Assembly: GCA_040882645.1 (NCBI GenBank)
Contig: JBBEAX010000068.1
Location: 3,230 to 67,229 of the forward strand
Source of the DNA: Acidimicrobiia bacterium
GTDB taxonomy: Bacteria > Actinomycetota > Acidimicrobiia > Spongiisociales > UBA11373
Direction of reading: 5' to 3'
Length of the DNA stretch: 64,000 nt
In this document: one piece after another, positions 1 to 64,000 of the stretch
How positions within the stretch are numbered: position 1 is the first letter of the stretch
Layout of the letters: each line of letters starts with the position of its first letter
Translations under genes and position numbers: made by a program
The notes under the pieces: model-generated
Database searches by the model: none
What the model was told of the DNA's origin: nothing
Seen by the model: the letters and a program-made list of their open reading frames with translations, nothing else

Positions 1-201
1 GTCGTCAACTACGCCAGAGAGATGGGCGCCCCCGCGCTCGAGGCCTACCCCATCGACCCGGAGGACTCGCGGGTCAGCACGGCGTTCCTCTATGTGGGGA
101 CAGTGAGGACCTTCGAGGAGGCCGGGTTCCACAGGGTTGCCCAGACCGGTTCGGTGAGCGCCGGCCTGCCGCGGTGGATCATGCTGCTCGACCTGTCGTG
201 A
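1..201 (+). CDS. 3' end of a probable GNAT-family acetyltransferase (5' part outside window)
   Basis: Frame 1 is open from the window edge to TGA at 199-201. The tail ...LEAYPIDPEDSRVSTAFLYVGTVRTFEEAGFHRV looks like a GNAT C-terminus. Codons are GC3-rich. The family call rests on motif memory only. Confidence 0.4.
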   Translation, partial: VVNYAREMGAPALEAYPIDPEDSRVSTAFLYVGTVRTFEEAGFHRVAQTGSVSAGLPRWIMLLDLS

Positions 202-236
202 TGGGCGCGACCGGCCTTGTACAATCCCGACGCTCC

Positions 237-311
237 GGGCGCTTAGCTCAGCGGCAGAGCGCTGCCTTCACACGGCAGAGGTCACTGGTTCAATCCCAGT
301 AGCGCCCACCA
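237..311 (+). tRNA. tRNA-Val (anticodon CAC), CCA encoded
   Basis: The cloverleaf can be read by eye. Acceptor is GGGCGCT/AGCGCCC, D arm GCTC..GAGC, anticodon stem CTGCC/GGCAG with loop TTCACAC, and T loop TTCAATC. Discriminator A is followed by CCA. Confidence 0.9.
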
Positions 312-339
312 CCCCGTCCCCCGAGGAGGCACCCATGAC

Positions 340-1193
340 ATGCCCAGCATCCGCAACCTCGCGACCCTCGTCCTCCTCACCGTGCTCGTCGCCGGTTGCG
401 GGTCCGTTGCTGATGATCCCGACGAGCCGTGCCCCGAGACCTTCTCCGAGGGCGGCGTGACCGATGGCATCGACCTGCCCGCGCCGGACTGGCTTCCGGC
501 CGCGTTCCCCCTGCCCGCCGGGCTCAGCATCCGGCACATCAACGACGCCACCGACTCGGGGACCCGGGTGGTAACCGGGTTCGTCCCCGAGGTGATCTGC
601 CGGCCATCGTGACCGCGCTGAGAGCCGACGTTCAGAATGGCGGGTACGAGATGCTGCTGGTGGCCGATGGGTTCATCCCCCGCGGTCATATCATCTTCGC
701 CGCCCTCGCCGCACACCCCGGACTCGTGGTCGAGGTCGACGCCACCCCCGAGGAACTGGCGGTACCCAATACCGATGGGGAGTGCCCGATGATCGCCGGC
801 ATCCTGGTGGGGATGCGGTTTACCGAGATGGATCCCGCGGCGGCGAGAGCCCTCTACGCGGGTTCCTCCCTCACCCTCGGCACGGCCACCGCCACGATCG
901 GCGACAACGAATTCGCCGCCACCGGTGAGTGCTTCATCTTCGATGGAGCGCATTCCTTTGGTTCGCTCGACGACATCCTCATCGGTCTCTAGGTGGACCC
1001 GGAGGCATTCGGGTTCGCCAGCGTGGACGAGGTCGACGAGGCCGGGTTCGCCCTCGATGTAACCCCGGTCTCAGGAGTGGTGCCCACCTTCGGGGCAACC
1101 CCCGACGGTTTCTTCGCCGAAGGGATGTTCATCGACGCCTTCGGTGACCTCGGCATCGTCGAGGGGCGCGTCGACGCAAATTGCGGCCCCTAG
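340..1193 (+). pseudogene. Putative secreted lipoprotein with interrupted frame (or three short adjacent ORFs)
   Basis: ORF 340-612 starts with a signal peptide plus lipobox (LLTVLVAGC). Its sequence continues smoothly into ORF 429-992 after a 1-nt frame change near 585-600 (..TGFVPE / GDLPAIVTALRAD..). The frame then continues through an in-frame TAG at 990-992 into ORF 993-1193. Confidence 0.4.
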
Positions 1194-1790
1194 ATCTGCG
1201 GCAGCAGCCGGAAGCCCGACTTCTCGATCACATGGTCGCGTGAGTCCGATGCCATCCGCGCCACCGCCCCCCAGTCGACATGGAGCAGTCTCCCGCCCTG
1301 TTTCATGACCCGCCCGCCGATCAGCACGGTGTCGACGTTCGACGTGTCCATGCCGGCGACGACCGCGGTGACAGGATCGTTCAGTGGGGTCACATTGAGT
1401 CGATCGGTGCGCAGCATCACAATGTCGGCCGCCTTGCCGGGGGTCAGGCTCCCCACCTTGTGCTCGAGCCCATTGGCCCGTGCCCCCTCGATGGTGGCGT
1501 ACCCGAGCACATCCCGCGGCGAGATCGGGTCCCTGCCGTGGGTGGACGCGAGTGCCCGCTGCAACGACATCACCGAACGCATCTGGTTGAACATGTCCCC
1601 CGGCACGTTCGTCTCGACATCGATGCTCAGGCTCGGTGCCAGGCCTCGATCGAGGAACTTCTGGATGGGCGGCATGCCGTGGCCCATCATCATCTCCACC
1701 GGTGATGCGAGCGAGATGGTCCCACCGGTGTCGACGATCATCTGGATCTCGGTGTCGTTGAGGGTCGTGCACGAGTCCTCCTGCCAACGA
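1190..1790 (-). pseudogene. C-terminal relic of a metal-dependent amidohydrolase (deaminase/chlorohydrolase-like)
   Basis: The 183-aa ORF 1190-1741 matches only the C-terminal half of ~450-aa amidohydrolases (..TLNDTEIQMIVDTGGTISLASPVEMMMGHG..GSLTPGKAADIVML..). Similarity runs about 45 nt upstream of the first Met and then ends against the purC start. The N-terminal HxH metal-binding half is absent. Confidence 0.6.
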
Positions 1791-1853
1791 ACGCGCGGAA
1801 CACGGCCGCGCGTCGGGTTACCATCGCCGCAGTCGAGGGGCGGGAACCCAACC

Positions 1854-2588
1854 TTGGAGCGGCCGGTCTACGAGGGAAAGGCGAAGCGGGTCGTCTGGCA
1901 GCCGGACGGCAGCGCTCACATCTATTACAAGGATGACGCCACTGCGTTCAACGGCCAGCGGCACGAGCAGTTCGAGGGGAAGGGCACCCTCAACAGCCAG
2001 ATCACCGAACGCCTCTTCGAGTACCTGACCGGCCAGGGCATTCCCACCCACCACATCGGCCGCATCGACGACCGCACCCTCGCCGCCAAGTTCGTCGAGA
2101 TCATCCCCATCGAATCCGTCGTTCGCTACAAGGTGGCGGGAACCCTCGGCAAGCGAACGGGACTCGATCACCTCGCCGAATGCGATCCCCCGATCATCGA
2201 GATGTACTACAAGCGCGACGATCTCGGTGATCCCTTGATCAACGACGACCATGTGCGCCTCCTCGAACTGGCGACCCCGGAAGAGGTCGCCTGGCTGCGA
2301 GCCATGTCCCGCCGAGCCGCCGACGCCTTGCGCGACCTCTTCTTCAAGGCGGGGATCGACCTGGTCGACCTCAAGTTCGAGTTCGGCAGGACCGCCGACG
2401 GCGAGCTAGTCCTCGCCGACGAGGTCTCTCCCGATACCTGTCGCTTCCGCGACCTGGCGACCGGGGAAATCCTCGACAAAGACCTATTCCGCTTCGACGA
2501 GGGGGATCTCCTCGCCGGATACCGCAAGCTCCTCGCCCACCTCGACCGAGCCCTTGCCGCGGAACCGGGTGCCAGTGTTCAGAGTTGA
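1854..2588 (+). CDS. purC: Phosphoribosylaminoimidazole-succinocarboxamide (SAICAR) synthase
   Basis: LERPVYEGKAKRVVW..DDATAFNG..GKG.LN matches the PurC N-terminus. I chose the TTG at 1854, preceded by GAGGGGCGGG. The ORF-track start at 1305 would overlap the opposite-strand relic. Confidence 0.9.
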   Translation: MERPVYEGKAKRVVWQPDGSAHIYYKDDATAFNGQRHEQFEGKGTLNSQITERLFEYLTGQGIPTHHIGRIDDRTLAAKFVEIIPIESVVRYKVAGTLGKRTGLDHLAECDPPIIEMYYKRDDLGDPLINDDHVRLLELATPEEVAWLRAMSRRAADALRDLFFKAGIDLVDLKFEFGRTADGELVLADEVSPDTCRFRDLATGEILDKDLFRFDEGDLLAGYRKLLAHLDRALAAEPGASVQS

Positions 2589-2826
2589 ACTGGCGGTCCG
2601 CCCCCGCCCCGGTGTCAAGGACCCGCAGGCGGAGGCAGTTCAGGAGAGCCTCGCTCGTCTCGGCCATAGCGGGGTGACTGTCGATTCCGTCGGCCGGTCG
2701 CTGTCCCTCACCATCGACTGCCCTTCCGCCGAGGAGGCCGAGCGGATCACCGCGGACCTCTGCGAACAGCTGCTGGTCAACCCGAACCTGGAGACCTATA
2801 CGGTGTCGATCGCGGGCTCGACGTGA
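2554..2826 (+). CDS. purS: FGAM synthase subunit PurS
   Basis: An ~85-aa protein ..VELAVRPRPGVKDPQAEAVQESLARLG.. lying between purC and purQ. The start is TTG 2554 or GTG 2569/2575. The stop overlaps the purQ GTG (GTGA). Confidence 0.85.
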   Translation: MPRNRVPVFRVELAVRPRPGVKDPQAEAVQESLARLGHSGVTVDSVGRSLSLTIDCPSAEEAERITADLCEQLLVNPNLETYTVSIAGST

Positions 2827-3575
2827 GCGGCCCGCGGGCAGCCGTCATCGTCTTTCCCGGGTCCAACGGGGACCGCGACCTTCTCGAAACGCTTCACACG
2901 GCCGGATTCGACGCCTTTCCCCACCCTTCGGGACGAGCGCTGCCGGAAGACGTGGTCCTCGCCGGACTTCCGGGAGGTTTCTCGTTCGGCGACTACTGGA
3001 GGGCGGGGATGCTCGCCAGCCAGGAACCGGCGGTGCGCAGCCTCGACCACCTCGTCGAGCGGGGCGGACTGGTGATCGGAGTGTGCAATGGCTTCCAGAT
3101 CCTTGTCGAAGCCGGGCTGCTTCCCGGGGCGCTGTCCTACAACGATCCGGCAGGGTTTCGCCATCGATGGGTCACTCTCGAGTGCGCCTTCGACTCCGGC
3201 AGCCCCTGGTTCGAGGCCGTGCCCGCAGGCACCCGGCTGCGGATGCCGATCGCCCACGGCGAGGGCTCCTACTTCCACCCTGGAGGATTCGACGCGGTGG
3301 CCGCGCATGCCCCGCTGCTCTACGAGAACAACCCCAACGGCTCCGTGGGTGGCGTGGCGGCGCTCCTCGACGGTACCGGGCGGGTGTTGGGGATCATGCC
3401 CCACCCCGAGCGTGCCTCGGATCCCGACCTCGGGAGTGCCGATGGGCTCAGGCTGTTCGAGGGCGCCTGCGGCGCCGCCTCCCGCCTCCCGCCTCCCGCC
3501 TCCCGCAAGACCGCGGCCTTCCGTCCTCCGCACGACCAGTCCGGTATCAGGACTGACATCAGGAGCGGATCGTGA
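2823..3575 (+). CDS. purQ: FGAM synthase glutaminase subunit PurQ, with an unusual ~35-aa C-terminal tail
   Basis: Carries the class-I glutamine amidotransferase triad context (GVCNGFQIL, MPHPER). The tail after ..GLRLFEGA is encoded by a GCCTCCC heptad repeat element. The stop overlaps the purL GTG. Confidence 0.9.
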   Translation: MSGPRAAVIVFPGSNGDRDLLETLHTAGFDAFPHPSGRALPEDVVLAGLPGGFSFGDYWRAGMLASQEPAVRSLDHLVERGGLVIGVCNGFQILVEAGLLPGALSYNDPAGFRHRWVTLECAFDSGSPWFEAVPAGTRLRMPIAHGEGSYFHPGGFDAVAAHAPLLYENNPNGSVGGVAALLDGTGRVLGIMPHPERASDPDLGSADGLRLFEGACGAASRLPPPASRKTAAFRPPHDQSGIRTDIRSGS

Positions 3576-5752
3576 CGCTATCGACCGAAAACTCGGCGCG
3601 CGAACTCGGACTGGCGATGGGGCTCACCGGAGTGGAACTCGACCACATCGTGGCCGAGTTGGGACGAGAGCCGAACCGGGTGGAACTGGCGGTGTTCGTC
3701 GGCATGTGGAGCGAGCATTGCTCGTACAAGTCGACGAAGGCATTACTGGCGACCCTTCCCTCCTCGGGGCCGGGCGTCCTGGCAGGCCCGGGAGCCCACG
3801 CCGGCACGGTCGATGTCGGCGACGGGTGGGCGATCGCCTTCAAGATCGAGAGCCACAATCACCCGAGCGCGGTCGAGCCCTACCAGGGAGCGGCAACCGG
3901 GGTAGGTGGAATCCTCCGCGATGTCGTCGCCCAGGGAGCCCGGCCGGTGGCCGTCATGGACGCGCTCTGCTTCGGAGACCCCGCCTCCCCCCGCACCCGA
4001 TGGCTCCAGGACGGGGTCGTCGGCGGCATCGGCGGCTACGGCAACTCGTATGGCGTACCCAATATCGGCGGCCTCACCGTCTACGACACCGGGTATGAAG
4101 GGAACCCCCTCGTCAACGCACTTGCCGCCGGGTTGGTCCGCCACGACGGGATGCGCACCGCAGCCGCCACCGGCCCGGGCAACGCAGTGCTCATCGTCGG
4201 CGCCACCACCGGGCGCGACGGCATCCTCGGCGCGGCGTTTGCTTCAGAGGAGCTCGGCGAGCACCACGAGCACACCGCGCGCCGATCGCACGTCCAGGTG
4301 GGCGACCCGTTCATGGGCAAGAAGCTGATGGAGGCGATGCTCTCGTTCGACGACGGGCTCGTCGCCTGCCAGGACCTCGGAGCGTGTGGTATCGCCTGCG
4401 CCACCGCCGAGATGGCGGCTGCGGGCGGCAGCGGCTTCGACATCGACCTCGATCTGGTGCCGCAGCGAGAGGCCGGCATGGAGCCCTTCGAGGTCCTGCT
4501 GTCCGAGTCGCAGGAGCGCTTCATGCTGGTGGTCGCCGCGGGCCGCGCCGAAGCCGCTCTCGCCCACTTCCGCGACCACGGCGTCCACGCTGCGGTCTGC
4601 GGCACCGTCACCGACTCGGGCCAGATGCGGGTGCGCCACGACGGCACGATCGTCGTCGACGTGCCCGCCGCCCTGGTGGCCGACGGCACTCCGGGCCAGC
4701 AGTGGGAGACAGGCACGCTCCCCGGCCCCCGGCCGTACCCCGACTTTCCGATTCCGGACGACCTCGGCGCGGTGCTCGTCCAACTGATCGCCCAACCAGG
4801 GATCTCTGACCATTCGCGGCTCTACGAGCGCTACGACCAGACCGTGGGGAATCGCACCATCCGCGGGCCGGGCCAGGGCGAGGCGGCGGTGCAGAAGTTG
4901 CCCGGGTCCACGGCCGGTTACGCGATCAGCCTGGTGGGTGGCGGTGAGCGCTGCGCCGTCGACCCCTATCTCGGCATCCAGGCGCTGCTCGGCGAGGCCG
5001 TTCGCAACCTCGGCTGCGTCGGAGCACGGGCCGTTGCAGTCTCCGACGGGATCAACGCCGGGTCGCCTTCCGATCCGGTCGAGTTCGCCCGCCTGGCGGC
5101 CTTGATTCGGGGCCTCGGCGACGGTCTCCGCTCACTCGACCTCCCGGTGACCGGTGGCAACTGCTCGCTGTACAACGAGTCGCCCGCGGGTGCGATCCCC
5201 CCCACCCCGATGATCGGTGTCGTCGGCACCGTCGGAGACATCCGCCGCATACCCGCCGTTGCGATGAAAACCGGCGAGATCCTGCTTCTCGCTGGATCAC
5301 CCCCCGGCGAGCAAGGTCATGCCGCCTACGGACGACTGCTCACCGGATCGTCCGGACCCGCCCCCTCGGTCGATCTCGCCGCCGACCGACGCCTCGCCGC
5401 GTTCTTGGTGGGGCAGATCGCCGCCAGGCGGATTCGCGCGGCGAAGGACTCCGGACGCGGAGGCCTTGCCGTCGCCCTCGCCAAACTCTGCATCCGCGGC
5501 GGCGTCGGCGCCGAGGTCCGGGGCGGCGAGTGGGGCAGCCGCCCCGACTGGGCTCTCTTTGGCGAGGGGCCAGGGGCGGCATGGATCGCCACCCGGCCTG
5601 AGGACGCCGGGGCTTTGATCGCCGACGCGGCGCCTGAAGGAGTTCCGGTGCAGCAGGTGGGAGTGGTCGGCGGGAACCGCCTCACGATCGGTGGAATCAT
5701 CGACCTCGCCGTCGGGGATCTGGCGACCGCCTACGCGAAGGAGCCGGCATGA
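3572..5752 (+). CDS. purL: FGAM synthase II large subunit PurL
   Basis: A 726-aa product with ..WSEHCSYKS.., ..ESHNHPS.. and AIR-synthase-like repeat domains. It is coupled to its neighbours by GTGA and ATGA overlaps. Confidence 0.95.
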   Translation: MTLSTENSARELGLAMGLTGVELDHIVAELGREPNRVELAVFVGMWSEHCSYKSTKALLATLPSSGPGVLAGPGAHAGTVDVGDGWAIAFKIESHNHPSAVEPYQGAATGVGGILRDVVAQGARPVAVMDALCFGDPASPRTRWLQDGVVGGIGGYGNSYGVPNIGGLTVYDTGYEGNPLVNALAAGLVRHDGMRTAAATGPGNAVLIVGATTGRDGILGAAFASEELGEHHEHTARRSHVQVGDPFMGKKLMEAMLSFDDGLVACQDLGACGIACATAEMAAAGGSGFDIDLDLVPQREAGMEPFEVLLSESQERFMLVVAAGRAEAALAHFRDHGVHAAVCGTVTDSGQMRVRHDGTIVVDVPAALVADGTPGQQWETGTLPGPRPYPDFPIPDDLGAVLVQLIAQPGISDHSRLYERYDQTVGNRTIRGPGQGEAAVQKLPGSTAGYAISLVGGGERCAVDPYLGIQALLGEAVRNLGCVGARAVAVSDGINAGSPSDPVEFARLAALIRGLGDGLRSLDLPVTGGNCSLYNESPAGAIPPTPMIGVVGTVGDIRRIPAVAMKTGEILLLAGSPPGEQGHAAYGRLLTGSSGPAPSVDLAADRRLAAFLVGQIAARRIRAAKDSGRGGLAVALAKLCIRGGVGAEVRGGEWGSRPDWALFGEGPGAAWIATRPEDAGALIADAAPEGVPVQQVGVVGGNRLTIGGIIDLAVGDLATAYAKEPA

Positions 5753-7119
5753 TCTCGGTCCCGCTCGACAAGCTGCGGGAGAACTGCGGAGTCGTCGCCG
5801 TCTACAACGTCGACGGTGCCGCCCCGCTGGTCCACCGGGCGCTGTTCGAGCTCCAGCACCGGGGGCAGGAAGCCGCGGGAATCGCTTCGACCGGAGCCGA
5901 CGGCGAACTGCACATGGAGAAGGGCCAGGGCCTCATCGCCGATGCCTTGCCGTTCCATCGGATCGAAGCGATGGCGGGGACACGAGCGGTGGGCCATTGT
6001 CGGTATTCGACCGTGGGGCCGGAGCAGAACACTCAGCCGTTCGTCGCCAACACCCCGTACGGCAAGATCGCCCTGGCGCACAACGGCAACATCAAGAACG
6101 CCGACGAGTTGCGCAAGAGTCTCGAGGCCGAGGGGTCGTTGGTTGCCACCTCGCTCGACACCGAACTGCTGGTGCACCTCATCGCCCGATCGCAGGCGCC
6201 CGACTTCCCCGGAGCGCTGCGGTACATGGCAGAGCGGGCCGTAGGCGCGTATTCGCTGACAATGCTCTGCAACGGAACGATCTACGCCCTGCGCGACCCC
6301 AATGGCTTGCGCCCGCTGGTCCTCGGCGAGATGAAGGGCGGATGGGTGATCGCCTCCGAAAGCTGCGCCCTCGACGTCCTCCATGCCGAGCACATCAAGG
6401 AGATCGCCCCCGGCGAACTCGTCACTATCGGTCCGGAGGGCGTGACGACGCTCCAACTGCTCGAGCCGGCCCGGCCCAGCCCCTGCGTGTTCGAACTGGT
6501 CTACTTCTCCCGCCCCAACTCGACGGTGTTCGGCCAGTCGGTCAATAGCGCAAGGATCCGGATGGGCATGGAGTTGGCGGTGGCCGACGAGGAGTCAGGC
6601 TCGCCCCGTCCCGATGTGGTGATCCCGGTGCCGGACTCAGGCGTTCCGGCGGCGATCGGGTACTCCCGTCGCAGCGGGGTGCTGTACGAGAAGGCGATCC
6701 TCCGCAGCCATTACGTGGGACGTACCTTCATCCTCCCCGATCAGGATTCCCGGACGGCGCAGATCGAACTCAAACTCTCGGTGATCCGCGACGCCGTCCG
6801 GGGGATGCGGGTGATGCTGATCGACGATTCGATCGTCCGCGGCAACACCTCTCGCCAGATAGTCCAGATGGTGCGCGACGCTGGTGCGTCCGAGGTGGTG
6901 ATGCGCGTCGCCAGTCCTCCCCTTGCCTGGCCCTGCTACCTGGGTATCGATACCCCAAGCCGCGAGGAGTTGGTGATCAACCGGGCAGGCTCGGTCGAAC
7001 GGGTGGCCGACATGATCGGGGTAGATGACCTGCGCTACCTGTCGGTCGAGGGTCTGCGGCGGGCCACCGGCAACGGTGACTTCTGCATGGCCTGTATGAC
7101 CGGGGAGTACCCGGTGTGA
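5749..7119 (+). CDS. purF: Amidophosphoribosyltransferase
   Basis: Has the N-terminal nucleophile context ..ENCGVVAVY.., then HRGQEAAGI and a PRPP loop ..VMLIDDSIVRGNTS... Confidence 0.95.
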   Translation: MISVPLDKLRENCGVVAVYNVDGAAPLVHRALFELQHRGQEAAGIASTGADGELHMEKGQGLIADALPFHRIEAMAGTRAVGHCRYSTVGPEQNTQPFVANTPYGKIALAHNGNIKNADELRKSLEAEGSLVATSLDTELLVHLIARSQAPDFPGALRYMAERAVGAYSLTMLCNGTIYALRDPNGLRPLVLGEMKGGWVIASESCALDVLHAEHIKEIAPGELVTIGPEGVTTLQLLEPARPSPCVFELVYFSRPNSTVFGQSVNSARIRMGMELAVADEESGSPRPDVVIPVPDSGVPAAIGYSRRSGVLYEKAILRSHYVGRTFILPDQDSRTAQIELKLSVIRDAVRGMRVMLIDDSIVRGNTSRQIVQMVRDAGASEVVMRVASPPLAWPCYLGIDTPSREELVINRAGSVERVADMIGVDDLRYLSVEGLRRATGNGDFCMACMTGEYPV

Positions 7120-8117
7120 ACCGGCCGCTCTCGTACGAAGCCGCGGGAGTCGGCATCGCCGCGGCCGAAAGGTTCATCGAAGCGATTGGCCCGATGGTCC
7201 GGTCGACCCACACCGAGGCGGTAGTCGCCCACTCCTCCCGGTTCGCCGGGCTGATCCGTCCCGACACCTCGGGCATGACAGATCCCCTGATTGCCGCCAC
7301 TTGCGACGGGGTCGGCACCAAGGTCCTACTGGCGACCGAGCCATCGCACTATGAGGGCCTGGGACGCGATCTGGTGGCGATGAACGTCAACGACCTGCTC
7401 CCCCTCGGTGCCCGGCCCTTGCTGTTCCTCGACTACCTGGCGGCGGGCAGGCTCGACCCGGCTCGCCTCGAAGCCGCGGTACGCGGGATCGCCGCCGCCT
7501 GCCGGGAGGCCCGCTGCGTGTTGCTGGGCGGCGAGACCGCGGAGATGCCCGACGCCCTCCACAACGACACCGTGGAGATGGCCGGATTCTCGGTGGGCGT
7601 GGTCGACGCCACCACCCTGCCCGATCCCGCCACGGTTCGCCCGGGCGACACGGTGGTCGCCTTGCCATCAACCGGACTGCACTCCAACGGGTTCACCCTC
7701 GCCCGCCGTGCCCTGATCGACCGCGGTGGTTTCGACCTCGATGACACCCTGCCCCGGCTCGATCGAACCGTCGGCGACACCTTGCGTACCCCGACCGCCA
7801 TCTACGTCGACCGGGTGCTCGGCACCGCCTTCAAGGCAGCGGCGCACATCACCGGAGGCGGGTTGCTCGGCAGGATCGCGGCGATGCTCCCCCAGGGACT
7901 CGGTGCCAGCATCGACCCCGATGCCTACGAGCGGCCTCCGGTGTTCGATTTGATCGCCGAAGCGGGAGAGATCGCCGCGGCGGAGATGGCGGCGACCTTC
8001 AACATGGGCCTCGGGTTCGTTGCCATCGTCGCGCCCGGCATGGAGCCCACCGACTGGATCCGGGTCGGCGAGGTCGTCGAAGGCGGAGTGACCGACCTCG
8101 GCTATGCCGCCCGCTAG
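7116..8117 (+). CDS. purM: Phosphoribosylformylglycinamidine cyclo-ligase (AIR synthetase)
   Basis: YEAAGVGIAAAE.., ..DGVGTK.., ..HITGGG.. are typical PurM motifs. Confidence 0.95.
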   Translation: MNRPLSYEAAGVGIAAAERFIEAIGPMVRSTHTEAVVAHSSRFAGLIRPDTSGMTDPLIAATCDGVGTKVLLATEPSHYEGLGRDLVAMNVNDLLPLGARPLLFLDYLAAGRLDPARLEAAVRGIAAACREARCVLLGGETAEMPDALHNDTVEMAGFSVGVVDATTLPDPATVRPGDTVVALPSTGLHSNGFTLARRALIDRGGFDLDDTLPRLDRTVGDTLRTPTAIYVDRVLGTAFKAAAHITGGGLLGRIAAMLPQGLGASIDPDAYERPPVFDLIAEAGEIAAAEMAATFNMGLGFVAIVAPGMEPTDWIRVGEVVEGGVTDLGYAAR

Positions 8118-10155
8118 GCCCCGCTTCGCCATCCTCGCCTCGGGACGAGGATCAAACGCCGAGAGCCTGATGGACGCCTTTGCCGCCGATCTCTCCGATG
8201 CCGAGCTGGCCCTCGTCGTCAGCGACAACCCCGACGCCCCCGTGCTCGAACGCGCCGCCCGGCGGGGAGTGACCACAGTGGTGGTGGCCCCGTCCGCCAG
8301 GCGTGCGGAGCACGAGGCCCGCCTCCTCGAGGCCGTCGCAGGCGTCGACCACCTCCTGCTTGCCGGGTACATGCGCATCCTCTCCCCGTGGTTCCTCGAC
8401 CGGTTCCCGGGAACGATCCTCAACATTCACCCCTCGCTTCTCCCCGAATTCCCCGGGCTCGACGCGGTCACCCGACAGTGGGAAGCGGGGGTGACGACGG
8501 CGGGGGCAACGGTTCACATCGTCGACCGGGGGGTCGACACCGGGCCGGTGGTGCTCCAGGGATCGATCGAGGTGCGCGGGGATGAGGATGCCGACGGCCT
8601 CGCCCAGCGGATTCTCACCGAGGTCGAACATCGGATCTACCCCGAGGCCGTCCGAATGCTTCTCGACCGGCTGCAGCCCCGGGTCGCCCGGGCTCTGTTC
8701 AGCGTCTCCGACAAGGCCGGGATCGGCGACTTCGCCCGCCGGCTCACCAAGGCGGGCGTCTTTCTGATCGCCTCAGGGGGCACCGCCCGCGATCTCGAAG
8801 AGGCCGGGGTCGCCGTGCGCGCCGTCGAGGAGGTGACCGGGGCAGCAGAGGTGCTCGGCGGACGGGTGAAGACCCTTCATCCCGCCATCCACGCGGGCAT
8901 CCTCGCCGATCGTCGCATCCCTGATCATTTGGCCGAGATCGAGGAACGCGGCTACCAACCGATCGATCTGGTGGTCTGCAACCTCTATCCCTTCGAACAG
9001 ACCCTCGCCACCGGGGCGGACCGCGACACGATCATCGAGACGATCGATATCGGCGGCCCCACCCTGGTGCGCGCTGCCGCCAAGAACGCCGACGGCGGGG
9101 TCACGGTGGTGGTGGACCCGGCCGACTACGACGAGGTGGCAGAGGAGATCGACGCCCATGGGTCGGTTCCCCGGGCGCTTCGCCGTCGATTGGCAGCCAA
9201 GGCGTTCCGACTTATCGCCGACTACGACGCCGCCATCGCTGCCTGGGCTGCGGACCGGCCGCTTCGTTACGGGGAGAACCCCCACCAGGAGGCCCGCCTG
9301 GTGCCCGATGGCACCGGTCGGGGAGTCGCCGCCGGCAGGCTGCTCCACGGCAAGGATCTCTCGTACAACAACCTGCTCGACCTCGACGCCGCCTACCGGG
9401 CGGTCGCCGGCCCTGGCCCTTATCGATGCTCAGTGGTGAAACACTCCAATCCGTGCGGTCTCGCCGAGTCCGCGACCCAGGCCGACGCCTTCCGCCGGGC
9501 GTTGTCGGGTGATCCCGAGGCAGCATTCGGCGGGATCCTCGGCTTCAACCTCTCCCTCGACGAAGCAACGGCCCGGGAGATCATCGAGTCGGCATTGTTC
9601 GTCGAGTGCATCGCCGCGCCCGACTTCGACCCCGGAGCGCTCGACCTGCTCTCCACCCGCAAGAACCTGCGACTGCTGGCGGTGCCGCCCGGCGATCCGA
9701 ACCCGGCCCGGGTGGGTCATTCGATCGGGGGAGGAACGCTGATCCAGACGGCCGACCCGGGGCCTTCCCCCCGGGCGTCGTGGATCGTGCCGACACGGCG
9801 CCAACCGGACGACTGGGAGGAGGCAGAGTTCGCCCTCCGCGCCGCGGCCATCCTCAAGTCGAACGCGATAGCCGTCACCCGCGAGCGGACCCTGGTCGGC
9901 ACCGGAACCGGGCTCATGAGCCGGATCGATGCCTGCCGCCTCGCTCTTGAGAAGGCCGGCGACCGAGCCGTGGGGGGCGTGCTCGCCTCCGACGGCTTCT
10001 TCCCGTTCGACGACTGCGTCCGCCTCGCCGCCGCCGCCGGCGTCACCCTGATCGTCCAGCCGGGGGGATCTCGCCGCGATGAGGAAGTGGTCGCCGCATG
10101 CGACGAACTGGGCCTGGCAATGGTGTTCACCGGACGAAGGCATTTCAGGCATTGA
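8104..10155 (+). CDS. purNH: Fusion protein: GAR formyltransferase (PurN, aa ~1-190) + AICAR formyltransferase/IMP cyclohydrolase (PurH, aa ~195-683)
   Basis: The N-terminal part has FAILASGRGSN, ILNIHPSLLP and VDTGPVV (PurN catalytic motifs). It then runs without a stop into ALFSVSDKAGI.., KTLHP, CNLYPF, YGENPHQ and VKHSNPCG..GGSRRD (a complete PurH). Confidence 0.9.
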   Translation: MPPARPRFAILASGRGSNAESLMDAFAADLSDAELALVVSDNPDAPVLERAARRGVTTVVVAPSARRAEHEARLLEAVAGVDHLLLAGYMRILSPWFLDRFPGTILNIHPSLLPEFPGLDAVTRQWEAGVTTAGATVHIVDRGVDTGPVVLQGSIEVRGDEDADGLAQRILTEVEHRIYPEAVRMLLDRLQPRVARALFSVSDKAGIGDFARRLTKAGVFLIASGGTARDLEEAGVAVRAVEEVTGAAEVLGGRVKTLHPAIHAGILADRRIPDHLAEIEERGYQPIDLVVCNLYPFEQTLATGADRDTIIETIDIGGPTLVRAAAKNADGGVTVVVDPADYDEVAEEIDAHGSVPRALRRRLAAKAFRLIADYDAAIAAWAADRPLRYGENPHQEARLVPDGTGRGVAAGRLLHGKDLSYNNLLDLDAAYRAVAGPGPYRCSVVKHSNPCGLAESATQADAFRRALSGDPEAAFGGILGFNLSLDEATAREIIESALFVECIAAPDFDPGALDLLSTRKNLRLLAVPPGDPNPARVGHSIGGGTLIQTADPGPSPRASWIVPTRRQPDDWEEAEFALRAAAILKSNAIAVTRERTLVGTGTGLMSRIDACRLALEKAGDRAVGGVLASDGFFPFDDCVRLAAAAGVTLIVQPGGSRRDEEVVAACDELGLAMVFTGRRHFRH

Positions 10156-10160
10156 GCAGG

Positions 10161-10262
10161 CCCGCTACCCGCTACCCGCTGACAGTCGCTGCCTGCTGCC
10201 GTGCCCGTTCGCCGGAAGAGAGACCGCGCCGCTCGTGACCCTTCTTGCGGAGGGCGGAAGGC
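10161..10262. repeat. Intergenic repeat element, copy A (heptads GCTACCC x2-GCTGACAG core + GGCCTTCCGCC-type tail); inverted partner at 12030-12175
   Basis: Bases 10168-10208 are the exact reverse complement of 12112-12152 (41 nt). Flanking sequence remains about 80 percent similar for roughly 100 nt. Confidence 0.9.
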
Positions 10263-10263
10263 C

Positions 10264-11523
10264 ATGAGAATCCTCCTCGTTGGGTCCGGGGGGCGGGAGC
10301 ACGCCATGTCTCGGGCGCTGACGACCTCTCCGGGGGTCGAATTGCTGATCGCGCCGGGGAATCCGGGGACCGCCGCACTCGGATCCAACCGGTCCGTCGA
10401 CGCCGATGACATCCCCCGGCTGGTGGCGTTGGCGCGGGCGGAGTCGGTCGACCTCGTGGTCCCCGGGCCGGAGGGCCCGCTGGTTGCCGGTCTCAGCGAT
10501 GCCCTCGAGGCGGCCGGAATCCCCTGTGCGGGGCCGGGCCGTTCCGCCGCCCGGCTCGAGGGGTCGAAGGCCTTCACCCGGGCGCTGGCCGAGTCGGCCG
10601 GCGTGCCATCCCCGGCGCACCAGACGGTCTCCTCCGTCGGCGAGATCGACGCGGCACTCGCCCGGTTCGAGGTGCCACCGGTGGTCAAGGCCGACGGGCT
10701 CGCCGCCGGCAAGGGGGTGTTTCTCCCCGACACCATCGAGGAATGCCGGGCCACCGCCCGAGACCTTCTCGGTGGCCGCCTCGGCACCGCCGGCTCGACG
10801 ATCGTCCTCGAGGAGCGCCTCTCTGGCGTCGAGATTTCAGCCTTTCATGCCTGTCGAGGCACCGAGGCGATCGCGCTCCCCCACGCGAGGGACCACAAGC
10901 GGCTTCTCGATGGCGACCGGGGGCCCAACACGGGGGGCATGGGGGCGGTAAGCCCCAATCCGCACGCCGCCGGGTTCGATGCGACGGTGCTGAATGACTT
11001 CGTGCTGCCCAGCCTACGGCGGCTCTCCGACGACGGCACTCCGTTCAACGGCTTCCTGTTCAGCGGGCTGATCGTCACCGACGGCGGTCCCCGCCTGTTG
11101 GAGTTCAACGTCCGTCTCGGGGATCCCGAGGCGCAGGCGATCCTGCCCCACCTGCCCGATGGGGTGTTCTCCGAGATCTGTGCCTGGGTTGCAGGGCTCC
11201 GTGGCCGGCCACCGCGCTTCGAACCAGATCGGCGCGCCACGTGTGCTGTGGTCCTGGCGGCGGCCGGATACCCGGAGGCGCCGCGCCGGGGCGATCCGAT
11301 CACCATCGACCCTGGCATCGAGACGGCTGATCGGTGGCTGATCCACGCAGCCACCCGGATGGATGCCGGGACCCTGGTGACCGATGGAGGCCGGGTTGGC
11401 GCCGTGGTCGGCCGGGGTGACACCGCCGCCGCCGCCCGGGCCGTGGCGTACGAAGGCGTGACCCGCGTACAGTGGGAGGGGATGGTCCATCGCCGCGACA
11501 TAGGAGCCGCCGCCGATGGCTGA
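10264..11523 (+). CDS. purD: Phosphoribosylamine-glycine ligase
   Basis: MRILLVGSGGREHAM.. starts at ATG 10264. It has an ATP-grasp body. The ORF-track start at 10201 lies inside the repeat element. Confidence 0.95.
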   Translation: MRILLVGSGGREHAMSRALTTSPGVELLIAPGNPGTAALGSNRSVDADDIPRLVALARAESVDLVVPGPEGPLVAGLSDALEAAGIPCAGPGRSAARLEGSKAFTRALAESAGVPSPAHQTVSSVGEIDAALARFEVPPVVKADGLAAGKGVFLPDTIEECRATARDLLGGRLGTAGSTIVLEERLSGVEISAFHACRGTEAIALPHARDHKRLLDGDRGPNTGGMGAVSPNPHAAGFDATVLNDFVLPSLRRLSDDGTPFNGFLFSGLIVTDGGPRLLEFNVRLGDPEAQAILPHLPDGVFSEICAWVAGLRGRPPRFEPDRRATCAVVLAAAGYPEAPRRGDPITIDPGIETADRWLIHAATRMDAGTLVTDGGRVGAVVGRGDTAAAARAVAYEGVTRVQWEGMVHRRDIGAAADG

Positions 11524-12010
11524 CGCCGTCCTGGTTGCCGTCATCGTGGGTTCGGCGTCGGATGGCGATCAGATCGCCGGGTGCCGCGAAGCCCTCGGAC
11601 GGCTCGGCATCGGCCACGAGGCCCGGGTCATTTCCGCCCACCGCACCCCAACCGACCTGGTCGAGTATCTCGGCGGCCTCGAGGAACGGGGCATCGAGAT
11701 CGTCATCGCCGGCGCGGGGATGGCGGCCCATCTCGCCGGGGTCGCCGCCGCCCATACCACTTTGCCGGTACTCGGGGTACCGCTCGCCTCTGGCGCACTC
11801 CAGGGCATCGACGCCCTGTTGTCGACCGTGCAGATGCCGCCCGGTGTCCCGGTCGCCACCCTCGGCATCGGCTCAGCGGGAGGCAAGAACGCCGCCTACC
11901 TGGCGGCGCGCATCCTCGCCCTCAGCCACCCCGATGTGAAGGCAAGGCTGGAGAAGGTGATGGCGGAAGATCGGGAGAAGGTGCGCGGGGCCACGCTTCC
12001 GGACGCGTAG
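11516..12010 (+). CDS. purE: N5-CAIR mutase / AIR carboxylase catalytic subunit PurE
   Basis: VAVIVGSASD.., SAHRTP and AGMAAHLAG motifs. No purK is adjacent. Confidence 0.95.
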   Translation: MADAVLVAVIVGSASDGDQIAGCREALGRLGIGHEARVISAHRTPTDLVEYLGGLEERGIEIVIAGAGMAAHLAGVAAAHTTLPVLGVPLASGALQGIDALLSTVQMPPGVPVATLGIGSAGGKNAAYLAARILALSHPDVKARLEKVMAEDREKVRGATLPDA

Positions 12011-12029
12011 GCCGAGTTCCGTTTCAGCC

Positions 12030-12175
12030 GGCCTTCCGCCGTCCGCCTTCAGCAAGAAGGCCTCCCGCCTTCCGCAAGATCACGAGCGGCGCGCTCCCCT
12101 CTTCCGGGTCGACGGGCACGGCAGCAGGCAGCGACTGTCAGCGGGTAGCGGGCAGCGATTGCGTAGCGGGTAGCG
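12030..12175. repeat. Intergenic repeat element, copy B (inverted relative to 10161-10262, with an internal duplication of the GGCCTYCCGCC..GCAAGA part)
   Basis: See copy A. Bases 12112-12152 are the reverse complement of 10168-10208. GGGTAGC-type heptads lie at 12143-12175. Confidence 0.9.
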
Positions 12176-12182
12176 TCCACTC

Positions 12183-12533
12183 ATGCTCAGGGTGGGTTCG
12201 ATCGTGATTCGGGTCGAGGACCTGGAACGGCAGAAGGCGTTCTGGAGTGCGGCGCTGGACTACGTCCCGCGCGAAGGCGACGACGAGACCTTCGTTCTGT
12301 TGCGCCCCCGCGGCGGCGTGGGACCCAATGTGTCGCTCGATGCCGTGCCGGCACCCGTCCAGCTCCCGCCCCGAATCCACCTCGACCTCTATGCAGAGGA
12401 CCGGGCAGCCGAGGTCGGTCGGCTGATCGCCCTGGGGGCCACCGAGATCCCCTGGGACAAGCGCCCCGCCGACGCCGACTACATCATCCTCGCCGACCCC
12501 GAAGGCAATCGGTTCTGTGTGATTGGGCCCTAG
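12183..12533 (+). CDS. VOC/glyoxalase-family small protein
   Basis: A 116-aa product, MLRVGSIVIRVEDLERQKAFW...HLDLY..DPEGNRFCV, which fits the glyoxalase/bleomycin-resistance fold pattern. Confidence 0.7.
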   Translation: MLRVGSIVIRVEDLERQKAFWSAALDYVPREGDDETFVLLRPRGGVGPNVSLDAVPAPVQLPPRIHLDLYAEDRAAEVGRLIALGATEIPWDKRPADADYIILADPEGNRFCVIGP

Positions 12534-12543
12534 GGGGCCGATT

Positions 12544-12720
12544 GGCCTCGCTTTGCTCGGCTGCAATTCGCAATTCGCAATACGCAATTCGCAATTCGCA
12601 ATACGACCGAGGACTCAAATCAGCGAGGCACCTCAGACGGGTCTCGACTCTTGCAGCCGAGCGAAGCGAGGCGCTCTGTCGAATTGCGAATCGCGAATTG
12701 CGGGGCCGAGCGAAGCGAGG
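12544..12720. repeat. Composite heptad-array element between convergent genes
   Basis: CCTCGCTTTGCTCGG lies at 12546-12560. (GCAATTC GCAATTC GCAATAC)x2 lies at 12563-12604. After a spacer comes GCCGAGCGAAGCGAGG at 12656-12671, then CTGTC + GAATTGC GAATCGC GAATTGC at 12676-12701, then GCCGAGCGAAGCGAGG at 12705-12720. The left and right halves are imperfect inverted repeats. Confidence 0.9.
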
Positions 12721-12723
12721 TCC

Positions 12724-15928
<3,205 letters not shown>

Positions 15929-15945
<17 letters not shown>

Positions 15946-17098
15946 GGCCCACCCCCATCAGTTCCATGAAGCGGTCGAACAGACCGCGCGCATCGTGTGG
16001 CCCCGGTGCCGCCTCGGGGTGATACTGGACCGAGAAGGCGGGAAGTTCACGGCACCGGAATCCCTCCAGAGTCCCATCGTTGAGGTTCTGGTGGGTGGCG
16101 ACCACCTCACCGAAGCGGCTCGTCACCGAGCCGGGGAGGCGATCGGGACCGGGGAGGCCATCCGATGGTCGCGGAGGAGACTTGCTGGAAAGCGACCACA
16201 GGTCGACGGCAAAGCCGTGGTTCTGCGAGGTGATCTCGATGCCACCGTCGACCAGGCGCCGCACCGGGTGGTTCGCCCCATGATGGCCGAACGGCAACTT
16301 GTAAGTCGAAGCCCCGAGGGCGAGCCCCATGATCTGGTGCCCGAGGCAGATCCCGAACATCGGCACCTTGCCCATCAGAGCCGCGACCGTGGCGATCGGC
16401 CCCACGAGCGGCTCCGGATCGCCAGGCCCGTTGGACAGGAAGACGCCATCGGGCCCGATGGCCATGATGTCCTCTGGTGTCGTTCCCGCCGGTACCACAT
16501 GGACGCCGCACCCTCGCAGTGCCAACTGGTCGACGATGGCCCGCTTGATGCCGAAGTCGAATGCGGCCACGGTCGCCCGCCGCTCACCCACCGGGGGGAC
16601 GAAGTAAGCCTTGCTGGTCGTGACCGCGGAGACGAGGTCGCGGCCCGCCATGTCGGGCGATGACCGAGCGAGCTCTCTCAACTCTGCGGCGTCGACGTCG
16701 GAGCCCATCGCCGCCGGCATCGCCCCTCGCTCGCGGACGTGACGGGTCAACCTCCGTGTGTCGATCTCGGCGAGCGCGACCACCCCGGCGTCCGTGAGGT
16801 ACTCATCCAATCGCCCCGTGGCGCGGGGACCGCTGGCGATACGTGACATCGAGCGCACCACGAGACCGGCGCAGTGCAGCCCGCGTCCCTGGTCGTCGGC
16901 GGGGGTCACCCCGTAGTTGCCGATGTGAGGCGCGGTCATGACGACGATCTGCCCGGTGTAGGAAGGGTCGGTCACCACCTCCTGGTACCCGGCCATGGCG
17001 GTGTTGAACACCGCCTCACCGACGGTCACCCCCTCGGCGCCGACCGCCATCCCCCGAAATTCCGCGCCGTCGGCGGTGACGAGCAGGGCGCGCCTCAT
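15929..17098 (-). CDS. carA: Carbamoyl-phosphate synthase small (glutaminase) subunit
   Basis: Carries GICLGHQ and the HGANHPV triad region. It overlaps the carB start by 17 nt. Confidence 0.95.
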
Positions 17099-17235
17099 CG
17101 CTCGCCGTCCTCGGATTGGGAAAAGGCCCGGACGGCCGCTCCGGCGAGCGGCTCGTTACCATCGATGTGGATGGCGCCGCCGATCGGTCACTCCCCCGTC
17201 GTAGTGGCCTCTACCCGGAGGGCACGGTAGCAAGG

Positions 17236-17263
17236 AAGCGATAGGCGAAGGGCGAAAGGCGAA
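17236..17263. repeat. Short heptad array (RGGCGAA x3-4) in the carA/sthA divergent intergenic region
   Basis: The sequence GAAGCGAT AGGCGAA GGGCGAA AGGCGAA has a 7-nt period. Confidence 0.6.
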
Positions 17264-17308
17264 ACCCCGTAATGCCCGTCGCTGCCCTCGGCGGATACCC
17301 TGGGGCGG

Positions 17309-18706
17309 GTGATGGAGAGATACGACCTAGTCGTCATTGGATCGGGCCCGGCCGGCGAGAAGGCCGCGGCCCAAGCGGCCTACTTCGGGAAATCGGTGGC
17401 CCTGGTGGAGCGCGCCGCGCGCCTCGGCGGGGCTCCCGTGAACAGCGGCGGCATTCCCGCCAAGACCCTGCGTGAGACCGCCCTCTACCTGACCGGCCAC
17501 ACCCGCCGCCACTTGTACGGCGTCGGCATGGAGTTGAGCAGCGACATCATGCTCGACCGGCTTCGCAAGCGTTCGGCCGAGGAGTCGGAACGCGCCGGCG
17601 AGACGGTGCGCGCCAACCTGGAACGCCACGGGGTGGTGGTGGTACACGGAGCCGGGCGCCTTGGCCCCGAACACACCGTGGCGGTCACACTGGCCGACGG
17701 TGGCGAAATGGCTCTGCAGGGCGAGGTGATCCTGATCGCCACGGGATCACATCCGTTCCGCCCGCCGAATATCCCGTTCGACGACCCCGACGTGGAGGAC
17801 TCAGACTCGATCCTCGCTCTCGACCGGATCCCCGACAAAATGGTGGTCATCGGAGGCGGACCGGTGGGATGCGAGTATGCGTCGATCTTCGGTGCGCTGG
17901 GGGTCGAGGTCACCCTCGTCGACATGGCCGAGCGGCTCATGCCCTTCCTCGACATCGACGCGTCAGAGCAGCTCGCCATCTGCTTGAAGGATCTCGGTAT
18001 CGAGGTGCTGGTCGGGTCGCCGCCCGCCACCGTCGACCGCGTCGAAGGCAAGCTCACCGTCACCATCGGTGACAGGGTGATGACGCCCGGCAAGGTGTTG
18101 TTCGTCGCTGGACGCAAGGGCAACACCGACGGTCTGGGACTCGAAGACGCCGGCGTGGACCTCGACGACCGCGGCCGGATCGTGGTCAATGCCGAGTACG
18201 AGACGACGGCTCCGGGGATCTACGCAGCCGGCGACGTGATCGGCCCCCCGGCGCTCGCCTCCGTCTCGGCCGAGCAGGGCCGGGTGGCAGCCTGTCACGC
18301 GTTCGACATTCCGTTCAAGGAGGGGGTGGACGAGTTGGCCCCCTCCGGGATCTACTCGATCCCCGAAGTGGGGGTAGTGGGGATGACTTCAGAACAGGCA
18401 GCAGCCGCCGGAATCGATTTCGAGATCGGCCGCTACGACTTCGCCGAGAACCCGCGAAGCCGGATCGCCGGCACCACCTACGGGATGATCAAGCTGGTGT
18501 TCCGCCGCGACGACCGCCGGCTCCTCGGCGTCCACATCGTCGGTGAGGAGGCCGCCGAGCTGGTGCACATCGGGCAAGCGGTGATCCACGCCGGGCAGAC
18601 GATCGACCAATTCATCGACTCGACCTTCAACATCCCCACCCGGAGCGAGGCCTACAAGTACGCCGCCTACGACGGTCTGCAACGGCTCGCGGAGCGGGGC
18701 GCTTGA
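17309..18706 (+). CDS. sthA: Soluble pyridine nucleotide transhydrogenase-like flavoprotein
   Basis: Has the FAD-binding DLVVIGSGPAGE motif and GG..VN.G.IP.KTLRE.ALYLTG, as in actinobacterial SthA. It lacks the CxxxxC redox disulfide of Lpd. Length is 465 aa. Confidence 0.8.
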   Translation: MMERYDLVVIGSGPAGEKAAAQAAYFGKSVALVERAARLGGAPVNSGGIPAKTLRETALYLTGHTRRHLYGVGMELSSDIMLDRLRKRSAEESERAGETVRANLERHGVVVVHGAGRLGPEHTVAVTLADGGEMALQGEVILIATGSHPFRPPNIPFDDPDVEDSDSILALDRIPDKMVVIGGGPVGCEYASIFGALGVEVTLVDMAERLMPFLDIDASEQLAICLKDLGIEVLVGSPPATVDRVEGKLTVTIGDRVMTPGKVLFVAGRKGNTDGLGLEDAGVDLDDRGRIVVNAEYETTAPGIYAAGDVIGPPALASVSAEQGRVAACHAFDIPFKEGVDELAPSGIYSIPEVGVVGMTSEQAAAAGIDFEIGRYDFAENPRSRIAGTTYGMIKLVFRRDDRRLLGVHIVGEEAAELVHIGQAVIHAGQTIDQFIDSTFNIPTRSEAYKYAAYDGLQRLAERGA

Positions 18707-18733
18707 GTCGTCCTGGTGGTCGCCTCGGCCGGT

Positions 18734-19381
18734 TCAGTGCGAGGACGGGCCTGCGTGGTCGAAAACGGCCGTGAACGAGATCGGCTCGCCTCCGCGAATG
18801 TCGGCGATATCGGTGCAGATGACATGGCCGGTGAAGACCTGCCAGTAGATGAAGAACCCCGAACCCGACTTCTCTGGATCGTATCCCGAGGTGGCCAGTT
18901 CGAGCGTGCAGTCGCCGGGACGGGCACTGAACGAGCGCCCATCGACCGACACGGCGACGGTGATCGCCTCCGTCCTCGGCATTCCGGCCGCGACCTGATC
19001 CGCAACGAGTGCGAGCGTGACCCCCCTCGCGCTGTACCTCGCATCAAGGTCGACAGGCATGTTCGGGCCGTAGTCGGGGCCTTCGGAGCCCAACGACTCG
19101 AAGGCCAACGGAACATCGGCGACATCGAGGACGAAGCGTCCCTCTACAGAGCCGGAGATCTCGATGATGGCTGCCGGCACGGCGACGAAATCCAGCTCTG
19201 CGCTGAGTCCGGCCAGGAGCCCGGGTTCGGAACCGAAATCGGCCACAACCGCCTCGAGCCGTGGCCCGAACGTCGGGACCAGAGCCCGCCCGGTCGTGTA
19301 CCCCACCGCGAACACCAGCCCGAAGGTGGCCGCAGCGGCGAGGAGGTCCCTGCCCGCCCGGTTACGCCATGTCGCCGCCAT
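18734..19381 (-). CDS. Membrane-anchored protein of unknown function, paralog 1 of 3
   Basis: A 215-aa product with an Arg-rich N-terminus and one TM helix (FGLVFAVGYTTGRALVP). It shares motifs with 19507-20184 and 20184-20852: SG.V.GR, PR.E...V, G.C.LEL, F.G...C and S...VF. Confidence 0.75.
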   Translation of the reverse strand: MAATWRNRAGRDLLAAAATFGLVFAVGYTTGRALVPTFGPRLEAVVADFGSEPGLLAGLSAELDFVAVPAAIIEISGSVEGRFVLDVADVPLAFESLGSEGPDYGPNMPVDLDARYSARGVTLALVADQVAAGMPRTEAITVAVSVDGRSFSARPGDCTLELATSGYDPEKSGSGFFIYWQVFTGHVICTDIADIRGGEPISFTAVFDHAGPSSH

Positions 19382-19384
19382 CGG

Positions 19385-19507
19385 TCAGTCCTCCACCTCG
19401 AGCTTGAACACCGCCACCAGGCCTGCAATGAACGCCACACTGAACACCAGGGAGAACCCGATGAGGGCAACGAGGAGGTCCGTTGCGACCACGCCGCGCC
19501 GAGCCAT
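19385..19507 (-). CDS. 40-aa micro-ORF encoding a single TM helix (MARRGVVATDLLVALIGFSLVFSVAFIAGLVAVFKLEVED)
   Basis: It is below the ORF-track length cutoff. Its ATG (19505-19507) overlaps the upstream stop by 1 nt, and its stop lies 3 nt before the next ATG. Codons are GC3-rich. It resembles the TM anchor of the flanking paralogs. Confidence 0.5.
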   Translation of the reverse strand: MARRGVVATDLLVALIGFSLVFSVAFIAGLVAVFKLEVED

Positions 19508-20184
19508 CAGTGTTCCACCGTGTAGTCGAAAACCGCCACGAAGGACACCAGCGATCCGCTGCGTAGCTCGGCCACCTCACCGCACGCCAGGTGCCCCGCG
19601 AAGTGTGGCGTGAGCAACTCACCCCACGGCCTGGAGACGACCTTGTACCCGGAATCGATGAGCTCTAGCGTGCACGCCCCCCGGGCGGCATTGAACGTCT
19701 GCCCGCCCGACGTGAGCACCACCGTCATCCCCTCGCTGCGCGGCTCGTCGACCGGCATCTGATCGGCGATCAGGGTGAGCACCGCCCCCGAGCCACTGAA
19801 GCGAACATTGACGTCGATTGGAACGACACTCCCTTCCTCGAAATCGTCCCGCAAGAAGAAGCCACCTTGAGTCTCGCCATGATCGAGCAGAACACGCCCG
19901 TCGACGGCTCCGCTCGCCTGGAGCAGCGCCACCGGCCGTTCGAACGGGGCGAGGTCGGCCCGCATCGCCACGACCGACACCTCGCCGGCTCCACCCTCAC
20001 CGGCGCTGGGCAGTTCGATCTCACCGAGGGCTGACCGGAACACGGGCATCGCCACCCGGCCGGCGACGTACCCCACAGCGAACACGACGAGAAACGCCAC
20101 GATTGCGGCCGACACATCGCGGCCGAGGCGGCGACCCGCCCCGATGTCCTGCCCCACTCTCCCGATCCCGCCCTCCATGCCCAT
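19507..20184 (-). CDS. Membrane-anchored protein of unknown function, paralog 2 of 3
   Basis: I chose the start MGMEGG.. (ATG 20182-20184), which overlaps the stop of paralog 3 by 1 nt. It has the TM helix AAIVAFLVVFAVGYVAGRV and the same C-terminal motifs (ACTLELIDSGY, FAGHLACGE, SFVAVFDY). Confidence 0.75.
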   Translation of the reverse strand: MGMEGGIGRVGQDIGAGRRLGRDVSAAIVAFLVVFAVGYVAGRVAMPVFRSALGEIELPSAGEGGAGEVSVVAMRADLAPFERPVALLQASGAVDGRVLLDHGETQGGFFLRDDFEEGSVVPIDVNVRFSGSGAVLTLIADQMPVDEPRSEGMTVVLTSGGQTFNAARGACTLELIDSGYKVVSRPWGELLTPHFAGHLACGEVAELRSGSLVSFVAVFDYTVEH

Positions 20185-20852
20185 CAGAAGGAGAACTGCT
20201 CTGGGTCGTAGTTGAACACCACGACGATCGAGAGAGGCTCCTTGCTGCGGACCTCCTCGAGGCCCTCGCAGATCACCTGCCCGACGAACCTGGGCATGAT
20301 CCGGTCGGGAGCGTTGGACGGCGACCCGAACGACGGAGGCAGCGTGGTGAATCCGAGGTCGACGAGCTCCAGCTCGCACTGTCCCGGCTTGGCCACGAAC
20401 AGCAGCCGGTTCCCGGCGAATGTGACCGAGAGCTGCTCACTGCGCGGATCGCCGAGGGGAAGCTCGCGGGCGAATACCGCGAGGGTCATGTCCTCATTGT
20501 CGGATCCGGCGATGTACTTCATGTCCAGGTCCAGCGTCGGTCCCTCCGTGACGCCGGTATCCGTCCACTCGCGATAGTCCACAATGCCCAGCGCGAACTC
20601 GCCTTCGATGACACCTGACGCCCTTATGTACGCGGTGCCCCCCGGCTCGTCCACGGCGAGGCGGCCGTAGAGCGCGTGGAGCACCTCGCCGGTGGTCAAG
20701 CCTTTCGTAGTCGTTGGTTCAAGCTCGAGATTGCCGAGTGCCTGCGGGAACGACGGGACGAAGGCGCGTCCCACGGTGTAGGACAGCGCCAGGATCAGGA
20801 CGAAACCGATGAGCCCCACGCCGACATCCCGGAGGGCGCGCCGGAATCGCAT
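20184..20852 (-). CDS. Membrane-anchored protein of unknown function, paralog 3 of 3
   Basis: The start MRFRRALRDV.. (ATG 20850-20852) overlaps the permease stop by 1 nt. Length is 222 aa. It has a TM helix and the motifs QCELELVDLG, FVGQVICEG and SIVVVFNY. Confidence 0.75.
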   Translation of the reverse strand: MRFRRALRDVGVGLIGFVLILALSYTVGRAFVPSFPQALGNLELEPTTTKGLTTGEVLHALYGRLAVDEPGGTAYIRASGVIEGEFALGIVDYREWTDTGVTEGPTLDLDMKYIAGSDNEDMTLAVFARELPLGDPRSEQLSVTFAGNRLLFVAKPGQCELELVDLGFTTLPPSFGSPSNAPDRIMPRFVGQVICEGLEEVRSKEPLSIVVVFNYDPEQFSF

Positions 20853-21787
20853 CAGATCCTCCGCGAGCCCCGCCGTGGGTCCGTGACCTCGCGCAAGCCG
20901 GAACTGATCATGTAGAAGGATGAGGCCAGCAACGAGATCGAGAGGGCCCCCGCCATCAGGGCGCTCCAGGGAACCGATGTCCCCAGCGCGGTCCGGTAGG
21001 TCAGCGCGTTGTAGACGAGATTCCCCAGCCCGTAGCGGTATTCGGCGATGCCGAGGAACTCGACGAATCCCTGGGTGACCAGGGCCCCAACCACCCCCGC
21101 CAGAACCACCACGGCCACGTGGGGGATGACATGCGGCACCACATGGTGGGTGATGATCCAACTGGGGCGGCCACCGACCGAACGAGCAGCATCGATGAAT
21201 GGCTTCTCCATCACGGATAGCGCACGCGACCTGACCACGATCGCCGCCGGGCCGAATCCGAAGAACAGGCCATAGAGCAGACCCAGAGCGAAGGGCCCGA
21301 GCAGGCCTCGTTTGCTGGCGATGAGGAAGATCAACGGCGGGGGCAGCAGAACGAACGCGTCGGCGACCTGGGTCATCACCCGGTCGTATTTCCCGCGGAA
21401 GTACGCCGAAGTCGTCCCGACCAAGAGTCCGATCACTCCGGCGCTGACGGCCGTCGCCACGGCGACGAGGAATGTCGGGCGGAGGCCGTAGGTCATCAGG
21501 CTGAGCACGTCGCGGCCCAGCGAATCCGTGCCCAGGAGATGATCGAGCGTGGGGCCGGACGGATGGCTGATCGCCGGGTCGTGCCCGGTCTCCGGTCGAT
21601 AGACCCCCGGTTTCGAGGACCAGATGGTGGCCTGGAGGACCGGATGGATGAAGGTGAGCACTGCGAAGACACCGAGAATCGCCACGCCGGCGACGACCAT
21701 CTTGCTCTGCCGGATCTTCTTCCTGGTGTCGGCCCATCCCTCGATCTCGTGGTCGTATTCGATCTCGACGGCAGTGTCGTCGGTCAT
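20852..21787 (-). CDS. ABC transporter permease, DppC/OppC-like
   Basis: A 311-aa multi-TM protein with ..LLGTDSLGRDVLS.. and the EAA-like region ..FIDAARSVGGRP.. typical of peptide/nickel-family permeases. Confidence 0.85.
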   Translation of the reverse strand: MTDDTAVEIEYDHEIEGWADTRKKIRQSKMVVAGVAILGVFAVLTFIHPVLQATIWSSKPGVYRPETGHDPAISHPSGPTLDHLLGTDSLGRDVLSLMTYGLRPTFLVAVATAVSAGVIGLLVGTTSAYFRGKYDRVMTQVADAFVLLPPPLIFLIASKRGLLGPFALGLLYGLFFGFGPAAIVVRSRALSVMEKPFIDAARSVGGRPSWIITHHVVPHVIPHVAVVVLAGVVGALVTQGFVEFLGIAEYRYGLGNLVYNALTYRTALGTSVPWSALMAGALSISLLASSFYMISSGLREVTDPRRGSRRI

Positions 21788-22944
21788 ACCGCCTCCCCCT
21801 CGATGCGGATTCGGGGATCGATCGTTGCCTGGATGGCGTCCAGCACGATCCTGAGCACCAGACCGAGCAGCCCCACGATCGTGAGTATCCCGATGATGAT
21901 CGGCGTGTTCCCGGACTCGATCGCTTGGAAGAAGAGGCTCGCCACCCCGTTCAAATGGAGCTCGCGTTCGATGATGATCAGTCCGGTGATCAGGTAGGGC
22001 ACGCTGGTGATCAGCCTCGAGATCGCCGGGAGCACCGCATTCGGCGCCACGTGGCGGTCACGGATGGAACGCTCCGGCAAGGCCTTGGCCCGGGCGGTGA
22101 ACACGTAGTCCTCGGTCATCTCTGCCGAAACCCCGGCACGCATCACGAGCATGCTCTCCCCGAATGCGATCAGCACGATGGCGATGGTCGCCACCACCGC
22201 ACTTGGCCACAGCAGCCGATCGATGGCCGCGGCCCACACGCCGAGCGAGAGCAAGGACGCCACGAAGGCCGCCAGGCCGATCGGAATGGCAAGCATCCCC
22301 AGCACCCGGCGGTCGTTACGCCAGGCCCAACCTCGCAAGAGGATGCCCCCCACGAACGCCGCCACCAGCCCTACCGCGAGCACGTTCAACAGTGGACCCT
22401 CTGGCACCGGGCCGAACGGCTTGGGGTCGAGACCGAACCAACTCCGCACCTGGAAGAGGCGGTCTTGACCGAAGTAGATGAGGAGGAACACCAGCCACGG
22501 CGGGAATGCGGTGAACAGCAGCACGCTCCCAGCGCTCGAGGCGCCGCTGAAGAAGCGATTGCGGCTCCACGCCACCACCCGCCCGATCCACTCGCCGAGC
22601 AGGTACGCCACCATCCCGCCGACGGCGAAGATGGCCACCGTGGTCGGGAGCACCGACGCCACCAGGGTCGACACGCGCTCGCCGTCGTAGGACTCCCCGA
22701 GGTCGGCCCGGACGAAGTTCGCCATGTAGACGAGCCATTGCACCACCAGGGGGCGGTCGGTCCCCAACTGCTCACGGATCGCTTCCACCGCCCGTGGCCG
22801 CTGCCCGACACCCACGGCGAAATCGAACGGCAGCAACAGGTTCACTGCAAAGAATGCGATCGAGGCGAGCAACACGAGCGTCACCAGGGCCCACAGAACC
22901 CGCCTGAGTACGAACCTCGTCATGAGAGTGCCGGACGGTAACAC
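21784..22944 (-). CDS. ABC transporter permease, DppB/OppB-like
   Basis: ..MTRFVLRRVLWALVTL.. is the classic DppB N-terminus, so the alternative ATG at 22923 is plausible. ..DYVFTARAKALPERSI.. is also present. An ATGA overlap links it to the next permease. Confidence 0.85.
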   Translation of the reverse strand: MLPSGTLMTRFVLRRVLWALVTLVLLASIAFFAVNLLLPFDFAVGVGQRPRAVEAIREQLGTDRPLVVQWLVYMANFVRADLGESYDGERVSTLVASVLPTTVAIFAVGGMVAYLLGEWIGRVVAWSRNRFFSGASSAGSVLLFTAFPPWLVFLLIYFGQDRLFQVRSWFGLDPKPFGPVPEGPLLNVLAVGLVAAFVGGILLRGWAWRNDRRVLGMLAIPIGLAAFVASLLSLGVWAAAIDRLLWPSAVVATIAIVLIAFGESMLVMRAGVSAEMTEDYVFTARAKALPERSIRDRHVAPNAVLPAISRLITSVPYLITGLIIIERELHLNGVASLFFQAIESGNTPIIIGILTIVGLLGLVLRIVLDAIQATIDPRIRIEGEAV

Positions 22945-23050
22945 CGAACACCAAACGGGTGACTCTTTCGAAGAGTGACCGGCGGACTACCGGATAGGCA
23001 CGATGAGATGAAGTCCCGGTGGGGGCTACTCTCACGGCGGCCTGACCCGG

Positions 23051-25180
23051 GTGGTGAGCTTGCGAGGAACCGTGGACGCTCCTTCCGCCGCAGGGGGTCC
23101 GATCCGGCGCGTGATGGCGGCCACCGATCGTTCCCCAACCGGCGACGCCGCCGCGACCTGGGCGGCGGCCCTCGCCAATCGTCATGAGGCTGTTCTCCGT
23201 CTGGTACAAGTGGTGATCCCGCAGCCTCCCACCGCGGAGATAGCCGCCGACGCTGCGGCCGGGACGAGTGCCCTGACCGAACGGGTCGACCTCCTCGCCG
23301 ATCAACTCCGAGGCTTTGCCGCCGAACTCGCCGGATCCCGGGGCGAGTCCATCGTCGTAGTCGATGACGATCCGGCGCGCGCCCTGCTCGAGGAAGCGCA
23401 CCGGGCGGAGATCGACACGATCGTGGTCGGCAATGCCGGCATGAGCGGCCGCAAGGAGTTCCTGCTCGGGAACATCCCCAACCGGATTTCGCACAACGCC
23501 ACCTGCACCGTGATCATCGTCAACACCGCCGGCGCGGCGCAATCCCCTGGTTCGGTCCCCACCCTCCCCGGGCTGCTCAAGCCCGATCCGGAGCCCGTCG
23601 AACCCCATTTGCTCGGCCGCGCCACCCACCTTGCCGCGGTGATGGCGAAGCACGGGTTGCAGAGCCTCTTCGGCCGCGGACCCGACGATCCGCTCGAAGC
23701 GCAGCGGGCTCAGGCACGCCGTCTCCGCACTGCCCTCGAGGAGCTCGGCCCCACCTTTGCGAAGTTGGGGCAGATCCTGTCGACCCGCGCCGACCTGCTG
23801 CCACCCGTGTTCATCGAAGAGCTCTCGATGCTCCAGGACAACGCTCGACCGCTCACCGAGGAAGAGGTGGTCGGCGTCGCCGAAGCGGAGTTGGGGGTTC
23901 CCTGGGAGGACGTATTCGAGAGCATCGAGCGGAAGCCGATGGCTGCGGGCACGATCGCCCAGGTACACGGGGCGATCACCGCAGACGGTCGTCGGGTGGT
24001 GGTGAAGATTCAGCGTCCGACGGCTCGCGAAGACATCATGCAGGACCTGGCGCTGCTCGAAGTGCTTGCCGAGAAGACCGATAAGCGGCCCGCTTTGCGC
24101 GAGGTCGTGGACATGCCGGCCGTTTTCGAGCACCTCTCCGCCTCGCTGCAGCGGGAACTCGACTTTCGCAACGAGGCCGCCAACATCGAACGCATGCGGC
24201 GGGTGCTCGCCCCGTACCCCCGGATCGATGTGCCCCAGGTAGACCACGAACTCACCACCGAACGACTCCTGGTGATGGAGCGGATCGACGGTGTGGCGAT
24301 TCGCAACGCCCCTGACAGCCCGGCCCGCAAGGAGGCGGCCCGTCAGCTTCTCGAGTCTTTCTACCGGCAGATCATGTCCGAAGGCTTCTTCCATGCCGAC
24401 CCGCACCCCGGCAACCTCATGTGGGCCGATGACAAGGTATACCTGCTCGACCTCGGGATGGTCGGTTTGCTCGAGCCGGACCTCCGTGAGCAGCTCATGC
24501 TGTTGTTGCTGGCCTTCTGGCAGGAGGACGTGAGCTTCCTCACCGATGTCACCCTGATGCTGGCTGCCGGCGCCGAGCGCGACGATCTCGATGTCGGTGC
24601 GATCGAGGCCGAATTGGGATCGCTGATGGCGAGGTATCGCGATGTGCCCCTCAGCGAGCTGCAGCTTGGCCCAATCCTCCAGGAGATGACCGAGATCTCG
24701 ATCCGCCACCGGATTCCCCTTCCTGCCTCGATGACGCTCACCGCCAAGGCGATGGCACAGATGCAGCTGGCGACCGGTGAGTTGGATCCCGACCTCGACC
24801 CGTTCGACGTGGCCGGGAAGTTCCTGATGCGGACCCTGACCGGCGGCATCCGCGAGAAGATCAACCCGCAGCGGATGTTCTATCAAGCCCAGAAACTCAA
24901 GGTCAGGGTCACCCGCATGGTGGAGGCCATCGAGCGCCTTGTTGGGGCGCGGCCCGGTCCCAGGATGAGGATCGACTTCGGCGCCGAGAAGCTCGAGGCG
25001 ACCGTTCGTCGCGCCGGCTATCGGCTGACATTCGGCCTGATCGCCGCCGGAGCGCTGCTGGGCGCGGCGATCGCCTCGACTGCCGACCGGACCTCCGACT
25101 GGCTCCCGGTGACTCTGGTGGTCACCGCGTTCGCCTTTGTGCTCGCCCTGCTGGTGGACATGCTCCGCCGCCGGGACTGA
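23051..25180 (+). CDS. Universal stress protein domain fused to an ABC1/UbiB-family atypical kinase, with C-terminal TM helices
   Basis: The N-terminus has ..VMAATDRSPTGDAAATWAA...IVVGNAGMSGRKEFLLGNIPNRISHNATCTVIIVNT (USP). The rest has ..FAKLGQILSTRADLLP.., ..AAGTIAQVH.. and ..FFHADPHPGNL.. (UbiB/ABC1). The start may be ATG 23114. Confidence 0.85.
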   Translation: MVSLRGTVDAPSAAGGPIRRVMAATDRSPTGDAAATWAAALANRHEAVLRLVQVVIPQPPTAEIAADAAAGTSALTERVDLLADQLRGFAAELAGSRGESIVVVDDDPARALLEEAHRAEIDTIVVGNAGMSGRKEFLLGNIPNRISHNATCTVIIVNTAGAAQSPGSVPTLPGLLKPDPEPVEPHLLGRATHLAAVMAKHGLQSLFGRGPDDPLEAQRAQARRLRTALEELGPTFAKLGQILSTRADLLPPVFIEELSMLQDNARPLTEEEVVGVAEAELGVPWEDVFESIERKPMAAGTIAQVHGAITADGRRVVVKIQRPTAREDIMQDLALLEVLAEKTDKRPALREVVDMPAVFEHLSASLQRELDFRNEAANIERMRRVLAPYPRIDVPQVDHELTTERLLVMERIDGVAIRNAPDSPARKEAARQLLESFYRQIMSEGFFHADPHPGNLMWADDKVYLLDLGMVGLLEPDLREQLMLLLLAFWQEDVSFLTDVTLMLAAGAERDDLDVGAIEAELGSLMARYRDVPLSELQLGPILQEMTEISIRHRIPLPASMTLTAKAMAQMQLATGELDPDLDPFDVAGKFLMRTLTGGIREKINPQRMFYQAQKLKVRVTRMVEAIERLVGARPGPRMRIDFGAEKLEATVRRAGYRLTFGLIAAGALLGAAIASTADRTSDWLPVTLVVTAFAFVLALLVDMLRRRD

Positions 25181-25181
25181 G

Positions 25182-25322
25182 TCAGCCGCGCGCCTTCTTG
25201 GTCGCCTTCTTCAGTTTCCGTTCGGCAATCCAGACCAGCGCGGACATCCAGAAGCCGACAAAGCGGCGTTCGATGCGCCGCCAGATGGATCGGGGCTGCA
25301 GCCCCTGGTTGGTCCCCGCCAT
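25182..25322 (-). CDS. Possible 46-aa small membrane/basic protein (MAGTNQGLQPRSIWRRIERRFVGFWMSALVWIAERKLKKATKKARG)
   Basis: It is below the ORF-track cutoff. The ATG lies 18 nt downstream of the Trx-NHL stop on the same strand. Codons are GC3-rich, and a hydrophobic helix is followed by a Lys-rich tail. No RBS is evident. Confidence 0.3.
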   Translation of the reverse strand: MAGTNQGLQPRSIWRRIERRFVGFWMSALVWIAERKLKKATKKARG

Positions 25323-25339
25323 CGAGCGAGCCTATCGGG

Positions 25340-27409
25340 TCAGTCGGGATCGGGCACTCGGTACGCCACCAAGACCGATTGCGGCCCACTGGGGCCAACG
25401 ACCACGGGAATCTCGAGGACGACCTGATGCACGAGACAAAGCTCAGTCGACTCCTCGGTGCAGTAGTACACCGTGAGCTCCCCGCGCAGGGTCGCTTCCC
25501 CGGTAGACCAAGTGACCGGGATCTCCAGCGGCAGCCCCGGCTCCACGATCGAGACGAGTGGATGGTCGCCGAAATCGGCAGCATCACCCTCGACCGACCA
25601 CGCGATGGTCAAGGGAGCGATGTCGTTCAGCTTGTAGCCCGCCGGAAGCATGAGGTCGAGCACGATCTGCCCCGCACCAGGCCCGGCGGCCACCGCCCCG
25701 ATCTCGAAGGTGGCCGGGCCTCCATCTGCGCCGGTGTAGGGAAAGCGCTCAATCCCATACAACACCAGGGTCTCGGTTTCACCGGTCGTCGCATCCACCC
25801 GGCGAATCACGTGGTTGTTGGTGTCGGCGACATAGAGGGACCCGTTGGCGAACGAGACGCCCCCCGGCTCCGAGAAGCGCGGCTCCAGCCCATCGGCCCA
25901 GCCCTGATCTCCCCCGGCGAGGGTGGTCACCGCCCCGCTCGCCAGATCGATCACCCGCAGGGCCGAGTTGTAGGTGTCGGCGACAAAGAGCAGTCCGTCG
26001 ACGTGCACGACCCCGAGAGGATGCTGAAAGCGGGCTTCCGGTCCGACTCCATCGACCAAGCCGAAGTCGAAGAGGTTCTTCGGCGTGCCGGCCAGGAGAC
26101 CCACCTCGCCATCCGCGCCCGGGTCGGCCCAGCGGATCGACGACGACTCCGAGTCGGCGAAATAGATCCGCCCTGCGCCATCGATGGCGAGGCCGCTCGG
26201 CTGGGCCAGCTCGGCGAAGAGACGCGGGCCATTCAGCACGCTCTCCCCTCCAGTGCCTGCAAAGGGATCGAACCTGGCCGAACCCAGGTCCAGCGTCCAC
26301 AGCTGGTGCGAGCCGGCCATGGCGATGTAGAGCACCTCGCCGTCCACGAGGAGATCCCATGGGGAGGAGAGCTCCACATCGGGCGCAATGCCCGGGCGAG
26401 GTGGATAGGTCGAAGACTGCTGCCCATTGCCCAGCAGCGTCGTCACCGACCGCGAGGCGAGGTCGAGAGCACGGATCGCGTGGTTGCCCACGTCGGCCAC
26501 CAAGAGGGTGCGCCCCCCATCGACGAGCGCCATCCCCTGTGGTTGGTCGAAGGACGCGGCCGCGAAGTCGCCTCCCTCGAGGCCGCGCGCTCCGGAGCCA
26601 GCCACATCGATGACCTCGCCGGTCTCCAAGTCGGCGACCACGATGCGATGGTGGTTGGTGTCGGCAACGAACAGGCGGCCACCGACAGGGTCGGCGAGAA
26701 CCTTGCCCGGAAACGACAACACGGTGTCGGGTGCCCGCTCGACATCCAGGTCGATCGGGATGCGGTTGATCAGTCCTCGCTCGTCGAACTCCTCGACGAG
26801 CGAGTCGATCACGGGTTGGAAGATCGGGTAAATCCCCTCGCCAGCGTGGCCACCCACGATGTTGCCGGCCGGGTCGATGAGCACGACGGTCGGCCAGGCG
26901 TTGGCGCCCCAATCACGCCACACCGCAAAGTCGCTGTCATTGACCACCGGATGCTCCAGCCCGTAGCGCCGGATGATGTCGCGGATGTTCTCGGTGTCGC
27001 CTTCATTGGCAAACTTTGCACTGTGGACCCCGATCACGACCAACTCGTCGGCGTACTCCGCCTCGAGCCGCTTCAGGTCGGGGATGATGTGGATGCAGTT
27101 GATGCACCCGTAGGTCCAGAAGTCGATCAAGACCAGCTTGCCGCGCAGCTCGGCGAGGCTCAGAGGACGCTCGACGTTGAGCCACTCGAGACCATCGGGA
27201 AACTCCGGAGCGGGAGTCGTGCCGGCAAACGAGTCGGTGTCACCGCCTTGTGCCGTAGTAGAGCTCGACGGCGTCAGGACCGGGCCGTTCCCGGTGGACC
27301 CGTCGCTGCACGCTGACGCCGCCATCAGCAGGGCGACCACGAAGAAGAGCCGATGATTCACGGGAAGCCAACGCCGCGGGCACCGCCGACCGTTCCCCCA
27401 CGAAATCAC
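25340..27409 (-). CDS. Secreted/lipoprotein thioredoxin-like (TlpA/ResA-type CxxC) domain fused to an NHL-repeat beta-propeller (NHLRC2-like)
   Basis: Has a signal-like N-terminus (..LFFVVALLMAASAC) and FWTYGCINCIH (CxxC). Repeated ..L.FP.GV..D..G.L.VADT.NH.I.. NHL motifs follow. The GTG start overlaps the fadD stop (GTGA). Confidence 0.85.
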   Translation of the reverse strand: MISWGNGRRCPRRWLPVNHRLFFVVALLMAASACSDGSTGNGPVLTPSSSTTAQGGDTDSFAGTTPAPEFPDGLEWLNVERPLSLAELRGKLVLIDFWTYGCINCIHIIPDLKRLEAEYADELVVIGVHSAKFANEGDTENIRDIIRRYGLEHPVVNDSDFAVWRDWGANAWPTVVLIDPAGNIVGGHAGEGIYPIFQPVIDSLVEEFDERGLINRIPIDLDVERAPDTVLSFPGKVLADPVGGRLFVADTNHHRIVVADLETGEVIDVAGSGARGLEGGDFAAASFDQPQGMALVDGGRTLLVADVGNHAIRALDLASRSVTTLLGNGQQSSTYPPRPGIAPDVELSSPWDLLVDGEVLYIAMAGSHQLWTLDLGSARFDPFAGTGGESVLNGPRLFAELAQPSGLAIDGAGRIYFADSESSSIRWADPGADGEVGLLAGTPKNLFDFGLVDGVGPEARFQHPLGVVHVDGLLFVADTYNSALRVIDLASGAVTTLAGGDQGWADGLEPRFSEPGGVSFANGSLYVADTNNHVIRRVDATTGETETLVLYGIERFPYTGADGGPATFEIGAVAAGPGAGQIVLDLMLPAGYKLNDIAPLTIAWSVEGDAADFGDHPLVSIVEPGLPLEIPVTWSTGEATLRGELTVYYCTEESTELCLVHQVVLEIPVVVGPSGPQSVLVAYRVPDPD

Positions 27410-29187
27410 GCGTCGTCGCGGTACAAGGCTTCGATCTCGTCGGCGAAGTGCTCGACGACCACGTTGCGTCGCACCTTGAGCGTTCCGGTGAGCTCGCCGT
27501 CGTCGATCGAGAAATCGCGAGGCAGAATGGCGAACTTCTTCACTTGTTCCACCCGGGCGTAGCGCGAGTTCACCCTGTCGAACGTCTCCTGGATCCGGGC
27601 CCGGATCGCGTCCGACTTGTGGAGCGGTCCCGAGACGCCGTGCTCCGAGGCGTAGGCATCGGCGACGTCGGGGGCAAGAGTGACCAGAGCGGTGATGAAC
27701 TTGCGGCGGTCACCGATCAGTACCGCCTCGGAGATCATCATGTCGTCTTTGAGGTGCGTCTCGATGTCGCTGGGGGCGATGTTCTTCCCGCCGGCAGTGA
27801 TGATGATGTCCTTCTTGCGGCCGGTGATCGTCAAGAAACCCTCGTCGTCGAACTCGCCGATGTCGCCCGAGTGCAGCCATCTGTCCTTGACGGTCTCTGC
27901 CGTCGCGTCGGCGTTCTTGTAGTACCCGGCGAAGACGTTCCCCCCTCGCACCAGCACCTCGCCGTCGTCAGCCACCACTACGTCGCATCCGGGAAATGCC
28001 AATCCGACCGTCCCGAACTTCGTCGCCCCCGGCTGGTTGAACGTACTCGGACCAGAGCCCTCCGACTGCCCGTACACCTCGAGGATGCTGAGGCCGAAGC
28101 CGGCGAAGAACTCGAGGACTTCGGTGGAGATGGGCGCGGCACCGCTCACCGCGGCGGTGCAGCGGTCCAGGCCGACCGCCGCCCGCACTTTGTTGCCGAC
28201 GAGCTTGTCGGCGACGCCCTGCTGTATCGCCAGCCCTGCGGGCAGCCGCTTTCCGGCGTTGATGTAGTCGACGGCCTCGCCGTTCACCCGCTGCGCCCAG
28301 GAAGCGATCCGTGCCTTCGGTCCACGGGCCTCACCGAGTTTGGCCGCGATGCCAGCGTGGAACTTCTCCCAAACCCGCGGGACCGCAAAGAACACCGTCG
28401 GGCGGACTTCCTTGAGGTTTTCGGCCAGCGCCTCGATCGACTCGGCGAAATAGACCGGCCAGCCCACCGAGATCGGAATGTGGATCGAGAACATCTGCTC
28501 GGCGATGTGACTCAGCGGAAGGTACGAGACGGTGCAATCGTCCGAGGACAGACTGGGCAGCACCGAGTGCGCTTGGTCGGCGGTCCAGGTGAGGTTGGAG
28601 TGGGTCAGCATCACGCCCTTGGGAGGCCCAGTCGTGCCCGAGGTGTAGATGAGGGTCGCCAGACCCGATGGTTCCAGCGATGCGACGCGGTCGAAGAACT
28701 CGGAGTCGCTCACACCGTCCCCCACCGTCAGGAACTCGTCCCACGCGAGCACCTGGGCATCATCGACCACCGGGGCACCGCGCATGGTCACGATCCACGC
28801 GAGGTGCGGTAGCTCACTTCTTACGGCGAGCACCTTCTCGAGTTGGACCTTGTTCTCGACCAGGATCACCGGGGCTTCGGAGTGCCCGGCGACATAGGCG
28901 ACCTCCTCCGGTGACGAGGTGGTGTAGATCCCGGCCGGCGCCCCGCCGACGGCCATGCAGGCGACGTCGAGAATCACCCATTCGGGACGATTGAAGCCGA
29001 GGATCGCCACGTGCCGTCCAGGCTCGAACCCGGACGCTATCAGTGCCTTTCCCGCCCGCCTGACCTGATCGGCGCATTCGGACCACGACGTGGCCCGATA
29101 CTCGCCGTCGAACTTTTCGTAGTATGCCGGGCTACCCGGCCGCATCTCGGCCTGCCGCAGCAGCCGGGCGGGAATCGTGTCGGCCAC
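27406..29187 (-). CDS. fadD: AMP-dependent long-chain fatty-acid-CoA ligase
   Basis: IYTSGTTGPPKGVMLTHSN (AMP-binding motif I), ..GDIGEFDDEGFLTITGRKKD.. and a 593-aa length. Confidence 0.9.
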   Translation of the reverse strand: MADTIPARLLRQAEMRPGSPAYYEKFDGEYRATSWSECADQVRRAGKALIASGFEPGRHVAILGFNRPEWVILDVACMAVGGAPAGIYTTSSPEEVAYVAGHSEAPVILVENKVQLEKVLAVRSELPHLAWIVTMRGAPVVDDAQVLAWDEFLTVGDGVSDSEFFDRVASLEPSGLATLIYTSGTTGPPKGVMLTHSNLTWTADQAHSVLPSLSSDDCTVSYLPLSHIAEQMFSIHIPISVGWPVYFAESIEALAENLKEVRPTVFFAVPRVWEKFHAGIAAKLGEARGPKARIASWAQRVNGEAVDYINAGKRLPAGLAIQQGVADKLVGNKVRAAVGLDRCTAAVSGAAPISTEVLEFFAGFGLSILEVYGQSEGSGPSTFNQPGATKFGTVGLAFPGCDVVVADDGEVLVRGGNVFAGYYKNADATAETVKDRWLHSGDIGEFDDEGFLTITGRKKDIIITAGGKNIAPSDIETHLKDDMMISEAVLIGDRRKFITALVTLAPDVADAYASEHGVSGPLHKSDAIRARIQETFDRVNSRYARVEQVKKFAILPRDFSIDDGELTGTLKVRRNVVVEHFADEIEALYRDDA

Positions 29188-29569
29188 GTGACCTCCGTTG
29201 GGGAACGAGCAGATCGTACCCGGCCCTCGAACGAGGAATCAGCTGCGGGCTCACTTCGCGCTCCATGGCCCTGATCTGACATTCGGCCCTATTGCCGACT
29301 GCCTTCCGCCTGGGAATCTGGGGTCGGTTGCCGGTGCGGAGGATCCGGGTGACGCCCACGAACCGCACACTGGCCGAACGGGTGCGGTCAAGCACCACAA
29401 CGGCGGTGGACGGGCCCCGTCACTGACGGGAGATCGCAGGGCTCTCGACTCGGGGCATTCCACACGCTTGGCCGGCCGACCCGGTGTCTCGTGCGACGCC
29501 AGGTGCGGCGGGTTCACCGGACGGAGACGGATCCTCCCACCGGCCGTTCCTCCTCCGGAACTGAGACCA

Positions 29570-29597
29570 CCGGGACGCCTCGCAAGAGGCGTCCCGG
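29570..29597 (-). terminator. Strong hairpin (12-bp stem, GCAA/TTGC loop) about 100 nt downstream of the M23 peptidase gene
   Basis: CCGGGACGCCTC GCAA GAGGCGTCCCGG. There is no clear U-tract on the - strand, so terminator function is inferred only. Confidence 0.35.
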
Positions 29598-29665
29598 CGC
29601 GTCTCACCTTCTTCTACACCGATGAAGAAACCACGGCTTGCGTCCGAAAGGCCCGACCCGCTCTT

Positions 29666-29696
29666 TCGAATTGCGTATCGCCAATCGCGAATCGCG
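29666..29696. repeat. Heptad array GAATTGC GTATCGC CAATCGC GAATCGC, ending 2 nt from the M23 peptidase stop codon
   Basis: Has a 7-nt period. The word family matches that at 12681-12701, 51392-51433 and 59532-59559. Confidence 0.85.
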
Positions 29697-29698
29697 TC

Positions 29699-30829
29699 CT
29701 AGAAGTCGCAGTCGATCAGCGCGGTCAGGCCGAGCAGCTCGGAGATTGCCGCCCTCGTCCCCTGACCGATGATTCCGTCGACAGGGAGGCCCCTCGCCTC
29801 CTGGAATGCCTGCACCGACGCGTGAGTGGTCGCGCCGAAGTATCCATCGGGCGGGCCTGGATCATGACCCACGACCGCCAGCAGCCCCTGAATCTCGGCC
29901 ACGTCCGCCCCCGAAGCGCCGTACCCAATGATGCGGCTGTCCGGGTTGAGAACCGACGCCTTGTCCGCCAGGTCGGTCAATTGAACGATCGCCGACCTGG
30001 TGGGCTTTTTGACCTTGCCGTTGACCTCCAGATCGTAAGCCTCCTGGAAGGCCTTCACCGTTCGCTTGGTGACGCGGCCGAAGATCCCGTCGATCGGTCC
30101 TGGCTGGAAGTCGAAGGTATCGAGAAACACCTGGAGGGCGCGCACCTGCTCACCAACACTCCCCTTCTTCAACCTGCCTTTGCCTTCCACCAACGCCGAC
30201 ACACCGCTCAGCTCCCGCACGGAGCACACCGACAGGCCCTGCGATCTGCGCAGCGCGTCGAACGGGTTGACGAGCACGCCTTCGGGGTCGTAGAGCTCGA
30301 AGTGGAGATGGGGAGCGGTGTTCTCGGCGTTACCCGAGTCTCCCACCCAGCCGATGACATCGCCGGCGTTGACCCTCGTTCCGGGGACGATGCCGGGGGC
30401 GATGCCCCACGCCTGGCCGTCGTCGGTGCCCGGAGTGTCGTTGTTGAGGTGGATGTACCAGCTCTGCCACCCGTCATCGTGGAGTATCACCAGGTTGCAG
30501 CAGCGGTGAGGGTTGAGGTTCGCCGGGTCCGTCGACCAGTTGACATAGGTCACCGTGCCGGTAGCAGCGGCGACGACCGGAACCATCTTCTCCGCCATGA
30601 TGTCCTGAGCGTGATGGAGGCCGTTGGCGCGGTAGGCCCAGAACCAATCTTGATACCAGTGATCGCCCTGAACGGGGAAGACGAGCGGGTAGTCGATCAG
30701 TTGGCCGTAGGAGTGAACCGTCCCGCTGGACGGCGCTTGGTGGTCGGCGGAGGCGACGGGGGCAACCGCAATGCCCGAGATCGCCATCGCTACCACGATC
30801 ATCAGCCGCAGAAATCCTCGCATTACCAT
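29699..30829 (-). CDS. Secreted M23-family metallopeptidase with two C-terminal peptidoglycan-binding domains
   Basis: Has a signal peptide (MVMRGFLRLMIVVAMAISGIAVAPVASA), the M23 motifs ..HHAQDI.. and ..GDSGNAENTAPHLHFELY.., and two copies of G.DG.FG..T..AV.AFQ. Confidence 0.85.
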   Translation of the reverse strand: MVMRGFLRLMIVVAMAISGIAVAPVASADHQAPSSGTVHSYGQLIDYPLVFPVQGDHWYQDWFWAYRANGLHHAQDIMAEKMVPVVAAATGTVTYVNWSTDPANLNPHRCCNLVILHDDGWQSWYIHLNNDTPGTDDGQAWGIAPGIVPGTRVNAGDVIGWVGDSGNAENTAPHLHFELYDPEGVLVNPFDALRRSQGLSVCSVRELSGVSALVEGKGRLKKGSVGEQVRALQVFLDTFDFQPGPIDGIFGRVTKRTVKAFQEAYDLEVNGKVKKPTRSAIVQLTDLADKASVLNPDSRIIGYGASGADVAEIQGLLAVVGHDPGPPDGYFGATTHASVQAFQEARGLPVDGIIGQGTRAAISELLGLTALIDCDF

Positions 30830-30950
30830 CTCCGATAGTGTTCGTACCGACCACCTAAAGTGGTGGCGTCACTGATCGGATCGGCGCGAAAGTCGCGAAA
30901 CCTGAGAGAAGTTCCGCGGAATCAGGAAGAAATCGACGGATGCCCCTGCG

Positions 30951-31937
30951 CTATCCGGAACGTAGGGATCGCAAGGTATCCCGGAGGAGACCCGGACCGG
31001 CGTACACCAGTCCGGTATACATCTGGACCAGGGTCGCTCCGGACTCGAGGCGTTGCCGAACGTCCTCGGTGGTCATCACTCCCCCCGATGCCACGATCGG
31101 CAGCCGGCTGGCGGCCACCGCGCGGCGGAGACGTTCGAGTGCCAGTGGCCCCAGCGGGGCACCGCTCAGCCCGCCCGGCGGCGCATCGGCGATCCCCGGC
31201 CGGGTGGTGGTGGTGTTCCCGACGATGAAGCCGTCGACCCCGGCGGATTCGGCGGCACGAATCGACTCCTCGAGATCAGCCGAATCGGGAGACAGCTTCA
31301 CCAGGAGCGGCAGGGGTCGCCCGAGCCGTTCTGCCCATTTAGCGCGGCGCCCGATGATCGGGCCGAGAAGCGCAGCCAACTCGCGTTCGAGGTCGCGAAG
31401 ACCGGCGGTGTTGGGCGACGACACGTTCACCGCCAGATAGTCGGCAAGCGGTGCGAACCGATCGACCAGCGTCAGATAGTCGGCAACTCGGTGATCCGCC
31501 GGGGTATCGGCGTTGGGCCCGATCGACACCCCGAGCACCACCCCACCGGGATGCTTCCTGCCGGCGAGCCGGGCAGCCACTCGGTCTGCCCCGGCACCGG
31601 GGAAGCCCATACGATTGACCAGAGCGTTCTCGTCTTTCAGCCGATGGACCCGCGGCCGGGGGTTTCCCGGCTGCGGCCGAGGCGTCACGGTTCCGATCTC
31701 GACATGCCCGAATCCGAGCGACGCCAGGGCCTGCCAGGCCGAACCGTCCTTGTCGTATCCGGCGGCGAGTCCGAGAGGGTTGCGGAAGCGCAGGCCGAAT
31801 GCCTCCACCGGTTCCACCTCGAACCGGCTGCGCCGCCGCGGCACCCAGCGGGCCAGACGAACCCCGCGAAGAGCCAGCCGATGTGCCCGCTCGGGGTCCA
31901 GCCGGAAACCGAGAGCGCGCAGTGCCCGGTACATCAC
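30951..31937 (-). CDS. pyrD: Dihydroorotate dehydrogenase (class 2, quinone-dependent type)
   Basis: ..FRNPLGLAAGYDKDG....GFGHVEIGTVTPRPQPGNPRPR..NRMGF....LVKLSPD.. Confidence 0.92.
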   Translation of the reverse strand: MMYRALRALGFRLDPERAHRLALRGVRLARWVPRRRSRFEVEPVEAFGLRFRNPLGLAAGYDKDGSAWQALASLGFGHVEIGTVTPRPQPGNPRPRVHRLKDENALVNRMGFPGAGADRVAARLAGRKHPGGVVLGVSIGPNADTPADHRVADYLTLVDRFAPLADYLAVNVSSPNTAGLRDLERELAALLGPIIGRRAKWAERLGRPLPLLVKLSPDSADLEESIRAAESAGVDGFIVGNTTTTRPGIADAPPGGLSGAPLGPLALERLRRAVAASRLPIVASGGVMTTEDVRQRLESGATLVQMYTGLVYAGPGLLRDTLRSLRSG

Positions 31938-33304
31938 CGTCCGGCGAGAAACGAAGCGACCGCCCGCCGCTCGTCTTCGCCGATCGCCCCGGCCTCCCCC
32001 AGTTCGTCGACGAGGGTCTCCAGGTTGGTGATGGCGTGCATCTTGATCCCTTCGCCGGCGAGGGCCGCCCGCGCCCCGCTGTCCCGCTCGATCAGCACCA
32101 CCAGGTCCTCGACCACCAGCCCGGCGTCACGCAGCAGACCGGCCGCTTCGATCGCGCTGATCCCGCTGGTGACCACATCGTCGACCAGCACCACCCGATC
32201 CCCCGCTCGCCATTCGCCCTCTACCCGGGCACCGGTGCCGTGCTCTTTGGACTCCCGCCGCGGCCATACGAGCGACTTCGACCGTTCGAGGGCAACCGCC
32301 GTCGCCAGGGGCAGTGCCCCGTAGGGAACCGCGCCGACGTGGTCGTATGTGAGCATCTCGAGAACCGAGCCGTACGAGGCAGCGACCCGACGAAGGAGGC
32401 CGGGCCGACCGGACACTCGCCGAAGATCCACATAGATGGGAGAGACCACCCCCGACCGGAGAGTGAACTCGCCGAAACGCACACATCCAGAGGCGTGGAG
32501 ATCGGAGGCGAGGCCGCGAGGCCGGGGGGCCGCCTCACGGGGTCGGACTCCGCGAAACGAATCCCGCAGGTCCGCGGCCATGGCGCCCGGGTCCGGCGAA
32601 TCTCCGACGAGGCGCGAGGAAGGGATCAGCACCCCGCGGCCATCGGACCGCAATGCCACCCCGATCGCCTCAGGATCGGCTCCCTGCGGGCCGACCCCCG
32701 GTACCAGGATCCAGTGCTCGGGCATCATCGCCCGCACCTTGGCCATGGCGCCCGGAAAGGTTGCTCCCACGACGACTCCGAGCCGATCGGATTGCGCCCA
32801 CCCGGCGGCCAGCCGAGCCACACGCTCGTAGATCACCTCGCCGGTGTCGAGAGTGGCGTCCTGGAGATCGGCACTGCTCGGGTTCGACGTGCGGCACAGC
32901 AACCAGACCCCCCGGCCAGGATGGGCCAGAAACGGGTCCACGGCGTCGCGCCCCAGGTAGGGGCTCAGTGTCACGGATCCTGCCCCAACGACGCCAAAGC
33001 ATGCCTCGGCGTAGGCCGCCGCCGTCGATGCAATGTCCCCGCGTTTGGCGTCGAGAATCGTTGGAATCTCGTCGGGGACCGACGCCACCACTTCGATCAA
33101 TGCCTCGATACCGGCGGCCCCATGGGCTTCGAAGAACGCTGAGTTGAACTTGAACGCCGCGGCGGCATGGGCGGTGGCCGCGATCAAGTCGAGGGACACT
33201 CGGCGCGCCTCGACAGCATCCTTGGCCCGCGGGTCGATCCCGACGCACAGCAAGGAGTCGACCGCACGCGACCGCTCGTCCAGGGCCTCGAAGAACGTCT
33301 TCAC
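31934..33304 (-). CDS. pyrFE: Fusion protein: OMP decarboxylase (PyrF, type 2; N-terminal ~260 aa) + orotate phosphoribosyltransferase (PyrE; C-terminal ~190 aa)
   Basis: The N-terminal part has ..LCVGIDP.., ..[13 protein letters not shown].. and ..VPGVGPQG.. (PyrF). The C-terminal part has ..[21 protein letters not shown].. and the PRPP loop ..[13 protein letters not shown].. (PyrE). It is a single 456-aa frame. Confidence 0.9.
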
Positions 33305-34275
33305 GCCTTGCCCAGCACCATCGCCAGCAGCGCCATCCGCACATACATGCCGTACTCCATCTGTCGGAAATAGGCCGCCCGGGGATCGGCGTCGACCTCC
33401 ATCGCGATCTCGTTGACCCTGGGGAGGGGATGCATCACGATCATCCGCTCCTTTGCGGCTTCCAGTGTGGCGGGTGTCACGACGAACTCGTCCTTCACGG
33501 CGTCATAGGCGGCAGGTTCTTCGAAGCGCTCCTTCTGTACCCGGGTGACGTAGAGCACGTCGGTCGCAGGCAACACCGGGTCCAGCGAGCCGTGAACCGC
33601 GAATGGGGTCTTCGCCTTTTTCAACTCCTCGAGTATCTCCGCGGGCATCTGGAGGATCCCCGGCGAGACCAAATTGAGGGTCACCTCGAATTTGGAGAGC
33701 AGGCGCGACAACGAGTGCACCGTGCGCCCGTACTTGAGGTCGCCGACCATGGTCACCGTGAGCCCGTCGACCTCCCCCAGCTCTTCCCGGATCGTGAAGA
33801 GGTCGAGGAGGGCCTGGGTGGGGTGCTCCCCCACACCGTCACCGGCGTTGATGATCGGCTTCGCGGCGTACTCGGCGGCGAGGGCGGAGGCCCCGACATC
33901 GGGATGCCGGAGCACGATCACATCGGCGTACCGCTCCAGAGTGCGGACGGTGTCGGGCAGCGACTCGCCTTTCGACACCGACGAGTACGTCACCTCGTTG
34001 ATGGAGATCACGCTTCCACCGAGGCGCTCCATCGCTGCCGCGAACGAGGACGAAGTCCTGGTCGACGGCTCGTAGAACAGGTTGGCGAGAAGCTTGCCCT
34101 TGAGCAGGTCGAAAGTGCCGACGCGGGCGACCATCGCCTGCATCTCGTGCGCCACCTCGAAGATGTAGTCGAGGTCGTTCTTGTCGAACTGCCGTACCGA
34201 CACGATGTCACGCCCGTAGAACGGTGCGTCCCGCCTGTCCCCAAAGGGAAGGTGGCTGCGCGCTTCTCGATCCAT
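33301..34275 (-). CDS. pyrB: Aspartate carbamoyltransferase catalytic subunit
   Basis: ..[12 protein letters not shown].., ..VLRHP.., ..HPTQALLD.. and ..MHPLPR.. motifs. Confidence 0.95.
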
Positions 34276-35339
34276 CAGCTCTCCTTTGTGCGTACGTCCC
34301 GACCGAACCCCGGATCGGCGTTAACCTCGCCGTCCCGGAACACCTCCACCCCCCGCAGGGTCACTCCCACGACCCGGCCCCGCATCGCCCGCCCGTCGAA
34401 GGGCGTCCACCCCGCCCGGGTGTGTTGCTGCGACCCGATGACGGTCCAGGTCTCATCGGGGTCGACCTCCACCATCGCCTCCTGCGGCGGGAGCCCGAAG
34501 ATTCGACGGGGATTGTCGTGGAGCCGGGCGGTCACCTGATCGATGGTTAGCCGGCCATCGTCGACGGCACCCAAGAGGAGGGGAAGGACCGTCTCGATCC
34601 CGGGGAACCCCGGCGGGGGGGCTTCCCCGGACTTCTCCGCGATGGTGTGGGGGGCGTGATCGGTGGCAAAGCAGTCGATGTCGTCGAGATGCTGCCACAG
34701 CGCCTCGCGGTCGGCCGGCGAAGCCAGCGGCGGGCGCACCTCGGCGAGGGAGCCGAGATCCGCGGCGCTGGCCGCATCGAGGAAGAGGTGGTGGGGGGTC
34801 ACCTCGCAGGTGACTGCGAGCCCGCGCTCCCGGGCCCGCAGCACCATCACCATCTCCTGTTCGGTGGCGAGATGGCAGACGTGCACCGGGCGCTCGAGCA
34901 GGGTGGCGATGAGAAGCAGCGCCCCGAGGGTCGACCCTTCCGCATGGACCGCCACCGGGCGATCCATCGGCCAGGTCTCCAGGTGCCTCGACCACGATTC
35001 GGGATCGGGCAGGCGGAGTTCGCCGAAGGTGGAGTCGAGGTACATCTTCAGCCCGGCGGCGCCGGGGGCGAGCGCCGCCGCGTCGGCAAAGTTCGTCTCG
35101 GTGGCCCCGACGAAGAGGCCGTAGTCGCAGCGCGCCCGGGCCTGAGCCGCCTGCTGCGCCTCGTCGAACGAGGCTCGATCGACCACCGGAGGCTTGGTGT
35201 TCGGCATGGCCAGCACCGTGGTGAAACCCCCCGCCAGCGCTGCAGCCGTGCCCGACGCCCAGTCCTCCTTGTGGGTCTGACCAGGGTCGCGCATGTGCGT
35301 ATGGACATCGACCAGGCCGGGGAGCCGGATGGTGGTCAT
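34275..35339 (-). CDS. pyrC: Dihydroorotase
   Basis: The start [20 protein letters not shown].. (ATG 35337-35339) is preceded by GGAGGAG. It has the amidohydrolase HxH motif. The ORF-track start at 35408 lacks an RBS. Confidence 0.9.
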
Positions 35340-35698
35340 CGCTCCTCCCCCAAGAAAAGGACCCCCACGAGGGGGGCCGGGAGGACCGGATTGGAAACAG
35401 GACGGCACTCAGGCAAGGCGACCTCGTCCCTGTCCGCTCATTCCGCTCCCGGTCCGGCGCGAGGAGTCTATGGGATCGAGGCCGTCGCGCCAAGAAGGCG
35501 AGTACTCAACGCATCCGGCGAACACGCGGACCCGTCTGGGTGGCTCGAGAGCAGATCCGACGAGTGGCGAGCACAGATCCGATTCGGAGTGTCGGACCTC
35601 CCCGGTCCCTACCGCCAGACGTTCGACAACACTGGGCCATGTCATCCAGATCGCCGAGTTGTTTCTACCGGCGCCGTCCAAATCATCTCACGACGCGC

Positions 35699-35728
35699 CC
35701 CGGCCGAGCCCTGAGGGGCTCGGCCGGG
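35699..35728 (-). terminator. Strong hairpin (12-13 bp GC stem) about 120 nt downstream of the 35849-36649 gene
   Basis: CCCGGCCGAGCC(C) TGAG (G)GGCTCGGCCGGG. It is followed on the - strand by a moderately T-rich stretch (..GTGAGATGATTTGG). Confidence 0.45.
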
Positions 35729-35848
35729 ATGCGCTCTCGATCTCAATGGAGGGGTCAGGCGCCCACCAGCGCCGCCACGGTTCCCCGACCCGTGGCGCTG
35801 TCGGCGCGGTCTCACCAGCTGCTTCAGGTCGTCGTGGATGGTTGCTGA

Positions 35849-36649
35849 CTAGACGCGACTGTCCTTTCCTGTCTTCAAGGCCCGGATGCACTGGCCCTGG
35901 TTCTTGAACCCAGCATCCTCCCAGTTGCCCTTCTTGCACTGCTCCTTCGAGGTGATCTCTTCGAATCCGGCGTGCCAGTGCGCGGTGTAGTCACGGTCTC
36001 CATCGTTGTAGTGGTTCAAGAACACCTCGCCGATAGCGTCACTCCCGGCAAAGGACGAGCCTGCAAACTGGCCGTTGATGGCATAGTTGACGGTGTCGTT
36101 GTCAGGGTCGAGAGAAATACTGAGGGTATTCCAATCGCCGTAGTTCACGTCGACACCGCTGTAGACGTAACCGCCAGCCCCCACAGTGTTCCAGATGTAG
36201 AACCCAGCGTCGACCGTTGCCGAGTTGCGGAAGACGATGAGAGGATAGGCGGTGATGGGGTCGTCGCTCGTCCAGAATCCCACATTCAGCGGACTGGTTG
36301 CAGCGGTCTCCCATTCAGCCGGAACATAGAGGTCAACCTGAACGGCCAGACCGAAGTCTGCGACCTTCTTGATGCCCTCGAAGTAGTAGAACGACCCCGC
36401 CGTCGAGCGATCGGCACCGACGACACCAATCGCGGCGACGTCGTCCCGCCCGTGGGCGGAGACCGAGTTGACTTCCCCACTCGGGAACTGCCGATCAGTA
36501 ATCCAGTTGTTGTCCAGCTCGGTCTGGGTGAACGGGTCCAACAGGGTCCCCGGAGCCCCAGGCACCGCGGCCAACGAGGCGCTCGCCATCGCCAGCACCA
36601 TGACCACGACCACCAACGACGAACTCCGTCGCATACGAATCCAAGACAT
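35849..36649 (-). CDS. Secreted protein of unknown function
   Basis: I chose the start MSWIRMRRSSSLVVVVMVLAMASASLAA (signal peptide). The body is Asn/Gly/Tyr/Trp-rich and beta-type, with a C-terminal Cys pair (..KEQCKKGNW..GQCIRAL..). Local GC looks slightly lower than in flanking genes. Confidence 0.7.
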   Translation of the reverse strand: MSWIRMRRSSSLVVVVMVLAMASASLAAVPGAPGTLLDPFTQTELDNNWITDRQFPSGEVNSVSAHGRDDVAAIGVVGADRSTAGSFYYFEGIKKVADFGLAVQVDLYVPAEWETAATSPLNVGFWTSDDPITAYPLIVFRNSATVDAGFYIWNTVGAGGYVYSGVDVNYGDWNTLSISLDPDNDTVNYAINGQFAGSSFAGSDAIGEVFLNHYNDGDRDYTAHWHAGFEEITSKEQCKKGNWEDAGFKNQGQCIRALKTGKDSRV

Positions 36650-36766
36650 TTCTATTCCCCTATTTCTGACCCTCGCCAGTGGAGGGCATCCGCTTCCGCT
36701 GCTCCGTAACACCTCATGCTCTGTGGTCCCCTCGTCACAAAGCGCCGCTGCCTATTTTACGACAGG

Positions 36767-36779
36767 CTACGAATCGTAG
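36767..36779. promoter_or_regulatory. Perfect 13-nt palindrome CTACGAaTCGTAG in a divergent promoter region (candidate operator)
   Basis: Read directly from the sequence. It lies between the secreted-protein gene start (36649) and the abfD-like start (36981). No cognate regulator gene is adjacent. Confidence 0.25.
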
Positions 36780-36980
36780 TCGGTAGAAACACGCCGAGTA
36801 GCGAAAAGGGGGTGTTTTATCCCCAGACGCTTCGGAAATGAGCGGGTGTAGCGGTGGTGGTGACGTTGACAGGGGTCGTGCCAGAAAGGCCGATCAACCA
36901 CTCGGCTTCGCAGCGGTCCGAAAACGTTCATACGCCTTGGTGAGCAAGAGTCGCGCCAGGACCCGGGGTACCCTTCGTCT

Positions 36981-38435
36981 ATGCCCTGGAAGTCCGGTGA
37001 CCCGATTCACGACGGCGACGACTACCTTGAGAGCCTGCGCGGCCGCGACCTGACGGTGTACCTGTTCGGCAAGCGAATCGCCGAGCCAGTGGACCACCCG
37101 ATGATCCGGCCCTCCATCAACGCCATCGCCGCCACCTACGACCTCGCGGTCGACGATCCGGAACTCGCCGCGGCGGACTCCGCCCTCACCGGAGGCACCG
37201 TCAACCGGTTCCTCCACATCACCGGTAGCGCCGACGACGTGGTGGCGCAGAACAGGATGCAGCGGGAGCTGGGCCGGAAGACCGGCACCTGCTTCCAACG
37301 CTGCGTCGGCATGGACGCGGTCAATTCGCTGTTCTCGCTGACCTTCGACATCGACCGAACCCACGGGACCGACTACCACCAGCGGTTCACCACCTGGCTG
37401 ACCGAAATGCAGAGGCTGAACGTGGTGATCGGCGGAGCGATGACCGACGTCAAGGGAGATCGCAGCAAGGGACCCGGCGGGCAGGTCGACCCCGACCTCT
37501 ACGTGCACGTGGCGGAGCGGCGCGGCGACGGCGTAGTGATCCGGGGGGCGAAAGCCCATCAGACCGGGGCTATCAACTCACACTGGATGCTGGTTATGCC
37601 CACCGCCCGGCTCGCCCCCGAGGACCGCGACTACGCCATCGTGGCTGCGCTCCCAGTGGAGGCGCCCGGCATCACCTACGTGTACGGGCGCCAGTCGAGT
37701 GATACCCGGAGCATGGAGGGCGACATCGACGTCGGCAACGCCCAGTTCGCAGGGCAGGAGTGCCTAGTGGTGTTCGACGACGTGTTCGTGCCGGCGAAGC
37801 ACGTGTTCATGGACGGCGAGACAGAGTTCGCCGCGGACCTGGTGGACCGGTTCACTTCCTACCACCGCCGGTCCTATGTCTGTAAGTCCGGGGTGGGCGA
37901 TGTACTCATCGGGGCCGCGGCGCTGATCGCCGACTACAACGGCGTGCCCACGGCTTCGCACATTCGCGACAAGCTGGTCGAGATGTCCCACCTCAACGAG
38001 ACGATCTACGGGTTGGGGATGGCGGCGTCGCACGAGTCGATAGAGCGGCCCGCCGGCAATTGGGAGCCCGAGCCGCTACTCGCCAACTCGTGCAAACTCA
38101 ACGTCACCCGCTATCCCTACGAGATCGGCCGCCTCGCCCAGGATCTCGCCGGCGGCGCGGTGGCAACCCTCCCCTCCGAGCAGGATTTCGACCATCCGGA
38201 AGTAGGCCCCCTGCTCGAGAAGTACTTCCAGGGCAGGCCGGGCGTTCCCACCGCCGACCGGGTGCGAGTGTTTCGGCTTATCGAGAACATGACGATGGGC
38301 CGCAACGCGGTGGGCTACCTGACCGAGTCCCTGCACGGGGCGGGCTCCCCGCAGGCGCAGCGGATCGTGATCGAGCGCGGCTCCGACATCGAGGGCAAGA
38401 AACGGCTCGCCGAGAAACTGGCGGGAATCGAGTGA
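36981..38435 (+). CDS. abfD: 4-hydroxybutyryl-CoA dehydratase/vinylacetyl-CoA isomerase-like enzyme (HpaB/AbfD superfamily)
   Basis: A 484-aa product. It has the CxxxC pair (..GTCFQRCVGMD..) and a downstream ..YHRRSYVCKSG.. His/Cys pair like the AbfD [4Fe-4S] ligands. These are absent from the HpaB monooxygenases of the same fold. Confidence 0.7.
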   Translation: MPWKSGDPIHDGDDYLESLRGRDLTVYLFGKRIAEPVDHPMIRPSINAIAATYDLAVDDPELAAADSALTGGTVNRFLHITGSADDVVAQNRMQRELGRKTGTCFQRCVGMDAVNSLFSLTFDIDRTHGTDYHQRFTTWLTEMQRLNVVIGGAMTDVKGDRSKGPGGQVDPDLYVHVAERRGDGVVIRGAKAHQTGAINSHWMLVMPTARLAPEDRDYAIVAALPVEAPGITYVYGRQSSDTRSMEGDIDVGNAQFAGQECLVVFDDVFVPAKHVFMDGETEFAADLVDRFTSYHRRSYVCKSGVGDVLIGAAALIADYNGVPTASHIRDKLVEMSHLNETIYGLGMAASHESIERPAGNWEPEPLLANSCKLNVTRYPYEIGRLAQDLAGGAVATLPSEQDFDHPEVGPLLEKYFQGRPGVPTADRVRVFRLIENMTMGRNAVGYLTESLHGAGSPQAQRIVIERGSDIEGKKRLAEKLAGIE

Positions 38436-38689
38436 CGGCGGGGGGCCGCCTGCCGTGCTCCGGACTTGCCGAAGCCGCCGCTCAGTGTTCTAGCGGTGAA
38501 ACGATCTCGCGCGTCCTCCGGACGGCTTTTCGGCCATGAGCTGAGACTGATCACGCCGGGGAGCGTCACCATCAGCCCGGGATCATTGGACAACTGCTCC
38601 GCGTCAACGCCCGCGGCGCGCAGTTGGTCGAGAGTCATTTCATTCAGGACACCCTTGGCGTCGGTATGAGCGGGTTGACGTCCCGAGGG

Positions 38690-39670
38690 CTATCCGATCT
38701 TCTCCCACGTCCCGCATTCCTCATCAGCGAGGAACCCCACGTCGGAGGCGGAGATGGTGACGATGGACTGGTCGCTGGTGAAGTCGTTGGCGATGATGTC
38801 GTCGAACTCTCCGCTGAAGCCGCTGAGCCGTTCCCAGTAGCAGAAGTCCGAGAAGTTCTTGTTACGCCAGGTGCCGGCAGCGATATCGACTCCGACGATG
38901 TACGTGCCGGGATCGAAATCGGCGGTGAGGCTGGCGGTGACAGGGGAGAGATTCGACGTCCAGGAGCCGCAGTCCCCGTCCCCTGAGAACCCGGCGTCGG
39001 AGGGCTTGATAGTGACGATCGCTGAGACCGAGGTGAAGTCGTTGGCGATGATGTCGTCGAACTCTCCGCTGAAGCCGCTGAGCCGTTCCCAGTAGCAGAA
39101 GTCCGAAAAGTTCTTGTTGCGGTAGACGCCGGGCTGGATGTCGGAACCGACCTGATGGGTGCCGGCCCCGAAGATCCGGTGCCCGGACTCGCAGCCAACG
39201 GTGAACTCACCCGTGGTGCAACTGTCTGACCCGCCGCCGCCCCAAATCATGTCCCATCCCGCCTGGCCCTTGATGTTGTCCCTGCCGGACTGTCCCTCGA
39301 TTAGGTCGTCGCCCTTGCCCCCCTTGATAGTGTCCCTCTTGCCGCCACCGATGATGTGGTCGGAGCCGCTGCCACCGAGGATCGTGTCCGCTCCGCCACC
39401 GCCAAGGATGGTGTCGTCACCCGAGCCGCCGCAGATAGTGTCATCACCGCCCAGTCCGCTGATCGTGTCGTTACCGCCGCGACCCACGATCACATCATCA
39501 CCAGCCGTACCAGAAAGGACCTCTGAGCCGTTGGTGCCGACGATCGTGGCCACCAACCCGCTACACGTCGGGGCACGCGGCTCGGCTTCCGCCGGTGCAG
39601 ACACCACTAGTGCCCCTGCCAACCCGACGGCGGCCGCAAGCACTCCGATCCGTCTGGGAAAGACAACCAT
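38690..39670 (-). CDS. Secreted RTX-like (GGxGxD calcium-binding repeat) protein with two C-terminal ~85-aa tandem domains
   Basis: Has a signal peptide (..AGALVVSAPAEA). About 9 nonapeptide-type repeats follow (GRGGNDTISGLGGDDTICGGSGDDTILGGGGADTILGGSGSD..). Two copies of ..RNKNFSDFCYWERLSGFSGEFDDIIANDFTS...CG.W come next. The DNA copies at 38774-38866 and 39029-39121 are nearly identical. Confidence 0.8.
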   Translation of the reverse strand: MVVFPRRIGVLAAAVGLAGALVVSAPAEAEPRAPTCSGLVATIVGTNGSEVLSGTAGDDVIVGRGGNDTISGLGGDDTICGGSGDDTILGGGGADTILGGSGSDHIIGGGKRDTIKGGKGDDLIEGQSGRDNIKGQAGWDMIWGGGGSDSCTTGEFTVGCESGHRIFGAGTHQVGSDIQPGVYRNKNFSDFCYWERLSGFSGEFDDIIANDFTSVSAIVTIKPSDAGFSGDGDCGSWTSNLSPVTASLTADFDPGTYIVGVDIAAGTWRNKNFSDFCYWERLSGFSGEFDDIIANDFTSDQSIVTISASDVGFLADEECGTWEKIG

Positions 39671-39788
39671 CCCGTGGAGCCTACGCGCTCGACATCCCAG
39701 ATTTCATGGCGACGGTCACGCTCCTGGGCTCAACCCCGTTCGTCGTTATGCGTGAGGTGGGCGGAAACCCTTGCGCCACAGGGTTCAT

Positions 39789-39863
39789 TGGTGGGCGCTA
39801 CTGGGATCGAACCAGTGACCTCTTCCGTGTCAGGGAAGCGCTCTTCCGCTGAGCTAAGCGCCC
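39789..39863 (-). tRNA. tRNA-Val (anticodon GAC), CCA encoded
   Basis: The reverse complement reads GGGCGCTTAGCTCAGCGGAAGAGCGCTTCCCTGACACGGAAGAGGTCACTGGTTCGATCCCAGTAGCGCCCACCA. The anticodon loop is CTGACAC. Confidence 0.9.
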
Positions 39864-39902
39864 TTCAGGGGCGGGACTGTAGTGCTGCCCGACAGGGGTC
39901 CG

Positions 39903-40190
39903 TCACCGCCTCGAGCGGTCGGTTCGGTCCCTCTGGCTCTGCCGACGATCCGACTTCCGAGTATGGGCGAGCCGCTCGACATGGTCGATCACGCTGCCCA
40001 ACAAGGCGAGACGCTCGTCGGCCGTCGAGGCCATGATGGGCTCAAAGCCCGCAGTTCCAAGACGGACATCTGCGTAGGTGCCCCGGTCGTCCTCGTGGAA
40101 GTAAAGGGACGGTCGCGAGCGAAAGTGGAAGTTGGGCGAGCCACCACCGTGATCGACGAGCCCGTCGATCGACCGCAGTGCCTCCACCAA
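39903..40190 (-). CDS. Hypothetical 95-aa protein lying between tRNA genes
   Basis: An ORF with GC3-rich codons (MVEALRSIDGLVDHGGGSPNFHFRSRPSLYFHEDDRGTYADVRL...) and a basic tail. I do not recognise a family. Confidence 0.45.
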   Translation of the reverse strand: MVEALRSIDGLVDHGGGSPNFHFRSRPSLYFHEDDRGTYADVRLGTAGFEPIMASTADERLALLGSVIDHVERLAHTRKSDRRQSQRDRTDRSRR

Positions 40191-40213
40191 CTCGTCGTGG
40201 TTATTTCTCTTCG

Positions 40214-40284
40214 AGGCGGCGCCCGGAATTGAACCGGGGTAGAGGGTTTTGCAGACCCTTGCCTAACCACTCGGCCACGCCGCC
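40214..40284 (-). tRNA. tRNA-Cys (anticodon GCA), no encoded CCA
   Basis: The reverse complement reads GGCGGCGTGGCCGAGTGGTTAGGCAAGGGTCTGCAAAACCCTCTACCCCGGTTCAATTCCGGGCGCCGCCT. The anticodon loop is CTGCAAA. Confidence 0.9.
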
Positions 40285-40287
40285 CTA

Positions 40288-40417
40288 CTAGCCAGACCCG
40301 GTTGGGGCGCCAACCCCATGCCGGGCCGTATCAGCCAGACCCGGTCGGGGCCCCAACCCCATGCCGGGCCGTATCAGCCAGACCCGGTCGGGGCCCCAAC
40401 CCCATGCCGGGCCCTAT
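40288..40417. repeat. Three tandem copies of a 43-44-bp unit (CAGCCAGACCCGGTCGGGGCCCCAACCCCATGCCGGGCCGTAT) between tRNA-Cys and tRNA-Gly
   Basis: The units lie at about 40288-40331, 40332-40374 and 40375-40417. Copies 2 and 3 differ only near the unit end, and copy 1 has a few substitutions. A partial fourth start (TAGCC) follows. Confidence 0.9.
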
Positions 40418-40534
40418 TAGCCCGAATCCGACAGCACTCGACTCGCGACGCCAATCCGAGGATGACGACACGGCTCACGCGTCCGTCGAGGGAGCAAGCG
40501 CCCTCCTCCCCAAGGAACCCGGAGGGTTCCCGGA

Positions 40535-40552
40535 CTCCCCCCTCCGGGGGAG
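40535..40552 (-). terminator. Hairpin CTCCCCC-CTCC-GGGGGAG just 3' of tRNA-Gly
   Basis: A 7-bp G/C stem lying 8 nt after the tRNA 3' end on the - strand. A related CTCCCCCCGG..CCGGGGGGAG hairpin follows dapF. Confidence 0.4.
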
Positions 40553-40559
40553 AAACGGG

Positions 40560-40632
40560 AGCGGACGACCGGTCTCGAACCGGCGACCTTCACCTTGGCA
40601 AGGTGACGCTCTACCAACTGAGCTACGTCCGC
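40560..40632 (-). tRNA. tRNA-Gly (anticodon GCC), no encoded CCA
   Basis: The reverse complement reads GCGGACGTAGCTCAGTTGGTAGAGCGTCACCTTGCCAAGGTGAAGGTCGCCGGTTCGAGACCGGTCGTCCGCT. The anticodon loop is TTGCCAA. Confidence 0.9.
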
Positions 40633-40665
40633 GAATGGGTGAATATATCACGGGCCCTTATTCGG

Positions 40666-41094
40666 CTAGGAGCCCGTAGAACCGAACCCTCCCGCACCCC
40701 GCGACGATTCCGGCAGCTCGTCGACGACCTCGAATTCCTGGGTGGAGACGGGCACAACCACCATCTGGGCGATCCGGTCACCGCGTGCGATCTGGATCGT
40801 TTCCAACCCAAGGTTCACCAGAATCGCCTTGATCTCCCCCCGATATCCGGAGTCGACGAGTCCGGGGCTGTTCACCACTCCGAGCCCCGATCTCGCGGCG
40901 AGGCCTGAACGGGGGGTGACCAGCCCGCCAAAACCCTCCGGAATCGCCACTGCTACCCCCGTTGGGACGACGGCTCTCTCCCCCGGTTCGAGGGTGGCCG
41001 ACTCGCGGGCGTAGAGGTCGACGCCGCCATCGCCCGGATGGGCGTGAGCGGGCATCGGGAGGTCGGGGTCGAGCCGCTTGAGCGGGATGCGCAT
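40666..41094 (-). CDS. dut: dUTP diphosphatase
   Basis: ..[12 protein letters not shown].., ..PRSGLA.., ..VDSGYRGEI.. and ..RIAQ.. with a C-terminal ..[10 protein letters not shown]. Confidence 0.95.
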
Positions 41095-41118
41095 GATGTC
41101 GATTATGCCCCTGGGAAG

Positions 41119-42084
41119 ATGACAGACGTGAGCCGGTTGAGGACACCCGAGCGAGAAGCGTTCCGCAGGACGATTCTCGGCATGCTGGAGACCACTCCAG
41201 CGACGGTGGCGCGCGCCGGCACCGTCGGCGCTCTGGAGGAGCCGGTCTCCGACCTCGACTTCGACTGGCGACCCACCCCACTGGGGAAGGTGGTGGAGTC
41301 GAAGCGGGAGTATCGGTGGCCGATCGTCGCCGGGGCGGCGCTCGTTGGGTTGGCGGTGCTCGTCGTGGCGCGGTTCGTCATCTTCCTCCCCGCCGACCAG
41401 GCGGAGGTCCGCCTTGCCAAATACGCCACGTCAGTCGACGAATTCTCCGCCGCCATCGAGGCGATGGAGGCGGCGGAGACCCTCACCGACCCCGCCGCCG
41501 CAGCGCAGTTCCTCGAAGCGGCTGGCGAGCTGCTCGTGGTCGCTCGTCCCGGACCACCGGGTTTCCTGCCGTTCATGCCGGCCGGACCGGTGGCGGATGT
41601 GCGATCCGTCCGCCACCGGCTCCTGATCCTGGCCGACGCCGCCGACTCGATCGCCGCCCGACTCGCCCGCGCCGCCCAGTACCGCGAGGCCTCCGGCGAA
41701 ATCCTCGCCATCCCGCTGCTCCCCTCGAGCGCTCCCCCCGAGTTGATCGATCCCGCCGCCCGGGCCCTCGCCACCATGCACAGCCAATCGACGGCGGCGG
41801 CAGGACGCCTCGACGACAGCGACGAGTACGCCGCTTATCGGGAAAGCGTGGAACAGGCCCTGACCACGTTGCCGGGGTCGATCGACCGCTATCTCCTGGC
41901 CCTACGGCGCGGGGAGGAGGCGACCGCCTTGGCGCGCATCGCCGAGCTGGAGGCGAGCCGTGAGGACACCCTCGCCGAAGTCGAAGCAGTCCTCGGACAG
42001 GTCGAAACGGACGCCGCCACCCTGATCCTGGAACTCAAGCGCGGGATCGCCGAGGTGAGGATCCTCCTCGGGGACACGGGCTGA
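41119..42084 (+). CDS. Hypothetical Ala-rich membrane-anchored protein
   Basis: I chose ATG 41119 ([11 protein letters not shown]..) so that it does not overlap the dut start. It has one TM helix ([24 protein letters not shown]) followed by a helical Ala/Glu/Arg-rich region. Confidence 0.6.
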
Positions 42085-42099
42085 CCGGAGATCCAGGGG

Positions 42100-42546
42100 T
42101 CAGCCCGGATCCTCGAGGGCTGCCATCTCTCGCTCGAAGTCGCTGGCGCCCTCGAAGTCCTTGTATACCGAGGCAAACCGGAGATAGGCCACCTCGTCGA
42201 GGTGCCGCAGCGCTTCGAGCACCCGCCGGCCGATCTCGTCGGTTGCCGACTCGCCTTCGGCCTCCACATAGGCTTCGATCTCGCCCACGAGGGCGTCGAT
42301 GGCCCCCGGGGGAACCTCCCGACCGGCGACCGCGTTCGCCACCCCCACCCGCACCTTCTCGGGGACGAAGGGCTCGATCCGGCCATCCCGCTTGCGCACC
42401 GTGAGACTGCTCTCCCGCCGCTCATAGGTGGTGAATCGGTTGGCGCACCCCTCGCACGCCCGGCGACGACGGATGGCCGACCCGCCCTCGGCGGGACGAC
42501 TGTCGACCACCCTGGTGTCATCGGCCGAGCAATAGGGGCATCGCAT
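42100..42546 (-). CDS. nrdR: Transcriptional repressor NrdR
   Basis: MRCPYCSADDTRVVDSR....CEGCANRFTTYER (zinc ribbon) plus an ATP-cone domain. The start is ATG 42544-42546. Confidence 0.95.
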   Translation of the reverse strand: MRCPYCSADDTRVVDSRPAEGGSAIRRRRACEGCANRFTTYERRESSLTVRKRDGRIEPFVPEKVRVGVANAVAGREVPPGAIDALVGEIEAYVEAEGESATDEIGRRVLEALRHLDEVAYLRFASVYKDFEGASDFEREMAALEDPG

Positions 42547-42627
42547 GGCCTCGAAGGGTACCGGTGCGGCCGACCCGGCGTTCTCTACAGGGACCACGGA
42601 GGGTGCCCGGCGACGACGGTCCGCGGT

Positions 42628-42933
42628 CTAGGGGACCGGGATCCGCAGAACCTGGCCCGGCTGAATGCTGCTCGTCTCGAGGCCGTTCACTGCTTTCAGG
42701 TCGAACACGAAGTCCCGGACGTCGGAATCCTCGGGAGCGTGAACCATGGCGATATCCCACAAAGTGTCGCCAACTCGAACCGTATGGGTGACGAGGGTGA
42801 TTTCATCGGGCGAGGCGACCGTCGGCCCCTCGGCGCGAGCGGCAACGGTGACAGCGAGCAGGAGGGCCAGCGCCACGGCGACCGAGGTGAGGAGAACCAC
42901 GACCCTGGTGCGGGTATTGGCGGAGATCGTCAT
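42628..42933 (-). CDS. Small membrane-anchored LysM-domain protein
   Basis: Starts MTISANTRTRVVVLLTSVAVALALLLAV (TM helix). It continues ..HTVRVGDTLWDIA....NGLETSSIQPGQVLRIP (LysM). Its position divergent from lexA is conserved in actinobacteria. Confidence 0.8.
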   Translation of the reverse strand: MTISANTRTRVVVLLTSVAVALALLLAVTVAARAEGPTVASPDEITLVTHTVRVGDTLWDIAMVHAPEDSDVRDFVFDLKAVNGLETSSIQPGQVLRIPVP

Positions 42934-43020
42934 GGCGCTGGCACCTCCTACGTTGCTGTCTGTCTCGGGGGCCTTGGCTCGGCCCCCACACGCTGCACAC
43001 CCTATGGACCCGGTGTGACA

Positions 43021-43110
43021 CGAACGTGTGTTCGCTCTGAGAAGACCAATGTATCGAACGGGTGTTCGCTTGTCAAGTCGAACATATGTTTGTCGGTGAA
43101 CACCTGTTCG
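43021..43110. promoter_or_regulatory. Cluster of four LexA (SOS) boxes of the actinobacterial CGAAC-N4-GTTCG type in the LysM/lexA divergent region
   Basis: CGAACGTGTGTTCG lies at 43021-43034, CGAACGGGTGTTCG at 43055-43068, CGAACATATGTTTG at 43079-43092 and TGAACACCTGTTCG at 43097-43110. The lexA ATG is at 43142. Confidence 0.8.
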
Positions 43111-43141
43111 GCTATCGTTCGGCGATAAGAAAGGGAGGCCC

Positions 43142-43771
43142 ATGTCCCCCAGCGACATCAGCGATCGGCAGAAGCAGATTCTCGAGCTCATCCACGAGAC
43201 GGTGCAGCGCCGGGGCTATCCCCCGTCCGTACGGGAGATCGGGGAGGCCGTCGGTCTCAGCTCACCGTCCACCGTCCACAGTCACCTCTCGGCGCTGGTG
43301 GAGGGCGGATACCTCCGCCGCGATGCCACCAAGCCACGCGCCATCGAAGTCATCGACACCGGCGGTTACGGCGAGCTACGCCGCGCCCCGGTACGCGATG
43401 TCCCCCTCGTCGGGCGAATCGCCGCCGGTTCACCGATGCTCGCCGAAGAGGACATCGAAGAGATCTTCCCATTGCCCACCGAACTGGTCGGCAACGAGCC
43501 GGTGATCATGCTGCGGGTCCAGGGCGACTCGATGATCAACGCGGGGATCTTCGACGGCGACCTCGTCGTCGTGCGACGCCAGCCCGACGCCCGGAACGGC
43601 GAGTTGGTGGCCGCCCTGATCAACGGCGAGGAGGCCACCGTCAAGCGATTCCGTCGTGAAGGCGACCGTGTGCTGCTCATCGCCGAGAACCCGGCTTACG
43701 AACCGATCGTGCTCACCGCCGGCGTCGAGATCGTGGGGAAGGTCGTCGCGGTCCTGCGCACGGTCAGGTAG
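43142..43771 (+). CDS. lexA: LexA repressor
   Basis: ..LSDRQKQILELI...GYPPSVREIGEAVGL.S.STVH.HL (wHTH). The S24 peptidase part has ..VQGDSMI.. and ..ATVKRF... Confidence 0.97.
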   Translation: MSPSDISDRQKQILELIHETVQRRGYPPSVREIGEAVGLSSPSTVHSHLSALVEGGYLRRDATKPRAIEVIDTGGYGELRRAPVRDVPLVGRIAAGSPMLAEEDIEEIFPLPTELVGNEPVIMLRVQGDSMINAGIFDGDLVVVRRQPDARNGELVAALINGEEATVKRFRREGDRVLLIAENPAYEPIVLTAGVEIVGKVVAVLRTVR

Positions 43772-43775
43772 GGGC

Positions 43776-43814
43776 CCTCGCTTCGCTCGGGCCGCAATTC
43801 GCGATTCGCAATTC
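43776..43814. repeat. Half element: CCTCGCTTCGCTCGG module + GCAATTC GCGATTC GCAATTC heptads, starting 5 nt after the lexA stop
   Basis: The module (43776-43790) is the reverse complement of the GCCGAGCGAAGCGAGG seen at 12656 and 12705. The heptads lie at 43794-43814. Confidence 0.85.
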
Positions 43815-43913
43815 GAAGGAACGGGTCAAGGCGTTGTGGAGGCCGCCCGGGCGATCTGGCGATTGGCGGGCCTGCTCGTAGGGTCAGCTTCCCCCCCTCC
43901 CCCCTTCGGGGTA

Positions 43914-43936
43914 CTCCCCCCGGAAGCCGGGGGGAG
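43914..43936 (-). terminator. Hairpin CTCCCCCCGG-AAG-CCGGGGGGAG 5 nt downstream of the dapF stop
   Basis: A 10-bp G/C stem with no U-tract, so terminator function is inferred. Confidence 0.45.
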
Positions 43937-43940
43937 ACGC

Positions 43941-44705
43941 TCAATCCTCGATCGATCCAATCGTTCCTGCGAACACTTCGCGCGCGGGGCCTTCGATCCA
44001 GGCTTCGCCTTCGATGATCTCTACCAGCAGTGGGCCGCCGGGGAGCATCACGGTCACCTTGGGGTCGGTCAGGCCCTGGTGGACGGCGGCAGCCACCGTG
44101 GCGGCGGCGCCGGTGCCGCAGGCGAGGGTCTCGCCCACCCCCCGCTCCCATACCCGGAGGTCGATTCGGTTCGGAGCGACGACCGTGGCGAACTCCACAT
44201 TGGTGCGGTCGGGGAACGCCGGGTCGCCTTCGACCAACGGGCCCGCGGCGCCGACGGGCACCGCTTCGGTGTCGGAGACGAAGGCGACGGCATGGGGATT
44301 GCCGATGTCGACCCGCTCCAACCGATAGCCGATCAGTTCCACCGGGTCGCCTGAGACCGCTACCGGGCCGAGTTGAGCGCGGACGGTCCCCTCTCGCACC
44401 ACGGTGCTCCTTGGCCCGACCAGGGTGTTGACCATCACTTCCGGGCCCGGGACCATCCCGTGCGTCACCGCATACAGGGCGACGCACCGCAGGCCATTCC
44501 CACACATCTCTGCGGCCGATCCGTCGGCGTTCCAGTAGCCCATGGACACGGTCCCGGCGTCCACTGGAGTCACCACCAGCACCCCATCGGCTCCGATCCC
44601 GCGCCGGCGGTCGCACCAAGTAGCCACCTGCACCGGAGATGGAACGAAGGGGCCGCCGAACACGATGAAGTCGTTGCCTAGGCCCTCCATCTTCACGAAG
44701 TCCAT
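43941..44705 (-). CDS. dapF: Diaminopimelate epimerase
   Basis: MDFVKMEGLGNDF.., ..MCGNG.RC.. and a second-half ..ACGTGA.. catalytic Cys. Confidence 0.95.
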   Translation of the reverse strand: MDFVKMEGLGNDFIVFGGPFVPSPVQVATWCDRRRGIGADGVLVVTPVDAGTVSMGYWNADGSAAEMCGNGLRCVALYAVTHGMVPGPEVMVNTLVGPRSTVVREGTVRAQLGPVAVSGDPVELIGYRLERVDIGNPHAVAFVSDTEAVPVGAAGPLVEGDPAFPDRTNVEFATVVAPNRIDLRVWERGVGETLACGTGAAATVAAAVHQGLTDPKVTVMLPGGPLLVEIIEGEAWIEGPAREVFAGTIGSIED

Positions 44706-45610
44706 CCGGCCTCCTCGAGGCTCGCCACCGCCGCCTCGGCGAGCAACGCGGGGTCATCTTGCCACCCCAGCCAGTCGATCCTCGGGTCGCGTCGGTGAAA
44801 GGTGCGCTGGCGCCGCGCCAGCGAGGTGGTGGCGTCGATCGCCCGCTTGCGAGCGGTAGTGAGGTCCCACTCTCCTTCGACGACCCGCAGCATCTCGCGG
44901 TATCCCACCGCGGTGGCCGCGGTGGGGCCCAACCGGCCGCGTAAGCCATCCACTTCGTCGAGCAGACCGCGCTCGATCATCCGGTCGAGCCGCCGCTCCA
45001 CCCGGGCGGGAAGCTGCTCTCCCGGATCGACACCCACCACGGCCACCGGGATCTCGGACCGATACTCCCGGACGGCATCGGCAGCTGCCGCCGTCGCCCG
45101 GGCCGTGGGCGTCAACCCGGTGAGCCGGTGGATCTCCAAGGCGCGGATCACCCGGCGTGGGTTGGCCAGATCGACCCAGACCCCCGCTTCCGGATCAGCC
45201 GCGAGCAGTTCCGCGGTCGCCTCCTCGGCGGGCATGCCCTCGATGACCTCCCGCAGGCCATCATCCGTTGGGGGGAACTCGAGCGGATCCACCAGCGATC
45301 TGAAGTGCAACCCGCTGCCCCCCACGATCAGGACGCGAGCACCCCGTCCCTCGATCTCGGCCATCGCCAGCCGTCCGCGCACCTGGAACTCGGCCACGGA
45401 GAAGGCCACCTCCGGGTCGACGACGTCGATCATGTGATGCGGGACCCGGGCGATCTCCTCGGCCGCCGGCTTGGCGGTCCCGATGTTCATGCCCCGATAG
45501 ACCTGCATGCTGTCCACCGACAGGATCTCCGCGCCGAGCCGCTCGGCGACGAGCAGGGCGACATCGCTCTTACCGGCCGCAGTGGGGCCGAGGATCGCTC
45601 CGACCTTCAG
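44693..45610 (-). CDS. miaA: tRNA dimethylallyltransferase (start codon non-canonical or uncertain)
   Basis: The ORF track begins at GTG 45517 (..VDSMQVYRGMNIGTAKP). The same frame upstream encodes the essential P-loop LKVGAILGPTAAGKSDVALLVAERLGAEILS with no ATG/GTG/TTG. The only plausible start is CTG 45608-45610, which overlaps the miaB TGA (CTGA). Confidence 0.85.
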   Translation of the reverse strand: MKVGAILGPTAAGKSDVALLVAERLGAEILSVDSMQVYRGMNIGTAKPAAEEIARVPHHMIDVVDPEVAFSVAEFQVRGRLAMAEIEGRGARVLIVGGSGLHFRSLVDPLEFPPTDDGLREVIEGMPAEEATAELLAADPEAGVWVDLANPRRVIRALEIHRLTGLTPTARATAAAADAVREYRSEIPVAVVGVDPGEQLPARVERRLDRMIERGLLDEVDGLRGRLGPTAATAVGYREMLRVVEGEWDLTTARKRAIDATTSLARRQRTFHRRDPRIDWLGWQDDPALLAEAAVASLEEAGWTS

Positions 45611-46995
45611 GTCGCCACCCGCCCGACGAGGTGGCTGGGGGCGGCATACTCGACGACCGCGTCGAAGAACGACCCGGGTGCGCGCTCCCCGGGAACATGC
45701 AAGACCTTGTTGGTCCTCGTCCTCGCAGTCACCACTCCAGGATCCTTCCTGGAAGGACCTTCGACGAGACCCTCGACCGTGCTGCCCACCAACGCCTGGT
45801 TCTTCTCCAACGAGACCTGCCGCTGCAGATCGGCCAGGCGGGTGAAGCGCTCGGAGGCCACCTCGGGTTCGACCCGCCCGTCCAAGTCGGCTGCAGGGGT
45901 TCCCGGTCGGGGCGAGTAGATGAACATGTAGGCGCCGTCGAAGCGGGCTTCGGCCATCACATCGAGTGTCCGCTGGAAGTCATCCTCCGTCTCGCCGGGG
46001 AACCCCACGATGATGTCGGTGGAGGTCGCCAGGCCGGGAATCGTCGCCTCGGCGGCCCGCAGCTTCTCGATGAAACGATCCGGGGTGTAGCCGCGTTGCA
46101 TCGCCCGCAGGATCCGGGCGCTGCCGCTCTGGAGCGGCAGGTGGAGTTGCTCGCACACCGCAGGCGTCTCGGCCATCGCCTCGAGCACGTCCTGTTTGAT
46201 GTCCTTGGGGTGCGGGCTGGTGAACCGGATCCGCCGGATCCCCTCGATCTCGCCTACTCGCCGCAGCAGGTTGGCAAAGATCGGGCGGCGGCGACCGTCG
46301 ATCGCCAGGTCCCGCCCGTAGGAGTTGACGTTCTGGCCGAGGAGGGTCACCTCGACCACCCCATCGGCAGCCAGATCACGCACCTCGCGGACGATGTCGC
46401 CCGGACGCCGCGAGATCTCCTTACCCCGGACGATCGGGACGATGCAGAAGGTGCACCCGTTGTTGCACCCGATCGTGATCGTCACCCAGGCCGAATGCGG
46501 GACCTCCCGATGGGCCGGCAGGGTGGACGGCACGTCGTCGATCGAGGCGGTCTCGTCCCAGATCTCGGTGACCGGGCCCCACTCCTCGGCGTGATCGAGA
46601 AGGGTGATCACCCGATGGAGGTTGTGCGTACCGAAGACCACATCCACCCACGGCGCCTTTGCCTGAACCACCTCGCGGTCCTTCTGGGCGAGGCACCCAC
46701 CCACCAGGATCCGCATGCCCGGGCGTTCGTCCTTCACCGCCTTGAGTTGACCGAGGTTCCCGTAGAGGCGGTTGTCGGCGTTCTCGCGGATACAGCAGGT
46801 GTTGATCATCACCACGTCGGCATCATCGAGACCAGCGGCAGGGACCATTCCATCGGCTTCGAACAACCCGCCGATGCGCTCGGAGTCGTGCTCGTTCATC
46901 TGACATCCGAAGGTCCGAACCAGGTACCGGCGCCCGGTGCGCGTCGGAACGCGACGCTCGCGCACGACGGGGATACCGAGTTCGACGGTGGTCAT
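45607..46995 (-). CDS. miaB: tRNA-2-methylthio-N6-dimethylallyladenosine synthase (radical SAM methylthiotransferase)
   Basis: ..VRTFGCQMNEHDSE.., the radical-SAM CNNGCTFC motif and a TRAM C-terminus. Confidence 0.95.
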   Translation of the reverse strand: MTTVELGIPVVRERRVPTRTGRRYLVRTFGCQMNEHDSERIGGLFEADGMVPAAGLDDADVVMINTCCIRENADNRLYGNLGQLKAVKDERPGMRILVGGCLAQKDREVVQAKAPWVDVVFGTHNLHRVITLLDHAEEWGPVTEIWDETASIDDVPSTLPAHREVPHSAWVTITIGCNNGCTFCIVPIVRGKEISRRPGDIVREVRDLAADGVVEVTLLGQNVNSYGRDLAIDGRRRPIFANLLRRVGEIEGIRRIRFTSPHPKDIKQDVLEAMAETPAVCEQLHLPLQSGSARILRAMQRGYTPDRFIEKLRAAEATIPGLATSTDIIVGFPGETEDDFQRTLDVMAEARFDGAYMFIYSPRPGTPAADLDGRVEPEVASERFTRLADLQRQVSLEKNQALVGSTVEGLVEGPSRKDPGVVTARTRTNKVLHVPGERAPGSFFDAVVEYAAPSHLVGRVAT

Positions 46996-48524
46996 CGGGC
47001 GAAGTCGGTGGCGCGCAGCTCGCGGATGACCGTCACCCGGATCTGACCGGGATACTGAAGGTCCTCTTCGAACCGCTTGGAGATTCGCCGGGCAAGATCG
47101 TGAGCGCCGAGATCGTCCACCGAGCCGGGATCGACCACCACTCTCACCTCGCGTCCGGCCTGCATCGCGTATACCCGCTCAACCCCGTCGAACTCCATGG
47201 CGATGGCCTCGAGTTGCTCGAGACGACGAACGTAGGAGTCGACCGCCTCGCGACGGGCTCCGGGGCGGCTGGCGGAAACGGCGTCCGCCGCCTGCACCAC
47301 CACCGCGGTGAGGGTCCGGGGCTCGACTTCGTTGTGGTGGGCCTCGATGCCGTGGACGATCGCGGGGTCTTCACCGAAACGGCGGGCGATCTCGGCGCCC
47401 ACCAGCGCGTGAGAGCCGCCCAACTCATGACTGACGGCCTTCCCGATGTCGTGGAGGAAGGCCGCCCGCTTCGCCTCTTCAGGATTGATGCCGATCTCGG
47501 CCGCCAACATCCCCGCCACCTTGGCCGACTCGATGAGGTGGTGCAGCACGTTCTGGCCGTACGACAGCCGGTACTTGAGCCGGCCAAGCAGTGTCACGAT
47601 CTCGGGATGCACCCGGGAGACCCCGACCTCCAACAACGCCCACTCGCCGGCGTCGCGCACTCCCTGCTCCACCTCCGCCAGGGCCTTCTCGTATGCGTCC
47701 TCGATGGATGACGGGTGAATGCGACCATCGGCGATTAGGCGCTCGAGGGCGATCCGGGCTACCTCACGCCGCACCGGATCGAACGCCGAAATGGCGACCG
47801 CCTCGGGGGTGTCGTCGACGATGATGTTCACCCCTGTGACCGACTCGAAAGCGCGGATGTTGCGACCGTCCCGCCCGATGATGCGGCCCTTCATGTCGTC
47901 CGACGGCAGGGCGACCGTCGATACGGTCGTCTCGGCCACCACTTCCGACGCAAGCCGTTGCACGGCCGTGGCAAGGATCCGTCGGGCTCGCCGGTCGGCC
48001 TCCTCTCGGGCCTTGGTCTCCATGTCGCGCATGAGAACCATCGCATCGCGCCGTGCCTCGTCTTCGACCCGATGCAGCAACTCCTCCTTCGCCGCCCGCG
48101 CATCGACACCGGCGAGCGCTTCGAGTGCTGCCCGTGCCTCCTCACGAAGCGCCTCGACGTCACGGCGCGACGACGAGATGTCACGCTCGCGGTCGAGGAT
48201 CAGGGTTTCGCGCTGCGCAAGATTCGAGGCACGCTGTTCGAGGGTCGCCTCGCGCTGGATGATGCGCTCTTCTTGAGATTCGACCTCGACGCGGCGGTGC
48301 TCGAGAGTCGCCTCTTCGCGCTCGCGATAGGTCTCTGCCTTGGCGCGAGCCTCCTCTTCGGCCCGCTCCAGTATCCGCTGTGAGGAGGTGCGGGCGTCGC
48401 GGACCAATAGGTCGGCCGTCGTCGCGGCCCGGCCGAGGCTTCTTCGCTGAAGCCAGCGGCCTATGAGAATTCCGGCGCCGAGCGCCACGATCCCGGCGAT
48501 CGAACCGATCACCGCGGTGGCCAT
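46992..48524 (-). CDS. rny: Ribonuclease Y
   Basis: Has an N-terminal TM helix (MATAVIGSIAGIVALGAGILIG), a coiled coil, a KH domain (GRIIGRDGRNIRAFE) and an HD domain (..FLHDIGKA..). ATG 48522-48524 is preceded by GGAAGGAG. Confidence 0.92.
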   Translation of the reverse strand: MATAVIGSIAGIVALGAGILIGRWLQRRSLGRAATTADLLVRDARTSSQRILERAEEEARAKAETYREREEATLEHRRVEVESQEERIIQREATLEQRASNLAQRETLILDRERDISSSRRDVEALREEARAALEALAGVDARAAKEELLHRVEDEARRDAMVLMRDMETKAREEADRRARRILATAVQRLASEVVAETTVSTVALPSDDMKGRIIGRDGRNIRAFESVTGVNIIVDDTPEAVAISAFDPVRREVARIALERLIADGRIHPSSIEDAYEKALAEVEQGVRDAGEWALLEVGVSRVHPEIVTLLGRLKYRLSYGQNVLHHLIESAKVAGMLAAEIGINPEEAKRAAFLHDIGKAVSHELGGSHALVGAEIARRFGEDPAIVHGIEAHHNEVEPRTLTAVVVQAADAVSASRPGARREAVDSYVRRLEQLEAIAMEFDGVERVYAMQAGREVRVVVDPGSVDDLGAHDLARRISKRFEEDLQYPGQIRVTVIRELRATDFAR

Positions 48525-48719
48525 GATTCTCCTTCCGGCCGACCCCGCCGGACGAACTGCGCGCCGAACCACCTGGCTCGACGCGCACCCTCAGACCCAG
48601 TCATCCACAGACTCGGTCGATCACACCTCCCGGCAGGGCCGCAACTTCAGAACGTTCTGTTTCAAATGCGTGTGCGCGTTGGGAGGTAATCGTACCGCGC
48701 CCCGGCCGATCCGCCAGGA

Positions 48720-51110
48720 TCAGTCTTCCGGAATGTCGTCGATGGAGATTTTCTCCACCGAACCCTTCGCCTTTGCCGGAGCAACGGAGTCGTCGTCGGA
48801 CTCCACATCATCCTCGTCGAACGACTCCATCACCTTGCCGGCGAGACCGACCGCCTCGAGCACTCGAGCCTGGAGCTGCATGGCAATCTCCGGGTTCTCC
48901 TTGAGAAAGCGCTTGGCGTTCTCCCGGCCCTGGCCGAGTTGATCGTCCTCATACGTGTACCAGGCACCGCTCTTGCGGACCACGTCCTGTTCCACCGCCA
49001 CATCGAGGAGGCTTCCCTCCCGGGAGATGCCGGTGCCGAACATGATGTCGAACTCGGCCTTGCGGAAAGGCGAAGCCACCTTGTTCTTGACCACCTTGGC
49101 GACCACCCGGTTGCCGATCGATTCCTGCCCGTCCTTGATCGTCTGGATACGACGAACCTCGATCCGGACCGACGAGTAGAACTTCAGCGCCCTCCCCCCG
49201 GGGGTCGTTTCGGGAGACCCGAATAGGACTCCGATTTTTTCCCGAATTTGGTTGATGAAGACGGCGGTGGTGTGCGAGCGGTTGATCGAACCGGCCAACT
49301 TGCGCAACGCCTGCGACATCAGGCGGGCCTGGAGGCCCATGTGGGTGTCGCCCATCTCGCCCTCGATCTCGGCCCGGGGGGTGAGGGCGGCCACCGAGTC
49401 GATGATGATCACATCGAGCGAGCCCGAGCGGATCAGCATGTCGGTGATCTCCAGAGCCTGCTCGCCGGTGTCCGGCTGCGAGATCAGCAACTCGTCCACA
49501 TCGACCCCGAGGGCCGATGCGTAGCTCGGATCGAGGGCGTGCTCGGCATCGATGAAAGCGGCAATACCGCCGTTGCGCTGGGCCTCGGCGGCGATATGGA
49601 GGGCGAGCGTGGTGTTGTGGGAAAGGACCCCGTTGGCGACGAAGCTATGGGTACCGGGCAGCACCACGTCGAAGGTCGGCTTGGAGCCGGGCGCTTCAAT
49701 CGAGACCACCTCCTCGTACGTGTACTCGGCAGTGGCGAGATGGCGCAAGTACTCCAGGATGAACTGGCCGGTCGGGGGCAGAGACGCTTCTCGCTCCTCG
49801 GCCCATGCCACGATCTTCCCGAGTCGCTGCCGCGAGCAGGAGAGGGCCATGTCGCCGCGGAACAGGTCGCCGGCGGCGCGGTCAAAGGCGCGGTCGCCTC
49901 CAACGCTATCGCGCAACGCCTTCACCAGATCCGCCACTCCGGGGATGTTCTCGACCTGAGCATCACGCGGTGACTTCTTGAAGTTCGCCGCTACCTGCCC
50001 ACTACGACGCGCCGACCGAAAGCCGATCCGCTCGATGAAGCGGTGGGCCACAGCCGGGTTGATGGTGACCGTCCAGTAGTCGCGCTGGTAGTCGGAGTTC
50101 CACTTGGCGCTCAGCGTCGCCGGGATCCCGAATCCATACAGGAGAAGCTGGACCTCCCGGGCGAGCTGCTCAGATGCGGAGGCGAACCCCACGGTCGAGC
50201 TGGGATCGATCCAGCCGTCGCCTTCGAACAATGCGGACAGGAATGCCCGCTGAGCCTTGATACCTGAGGTGCGGACGCATGGCGGCACCTTCTTCCCTGC
50301 GGCGTTCACGAAGTCGAGCCCATACTCCTCGGCAAATCGTGCCCGGAGGGCCTTGCTGAACACCACGTATTCCTGGTCGTTGTAAACCTTGACCGTGGCG
50401 CCGAAGCGCTGCTCCATGATCGCGGTGAACTCAGCGCCAACCTGGGCATCCTGGTTGGTGAAGCGAATCGAGTTCTGCTGACCCAGCGTGCCCTCGGCGA
50501 CCAGGTATCCGATCAGAACCGCCTCATCCTCGGACAGGCCATCGCCGTGTGCCGCCTGCTCGCTGCCGAATGCCGCCGACACCACCACGTCACCTTCGAT
50601 GATGGCCCCGGCGTTGCGCCAGACGATGAACCCGGCCTCGTCGATGACCCGCAGCGGATGATTCTCCGTGACCTCGATCGAGCGGCCCGAACGGAGGGTG
50701 ATTCGCAGAACCGGCCGGAGGTTGTTGTGAGTGAGGGCCGCTACCGGCTCAAGCTCGCCCTGCTCGTTGACCATTCGCACACCGAGATCTGCAATATCGG
50801 TGACCCGACTGGTGCACGAGGCGGCCTGCCCGCATCGCTCGAACAGCTCCCCGACCGTCTCCAACCCATGGTCGGTCCACAGGTAAGTGTCTGCAGTCAG
50901 GCACTTGCCGCCGCTTTCCGGGCCGTAGATCTCGACGATACGGCCGCGGGGAACGCCTCCGATACCCAATGCGAGGTCGAGCGACAGGGCACCCGTGGGG
51001 ATCGCCTCGATCTTCACGATGTTGTCGGTGCCGAGCCGCATGATCGCGCCCTTGCCGAACTGGCGCTCGATCTGCGAGAGGGCCATCTCGAGGGACTTGT
51101 CTCGTTCCAC
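48720..51110 (-). CDS. recA: RecA recombinase precursor interrupted by a 430-aa intein
   Basis: The exteins (69 + 297 aa) join to give a normal RecA: ..[12 protein letters not shown]|TTLALH.. (Walker A), IIIDSVAAL (Walker B) and ..[11 protein letters not shown]... It has a GTG start. Confidence 0.95.
49614..50903 (-). mobile_element. Intein with LAGLIDADG homing-endonuclease domain, inserted in the RecA P-loop between GPESGGK and TTL
   Basis: Begins CLTADTYLW (block A Cys1) and has ..VTENHPL.. (block B TxxH). LAGLIDADG-type blocks are ..[11 protein letters not shown].. and ..[12 protein letters not shown]... It ends ..[11 protein letters not shown] followed by +1 Thr. Confidence 0.9.
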
Positions 51111-51218
51111 CTTCGGACTCCTTTGGTGATGATGCGGCCGACGCTACGCCGGACCTGTGACACATCCGGGAGAGAATTACATCAATGGTATCTCAATCGG
51201 GCTGACGGTGACAGTAGA

Positions 51219-51232
51219 CGAACACATGTTCG
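51219..51232. promoter_or_regulatory. LexA (SOS) box upstream of recA
   Basis: CGAACACATGTTCG is a perfect palindromic CGAAC-N4-GTTCG lying about 110 nt upstream of the recA GTG (51110). Confidence 0.8.
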
Positions 51233-51260
51233 ATTACAAGGATGAGGCCGGATGAAGCCC

Positions 51261-51433
51261 GCGATAAGCAATACGCGATAAGCGATACGAAGGAAGCGGT
51301 CTGAGCCACCGCGGGCGGTATGGACGCCTCTGTCGTATCGCGTATCCAGAGACGGGTGAAGGCACCGCGAACAGGTCTGACGCCCTCTGTCGTCTTGCGT
51401 ATCGCGTATCGCGTATCGCGTATTGCGAATTGC
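51261..51433. repeat. Composite heptad-array element between the thpR stop and the recA SOS box
   Basis: GCGATAA GCAATAC GCGATAA GCGATAC lies at 51261-51288. A mini copy, CTGTC GTATCGC GTATCC, lies at 51330-51347. CTGTC GTCTTGC (GTATCGC)x3 GTATTGC GAATTGC lies at 51387-51433. The outer arrays are inverted relative to each other. Confidence 0.9.
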
Positions 51434-51438
51434 GCTTC

Positions 51439-51975
51439 CTACAGCCCGAATTCGTCGACGATCGAGTAGGCGGCCCCTCCCCGTCCCAGTCGGCTCTGGA
51501 AGAGCGCGAGGCGGTCGACCTTCATCGGCACGGTCGGCAACGGCTCCCCACCAACCACGAGGCTCACATCCTCGGGCGGCCGAATCCGGGCGATCGTGAG
51601 GTGGGGGCGGAACGGACGGTCCTCGGGAGGAAACCCGGCATCGTCGAGAGCCAGCTCCGTCGCCATCCACAGAGAGCGCAACTCGTCGGCGCCCCGGGGG
51701 ATCCCCACCCACAGCACCGAAGCGCGTGTTGGACGGGGAAACGCCCCCAGCCCGCCCCAGGCCATGGTGAACGGACCGCCCAGGTCGACGCGGTCGAGCG
51801 AGTGGCGGATCCGGTCGACTTGGACCTCGTCGACCTCACCGAGAAAACGCAGGGTGAGATGCCACTTCTGAGGGTCGACGGCGCCGCCCGGAATCTCGGG
51901 AACCCGCTCGGCCACCACATGTGCCAGCCGGTGGCGGGTCTCCTCATCGAGGGGGACCGCCACGAACACCCGCAT
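51439..51975 (-). CDS. thpR: RNA 2',3'-cyclic phosphodiesterase (2H phosphoesterase, LigT/ThpR family)
   Basis: Starts MRVFVAVPL.. and has two HxT motifs (WHLTLRF, PHLTIAR). The ATG overlaps the cinA stop by 1 nt. The ORF-track N-terminal extension reads through cinA sequence. Confidence 0.85.
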   Translation of the reverse strand: MRVFVAVPLDEETRHRLAHVVAERVPEIPGGAVDPQKWHLTLRFLGEVDEVQVDRIRHSLDRVDLGGPFTMAWGGLGAFPRPTRASVLWVGIPRGADELRSLWMATELALDDAGFPPEDRPFRPHLTIARIRPPEDVSLVVGGEPLPTVPMKVDRLALFQSRLGRGGAAYSIVDEFGL

Positions 51976-53225
51976 CAGGTCGGCCACCACTCCCCCGTCA
52001 CCGCCAGTCGCAGGAGGTGGAGCGCGGTCGTCGTGCTGTAGGCGCGGACCCGCTCCCGATCCCCGGGAAAGGTGAGCAGCCGCGCCTGGGCCCGCTCGGG
52101 GGTGCGCACTGCGAAGACCATGGTCCCCGGCCGGTGTTCGAGCGGGTCCGGCCCGGCGGACCCGGTCACCGCCACCACGACATCGGCCCCGAGTCGTTCT
52201 GCAGCCCCTGCGGCCATCGCCAGGGCGGTCTCCTCGCTGACCAGTCCGTGATCGTCCATCAGGCCGGCCGGCACCCCGAGCAGCGCCTCCTTGGCACCGC
52301 GGGTGTATGCCACCACCGAGCCAAGGAACGTTTCGGAGGCGCCGGGCACCGCGGTGATTGCGGCCGCCACCAGGCCGCCCGTCGCCGACTCGGCAGTGGC
52401 GAGCGACCAGCCGCGCTCGGCACACCGCGCCAGGACGATCCGCTCCACGGTGTCCTCATCGGCCCCGAAGACCATCGGGCCAAGACGCCGGCGGATCTCG
52501 GCATCGATCGGGTCGATGAGGCGCGCGGCCTCCTCTCTCGTTTCGGCGCGGGCCGTGAGCCGCAGCTTGATCTCGCCGCCCGAAGCGAGAAAGGCGAGCG
52601 TCGGGTTCTCGCTTTCCTCGTACAAATCGGCCAGGACCACCGCGATCCGCGACTCCGACTCACCCCAGGTCCGCAGCAGGCGGCTCGCGATGACGCCGCG
52701 ATCGTCGCCGGCCCGGGCGGCAATGAACGGGATCACGTCGGAGTGGAGCATCGGGCGCATCTCCTCGGGGACCCCGGGAAGGGCGAACACCCAGCACGAC
52801 CCGATCTGCATCCGCAGCCCCGGTGCGGTCCCTTTGGGATTGGGTATCAGCACCGATCCTTCGGGATGCTCGGCCTGACGCAGGTTGGTTTCGGGCATTT
52901 CCCGACCCCGTCGCGCCCAGATCGCCCGCAGGCGCTCGGCGTGCTCCTCGTCGAATTCCATCGCCACCCCGGCGCAGACCGCCAGGGCCTCACGGGTGAG
53001 ATCGTCCTGGGTGGGGCCGAGACCGCCGGTGATCACCAGGGCGTCCGAGCGGGCGACCGACTCCGTCAACGCCGCAGTGAGGCGCGGCAGGTTGTCGCCG
53101 ACGACGCCCTGCCGGTAGTGGGTCAGCCCGGCGTCGGCGAGAAGGCTGCCGATCTCCGCACCGTTGCCGTTGACGATCTGCCCCAAAAGGAGCTCGGTGC
53201 CCACGGCGAGAACTTCGACGATCAC
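51975..53225 (-). CDS. cinA: CinA-family protein (MoCF-type domain + nicotinamide-nucleotide amidohydrolase PncC domain)
   Basis: ..VIVEVLAVGTELLLGQIVNGN.., ..LVITGGLGPTQDD.. and a C-terminal ..ESATGG....GS.. domain. GTG 53223-53225 follows GGAGG and overlaps the rimO stop (GTGA). Confidence 0.88.
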   Translation of the reverse strand: MIVEVLAVGTELLLGQIVNGNGAEIGSLLADAGLTHYRQGVVGDNLPRLTAALTESVARSDALVITGGLGPTQDDLTREALAVCAGVAMEFDEEHAERLRAIWARRGREMPETNLRQAEHPEGSVLIPNPKGTAPGLRMQIGSCWVFALPGVPEEMRPMLHSDVIPFIAARAGDDRGVIASRLLRTWGESESRIAVVLADLYEESENPTLAFLASGGEIKLRLTARAETREEAARLIDPIDAEIRRRLGPMVFGADEDTVERIVLARCAERGWSLATAESATGGLVAAAITAVPGASETFLGSVVAYTRGAKEALLGVPAGLMDDHGLVSEETALAMAAGAAERLGADVVVAVTGSAGPDPLEHRPGTMVFAVRTPERAQARLLTFPGDRERVRAYSTTTALHLLRLAVTGEWWPT

Positions 53226-54529
53226 ATGACCTCCGCCATCAGGTCTGATCCGTAGGTGGCGGTGACCCGGGCGCGCAGCCACTCCCCGGGGAATCCGCGG
53301 TCGAGCAGCACCACCCCGTCGATCTCGGGCGCCTCTCGATACGACCGCGCCACCGGCGTGCCGTCCTCCACCTGGTCGACGACCACATCCAGCACCCGAC
53401 CGACCTGCTCGGCGCCGCGGCGAGCGGTGATCTCCTCCTGCACTTCCTGAAGGCGGCGGGTCCGTTCGGCGGCATCCACGCCGTCGACCTGATCGGGCAG
53501 GTCGGCCGCCGGGGTCCCCTCCTCCGCCGAATAGGGGAAGAACCCTCCCCAGTCGAGTTCGGCATCGACCAGGAACTGTTCGAGCAGGTCGACATCCGCC
53601 TCCGTCTCCCCGGGGAACCCGACGATGAACGACGACCGGAAGGCGGCATCGGGAGCCGCCAGGCGGATCTGCCGGATCAGCTCGAGGTGGCGGACACCGT
53701 CACCGGGTCGGCGCATCGCCCGCAGCAGGCGGCCCGACGCGTGTTGCAGGCTGAGGTCGAAATACGGCGTCACCACCGGATTCGAGGTCATTTCTTCGAT
53801 CAGCCCCGGCGTGATCTCCCGGGGATACAGATAGAGCAGCCGAAGGGCTCGCAGGCCGTCGACATCCGACACGAAGCGGAGCAGATCGACGATGCCGCCG
53901 GGGGCTTCGATGTCCCGCCCGTACGCCGCCAGATCCTGTGCCACGAGCACGATCTCCCCCACCCCGGCGGCGGCCAAGCCGGCGATCTCCTCCCGGATGC
54001 CCACCGGCGGCCGAGAGCGCTGCTTGCCCCGAAACGAGGGGATGGCGCAGAACGAACAGGTCTTGTCGCAGCCTTCGGCCACCTTCACGTACGCGTAAGG
54101 CGTCGTCGGAGTGGGTCGCCGCACCTCGTAGAGGATGTCCATCGGGCTGACCCGCAGCCGCAGCGGTGACCAGCCGGTGAGCCGGTCGAGGTCGGCGATC
54201 AATTCCCCATACCGCTCCATTCCCAGCACGGCATCGGCTTCCGGGAGGGATTCGGCGAGCTCCGCCTGGTAGCGCTGGGCCATGCAGCCCAAAACGACCA
54301 GGCTGGCGTCGGAACGCTTCCGGTCGGCATGCTCGAGGATCGTGTCGATCGACTCGCGCCGGGCCGCCTCGATGAAGGCGCAGGTGTTGACCATGACCAC
54401 GTCGGCAGTCTCCGGCGACTCGGCGACGGCGTACCCGAATTCGCCGAGCCGTGCTTCGAGCTTGTCGGAATCGACCTGGTTCTTGGCGCAGCCGAGCGTG
54501 GTGAGCCAGACGGACGGGGCGGCCTTCAC
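53222..54529 (-). CDS. rimO: Ribosomal protein S12 methylthiotransferase
   Basis: ..VWLTTLGCAKNQVDSD.., the radical-SAM CDKTCSFC motif and a TRAM C-terminus. GTG 54527-54529 overlaps the upstream stop. The ORF-track N-terminal extension is Arg/Pro-rich noise. Confidence 0.9.
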   Translation of the reverse strand: MKAAPSVWLTTLGCAKNQVDSDKLEARLGEFGYAVAESPETADVVMVNTCAFIEAARRESIDTILEHADRKRSDASLVVLGCMAQRYQAELAESLPEADAVLGMERYGELIADLDRLTGWSPLRLRVSPMDILYEVRRPTPTTPYAYVKVAEGCDKTCSFCAIPSFRGKQRSRPPVGIREEIAGLAAAGVGEIVLVAQDLAAYGRDIEAPGGIVDLLRFVSDVDGLRALRLLYLYPREITPGLIEEMTSNPVVTPYFDLSLQHASGRLLRAMRRPGDGVRHLELIRQIRLAAPDAAFRSSFIVGFPGETEADVDLLEQFLVDAELDWGGFFPYSAEEGTPAADLPDQVDGVDAAERTRRLQEVQEEITARRGAEQVGRVLDVVVDQVEDGTPVARSYREAPEIDGVVLLDRGFPGEWLRARVTATYGSDLMAEVM

Positions 54530-55041
54530 GGGGTCTCGCTCCGCAAGTAACGGCCCCGGAAGTACTGCAGGGGCCGGCTCACGTCGGACAGGTCGACGCG
54601 GTCGACGATCCCGTCGACCAGGGCGTAGATCTCGGTCTCGGTGTGGCCGATGAATCGACAGAAGGCCCGGGTCCCCACCGCAGGGATCAGCGGGCCCCAA
54701 TCGGTGTCGACCGGGTCGAGCCCGGCGAACAACCCTCCGGGGCTGGGGCGGATACCGGCGAAGCGGTCCGAGATCTCGCGGTGCTCTTCCTCGAGCACAT
54801 GGACGATGAAATGGCCCGACGCCACGATGGCGCTCCATAAGTCGGTGGCGGTGCCGCACAGAAAGATCACATGGGACGGCTCCCCTTCGGCGACGACCAG
54901 CGAGGACACGGTGAGGCCACTGTGGTTCCCCGGCCCTCCAGCGGTGATCACCGTGACGGGCGCGGCGAGCCGGCCCCGGAATCGTCGAACCGGGTCACGC
55001 ATGTCTTCGGGGTCTGCAAACGGATGCTCGTCGTGAATCAC
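54526..55041 (-). CDS. Flavin reductase-like domain protein
   Basis: ..FRGRLAAPVTVITAG......GLTVSS..... fits the flavin reductase/FMN-binding split-barrel pattern. The start is uncertain. The ORF-track TTG at 55089 lies inside a heptad array, so GTG 55041 is suggested instead. Confidence 0.65.
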   Translation of the reverse strand: MIHDEHPFADPEDMRDPVRRFRGRLAAPVTVITAGGPGNHSGLTVSSLVVAEGEPSHVIFLCGTATDLWSAIVASGHFIVHVLEEEHREISDRFAGIRPSPGGLFAGLDPVDTDWGPLIPAVGTRAFCRFIGHTETEIYALVDGIVDRVDLSDVSRPLQYFRGRYLRSETP

Positions 55042-55068
55042 GAGGGCAAACCGTAGCGACGGCGGAAA

Positions 55069-55117
55069 GAGCCAAGAGCCAAGAGTCAAGAATCAAGAGG
55101 TAAGCGGTAAGAGGCAA
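55069..55117. repeat. Seven purine-rich heptads (GAGCCAA GAGCCAA GAGTCAA GAATCAA GAGGTAA GCGGTAA GAGGCAA) in a divergent promoter region
   Basis: A strict 7-nt period read directly from the sequence. No inverted partner lies nearby. Confidence 0.85.
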
Positions 55118-55180
55118 GCGCCCGCACTGAGGCGCGTGCGCTGCTCTGGGTTGTTGCCCGGCGGGGCGGCCTCGGCGATC

Positions 55181-55954
55181 ATGCCGCCAGTGCTTCTTCG
55201 CCAAGAACTCCGGGTCGCGCTCGAAGCCGCCGATGCCGCCGACGCGGTCACCGCGCTCAGGTTTCGGGCGCACGACCTCGCCGTGGATGTGAAGTCCGAC
55301 GCGACTCCCGTATCAGAAGCCGACCGCAACGCCGAGCAGGCCATCCGCCGGGTGCTCGAGCGGGCCTTTCCCGCCGACGCCATCCTCGGCGAGGAGTACG
55401 GCGAGGGGTCGGGCGCCGGACGCCGGTGGATCGTCGACCCGATCGACGCCACGGTCAACTACATCCGGGGGGTACCGGTGTGGGGCACCTTGATCGCCCT
55501 CGAGGCCGACGGGGAGATCGTCGTCGGCGTGGTGTCGGCGCCGGCCCTGGGCGCCCGCTGGTGGGCCGCCCGCGGCAGCGGGGCTTGGCACAACGCCTCG
55601 AGGATCACGGTTTCGACGGTGGGTTCGCTCGCCGACGCCCACCTCTCGTTCAACTCGCTGGTCTCCTGCGAGACAGCCGGCTTCGGGGATGAGGCGCGCG
55701 AACTGTCCCGTAGCTGTGGCCGGACCCGGGGTTTCGGTGACTTCTGGTCGTTCATGCTGCTCGCCGAAGGCGCCGTCGATGTGGTGGTCGAGCCGGTCGC
55801 CGCCATCTGGGATCTCGCCCCACTCCAGGTGATCGTCGAGGAGGCCGGGGGGCGGATGACCGATCGCGGCGGTCGCCGGGCGATCGATGGCGGCGATGCG
55901 GTGGCCACCAACGGACTGCTTCACGACGCGGTCATGGCGATCGTTGGTTCCTGA
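55181..55954 (+). CDS. hisN: Inositol-monophosphatase-family protein, probably histidinol-phosphatase HisN
   Basis: ..ATPVSEADRNAE.., ..GEE.. and ..WIVDPIDAT.NY..G.P.W.TLIAL.. are IMPase motifs. The HisN call comes from similarity to the actinobacterial type and is not certain. Confidence 0.7.
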   Translation: MPPVLLRQELRVALEAADAADAVTALRFRAHDLAVDVKSDATPVSEADRNAEQAIRRVLERAFPADAILGEEYGEGSGAGRRWIVDPIDATVNYIRGVPVWGTLIALEADGEIVVGVVSAPALGARWWAARGSGAWHNASRITVSTVGSLADAHLSFNSLVSCETAGFGDEARELSRSCGRTRGFGDFWSFMLLAEGAVDVVVEPVAAIWDLAPLQVIVEEAGGRMTDRGGRRAIDGGDAVATNGLLHDAVMAIVGS

Positions 55955-55969
55955 ACGGTCGATGGACCG

Positions 55970-56248
55970 CTAGGCGTTCTCGGCGGCGAGATCTGCCACC
56001 GCTTGTAGCGGTCCCGGGCCAAGCGTGGCCGACAGGCGCTGCCATGCAGACCGCGACACGGCACCCGCAGTGTCGATCTCGGTGGCGGCGGAATCGACCG
56101 CTTCGACGAGTCCGGTGAACGCACCTACCTGATCGAGCTCGGCGGCGCGCTCGGCCGCCTCGCTCGCCTTCGCCGGGTCGCCGTCCTTGAGCGCTTGCAG
56201 AGCCTGTTCGGCTGCGGTCAGCGCCCGGCGTTGCTGGTGACCGTCCAA
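55970..56248 (-). CDS. Hypothetical 92-aa helical protein
   Basis: The ATG lies 4 nt after the E2 stop on the same strand. The product is Ala/Glu-rich and helical, with GC3-rich codons. Confidence 0.45.
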   Translation of the reverse strand: MDGHQQRRALTAAEQALQALKDGDPAKASEAAERAAELDQVGAFTGLVEAVDSAATEIDTAGAVSRSAWQRLSATLGPGPLQAVADLAAENA

Positions 56249-56252
56249 CTGC

Positions 56253-57392
56253 TCAACCGCGGACTTCGATGGCGGCGATCACCGCGCCGAGGAATTCGCG
56301 TCCCAGCGCCCCGTCGACCACCCGGTGGTCGTACGAGAGAGACAGCGGCATCTGGCGCCCGATCGCGATCTTGCCGTCGCGAACCACTGGCTGTTCTGCA
56401 GCACGGCCCACGGAGAGAATGGCGGTGGTTCCGTACGGGATGATCGGCGTCCCGTGGCCTCCGCCGACCGCACCGATGTTGGAGAGCGTGAAGGTCGCCC
56501 CGCGCATATCCTCCCGCGCGATCGTCCGCTCCCGCGCCGCAGCCGCCAGTTCGACGATGTCCACCGAAACCTCCTCGATGCTCCGGCCGGGCACGCCCCG
56601 GACCACCGCCACCATCAAGCCCTCGGCGGTCTCCACTGCGAAGCCGAGGTCGTAGTACTTGCGGAGGACCAGGGTCTCGCCCTCGACCGACGCATTGAAC
56701 GACGGATACTCGGCGAGCAATGGGGCGATCGCCACCATGAGGATCGCTTCCAGCGGAATCTGCCGTCCGCTTGCCTCACCGATCCGAGACCGCTCGGAGA
56801 GGATTCCCGAGGCGTCCGCCGACCCGAAGGTGGTCACGTGAGGGATCTCCTGCCACGACCGGGTGAGGTTGCGCGCGATCGCCAGCCGGGTGGGCGACAT
56901 CCGTACCCGCTCGACCGGTCCCGCGCCGCCGACCGCCGCCTCGACATCCTCGCGGGTGACCCGCCCCCCTGGCCCGGTGCCGGTGACTCCCGCGAGATCG
57001 ACGCCCATGCTGGCCGCCAACCTGCGTACCAGCGGTAGCGCCTTGAACCGGTCGTCGTCGCCGTCGGGAGCTTCCTCGAGGTTGCCGACGATGGGGGCGG
57101 CGGCCTTCACCTCGGCACGGCGAGGGGCAGTTGCGGTCGCAGACCACGACTCGCCCTGCTCTCCGATCACCACGAGGATCGCCCCCACCGGGAGCGTGGC
57201 CCCCTCGGCGGCGCCGTGGTGCAGCACGAACCCGGCGTGGGGGGCGGGAATGTCGACCACCGCCTTGTCGGTCTCCAACTCGACGATCGGCTGGTCCAGG
57301 GCCACCGCGCCACCGACCGGTACCAGCCAGCGCACCACCGTCGCCTCAGTGAGGCCTTCGCCGATGTCGGGGAGCCGGAATTCGTGTGCCAT
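56253..57392 (-). CDS. Dihydrolipoamide acyltransferase (E2) of a 2-oxoacid dehydrogenase complex
   Basis: Starts MAHEFRLPDIGEGLTEATVV.. and has a lipoyl domain ..ELETDKAVVDIPAP... A subunit-binding domain and the catalytic ..SYDHRVVDG.. motif follow. Confidence 0.92.
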   Translation of the reverse strand: MAHEFRLPDIGEGLTEATVVRWLVPVGGAVALDQPIVELETDKAVVDIPAPHAGFVLHHGAAEGATLPVGAILVVIGEQGESWSATATAPRRAEVKAAAPIVGNLEEAPDGDDDRFKALPLVRRLAASMGVDLAGVTGTGPGGRVTREDVEAAVGGAGPVERVRMSPTRLAIARNLTRSWQEIPHVTTFGSADASGILSERSRIGEASGRQIPLEAILMVAIAPLLAEYPSFNASVEGETLVLRKYYDLGFAVETAEGLMVAVVRGVPGRSIEEVSVDIVELAAAARERTIAREDMRGATFTLSNIGAVGGGHGTPIIPYGTTAILSVGRAAEQPVVRDGKIAIGRQMPLSLSYDHRVVDGALGREFLGAVIAAIEVRG

Positions 57393-58366
57393 CAGCCCGC
57401 CAATGTCCTGCGGGCGGCGGCAGCGATGCGATCGGGATTCGGGATGTAATGGTGCTCGGTTCGCCTGAGCGGCACGACGGTGTCCCACCCGGTGACACGT
57501 TCGACAGGGGCCAGCAGCGAATAGAGGGCCTGCTCCTGCACCACGGCGGCGATCTCCGAAGCGAGGGAGGCGGTCCGATGCCCCTCGACTACCGCCACCA
57601 CCCGGCCGGTCTTGCGAGCCGACCCCACCACTGTCTGATGGTCCATCGGCGACAGCGTACGAAGGTCGATCAGTTCCACCGACACCCCATCGGCTTCGAG
57701 CGCGTCGGCGGCGCGCCCTGCGTCTCGCAGCATCGCCCCGTACGACACCAGGGTCACGTCCGACCCTTCCCGCACCACCTTTGCCTCGCCGATGGGAACC
57801 GTGTAGTGGCCCTCGGGCACCTCCTCCTTGATGGCCCGGTAGACCCGGATGGGTTCGAGGAACACCACAGGGTCGGAGTCAATGATCGCGGCCAGCAGCA
57901 AACCCTTTGCGTCCGCAGGCGTAGCCGGGGCGACCACTTTGATCCCCGGGGTGTGGACGAAGATCGCCTCCGACGACTCGCTGTGATGTTCGGCGGCGCC
58001 GATACCGCCACCGAACGGAATTCGGATGACCAGCGGGGCGGTAAAGCGGTGATTCGAGCGGTTCCGGATTCGGCCGACATGACTGACGATCTGATCGAAC
58101 GCTGGGTAGGCGAAGCCGAGGAATTGAATCTCGGCGACGGGTCGGAGACCGCCAATCGCCATCCCGAAGGCTGCCCCCACGATTCCGGATTCCGCCACCG
58201 GTGTGTCGATCACCCTCGGGCCGTATCTCTCGTGGAGACCGTCGGTGACGCGAAACACCCCTCCGGTGACCCCGATGTCCTCGCCGAGAAGGACGACCCG
58301 GTCGTCGGCGGAGAGGGCGACATCCAGCGCGTCGTTGAGCGCTTGGGCCATGTTCATCTCTGTCAT
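57392..58366 (-). CDS. 2-oxoacid dehydrogenase E1 component beta subunit
   Basis: ..MAQALNDAL......VLLGEDIG..GGVFR.T.GL... and ..DTP..E..IVG... Confidence 0.92.
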   Translation of the reverse strand: MTEMNMAQALNDALDVALSADDRVVLLGEDIGVTGGVFRVTDGLHERYGPRVIDTPVAESGIVGAAFGMAIGGLRPVAEIQFLGFAYPAFDQIVSHVGRIRNRSNHRFTAPLVIRIPFGGGIGAAEHHSESSEAIFVHTPGIKVVAPATPADAKGLLLAAIIDSDPVVFLEPIRVYRAIKEEVPEGHYTVPIGEAKVVREGSDVTLVSYGAMLRDAGRAADALEADGVSVELIDLRTLSPMDHQTVVGSARKTGRVVAVVEGHRTASLASEIAAVVQEQALYSLLAPVERVTGWDTVVPLRRTEHHYIPNPDRIAAAARRTLAG

Positions 58367-59397
58367 GAGGCGTCACCCTGCTGCAGACGCCGCTGGGCTT
58401 CGAGCGCGCCGGTCGGCTTGGCGTACATCCGATCGAACATCCCCTCGGCGGCAAAGGGTTCGAGGGCCTCGGCCCGGGAGACCGCGGCCTCGATCTCAGC
58501 CGATGCCGCCTCCTCGGTCTCCCGCTCCCACGCCTCATCCCACGCGCCAGCCGAGCGAAGATGAGCCCTGAGCCGCTCGATCGGATCCTTCTTCCGCCAA
58601 TCGGCAATGTCGTCGTCGGAGCGGTAACGCCCGGCGTCGTCGCTGGTGGTGTGCGGGCCGATCCGGTAGGTGAGCGCCTCGACCAGCGTGGGCCCCTCCC
58701 CCGCCCGCGCCCGCCGCACCGCCTTGCGGGTCGCGGTCAAGACAGCGAACAAATCGTTGCCGTCGACCAGCACCCCCGGCATCCCGTAGGCGTCCGCCTT
58801 CTGGGCGATCGTCTCCGACGCGGTCTGGCCGGCCCGGCTCATCGAGATCGCCCACCCGTTGTTCTGACAGAGAAATACCGTCGGAGTGGTGTAGACGGCC
58901 GCAAAGTTCATCGCCTCGTGGAAGTCGCCCTCCGAGGTCGCCCCATCGCCGAAGAGGGTGAGGGCGATACGGTCGGTGCCCTTCATCCGTTCCGCCCAGG
59001 CCAGGCCGACGGCGTGGATCATGTGGCCGCCCACCGTGATCGAAGGGGGCAGCACGTTCACCCCAACCGGAGGGGCTCCCCCGCGTTCATCACCCATGCG
59101 GCCCAGCAAGAGGGCATCCCAGGGGTATCCCTGCATCCACATCGCCGCCGCGTCCCGGTACGTGCCCACCAGCCAGTCGTCGGGGCGCAACGCGGCAACC
59201 GCTCCAATCTGTGCAGCCTCCTGCCCCTCGAACTGGGCGTAAGTGGCAAACCGCCCCTGGCGTTGGAGCGCCGAACCCTTCCGGTCGTACACCCGGGCAG
59301 TGACCATCGCCGCGAACAGCCGACGAGCCTCGTTGAGATCGACCGGCGATTCGCCGATCAACGACCCGTCGACATCGAGGATGCGAAGCATGTCCAT
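58363..59397 (-). CDS. 2-oxoacid dehydrogenase E1 component alpha subunit (TPP-dependent)
   Basis: The start is MDMLRILDVDG.. (ATG 59395-59397), and the TPP motif is ..LTLFGDGATSEGDFHEA.N.A... The ORF-track N-terminal extension is a translation of the repeat element. Confidence 0.92.
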   Translation of the reverse strand: MDMLRILDVDGSLIGESPVDLNEARRLFAAMVTARVYDRKGSALQRQGRFATYAQFEGQEAAQIGAVAALRPDDWLVGTYRDAAAMWMQGYPWDALLLGRMGDERGGAPPVGVNVLPPSITVGGHMIHAVGLAWAERMKGTDRIALTLFGDGATSEGDFHEAMNFAAVYTTPTVFLCQNNGWAISMSRAGQTASETIAQKADAYGMPGVLVDGNDLFAVLTATRKAVRRARAGEGPTLVEALTYRIGPHTTSDDAGRYRSDDDIADWRKKDPIERLRAHLRSAGAWDEAWERETEEAASAEIEAAVSRAEALEPFAAEGMFDRMYAKPTGALEAQRRLQQGDAS

Positions 59398-59411
59398 CGG
59401 CCGGAGATAGT

Positions 59412-59614
59412 AGGTCGGCCGGCTACGCCGGCCTCCCGCGATGGTCGGGCGGCTGCGCCGCCCTCCTGCGATACGCGATACGCGATACGCGATACGACAG
59501 ACGCGTTGATGCCGTGAGATCGCCTTCTGTCGTATCGCGTATCGCGTATCGCGTATTGCGGCCGAGCGGAGCGAGGCGGGCCGAGCGGAGCGAGGCGGGC
59601 CGAGCGGAGCGAGG
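59412..59614. repeat. Composite repeat: 30-nt direct repeat x2, long heptad hairpin, and 19-nt module x3
   Basis: The 30-nt direct repeats lie at 59412-59441 and 59442-59471. (GCGATAC)x4 GACAG lies at 59468-59500, followed by a 26-nt loop. CTGTC (GTATCGC)x3 GTATTGC lies at 59527-59559. GCCGAGCGGAGCGAGGCGG x3 lies at 59561-59614 and ends 3 nt before a stop codon. Confidence 0.92.
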
Positions 59615-59617
59615 CCC

Positions 59618-61135
59618 CTATACCTCAATCCACTGCAACGCCGCGACTAGGGCCAAGGCTTCTTCGTAATCGCCGCAGCGGACTTCGACGGCGTCGGTGG
59701 GAGCGGTGGGAACCACCAGTCGGGCCGGTCCACCCTGGCTGTAGTCGAGGACTCTCAGCGGTGGGAGCACCGGGCGCCCCACCGAGATCACGCCGACCCG
59801 GTCCGATTGGCCGCCAACTGCGCGATACGAGCCAAGCAGTGAGCAGGTCCCCCCCGTCGGGGTCGAGACGTCGAACCCGTGGACCTCGGCGAGCACGGTC
59901 CCTGCGGCGTCCGTGGTCTGCACCAATCCGATGGCGCGAGCGAAGTGGTAACCGTCGGGCAGTTCGATGTCGGTGAGGCCGATCGGCAACCGGCGGGGGG
60001 CGATCACGCCGTCAGGTGCGAATTCGAGGCGGGACACCTGGCCCGAGAACCAGTAGAGGGTGTCGGCGGTGGCCAGCATCGTGCCATCGATGCCGATCGG
60101 CGGCGAGAACGGGATCCACCCTGCTCCTGCCGCCTCGTAGATGGCCACCCCTACGCAAGTGCGCACCAGCGGCCTGCCGCCCACCGACAGCACCTCGAGG
60201 TCACAGGCCGAGGCGCGCAGCGGCACCGACTCCACGAATGACCACAACATCGAATCGGGGGCATCGAGCACTGCCGCCTCGAGGCGCTGGTTCACCAGGA
60301 ACGCGCCGAGGTCGGTAGCGGCGATGTCCTGACCATCGGCGGCGATCGGGGTGCCGCCGAGGTCGAAGCGCCACGAGTCGGAATAGGCCTCCCAGCCGAA
60401 CAGGAGGCCGCGGTCCACCGTGAGGTGCCACTCTCCCGTCCAGGCGGATGAAGCCATTCCGGTGATCGGAGGCCCCCCGCCGCTCTCGAGAGAACCCGTG
60501 GCCCCGGACACCAGGTCGTAGTAGAGCCCGAGTTCGGGGGCGACGAGACGGCTCGCCGGCGGAAGCGCGGGGTCGCCAAGCGGAATCTCCTGTCGCGAGA
60601 CCAGGTGATCCGGCCCCAGCAGCTCGAAGAACTCGCCGGTCAGTGGGCGCCAGGTACGCGTCGTCGGGTCGAGGGCGGCCGCGGCAACGCAATTCGGCTC
60701 GGAGGTGCGATCCACCCGGCCCCACAAGACGACCGGAGCCCAGAAGCCTCCAGCGATCGCCACCGGGTCGGCCAGATCGCACATCTCGAAGTGAGGCAGC
60801 GGCATCAACGGCCAGGAGCCGTCAGCCGGGTCGTACACCCAGGCGTCCTGGAAGAACAGCGACGGCGGGAGGTTCTCGTCGCTGTATCCGCCGGTGGTCC
60901 CGCCGAACACGAAGATCTTTCCGGCGACCTCGGTGACGGCGATCGCCTCGCGGCCGGCGACAGGCGCGTCGGGCACGACCTCCCACGCCGCCCCATAGAC
61001 CCCGTCGATGAACGGCGTCGTGGGGCTGGTCGAAGCCGACGAAGGCGCCTGCGGCCGCTGGGTGGTGGGCCACAAGAACACGACCGCAGCCGCAGCCGAA
61101 ACCACCGCGATGGGAAGGAAGCGCCGGGCTTTCAT
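59618..61135 (-). CDS. Membrane-anchored/secreted protein of unknown function, possibly Kelch-like beta-propeller
   Basis: Starts MKARRFLPIAVVSAAAAVVFLW (TM/signal). ..KIFVFGGTTGG......DAWVYDPADGSW.. resembles a Kelch motif. The ORF-track extension reads through the repeats. Confidence 0.65.
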   Translation of the reverse strand: MKARRFLPIAVVSAAAAVVFLWPTTQRPQAPSSASTSPTTPFIDGVYGAAWEVVPDAPVAGREAIAVTEVAGKIFVFGGTTGGYSDENLPPSLFFQDAWVYDPADGSWPLMPLPHFEMCDLADPVAIAGGFWAPVVLWGRVDRTSEPNCVAAAALDPTTRTWRPLTGEFFELLGPDHLVSRQEIPLGDPALPPASRLVAPELGLYYDLVSGATGSLESGGGPPITGMASSAWTGEWHLTVDRGLLFGWEAYSDSWRFDLGGTPIAADGQDIAATDLGAFLVNQRLEAAVLDAPDSMLWSFVESVPLRASACDLEVLSVGGRPLVRTCVGVAIYEAAGAGWIPFSPPIGIDGTMLATADTLYWFSGQVSRLEFAPDGVIAPRRLPIGLTDIELPDGYHFARAIGLVQTTDAAGTVLAEVHGFDVSTPTGGTCSLLGSYRAVGGQSDRVGVISVGRPVLPPLRVLDYSQGGPARLVVPTAPTDAVEVRCGDYEEALALVAALQWIEV

Positions 61136-61176
61136 GCGAGAAGGGTAACGGCGGGGCCCCGATGCGCTGGGCTCCT

Positions 61177-61280
61177 GCAATTCGCAATTCGCAATTCGCA
61201 ATACGCGATACGCGATACGACAGCACGCGACCACGCGCCTTCAACGCGTGCTGTCGTATCGCGTATTGCGCCGAGCGGCG
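61177..61280. repeat. Heptad hairpin element downstream of ftsK
   Basis: (GCAATTC)x3 GCAATAC (GCGATAC)x2 GACAGCACGCG lies at 61177-61229, followed by a 15-nt loop. CGCGTGCTGTC GTATCGC GTATTGC lies at 61245-61269. A partial module GCCGAGCGGCG lies at 61270-61280. Confidence 0.9.
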
Positions 61281-61374
61281 ACCGCTACGCGGGAGAAGAT
61301 CCAATCAGACGCGCCCTGACGCCAGCCGCAGTTCTTGCGCATCGCGGGAGGGCGGCCGGCGGGCGCCCCCCAAG

Positions 61375-61392
61375 CCCCCCCCCCCCCCCCCC
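61375..61392. repeat. Homopolymer C18 (G18 on the coding strand of ftsK) ending 2 nt from the ftsK stop codon
   Basis: Read directly: ..CAAG CCCCCCCCCCCCCCCCCC GA CTA... A further CCCCCC lies 4 nt upstream. Confidence 0.9.
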
Positions 61393-61394
61393 GA

Positions 61395-63650
61395 CTACGC
61401 CCCGACTATCTCGCCGTTCAGTAGCGAGTCGAGTTCGTCTACCGAAACCAGGACGGTGCGGGCTTTGGAGCCCTCGGAGGGTCCGACGATTCCCTGGCGC
61501 TCGAGGATGTCCATCACCCGTCCGGCGCGGGCAAAGCCGATCCGCAGCTTGCGCTGGAGCATCGAGGTGGAGCCAAGCTGGGAGCGGACGATCAGTTCGA
61601 TCGCCTGACGAACGATGTCGCCGTCTTCTCCCTCGAACTCCTCCTCGTCGGCTCTTGCCGCCTCGGCCGCCTCGAAGACCTGCTCGTAACGAGCCTTGCG
61701 CTGGGTGCGTACGTATTCGACCACAGCGTGGATTTCGGTTTCGCTGACCCACGCGCCCTGGATCCGGCGGGCGTGGGGATCGCGGGCGGTGACGACGATC
61801 ATGTCGCCGAGCCCGATCAGCTTCTCGGCGCCCGACAGATCGAGGATCACCCGGCTGTCGGCCTGTGACGCCACCGAGAATGCCATCCGCGAAGGGATGT
61901 TGGCCTTGATCACGCCGGTGATCACGTCGACCGAAGGGCGCTGGGTGGCGATGACGAGATGAATGCCGACAGCCCGGGCCATCTGGGCGATGCGCACGAC
62001 AGCATCCTCCACCGCGCGGCCCGCCACCATCATCAGGTCGTTCAGCTCGTCGACCACCACCACGATGAACGGGAAGCGGTCGTAGTGCTCGCCCTCCAGC
62101 ATGCCGCGATCGAACTTCTCGTGGTAGCCGTCGATGTCACGCACCCCTGCCTCGGCGAGCAGGTCGTAGCGACGATCCATCTCGCGCACCGCCCACTGGA
62201 GGGCGTCAGCCGCCTTCTTGGGGTTGGTGATCACCCGGGTGAGCAGGTGGGGCACGTCGTTGTACTGGCCGAGTTCTACCCGCTTCGGATCCACCAGGAT
62301 CATCCGCACCTCTTCGGGGGTGGTGCGGAACAGCAGCGACGTGACGATGGCATTGATGCACGACGACTTGCCCGCCCCGGTGGCACCGGCAATGAGCACA
62401 TGGGGTAGTTCCCCCAGGTTGATCATCTGAGCGCGGCCGGAGATGTCCATGCCGAGGGCAACATCGAGGGGGTGGACGGCCTCCTTGGCCTCGGGGCTCC
62501 GGAGGATGTCACCGAGGGTCACCAACCGACGCCGCCGGTTGGGTACCTCGACACCGATGGCGCTCTTCCCGGGGATCGGGGCGAGGATGCGGACATCGGG
62601 AGTGGCGAGGGCGTAGGCGATGTCATGCGACAGCCCGGTGACCCGGGCGACCTTGACGCCAGGAGCCAGCTCGATCTCGAAGCGAGTGACCGTGGGGCCG
62701 GGGACGATCCGGGTGAGACGGGCATCAACGCCGTGCTGGATGAAGGTCTGCTCCAATTCGCGCGCCGTCTCGTCAAGCGCCTTCTTCGACTGGCCGGCGC
62801 CACCGCCGAGTTCGAGCAGTTCGAGCGGTGGGAGCGAGTAACCCTGTGTCGCTGCGGAGCGTACGGGCTGGGGGGATGCGGAGACACGCCGCTTGGGTAC
62901 CGACCCCGGAGCGCCCTGGACGAGAATTTCCGGCCCGGGGTCGGATCGGGGTTCGGGGTTGGAAGACACCAGCCGGGGCGGCGATTGGCGCACCTCGACC
63001 ACGGGCGCCCGACGGCGGCTGCCACCCCTGATTCGAGTCCACGCGGCGCGCAGCAGGTCAGCAACGGTGTGACCTGCCTCGCGCACGGTGGTGCGGGTCA
63101 TCAGCAGCACCCCCAGCGCGGTGAACGCCACCAGGATGGTGAACGCACCCCAGAACCCCACGACGCGGCGCAACGGGAACGCGATCAGTGAGCCGATCGC
63201 CCCGCCCCTCTCCTTGACGAGGTCGAGCGAGTCGGCGAGCGAGACCGTGCCGGTCATCAAATGGAACATCGCCAGCGTCGAGAGGAAGGTGATGATGAAC
63301 CCGCTCACCAGTCGGCGGTACTCGTCGCGGCGCCGGGTGATCACCAGAAGTGCGCCGAGGACGATGAGCAGCACGCCGACGACATAGCCCCAGACTCCGA
63401 ACAAGACCTGAAGACCGGTTACCAGGCCTTCACCGAACGGACCGGCGAGGCCAAAGAAGGCGAGGCCTACGAGGACGCCGCCGACGAGCAGGATCACGCC
63501 CCAGACGTCGTCGGCGTTGCTTCCGAACCCGTTGCGGATCCGTTCTCTCAGGGCCGCCAGCGCGGAAGGCCCCGATTTCTGCTTGGTTTTGGTGGTGCCG
63601 GTAGCCCGCGCCCGCCCCGAGCCCCGGCGGGCAGGCTTCCGTGTTGCCAT
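61395..63650 (-). CDS. ftsK: DNA translocase FtsK
   Basis: Has N-terminal TM helices, a Pro/Ser linker, a motor domain (..LIAGATGAGKSSCIN.., ..VVVDELNDLMM..) and a gamma wHTH C-terminus. Confidence 0.95.
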   Translation of the reverse strand: MATRKPARRGSGRARATGTTKTKQKSGPSALAALRERIRNGFGSNADDVWGVILLVGGVLVGLAFFGLAGPFGEGLVTGLQVLFGVWGYVVGVLLIVLGALLVITRRRDEYRRLVSGFIITFLSTLAMFHLMTGTVSLADSLDLVKERGGAIGSLIAFPLRRVVGFWGAFTILVAFTALGVLLMTRTTVREAGHTVADLLRAAWTRIRGGSRRRAPVVEVRQSPPRLVSSNPEPRSDPGPEILVQGAPGSVPKRRVSASPQPVRSAATQGYSLPPLELLELGGGAGQSKKALDETARELEQTFIQHGVDARLTRIVPGPTVTRFEIELAPGVKVARVTGLSHDIAYALATPDVRILAPIPGKSAIGVEVPNRRRRLVTLGDILRSPEAKEAVHPLDVALGMDISGRAQMINLGELPHVLIAGATGAGKSSCINAIVTSLLFRTTPEEVRMILVDPKRVELGQYNDVPHLLTRVITNPKKAADALQWAVREMDRRYDLLAEAGVRDIDGYHEKFDRGMLEGEHYDRFPFIVVVVDELNDLMMVAGRAVEDAVVRIAQMARAVGIHLVIATQRPSVDVITGVIKANIPSRMAFSVASQADSRVILDLSGAEKLIGLGDMIVVTARDPHARRIQGAWVSETEIHAVVEYVRTQRKARYEQVFEAAEAARADEEEFEGEDGDIVRQAIELIVRSQLGSTSMLQRKLRIGFARAGRVMDILERQGIVGPSEGSKARTVLVSVDELDSLLNGEIVGA

Positions 63651-63699
63651 GTGCCAGCCACGTTAGGCCAGGGGCGGGTTAGAACAAACGATTGAATCG

Positions 63700-63815
63700 G
63701 TCGCCAGTCTCCAGTCACCAGTCGCCAGAAAGAAGAAAGAAAGAAAGAAGGGTCTTGAGTTCTGCGGGGCCTGAAACCCGTTCCGGCTGGGGACTGGAGA
63801 CTGGCGACTGGTGAC
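63700..63815. repeat. Inverted heptad arrays (GTCNCCA)x4 ... (TGGNGAC)x4 with a purine-rich AAAGAAG spacer, between rnj and ftsK
   Basis: GTCGCCA GTCTCCA GTCACCA GTCGCCA lies at 63700-63727. AGAAAGAAGAAAGAAAGAAAGAAGGG lies at 63728-63752. TGGGGAC TGGAGAC TGGCGAC TGGTGAC lies at 63788-63815 and ends 2 nt before the upstream gene's stop. Confidence 0.9.
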
Positions 63816-63817
63816 TC

Positions 63818-64000
63818 TCAAACCTCCAGGACTACCGGGATGACTACGGGCTTCTTTTGGGTTTCGTTGCTGATCACGCGGTTGACGGCGCCGCGGGCGT
63901 GGCGTTCGACTTGCTCTGAGTCGACCGGCACTTCGATCGAGCCGAGAGCGTCGACAACGGCCTTGGCCGCCTTGGCGAACACGGCTTCGGGATCGTCCAT
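63818..64000 (-). CDS. rnj: 3' end of a gene, probably ribonuclease J (5' part outside window)
   Basis: The open frame reaches the window edge. The C-terminus ..RVISNETQKKPVVIPVVLEV and the position upstream of ftsK fit actinobacterial RNase J. The call is tentative. Confidence 0.45.
   Translation of the reverse strand: MDDPEAVFAKAAKAVVDALGSIEVPVDSEQVERHARGAVNRVISNETQKKPVVIPVVLEV

What the first reader, a model, noticed from the sequence alone, without database searches (positions are those of the whole stretch)
3477..63815. Family of 7-nt-period tandem arrays arranged as inverted pairs (array-GACAG-loop-CTGTC-array) scattered through intergenic regions
At least twelve sites carry tandem arrays with a strict heptanucleotide period, and the repeated word differs between sites. 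The words are: GCCTCCC x4 (3477-3504); GCTACCC (10161-10177) with inverted GGGTAGC (12143-12175); and GCAATTC/GCAATAC x6 (12563-12604) with inverted GAATTGC/GAATCGC x3 (12681-12701). Further sites are RGGCGAA (17236-17263), GNATYGC x4 (29666-29696) and GCAATTC/GCGATTC x3 (43794-43814). Then come GCGATAA/GCGATAC x4 (51261-51288) with inverted GTATCGC-type x6 (51392-51433), and GAGCCAA-type x7 (55069-55117). The last three are GCGATAC x4 with GTATCGC x4 (59468-59559), GCAATTC/GCGATAC x6 with its inverse (61177-61269), and GTCNCCA x4 with TGGNGAC x4 (63700-63815). Several share the junction pentamer GACAG/CTGTC. Several also share a capping module GCCGAGCGRAGCGAGG, present at 12656, 12705, 59561 (x3) and 61270, and inverted at 12546 and 43776. 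The paired arrays can fold into stems of about 25-33 bp that tolerate register slippage by whole heptads. No annotated feature type explains them. In form they recall the STRR heptamer repeats of filamentous cyanobacteria, and GGNGACT at 63788-63815 is a degenerate version of the CCCCAGT/ACTGGGG word. The host here is a high-GC actinobacterial-type genome. They could be REP/BIME-like terminators or mRNA stabilisers, MITE-like mobile units, or protein-binding arrays.
Basis: partly seen in the sequence, partly recalled or inferred. Interest (0 to 1): 0.75.

Follow-up and report, generated by a model that had tools for sequence, protein, structure and literature searches.

The report
Heptad-repeat hairpin elements between genes
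The spaces between genes of this Acidimicrobiia-type actinobacterium hold fast-changing hairpin elements built from 7-base tandem repeats, and across many phyla the same repeat architecture encloses a small four-helix-bundle gene known from ribosomal-RNA intervening sequences, which offers a testable origin for the long-unexplained bacterial heptamer repeats.

Summary
Tandem Repeats Finder confirms every listed array. Period 7 is the only enriched period. 17 of 21 period-7 rows lie in the 9% of the window that is intergenic (p=1e-14). Array density is 40-100 times that of control loci.

Five sites (A-E) are full foldback elements: GC-rich cap, heptads, GACAG, loop, CTGTC, mirrored heptads, cap. 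They fold with z of -5 to -7 on both strands. The other sites are half copies. One inverted pair, 1.9 kb apart, brackets purD-purE.

Copies share junction and loop homology, so this is a dispersed family. Relatives show unit-number polymorphism, word switching, gain and loss.

The kind is known: cyanobacterial STRRs and Xanthomonas GGGAATC arrays, including inverted pairs. Its mechanism is not.

The new lead is a gene association. In close relatives, and in about 65 loci from many phyla, inverted 7-8-nt arrays immediately flank a PF05635/TIGR02436 gene, the 23S rRNA intervening-sequence protein, which is Avd-like. Flanks are reverse-complementary in 30 of 35 loci against 7 of 296 controls. One example is a genuine rRNA intervening sequence. 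The window's hairpins look like gene-less versions of these cassettes.

A wobble test gives no sign of RNA-level selection, and there are no T-tract terminators. Function remains inferred.

The parts
12546..12720 (.). Element A, a full foldback between the convergent glyoxalase-like gene and carB. Modules: inverted cap 12546-12561; (GCAATWC)x6 12563-12604; loop 12605-12675 holding an internal cap at 12656-12671; CTGTC 12676-12680; (GAATYGC)x3 12681-12701; cap 12705-12720.
   Evidence: Sequence; TRF; cap search; fold MFE -96/-100 kcal/mol, z=-6.9/-6.5. The ortholog in L379 has the same layout with other right-arm words.
59413..59615 (.). Element B, between the Kelch-like gene and pdhA (both on the - strand). 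Modules: 30-nt GC-rich module x2 59413-59472; (GCGATAC)x4 59468-59495; GACAG 59496-59500; loop 59501-59526; CTGTC 59527-59531; (GTATCGC)x3 plus GTATTGC 59532-59559; 19-nt cap x3 59560-59615.
   Evidence: fold z=-7.2/-7.1. Orthologs in L315, L317 and L006 differ in words, unit number and cap number.
61177..61279 (.). Element C, between ftsK and the Kelch-like gene. Modules: (GCAATTC)x3, GCAATAC, (GCGATAC)x2 at 61177-61218; GACAG 61219-61223; inner stem and loop 61224-61250; CTGTC 61251-61255; GTATCGC GTATTGC 61256-61269; partial cap 61270-61279.
   Evidence: fold z=-7.4/-6.4. Its loop is homologous to the loop of B in inverted orientation (pair I2). Present in L314, L316 and L317; absent in L006.
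51261..51433 (.). Element D, between recA and the LigT-like gene. Modules: left array GCGATAA/GCAATAC x4 51261-51288; then two direct copies of the unit [about 40 nt + CTGTC + array']. CTGTC 51330-51334 precedes GTATCGC GTATC 51335-51346. CTGTC 51387-51391 precedes six units at 51392-51433.
   Evidence: fold z=-5.3/-6.9; junction families D4 and D5.
63700..63816 (.). Element E, between RNase J and ftsK. Modules: (GTCNCCA)x4 63700-63727; loop 63728-63786 with an AGAA-rich run; (CTGGNGA)x4 63787-63816, of which the first unit contains GGGGACT.
   Evidence: fold z=-7.4/-7.2. Orthologs in L314 and L315 use GCCNCCA/CTGGNGG and differ from each other by 2 units.
10161..10262 (+). Half element H, between purH and purD. 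Modules: (CCCGCTA)x2.9 10161-10180; GACAG 10181-10185; about 63 nt; (GGAGGGC GGAAGGC) 10249-10262. It is an inverted copy of I.
   Evidence: Alignment with I; 46 nt 98% complementary (pair I3); the enclosed genes are purD and purE.
12031..12175 (-). Half element I, between purE and the glyoxalase-like gene. Modules: (GCCKTCC)x3 plus GCAAGAAG 12031-12059; (GCCTCCC GCCTTCC) plus GCAAGA 12060-12079; about 55 nt; CTGTC 12135-12139; AGCGGGT-type units 12140-12175.
43776..43815 (.). Solo site F, immediately after the lexA stop codon: inverted cap 43776-43791, then GCAATTC GCGATTC GCAATTC 43793-43815.
   Evidence: no local fold (z near 0). Its junction resembles that of G in inverted orientation (pair I15).
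29649..29696 (.). Solo site G, immediately 3' of the M23 peptidase gene: conserved junction AGGCCCGACCCGCTCTTTC, then GAATTGC GTATCGC CAATCGC GAATCGC.
   Evidence: family D5. The ortholog in L074 is a full capped hairpin.
17238..17264 (.). Solo array J, (GGCGAAR) x3.9, in the divergent carA/lpdA region.
   Evidence: Absent from the otherwise conserved ortholog region of L380.
55062..55122 (.). Solo array K, AAGAGCC-type, about 8 units, in a divergent intergenic region.
   Evidence: The L317 ortholog has only a short CTTGACT/CTTGATT remnant.
3475..3506 (+). (GCCTCCC)x4.6 inside the 3' tail of the purQ ORF, followed by GCAAGA. It uses the same word family and junction as I, and as the arrays of the relatives.
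   Evidence: gene call and Pfam. Conserved in L379 and L380 as GCCTCCA.

Best explanation
What it is. These sites are copies and half copies of a lineage-specific family of foldback repeat elements of the STRR / heptameric-repeat kind. A full copy reads: GC-rich clamp ('cap'), 2-6 tandem heptads (GCRATWC, GYCNCCA, CCCGCTA, GCCTCCN and others), a short conserved junction (GACAG / ...CTCTGTC), a variable loop, and then the mirror image.

Shown directly:
- They occupy intergenic DNA, often starting at the stop codon.
- Their modules expand and contract by slippage.
- Copies are exchanged, replaced, gained and lost between related genomes.

Best-supported placement (inferred). They are the gene-less counterparts of a widespread cassette. 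In that cassette the same kind of inverted 7-8-nt arrays directly enclose one small gene, the PF05635/TIGR02436 four-helix-bundle protein (IVP/S23p, Avd-like). The ORF-bearing intervening sequences of 23S rRNA belong to this class. The relation resembles that of a MITE to its parent element.

How it works (inferred):
- The arrays are the terminal repeats of the unit, and they travel with the gene. The rRNA intervening sequence and the cmr2-cmr3 insertion both show this.
- In transcripts, full copies can form hairpins of 30-45 bp. By analogy with intervening sequences, these would be cut by RNase III or would impede exonucleases. An insertion between cistrons is therefore tolerated.
- The inverted symmetry is more likely kept at the DNA or protein-recognition level than by selection for RNA pairing.

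The agent of spread is unknown.
For: A real, non-random family:
- Period-7 specificity and intergenic bias.
- Cap motif: 7 matches against 0.01 expected.
- Shared junction families D4 and D5, and B/C loop homology.
- Foldback z=-5 to -7.

Dynamics:
- L314 and L315 encode an identical Kelch protein yet differ by 2 heptads in element E.
- The E word changed from GTCNCCA to GCCNCCA in both arms.
- The cap is present x3 in the window and x1 in the relative.
- Element C and element E are absent in SMAG_U16039.
- Site G is half an element in the window and a full one in L074.
- Site H holds a different element type in L379.

Link to the PF05635 (IVP) gene:
- In relatives L314 and L317 the gene sits inside an inverted array pair. 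Gene-less hairpins of the same contig share its word, its outer edge and its inner junction (CCAGAC...CTTCCTGG). In L317 they also share the shift to period 6.
- An HMM search of all loci held found 5 IVP genes in the 113 GCGATAC-array loci and 0 in 200 control loci (p about 0.006).
- Starting instead from the protein, 38 genome loci and 16 metagenome loci from many phyla show arrays at both gene ends.
- Array coverage is 13-27% within 100 nt of the gene ends and about 0 beyond 300 nt.
- Flanks are reverse-complementary at z>4 in 30 of 35 loci, against 7 of 296 control pairs.
- Strong periodicity occurs in 34 of 116 flanks (28 of period 7, 6 of period 8) and in 0 of 400 control segments.
- Cultured organisms show the same layout: Nostoc punctiforme, Anabaena variabilis, Picosynechococcus PCC 7003 (cassette between cmr2 and cmr3, empty in PCC 7002) and a genuine Azospirillum 23S rRNA intervening sequence with heptad stems.
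- Xanthomonas XCC0516 (PDB 2GSC; E=3e-20 to the L314 IVP) carries a GGGAATC array at its start codon in published tables.
- Family assignment is confirmed against Pfam and NCBIfam.

Literature: intervening-sequence stems are cut by RNase III (PMC4990558).
Against: - The window holds no PF05635 gene. None of its 56 genes is a transposase, a reverse transcriptase or a RAYT (HMM search).
- No IVP cassette with GCRATWC arrays was found within Acidimicrobiia. In this lineage only the CCNCCAG type was seen with the gene. The link for elements A-D therefore rests on Anaerolineae cassettes that use the same words.
- Arrays far outnumber IVP genes, so the gene could instead home into pre-existing hairpins.
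- PF05635 has no known catalytic or mobility function.
- No target-site duplication was seen at the PCC 7003 / PCC 7002 junction.
- RNA-level function is unsupported. G.U versus A.C mismatches on the sense strand number 99 against 96. Sense strands of the window hairpins are not the more stable ones. Arms are non-complementary in some relatives. No T-tract terminators are present.
- The absence of a prior description was checked only by keyword in the held library.
Confidence: 0.55

Rival explanations
1. Plain simple-sequence repeats. Heptanucleotide arrays arise independently at each site by polymerase slippage (the Mrazek 2007 idea). Inverted pairs are accidental palindromic duplications. 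There is no element identity and no link to any gene.
For: - Unit-number polymorphism between near-identical strains.
- Other modules also duplicate in tandem: 19-nt cap x3, 30-nt x2, and a 57-nt unit in D.
- Many different words are used.
- The literature reports heptamers as the commonest long simple-sequence repeat in many prokaryotes.
Against: - Copies share non-repetitive junctions and loops.
- The same composite layout recurs with caps.
- Both arms changed together in E.
- Periods 6 and 8 occur in other lineages, so 7 is not a polymerase constant.
- Arrays are positioned specifically around one gene family.
Confidence: 0.13
2. Host-selected RNA hairpins. The paired arrays are retained because they act in mRNA as factor-independent terminators, 3' stabilisers or RNase III sites that tune operon expression, independently of any mobile cassette.
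For: - Elements begin at or near stop codons.
- They persist at the same three gaps (E, C and B) in relatives whose Kelch-like proteins are 59-90% identical to the window's, despite sequence turnover.
- Strong folds.
- STRR hairpins between hupS and hupL have been proposed to stabilise transcripts.
- Intervening-sequence stems are RNase III substrates.
Against: - No T-tract follows any stem.
- Six of eleven intergenic sites cannot fold locally.
- Some sites lie in divergent promoter regions.
- There is no sense-strand advantage and no wobble asymmetry.
- Arms are non-complementary in L315 element B and L006 element B.
Confidence: 0.15
3. DNA-level protein-binding arrays without mobility. Each heptad is a site for a DNA-binding protein, either the four-helix-bundle pentamer itself or a nucleoid or regulatory protein. 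The inverted arrangement reflects oriented binding on either side of a unit.
For: - Five to six of seven positions are conserved, while the N positions vary freely and do not covary between arms.
- Symmetry is strand-neutral.
- Three heptads equal two helical turns, and a 21-nt super-period is seen at 12563-12605.
- Avd-family proteins bind nucleic acids.
Against: - Many unrelated words coexist in one genome.
- No binding data exist.
- This reading does not explain gain, loss and replacement between relatives, or the cassette's arrival in rRNA and in a cas operon.
Confidence: 0.1
4. REP/BIME-type elements (REPINs) mobilised by a RAYT (IS200/IS605-like TnpA).
For: They are intergenic, palindromic, sit directly after stop codons, and occur as singlets and inverted doublets.
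Against: - There is no 20-40-nt conserved palindrome with a GTAG-type head.
- The repeated unit is a 7-nt tandem array with variable words.
- No RAYT or Y1 transposase occurs in 64 kb plus about 100 kb of relatives.
Confidence: 0.04
5. G-quadruplex-forming heptamers, as proposed for Xanthomonas GGGAATC and Nostoc GGGGAYT.
For: Element E's right arm (GGNGACT) resembles the Nostoc word.
Against: The dominant words (GCGATAC, GCAATTC, CCCGCTA) have no G-tracts. Only one unit in the window has four consecutive G.
Confidence: 0.01

Closest known systems
STRR sequences of heterocystous cyanobacteria, and heptanucleotide long simple-sequence repeats in general (Mazel 1990; Mrazek 2007; STRR hairpins between hupS and hupL)
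   Same: - Tandem 7-nt units of a few to several copies.
- Many dispersed intergenic loci and several word families per genome.
- Able to form hairpins when inverted copies are adjacent.
- Copy number varies.
- One unit here equals GGGGACT.
   Different: - The host is an actinobacterium of the Acidimicrobiia.
- The dominant words (GCRATWC, GYCNCCA, CCCGCTA, GCCTCCN) are different.
- The layout is composite, with a GC-rich cap and a conserved GACAG/CTGTC junction.
Xanthomonas GGGAATC heptamer repeats (Rehm et al. 2015, PMC4692102)
   Same: - Heptamers over-represented in non-coding DNA.
- 70-75 convergent inverted pairs per genome.
- Repeat type is preserved but length varies between species.
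- GCGAATC here differs from GGGAATC by one base.
   Different: No G-tracts are present here, so the G-quadruplex reading does not apply. The published work did not connect the repeats to XCC0516, the PF05635 gene, although its table places repeat #15 at that gene's start.
23S rRNA intervening sequences carrying the S23p/IVP ORF (Leptospira, Coxiella; PMC4990558)
   Same: - Terminal inverted repeats form a long stem around a loop.
- ORF-bearing and ORF-less versions both exist.
- Distribution is sporadic.
- In the Azospirillum example fetched here, the stem is itself made of heptads that include GACAGAG/CTCTGTC.
   Different: - The window's elements lie between protein-coding genes, not in rRNA helices.
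- They carry no ORF.
- RNase III cutting is untested here.
REP/BIME/REPIN elements and RAYT
   Same: Short intergenic palindromic repeats that follow stop codons, occurring as singlets and inverted doublets.
   Different: There is no conserved REP palindrome and no RAYT was seen. The units are tandem heptads.
MITEs processed in RNA (Neisseria Correia elements; from my own knowledge) and foldback transposons whose long terminal inverted repeats are made of tandem subrepeats (Drosophila FB; from my own knowledge)
   Same: - A non-autonomous hairpin-forming unit beside a gene-bearing version.
- Terminal inverted repeats composed of tandem subrepeats.
- Tolerated inside operons.
   Different: No transposase and no target-site duplication were identified. 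The only associated gene is a 110-125-aa helical protein with no known catalytic activity.

Membership tests
STRR / heptameric long simple-sequence repeats | Head-to-tail repeats of a 7-nt unit, three or more copies | tested here: met
   TRF reports 2.9-5.7 copies at 78-100% match at 16 places.
STRR / heptameric long simple-sequence repeats | Period 7 over-represented relative to neighbouring periods and to other genomes | tested here: met
   7 arrays at period 7 against 0 for periods 5, 6 and 8-12. Density is 10.9 per 100 kb against 0.1-0.3 in controls.
STRR / heptameric long simple-sequence repeats | Predominantly intergenic and dispersed | tested here: met
   17 of 21 rows are intergenic (p=1e-14). 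11 of about 23 gaps of 100 nt or more carry an array.
STRR / heptameric long simple-sequence repeats | Canonical STRR words (CCCCAGT, TTGGTCA, CAACAGT) | tested here: inconclusive
   Only element E approaches STRR1 (GGNGACT, with one exact GGGGACT). All other words differ.
STRR / heptameric long simple-sequence repeats | Unit number varies between close strains | tested here: met
   L314 against L315: 4 versus 2 units. L363 against L314: 11 versus 3 units.
rRNA-type intervening sequence / PF05635 cassette | Terminal inverted repeats forming a stem of 20 bp or more around a loop | tested here: met
   Elements A-E have stems of about 30-45 bp, z=-5 to -7.
rRNA-type intervening sequence / PF05635 cassette | Carries the S23p/IVP (PF05635) ORF in the loop | tested here: not met
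   There is no PF05635 ORF in the window (HMM search; Pfam on all genes). Relatives L314 and L317 do have one inside the same kind of arrays. ORF-less intervening sequences are known.
rRNA-type intervening sequence / PF05635 cassette | Inserted in a 23S or 16S rRNA helix | tested here: not met
   All sites lie between protein-coding genes. No rRNA is present in the window.
rRNA-type intervening sequence / PF05635 cassette | Excised by RNase III | not testable with these tools
   This needs RNA end-mapping. The wobble test gives no support for RNA-level selection.
   True of the window elements and of nearly all of the roughly 65 IVP loci inspected, among them the Azospirillum rRNA intervening sequence.
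REP/BIME/REPIN | Conserved imperfect palindrome of 20-40 nt with a GT(A/G)G head | tested here: not met
   The repeated matter is tandem heptads with variable words. No such palindrome appears among the repeat families.
REP/BIME/REPIN | Cognate RAYT gene in the genome | not testable with these tools
   None is present in the window or in about 100 kb of relatives (Pfam calls). The whole genome is not available.
MITE | Terminal inverted repeats, small size, no coding capacity, multiple dispersed copies | tested here: met
   Elements A-E span about 100-200 nt and share junctions.
MITE | Target-site duplication | tested here: inconclusive
   Empty sites in relatives are too diverged to align. The PCC 7003 / PCC 7002 filled-versus-empty pair shows no clear duplication.
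MITE | Autonomous partner encoding a transposase with the same ends | tested here: not met
   The gene-bearing partner encodes only PF05635, which is not a known transposase.
Intrinsic (Rho-independent) terminator | GC-rich stem followed by a T/U run | tested here: not met
   None of the 5 terminator-like hits in 50900-64000 lies at elements B-E, and the count equals the shuffle expectation.
G-quadruplex heptamer repeats | Four or more G-tracts of 3 or more G | tested here: not met
   The words GCGATAC, GCAATTC and CCCGCTA lack G-tracts.

The most novel reading that the evidence does not exclude
The heptamer (and 6-8-nt) tandem arrays scattered through many bacterial phyla would be the terminal repeats of one unrecognised class of mobile cassette. 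That would cover STRRs, the Xanthomonas GGGAATC repeats, the Chloroflexi, Anaerolineae and Planctomycetes arrays, and the present actinobacterial family. The only gene of this cassette is the Avd-like four-helix-bundle protein (PF05635/TIGR02436). ORF-bearing rRNA intervening sequences are the special case that landed in rRNA. The gene-less hairpins are its MITE-like offspring. The protein recognises the heptads and takes part in their spread.
Probability: 0.3. Interest if true: 0.85.

Novelty: new variant of a known kind. Interest (0 to 1): 0.7.

Why it matters
Heptanucleotide repeats have been recorded since 1990 (STRRs). They were shown in 2007 to be the commonest long simple-sequence repeat in many prokaryotes. 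No mechanism or function is agreed.

The PF05635/TIGR02436 'four helix bundle' proteins are a family annotated across many phyla whose only understood member is the DGR accessory protein Avd. Why some rRNA intervening sequences carry such an ORF has been open since 1993.

The window adds an actinobacterial family with a clear modular anatomy and well-resolved turnover between relatives. Following it led to a simple, checkable regularity: inverted short-period arrays directly flank PF05635 genes across phyla. This ties the two puzzles together.

It also points to experiments in tractable organisms, namely Nostoc, Picosynechococcus PCC 7003 against PCC 7002, and Xanthomonas XCC0516.

It has practical value too. 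It explains stray 'four helix bundle' genes inside cas and other operons. It also flags assembly- and annotation-prone intergenic regions in MAGs.

Tried and rejected
1. Junction scan. I scanned genome contigs with the 14-mer junction ACGCGATACGACAG. The pattern is too short for 596 Gb: hits were random and none was preceded by a second heptad. Those loci were reused as random controls.
2. Exact-protein look-up of the window's carB found no source record. The Kelch-like and PurD protein searches returned nothing above 90-91% identity. The source genome was therefore not found in these collections.
3. Rfam returned only 4 tRNAs at gathering threshold. Nothing appeared at E<=1 in 29150-29720.
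4. Transposon reading of the H/I inverted pair is rejected. The enclosed genes are purD and purE.
5. RAYT, transposase and reverse-transcriptase search by Pfam over all 56 called genes found none.
6. Classical terminators: none at the elements.
7. The G-quadruplex reading is rejected on sequence.
8. RNA-level selection test by wobble asymmetry on 49 cassettes was flat, 99 against 96. Comparing sense and antisense fold energies of the window hairpins showed no sense preference.
9. A first dinucleotide-shuffle script hung. It was replaced by mononucleotide shuffles.
It was replaced by two narrower alignments.
11. No IVP cassette with GCRATWC arrays was found in Acidimicrobiia loci.
12. PADLOC gave no defence-system match for the IVP.
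13. Vioque 1997, on STRRs inside RNase P RNA, is not held.

Full report

Yes. I applied one self-match criterion to periods 4-12. Period 7 gave 7 arrays covering 240 nt, and periods 5, 6 and 8-12 gave none.

The same criterion gives these densities per 100 kb:
- 10.9 arrays in the window;
- 20.8 in three loci of a related MAG;
- 0.29 in 80 carB loci of diverse genomes;
- 0.11 in 120 essentially random loci.

I called genes with a codon-usage model; 91% of the window is coding. 17 of 21 TRF period-7 rows are intergenic (binomial p=1e-14). 11 of about 23 gaps of 100 nt or more hold an array. The cap motif GCCGAGCGRAGCGAGG occurs 7 times against 0.01 expected.

- The 3475 array is inside the purQ ORF tail.
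- The 'cap' at 61270 is partial.
- Only five sites are local inverted pairs.

**2. Anatomy**

The full elements are A (12546-12720), B (59413-59615), C (61177-61279), D (51261-51433) and E (63700-63816). Their layout is: cap, heptads, GACAG, loop, CTGTC, mirrored heptads, cap. They fold into long hairpins with z=-5.3 to -7.4 on both strands.

Sites F, G, J and K are single arrays that do not fold.

H (10161-10262) and I (12031-12175) are inverted copies of one composite module of about 100 nt, with a 46-nt core that is 98% complementary. They bracket purD and purE, which are ordinary purine genes.

Other modules are also tandemly duplicated: the 19-nt cap x3, a 30-nt unit x2, and the unit of about 57 nt in D.

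Non-repetitive parts are shared between copies. The loops of B and C are homologous in inverted orientation. A junction of about 20 nt (…GACSCCYTCTGTCG…) recurs in A, B, D (twice), G and F. This is therefore a dispersed family, not a set of independent microsatellites.

**3. Host and context**

CarB is at best 66% identical to Acidimicrobiia MAGs. The window is syntenic with contig DATHSA010000032 of Acidimicrobiia MAG SMAG_U16039.

All 56 called genes are housekeeping: the pur and pyr operons, carAB, lpdA, lexA, recA with an intein, ftsK, RNase Y, miaA/B and others. None is a transposase, reverse transcriptase, RAYT or PF05635 gene.

**4. Comparison with relatives**

Protein searches with the Kelch-like gene and with purD gave a graded series of syntenic contigs. 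L314, L315 and L379 are about 90% identical at protein level. L316 is 76%, L380 is 71%, L317 is 59% and SMAG_U16039 is 55%.

Elements E, C and B sit in the same three gaps in L314/L315. C and B are kept in L317, where the E gap holds only a left-arm hexamer array. L316 shows C; its E and B gaps lie outside the contig. The sequences turn over, however:
- L314 and L315 encode the identical Kelch protein yet differ by two heptads in E's right arm.
- E's word is GTCNCCA in the window and GCCNCCA in L314, changed in both arms.
- The cap is x3 in the window and x1 in L315.
- B's left arm in L315 is GCAATTC while its right arm is GTATCGC, which are not complementary.
- In SMAG_U16039, element B is kept with other right-arm words, C and E are absent, and G is a full capped hairpin where the window has only half.
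- At the purH-purD gap the window has a CCCGCTA half element, L379 has a complete CCNCCAG/CTGGNGG hairpin, and L380 has a solo (CCTCCAG)x4.
- Element A exists in L379 with TAATCGC/CAATCGC on the right and is absent in L380.

Slippage, word switching, replacement, gain and loss are thus all directly seen.

**5. What is already known**

- Heptanucleotides are the most abundant long simple-sequence repeats in many prokaryotes, and slippage was proposed as the cause (Mrazek 2007, as summarised in PMC4679880).
- Xanthomonas GGGAATC arrays are over-represented in non-coding DNA. They include 70-75 convergent inverted pairs per genome (PMC4692102).
- STRR hairpins between cyanobacterial genes are familiar, and their function is unknown (PMC2670836).
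- Chloroflexus has (GATAGRA)n.
- An exact search for (GCGATAC)x3 found more than 113 contigs of Anaerolineae and other Chloroflexi, Planctomycetota, Atribacterota, Omnitrophota and others.

The kind is therefore known. This family is a new, modular, actinobacterial variant.

**6. The lead that came out of the relatives**

In L314 and L317 a gene of about 125 aa belonging to Pfam PF05635 (23S_rRNA_IVP; NCBIfam TIGR02436, 'four helix bundle protein') lies inside an inverted array pair. In L314 this reads (CCTCCAG)n, gene, (CTGGNGG)n.

Gene-less hairpins on the same contig share its word, outer edge and inner junction (CCAGAC…CTTCCTGG). In L317, gene-bearing and gene-less copies have both shifted to a 6-nt period.

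An iterated HMM over all ORFs of all loci held found 5 more such genes. All were in the 113 GCGATAC-array loci (754 kb) and none was in the 200 control loci (1.59 Mb), giving p about 0.006. In the four whose flanks are both held, the layout is (GTATCGC-type)n, gene, (GCGATAC-type)n. The fifth (L078) shows only a same-orientation GCGATAC array upstream, because the locus ends at the gene.

I then started from the protein instead. This gave 38 genome loci: Anaerolineae, Binatia, Udaeobacter, delta- and gamma-proteobacteria, Planctomycetaceae, Bacteroidota, Balneolaceae, a CPR lineage, Gastranaerophilales and Thermodesulfovibrio. It also gave 16 metagenome loci. Nearly all show the same picture:
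- Array coverage is 13-27% within 100 nt of the gene ends and about 0 beyond 300 nt.
- Upstream flanks match the reverse complement of downstream flanks at z>4 in 30 of 35 loci, against 7 of 296 control pairs.
- Strong periodicity is found in 34 of 116 flanks (28 of period 7, 6 of period 8) and in 0 of 400 control segments.

**7. Cultured organisms**

tblastn against plasmids hit 23 records, 20 of them cyanobacterial: Nostoc 9, Calothrix 3, Trichormus 2 and others, that is, the STRR organisms. The flanks show the following:
- Nostoc punctiforme: (TCAGGAG)x5, gene, CTTCTGA…
- Anabaena variabilis: (TCAGAAT/TCAGGAG)x5, gene, CTCCTGA…
- Picosynechococcus PCC 7003: a cassette with period-8 arrays lies between cas10/cmr2 and cmr3.
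- Azospirillum lipoferum: a genuine helix-45 23S rRNA intervening sequence has a stem made of heptads, (NGANGAC)x4 … (CYGTCNT)x4.

PCC 7002 has only a 12-nt spacer at the cmr2-cmr3 site. This is a filled-versus-empty polymorphism lying exactly between a stop codon and a start codon.

The L314 protein matches PDB 2GSC, XCC0516 of Xanthomonas campestris (E=3e-20). The published Xanthomonas repeat table places GGGAATC repeat #15 at the start of XCC0516 and 6 nt from bccP.

Keyword searches of the held literature found no paper that links this protein family with tandem repeats.

Intervening sequences with the S23p ORF have terminal inverted repeats. RNase III has been shown experimentally to cut them in the stem, and they were long ago suspected to be mobile (PMC4990558).

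**8. How it probably works, and what is not shown**

Shown:
- the family is real;
- its modules slip;
- copies are exchanged, gained and lost;
- inverted short-period arrays are the normal flanks of PF05635 genes, and they travel with the gene into rRNA and into an operon junction.

Inferred:
- the window's gene-less hairpins are derivatives of such cassettes, or are served by them;
- transcribed copies are processed like intervening sequences.

Evidence against RNA pairing as the selected property:
- In 49 cassettes the arm-to-arm columns comprise 1747 Watson-Crick pairs, 99 G.U on the sense strand, 96 A.C on the sense strand (p=0.89) and 339 other mismatches. The large share of other mismatches fits unmatched variable (N) positions of the heptads.
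- The sense strands of the window hairpins are not the more stable ones.
- Some arms are not complementary.
- No stem is followed by a T-run.

The symmetry therefore looks DNA-level or recognition-level, like terminal inverted repeats made of subrepeats, rather than an RNA helix under purifying selection. The agent of spread is unknown, and PF05635 has no known catalytic role. The alternative that the gene homes into pre-existing hairpins is not excluded.

**9. Verdict**

- Observation: confirmed.
- REP/BIME membership, classical terminators and G-quadruplexes do not hold.
- The finding is a new variant of a known but unexplained kind.
- Its main value is the cross-phylum association with the four-helix-bundle gene. 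That association turns two old puzzles into one testable hypothesis.

Noticed in passing
window 29267-29579 (with hairpin 29582-29605); L074 1486-1795: A conserved intergenic segment of about 310 nt (83% identical) is inverted relative to its flanking genes in the related MAG SMAG_U16039. It is followed here by a GC-rich hairpin, GGGACGCCTC-GCAA-GAGGCGTCCC. It has no Rfam match even at E<=1 and no convincing ORF. It may be an unclassified small RNA gene.
   Followed up: partly
window 48720-51110 (- strand); L317 19237-20420: recA is interrupted by an intein with a LAGLIDADG homing-endonuclease domain. The same arrangement is present in the relative whose Kelch-like protein is 59% identical.
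   Followed up: no
window 40290-40422: A 43-nt unit is repeated 3.1 times (95% match) between tRNA-Cys (40213-40284) and tRNA-Gly (40558-40632). Each unit contains a GGGGCCCCAACCCC palindrome.
   Followed up: no
window 61375-61392: A run of 18 C lies just 3' of the ftsK stop codon, next to element C. The L314 ortholog has no such run. It could be a slippage-prone tract or an assembly artefact.
   Followed up: partly
window 43895-43940; L006 about 2390-2430; L317 about 14400-14440: A second dispersed repeat family made of C6/G6 palindromes (…CCCCCCTTCGGGGTACTCCCCCCGGAAGCCGGGGGGAG…) recurs in the window and in two relatives. In L317 it sits next to cap-like GGCCGAGCGCAGCGAGG motifs and (GGCGGAA)n arrays.
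   Followed up: no
window 8104-10155 and 31934-33304: Two gene fusions: purN-purH (Formyl_trans_N + MGS + AICARFT/IMPCHase) and pyrF-pyrE (OMP decarboxylase + phosphoribosyltransferase).
   Followed up: no
window 38690-39556 (- strand): An RTX (HemolysinCabind) repeat protein carries an internal 255-nt tandem duplication (38705-38917 and 38960-39172, 77% identical).
   Followed up: no
window 17099-17225; L380 16698-16820: The region upstream of carA is almost identical in the relative whose PurD is 71% identical, whereas the adjacent heptad array J is absent there. This suggests a conserved pyrimidine-operon leader or regulatory RNA.
   Followed up: no
L362 (Picosynechococcus PCC 7003 plasmid) 357-784; L381 (PCC 7002 pAQ6): A four-helix-bundle gene cassette sits between cas10/cmr2 and cmr3 of a type III-B operon in one strain and is absent in the sister strain. 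This may explain earlier reports of this protein family as 'cas-associated'.
   Followed up: yes
L317 14103-14491: A 389-nt gap holds two direct copies of a composite unit. The unit reads: (GGCGGAA)n array, T-rich stretch, CCTCCCCTGCGAAGCGGGGGAGG hairpin, cap-like GGCCGAGCGCAGCGAGG. The cap motif thus also exists outside the heptad hairpins.
   Followed up: no
window 237-311 and 39789-39863: Two tRNA-Val genes (anticodons CAC and GAC) on opposite strands are 92% complementary over 75 nt. They form the longest inverted repeat in the window.
   Followed up: no

Follow-up and report, generated by a model that had tools for sequence, protein, structure and literature searches.

A peptide-type permease pair coupled to a variable array of membrane-anchored all-beta proteins in Acidimicrobiia

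In the usual view, a type I ABC importer needs a bilobed periplasmic binding protein. What should be made of an operon in which two peptide-type permease genes run directly into tandem genes for small membrane-anchored proteins of another kind? The operon lies in a 64,000-nucleotide stretch of DNA (the window) from an uncultured sediment actinobacterium (Acidimicrobiia); all data used here came from metagenome assemblies of uncultured organisms. It occupies positions 18734-22944 on the - strand and comprises six tightly coupled ORFs, i.e., two OppB/OppC-like permeases, three paralogs and a 40-codon ORF. The features, with the evidence used for each, are:

22924-23050, no strand assigned: 127-bp spacer between the divergent perm1 and Usp-ABC1 kinase genes, presumed promoter (position only)
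21784-22923, - strand: perm1, long-form OppB/DppB-like ABC importer permease (Pfam, NCBIfam, PDB 8wd9_B, hydropathy, dN/dS)
20852-21787, - strand: perm2, OppC/DppC-like permease, 311 aa (Pfam, NCBIfam, alignment, dN/dS)
20184-20852, - strand: paralog A, 222 aa (alignment, orthologues, dN/dS)
19507-20184, - strand: paralog B, 225 aa, or 223 aa from the ATG at 20178 (alignment, AF2 model of the ectodomain, dN/dS)
19385-19507, - strand: micro-ORF, 40 codons, remnant of a fourth paralog (DNA and protein alignment, family HMM, spanning contigs)
18734-19381, - strand: paralog C, 215 aa (alignment, full-length AF2 model, dN/dS)

A preliminary description had linked the six ORFs by overlaps of 1-4 nt or a 3-nt gap, and every junction could be re-read as claimed: perm1 and perm2 have an ATGA in common at 21784-21787, TGATG-type 1-nt overlaps occur at 20852 (perm2/A), 20184 (A/B) and 19507 (B/micro-ORF), and a 3-nt gap (19382-19384) separates the micro-ORF from paralog C downstream. 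The extent given for perm1 stood at its junctions but not at its start: the maximal ORF begins with a GTG at 22944, and the ATG at 22923 (379 aa) is likelier because the orthologues have that length and the Pfam and NCBIfam profiles begin at residue 8. In paralog B, a second ATG lies 6 nt downstream, at 20178, and is the one used by the database gene call. All six ORFs display the codon-position GC pattern of real genes (GC3 0.81-0.87; genome 67% GC). The operon is far beyond chance, with orthologous operons in about 35 independent contigs. It is flanked by a divergent Usp-ABC1/UbiB kinase gene and a convergent Lpd-like flavoprotein gene (Pfam), and the wider flanks hold housekeeping purine, pyrimidine and carAB genes. 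Neither a sigma-70 consensus site nor an Rfam family was found in the presumed promoter region, and neither a riboswitch nor a conserved neighbour gave a clue to the substrate.

Both permeases carry the domains of the PepT (Opp/Dpp/Nik) class. In perm1, Pfam detected BPD_transp_1 (PF00528; 48.9 bits, cut-off 26.4) and BPD_transp_1_N (PF19300; 41.7 bits, cut-off 23.8); in perm2, BPD_transp_1 scored 55.6 bits, above its gathering score, the one exception being OppC_N (PF12911), which at 20.8 bits fell just under the gathering score of 23.9. Orthology to the characterised OppB/C, DppB/C, NikB/C, GsiC/D, SapB/C or YejB/E proteins was rejected, as scores were far below every NCBIfam equivalog cut-off: perm1 reached ~105-118 bits with Opp3B, Opp4B and NikB against cut-offs of 350-480 (best Opp3B, 118 bits, cut-off 480), and perm2 at best 126 bits with Opp4C against a cut-off of 350. 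The alignment of perm1 with DppB (PDB 8wd9_B; E = 4e-24) falls into two stretches with a ~75-aa insert. Hydropathy predicts eight TM helices in perm1, among them an extra TM hairpin (residues ~178-225) that is missing from Mycobacterium tuberculosis DppB. The hairpin is also present in locus L019 and in the canonical operon of a deep relative, L022, and so is not specific to family-associated permeases. These long-form proteins (373-416 aa) make up a clade sharply apart from canonical OppB (305-347 aa).

The EAA coupling loop, at which ATPases dock, can be read in both permeases, as EDYVFTARAKALPE...NAVLPA in perm1 (EAA loop, EDYVFTARAKALPERSIRDRHVAPNAVLPA) and as EKPFIDAARSVGG...HVIPH in perm2 (EAA loop, EKPFIDAARSVGGRPSWIITHHVVPHVIPH). 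Because both loops are kept in alignments of orthologues that are 45-53% identical, the permeases look functional and ATPase-dependent. An extracytoplasmic loop of perm2 (FIHPVLQATIW...Y.P..G.DP.I.HPSGP) is clade-specific and near-invariant. The dN/dS values of the permeases (perm1, 0.06-0.18; perm2, 0.07-0.10) indicate strong purifying selection that matches that on the adjacent housekeeping Lpd-like gene (0.07-0.15). From these sequence features, perm1 and perm2 are predicted to be a heterodimer-type BPD_transp_1 pair with intact EAA coupling loops.

Where, then, are the usual partners? The window locus does not have the make-up of a canonical Opp-type operon, i.e., an adjacent SBP_bac_5 gene and two OppD/F genes (ABC_tran plus oligo_HPY). 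As the preliminary description had noted, no gene for a substrate-binding protein (SBP) or ABC ATPase lies beside the operon (Pfam on the flanks), and the same held for the 64-kb window, in which Pfam on the scanned ORFs detected neither and a whole-window motif scan returned only the Walker A of FtsK. Both kinds of gene were also absent from every orphan-type locus that we examined. L022 encodes a canonical SBP_bac_5-B-C-OppD-OppF operon with a long-form permease and, 1.2 kb downstream, an orphan-type module consisting of permB, a permC with a frameshift and a member of the family. It was the only locus in which a D-F set accompanied long-form permeases, a canonical SBP also being found nearby in L019. 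Since a conventional set stands so close to an orphan-type module, conventional partners may serve the orphan permeases from elsewhere; the L022 arrangement points to descent from canonical systems and to a plausible source of ATPases.

The three proteins that follow the permeases are diverged paralogs, 31-34% identical in pairs, with 42 invariant alignment columns. The alignment contains the Arg-rich N-terminus, the single TM helix, the two invariant Cys and all of the other motifs listed previously, and the architecture is the same in A, B and C: Arg-rich N-terminus, one TM helix, a juxtamembrane GR..P.F motif and an all-beta ectodomain with the conserved Cys pair. Orthologues of paralog A were 83-84% (P0008, P0011) or 49-53% (P0014, P0015) identical, and paralog C has a 99% identical counterpart (P0005) in an Acidimicrobiia metagenome-assembled genome at NCBI. 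Exactly two Cys occur in 52 of 65 members and four in 11 of 65. An AF2 model of the paralog B ectodomain (pLDDT 84.4, pTM 0.80) has one helix and about ten meander beta-strands, with the two invariant Cys on neighbouring antiparallel strands (E122-136 and E139-157); the full-length model of paralog C has an N-terminal helix (residues 2-34) and a beta domain (70-210). Conserved charged residues in the ectodomain are D111, R136, E138, E161 and R196 (paralog C numbering). The Arg-rich N-terminus, single TM and Cys pairing predict type-II anchored proteins (N-in/C-out) with an all-beta ectodomain of ~150 aa outside. The TM segment amounts to more than a signal peptide: 52-56 of the 63 members keep G31, R32 and P36, a level of conservation equal to that of residues in the core domain.

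The preliminary description had recognised no family for these proteins, and neither did profile or structure searches. None of the 65 members matched Pfam or NCBIfam, no PDB sequence matched the family, and Foldseek on the AF2 models returned no significant match (best E = 0.035-0.06, TM-scores mostly ≤0.31) and no known substrate-binding fold. An SBP of any class was rejected, as none of 65 members had a Pfam SBP match and the AF2 model has a helix and beta-strands, not a bilobed alpha/beta fold. For MCE/MlaD, there was no PF02470 match at E ≤ 1 in the 65 members, hhalign of the family alignment against Escherichia coli MlaD gave a probability of 1%, and no Mce, MlaD or PqiB chain was in the Foldseek lists, the N-terminal TM anchor being the only shared feature. 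The LptC/OstA beta-jellyroll was likewise absent from those lists, and E. coli LptC gave an hhalign probability of 0.2%. Against thresholds of E < 1e-3 and TM > 0.5, a LolA-like match (8veh_A) had E = 0.035 and TM 0.17; among calycin-like barrels, the lipocalins Can f 1 and BcnB (TM 0.20-0.31) and the avidins (TM 0.12-0.17) also fell below TM 0.5. The LolA, lipocalin and avidin matches suggest no more than a meander beta fold. The paralogs do not resemble lipoproteins: in all three from the window, the first ~120 residues contain no Cys, and the hydrophobic segment is followed by the GR..P motif. With 63 clusters among 1.84 billion representatives, the family is rare; on these searches it appears to be previously undescribed and restricted to Acidimicrobiia and related Actinomycetota.

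In about 35 related loci, whose flanks vary, no family member was more than about 5 kb away from a permease pair of the long-form OppBC type. When contigs were recovered with the family as seed, 8 of 8 informative ones had the pair directly upstream, in most cases with stop and start codons that overlap; with the permeases as seed, most loci had 1-5 members directly downstream. Even the distant members (L006, L007/L008) were linked to the pair, although the remaining genes around them are different ones (riboflavin genes or an extra permease). The neighborhood survey therefore supports the suggested functional link with the permeases, since co-occurrence was kept across divergent genomes with different flanking genes. 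The number of copies is not a fixed triplet but ranges from 0 to 5 between relatives. In at least five loci (L012, L016, L031, L032 and L033, with 1.3-10 kb available) the permease pair is intact and has no adjacent family member, so the paralogs are accessory, and cannot be obligatory receptors, unless distal copies exist. A further locus, L043, also has no member, but of permC its sequence covers just the final 78 codons. The member-less loci are spread over at least three branches of the permC tree. Distal copies do occur elsewhere: one each in L002, L011 and L025, 2-3 kb upstream of permB, and one in L022, about 5 kb from the canonical Opp operon.

The array is a birth-and-death cluster in which close relatives differ by gene gain, loss, fusion and truncation; examples are two chimeras (L009, P0065), a 3' fragment (L010), a frameshifted copy (L023) and a deletion stump in the window. 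That stump is the micro-ORF. The preliminary description had counted six cistrons, and six coupled ORFs are indeed present, but the micro-ORF is not a designed cistron: it is what an in-frame deletion has left of a fourth paralog, of the CxxC-bearing D type. The first 29 codons (the TM helix) run straight into the last 11 at a junction between 19420 and 19421, with 549 bp (183 codons) missing. The two ends match P0036 and L004:2254-2925 at 27 of 29 and 10 of 11 residues, L004 was aligned at the DNA level as well, and the family HMM matches the micro-ORF with E = 1.2e-6. Contigs X1 and X2, from two samples, cross the junction without differences, whereas X3, from a related soil strain, continues from 19421 into intact D-type sequence; the fourth paralog is intact in related strains. 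Gene callers would list such an in-frame stump as a small membrane protein.

The intact paralogs evolve 4-5 times faster than the permeases, still under purifying selection (dN/dS 0.30 for A against L003, 0.39 for B and 0.29-0.31 for C). With the variable copy number and the chimeras and fragments, values of 0.29-0.39 against 0.06-0.18 suggest a receptor-like mode of evolution.

Our favored interpretation, although we hold it with somewhat less than even confidence, is that perm1 and perm2 form the membrane core of a type I importer, of Opp/Dpp type but divergent and lineage-restricted, and that the array supplies optional anchored extracytoplasmic partner subunits. The permeases would be powered by OppD/OppF-type ATPases encoded elsewhere, and possibly served by a conventional SBP too. 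The anchored proteins would be placed next to the permease dimer by the TM and juxtamembrane segment that they conserve; as optional, interchangeable subunits, they would either capture substrate for the translocator or adjust its specificity, perhaps with a different ligand for each paralog. Mycobacterial mce operons, which depend on the unlinked Mkl/MceG ATPase, and Streptomyces sugar permeases, which share the ATPase MsiK, offer parallels to the idea of ATPases acting in trans, and the OppA paralogs of Borrelia and Ami/Ali of streptococci are multiple binding proteins sharing one translocator. As in the latter systems, tandem, fast-diverging, membrane-tethered extracytoplasmic proteins stand beside one permease pair and vary in number between relatives. 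A bolder proposal, which we regard as rather unlikely, is that the family is a new class of receptor for a type I importer, i.e., a disulfide-braced all-beta domain of ~150 aa on a type-II TM tether that has displaced the bilobed SBP in Acidimicrobiia, with tandem paralogs giving several specificities to one ATPase-sharing translocator. Classical SBPs (300-600 aa, bilobed alpha/beta) differ from these proteins in size, fold and anchor, with no detectable relation.

Compared with the PepT importers of M. tuberculosis (DppABCD, PDB 8wd9; OppABCD, 8j5q), the locus shares B/C permease homology, BPD_transp_1_N in perm1, EAA loops in both permeases and, for perm1, a deep relative in a canonical operon (L022). 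It differs in having neither an OppA-type SBP nor OppD/F in the operon or the 64-kb window, in the extra hairpin and sub-cut-off equivalog scores, and in running on into an anchored all-beta array that canonical systems lack. The layout is closer to that of actinobacterial mce operons, in which yrbEA-yrbEB precede the anchored paralogs mceA-F and the Mkl/MceG ATPase is often unlinked (PMC1810536): both have two permease genes, then tandem TM-anchored extracytoplasmic beta-domain paralogs, with an ATPase encoded elsewhere, presumably so in the present case. However, the permeases here belong to BPD_transp_1, not the MlaE/YrbE family of mce and MlaFEDB systems, the paralogs show no MCE domain, and a copy number of 0-5, unlike mce's fixed six, speaks against an obligate hetero-hexamer. 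To date, the nearest parallel to an importer with anchored partners is the unrelated Mla/Mce/Lpt class.

Might the anchored proteins instead bind no substrate at all? They could be regulatory, gating or stabilising subunits or chaperone-like assembly factors, comparable to LptC, with an SBP_bac_5 protein from elsewhere making the delivery. LptC is a single TM helix plus beta-jellyroll partner of LptB2FG, whose activity its TM helix modulates, and it resembles the array proteins in size (~190-225 aa), N-terminal anchor, all-beta domain and association with an ABC transporter. In several lineages the permease pair persists with no family genes beside it, as a modulator would predict, the TM and juxtamembrane motif are the most widely conserved N-terminal feature, and L019 and L022 both have a canonical SBP close to long-form permeases. 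Yet two to five paralogs at 30% identity and in rapid turnover would be unexpected for a regulator or assembly factor, and the conserved charged residues of the ectodomain are suggestive of a site. With LptC itself there is no sequence or profile similarity (the hhalign value given above), the ABC class differs, and the host has no LPS biology; we consider this explanation unlikely.

The same turnover invites a reading in terms of conflict, in which the array proteins would protect or mask the transporter at the surface, perhaps against a phage, bacteriocin or peptide antibiotic that enters through the Opp-type permease, or would have some other envelope role and share the transcript for co-expression only. 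Birth-and-death, chimeras and elevated dN/dS (0.3-0.8) are typical of conflict genes, the array genes are dispensable in some lineages, and the family is confined to a narrow clade of 63 clusters. Nevertheless, whole-gene dN/dS is below 1, the flanks contain no mobile-element, toxin or defence genes, and tight translational coupling to the permease genes is kept across 45-50% divergence, so that we judge it improbable. Most strongly disfavored, to the point of being very hard to credit, is the notion that a canonical Opp system was duplicated and that perm1 and perm2 are its decaying or silent copy, followed by lineage-specific ORFs with no joint function. The absence of ATPase and SBP genes would fit it, as would the frameshifted permC or family member in L022 and L023; against it stand permease dN/dS values equal to those of the Lpd-like gene, intact ORFs in about 35 contigs spanning dS > 0.9, conservation of the EAA and extracytoplasmic loops, and purifying selection on the paralogs.

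Birth-and-death evolution is clearly seen at this locus, which includes a dated stump left by an in-frame deletion. An unannotated family of an abundant, uncultured soil and sediment lineage also gains a name and a context in which it can be tested. If the importer with anchored partner subunits is real, it would extend the known architectures of ABC importers to a peptide-type permease pair with small anchored beta-domain proteins and ATPases encoded elsewhere.

The minus strand reproduced the layout given in the preliminary description, six ORFs within 18734-22944 and their junctions, with two refinements, to the starts of perm1 and paralog B. The DNA derives from a sediment metagenome (GC about 67% over the 64 kb), and third-position GC of the six ORFs is strong (0.81-0.87). 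The features are as follows.

17309-18706, plus strand: Lpd-like flavoprotein gene, convergent, one boundary of the operon
18734-19381, minus strand: paralog C
19382-19384, minus strand: 3-nt gap, read as TGACCGATG
19385-19507, minus strand: micro-ORF, 40 codons
19507-20184, minus strand: paralog B
20184-20852, minus strand: paralog A
20852, 20184 and 19507, minus strand: TGATG junctions, read on that strand
20852-21787, minus strand: perm2, OppC-like permease
21784-21787, minus strand: perm1/perm2 junction, ATGA overlap, read as GGTATGACC
21784-22923, minus strand: perm1, OppB-like permease
23051-25180, plus strand: Usp domain fused to an ABC1/UbiB atypical kinase, divergent, the other boundary

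The start of perm1 is most likely the ATG at 22923 (379 aa), because all orthologues have that length and the family profiles begin there; in paralog B a second ATG follows the first by 6 nt. Scans for promoter and terminator consensus sequences gave matches at chance level only, and Rfam detected no riboswitch or leader in the operon (E≤1) or in 11 related loci (gathering threshold). Beyond the Usp-ABC1 kinase gene lies a gene for a thioredoxin-like plus NHL-repeat protein (25340-27409, minus strand). The kinase gene is syntenic in loci L002 and L009 and the thioredoxin-NHL gene in L009 only; neither occurs in more distant loci.

Pfam detected BPD_transp_1 in both permeases and an additional OppB-type N-terminal domain in perm1, the OppC_N match of perm2 being below threshold (20.8 bits versus a gathering score of 23.9). 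Best NCBIfam scores were 118 bits (perm1) and 126 bits (perm2), well short of all the equivalog cut-offs (350-480). On these profiles, the pair belongs to the Opp/Dpp/Nik family, yet is orthologous to no characterised transporter. Alignment of perm1 with M. tuberculosis DppB (8wd9_B; E=4e-24) gave two blocks separated by an insert of ~75 residues containing two predicted TM helices. A database search recovered a long-form clade of perm1 counterparts (permB; 373-416 aa, ≥142 bits, identity down to 31%), sharply separated from canonical OppB (305-347 aa, ≤110 bits). Within their known family, the two permeases form a divergent branch. We considered the extra TM hairpin of perm1 as a docking site for the anchored proteins and rejected this, because long-form permeases of canonical operons have it too.

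As originally described, neither a substrate-binding protein (SBP) gene nor an ATPase gene adjoins the permeases. With Pfam scans of a further 22 large ORFs, 25 were covered outside the operon. The scans identified genes of purine and pyrimidine biosynthesis, carAB, a recA with an intein, RNase Y, miaB-like genes and ftsK, and no SBP or ABC ATPase was found among the 25. Across the whole window, scanned for motifs in all six frames, the sole Walker A motif was that of FtsK, and none of the 21 metagenome loci contained an ORF with Walker A plus LSGGQ. Both permeases carry EAA loops, kept among orthologues that are 45-53% identical, and these would, on established knowledge of type I importers, make the pair dependent on ABC ATPases. 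We infer that these would be supplied in trans, from elsewhere in the genome. On the extracytoplasmic side, perm2 also has a near-invariant loop, FIHPVLQATIW/HPSGP. One precedent is the sharing of MsiK among transporters in Streptomyces. Another is offered by mce operons with an unlinked Mkl (PMC1810536).

Several other genes in the window are themselves unusual. An intein that includes a LAGLIDADG homing-endonuclease domain splits recA (48720-51110, minus strand); the 796-aa ORF matches RecA, Intein_splicing and LAGLIDADG_3. Two fusions were seen, a PurN-like formyltransferase with PurH (8104-10155, plus strand, 683 aa; Formyl_trans_N + MGS + AICARFT_IMPCHas) and a pyrF-pyrE-like OMP decarboxylase with a phosphoribosyltransferase domain (31934-33304, minus strand, 456 aa). 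The SAICAR synthetase ORF (1305-2588, plus strand, 427 aa) matches its Pfam domain at residues 188-409 only; the N-terminal extension of ~187 aa matches nothing and may reflect either a wrongly placed start or an additional domain. Four matches to RTX calcium-binding nonapeptide repeats (HemolysinCabind) occur in a 326-aa protein (38690-39670, minus strand), in a region that is otherwise housekeeping.

The paralogs had been described as a family that was not recognised, and this was upheld by searches at the level of both sequence and predicted structure. Paralogs A, B and C share 31-34% mutual identity and 42 invariant columns. Neither Pfam nor NCBIfam matched any of the three, or the micro-ORF. 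Across 65 family members, Pfam gave isolated single-member matches (the best to SNase, E=5e-4, in one member; others E≥0.025) and no recurring family, and the top match of the family HMM among PDB sequences, CopC, was not significant (E=0.035). A word-indexed search of 5.8 billion clusters returned only 16 relatives, one of them from an NCBI Acidimicrobiia MAG, and the broad family alignment A4 gave fewer matches than the narrow one, owing to the word prefilter. When 1.84 billion representatives were searched exhaustively with an HMM, 63 relatives were found at E≤1e-3, nearly all with the same architecture and a length of 190-250 aa; P0070, a 1537-aa eukaryotic repeat protein, was rejected as a spurious low-complexity match. 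Two Cys, A71, G77 and F207 are invariant or nearly so across the 65 members, of which 52 have two paired cysteines and 11 have four. A juxtamembrane G31-R32...P36 motif is conserved in 52-56 of 63 members, which speaks for the N-terminal segment as a functional anchor rather than a disposable signal peptide.

AF2 modelled full-length paralog C as an N-terminal helix and a beta domain (pLDDT 66.7), and the ectodomain of paralog B alone gave a confident model (pLDDT 84.4, pTM 0.80) with one short helix and about ten strands arranged as consecutive hairpins, the conserved Cys pair lying on neighbouring antiparallel strands. Foldseek searches of PDB and BFVD with these two models matched no known fold: there was no hit at E<1e-3, nor any below E=0.035, and TM-scores were mostly ≤0.31, with a maximum of 0.42, on the target side. 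Comparison of the family with E. coli MlaD and LptC by hhalign was also negative.

Linkage of the family and the permeases was surveyed from both sides. When loci were reached via family members, the permease pair lay directly upstream in 8/8 informative contigs (L001, L002, L004-L009), and other neighbours differed for distant members (riboflavin genes in L006, an additional permease in L007 and L008). When they were reached via permC, the counterpart of perm2, loci without any adjacent member were also found. The latter set was obtained with permease alignment A7. It comprised 21 metagenome contigs and nine GTDB genomes, each of them an Acidimicrobiia or Actinomycetota MAG. A scan of genome contigs with paralog B had no match, and the sequences of alignment A2 varied too much to serve as a search pattern.

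Family members adjacent to the permease pair, by locus
None: L012, L016, L031, L032, L033; also L043, whose contig holds the permC 3' end only
One: L005, L009, L013, L014, L037-L040, L042
Two: L001, L011, L024-L026, L028, L041, L044
Three: L004, L006, L030; the window has three plus a stump
Four: L003
Five plus a fragment: L010

In L002, L011 and L025, further members sit 2-3 kb upstream of permB. Because the zero-copy loci are spread over at least three branches of the permC tree, loss of the array has been recurrent. Genes flanking the loci formed an unrelated set by Pfam (multicopper oxidase, amidohydrolase, UPF0047, GGT, HD-domain proteins, purA). In the zero-copy locus L016, the intergenic stretch downstream of permC (813-1350) has repeated palindromic-looking units that translate as recurring LLAIGYW / IANSQ*PIA, a possible REP-like element at the point of array loss. 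In another, L012, the permease pair has a gamma-glutamyltranspeptidase gene (2914-4653, minus strand) 0.66 kb upstream, on the opposite strand and beyond a 204-aa ORF; this single occurrence is a possible hint at transport of glutathione or gamma-glutamyl peptides. The arrangement differs in L007 (1-4966) and L008: a third long-form permB (384 aa) directly precedes two larger members of 247 and 278 aa, which have long helical linkers, and permB-permC and a 239-aa member come next.

The micro-ORF, previously counted as a cistron of its own, is instead the stump left by an in-frame deletion in a fourth paralog. Its product, MARRGVVATDLLVALIGFSLVFSVAFIAG followed by LVAVFKLEVED, corresponds to residues 1-29 and the last 11 of P0036 (L004:2254-2925; 223 aa, with an extra CxxC), and the DNA alignment with L004 shows ~90% identity at either end of a clean 549-bp gap. 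Contigs from two sediment samples bridge the junction at 19420/19421 without difference, and in a related soil strain an intact gene runs on from 19421. That gap and that intact gene led us to reject an independent small gene. The ancestral order A-B-D-C is kept in L003, and a similar but larger deletion seems to have produced the 42-aa P0065, in which an A N-terminus is joined to a D-type C-terminus. Members of the D-type subfamily (L004 2254-2925, L003 1441-2091, P0026, P0042, P0056, P0059), the subtype deleted in the window, carry a further CxxC pair in their ectodomain (NEQCIGCYPDE, for example), which might form a second disulfide or else serve as a metal or redox site.

Nei-Gojobori estimates against orthologues gave dN/dS of 0.06-0.18 for the permeases, 0.07-0.15 for the neighbouring Lpd-like gene and 0.29-0.39 for the paralogs (up to 0.6-0.77 for very divergent or recombinant pairs). 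Selection does constrain the paralogs, which are real genes, but they evolve 4-5 times faster than the permeases. The single copy in L009 (8639-9286) is chimeric, B-type at the N-terminus and C-type in the rest; dS of the C-type part to window paralog C is 0.22, versus about 0.7 for the adjacent permeases, a sign of recombination or gene conversion inside the array.

Deeper relatives of perm1 show that the orphan-type module (a permease pair whose operon lacks ATPase and SBP genes) derives from canonical Opp systems. L019 (32% identity to perm1; 49% GC) has permBC and an SBP_bac_5 gene 1.6 kb away, with no family member, and L022 (33%) has a complete SBP_bac_5-B-C-OppD-OppF operon. That operon is followed, just 1.2 kb downstream, by an orphan-type permB with 40% identity to perm1, a permC with a frameshift and a family member in convergent orientation, so that in at least this genome the module is beside OppDF ATPases that it could share. 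Closer relatives are L023 (46%), with permBC plus a frameshifted member, and L020 (48%), where two long-form permBC pairs (10001-15539) face each other in convergent orientation across two members.

Copy number in the present family varies and chimeras occur, which speaks against an obligate hetero-oligomer as in Mce and in favour of modules that act independently. The zero-copy loci argue against an indispensable receptor; they are compatible with a regulatory or protective role, which we keep open. Our preferred reading is that the anchored proteins would be optional, interchangeable extracytoplasmic partners of the permease pair.

The accessory family and the module architecture, which are not described in Pfam, NCBIfam or PDB and of which a limited full-text search turned up no account, are the new part, the permeases being a branch of a known family. 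Together they form a conserved, lineage-restricted module, in which an orphan long-form OppBC-type pair is joined by a birth-and-death array of a new type-II anchored all-beta family, whose most likely job would be substrate capture or specificity.
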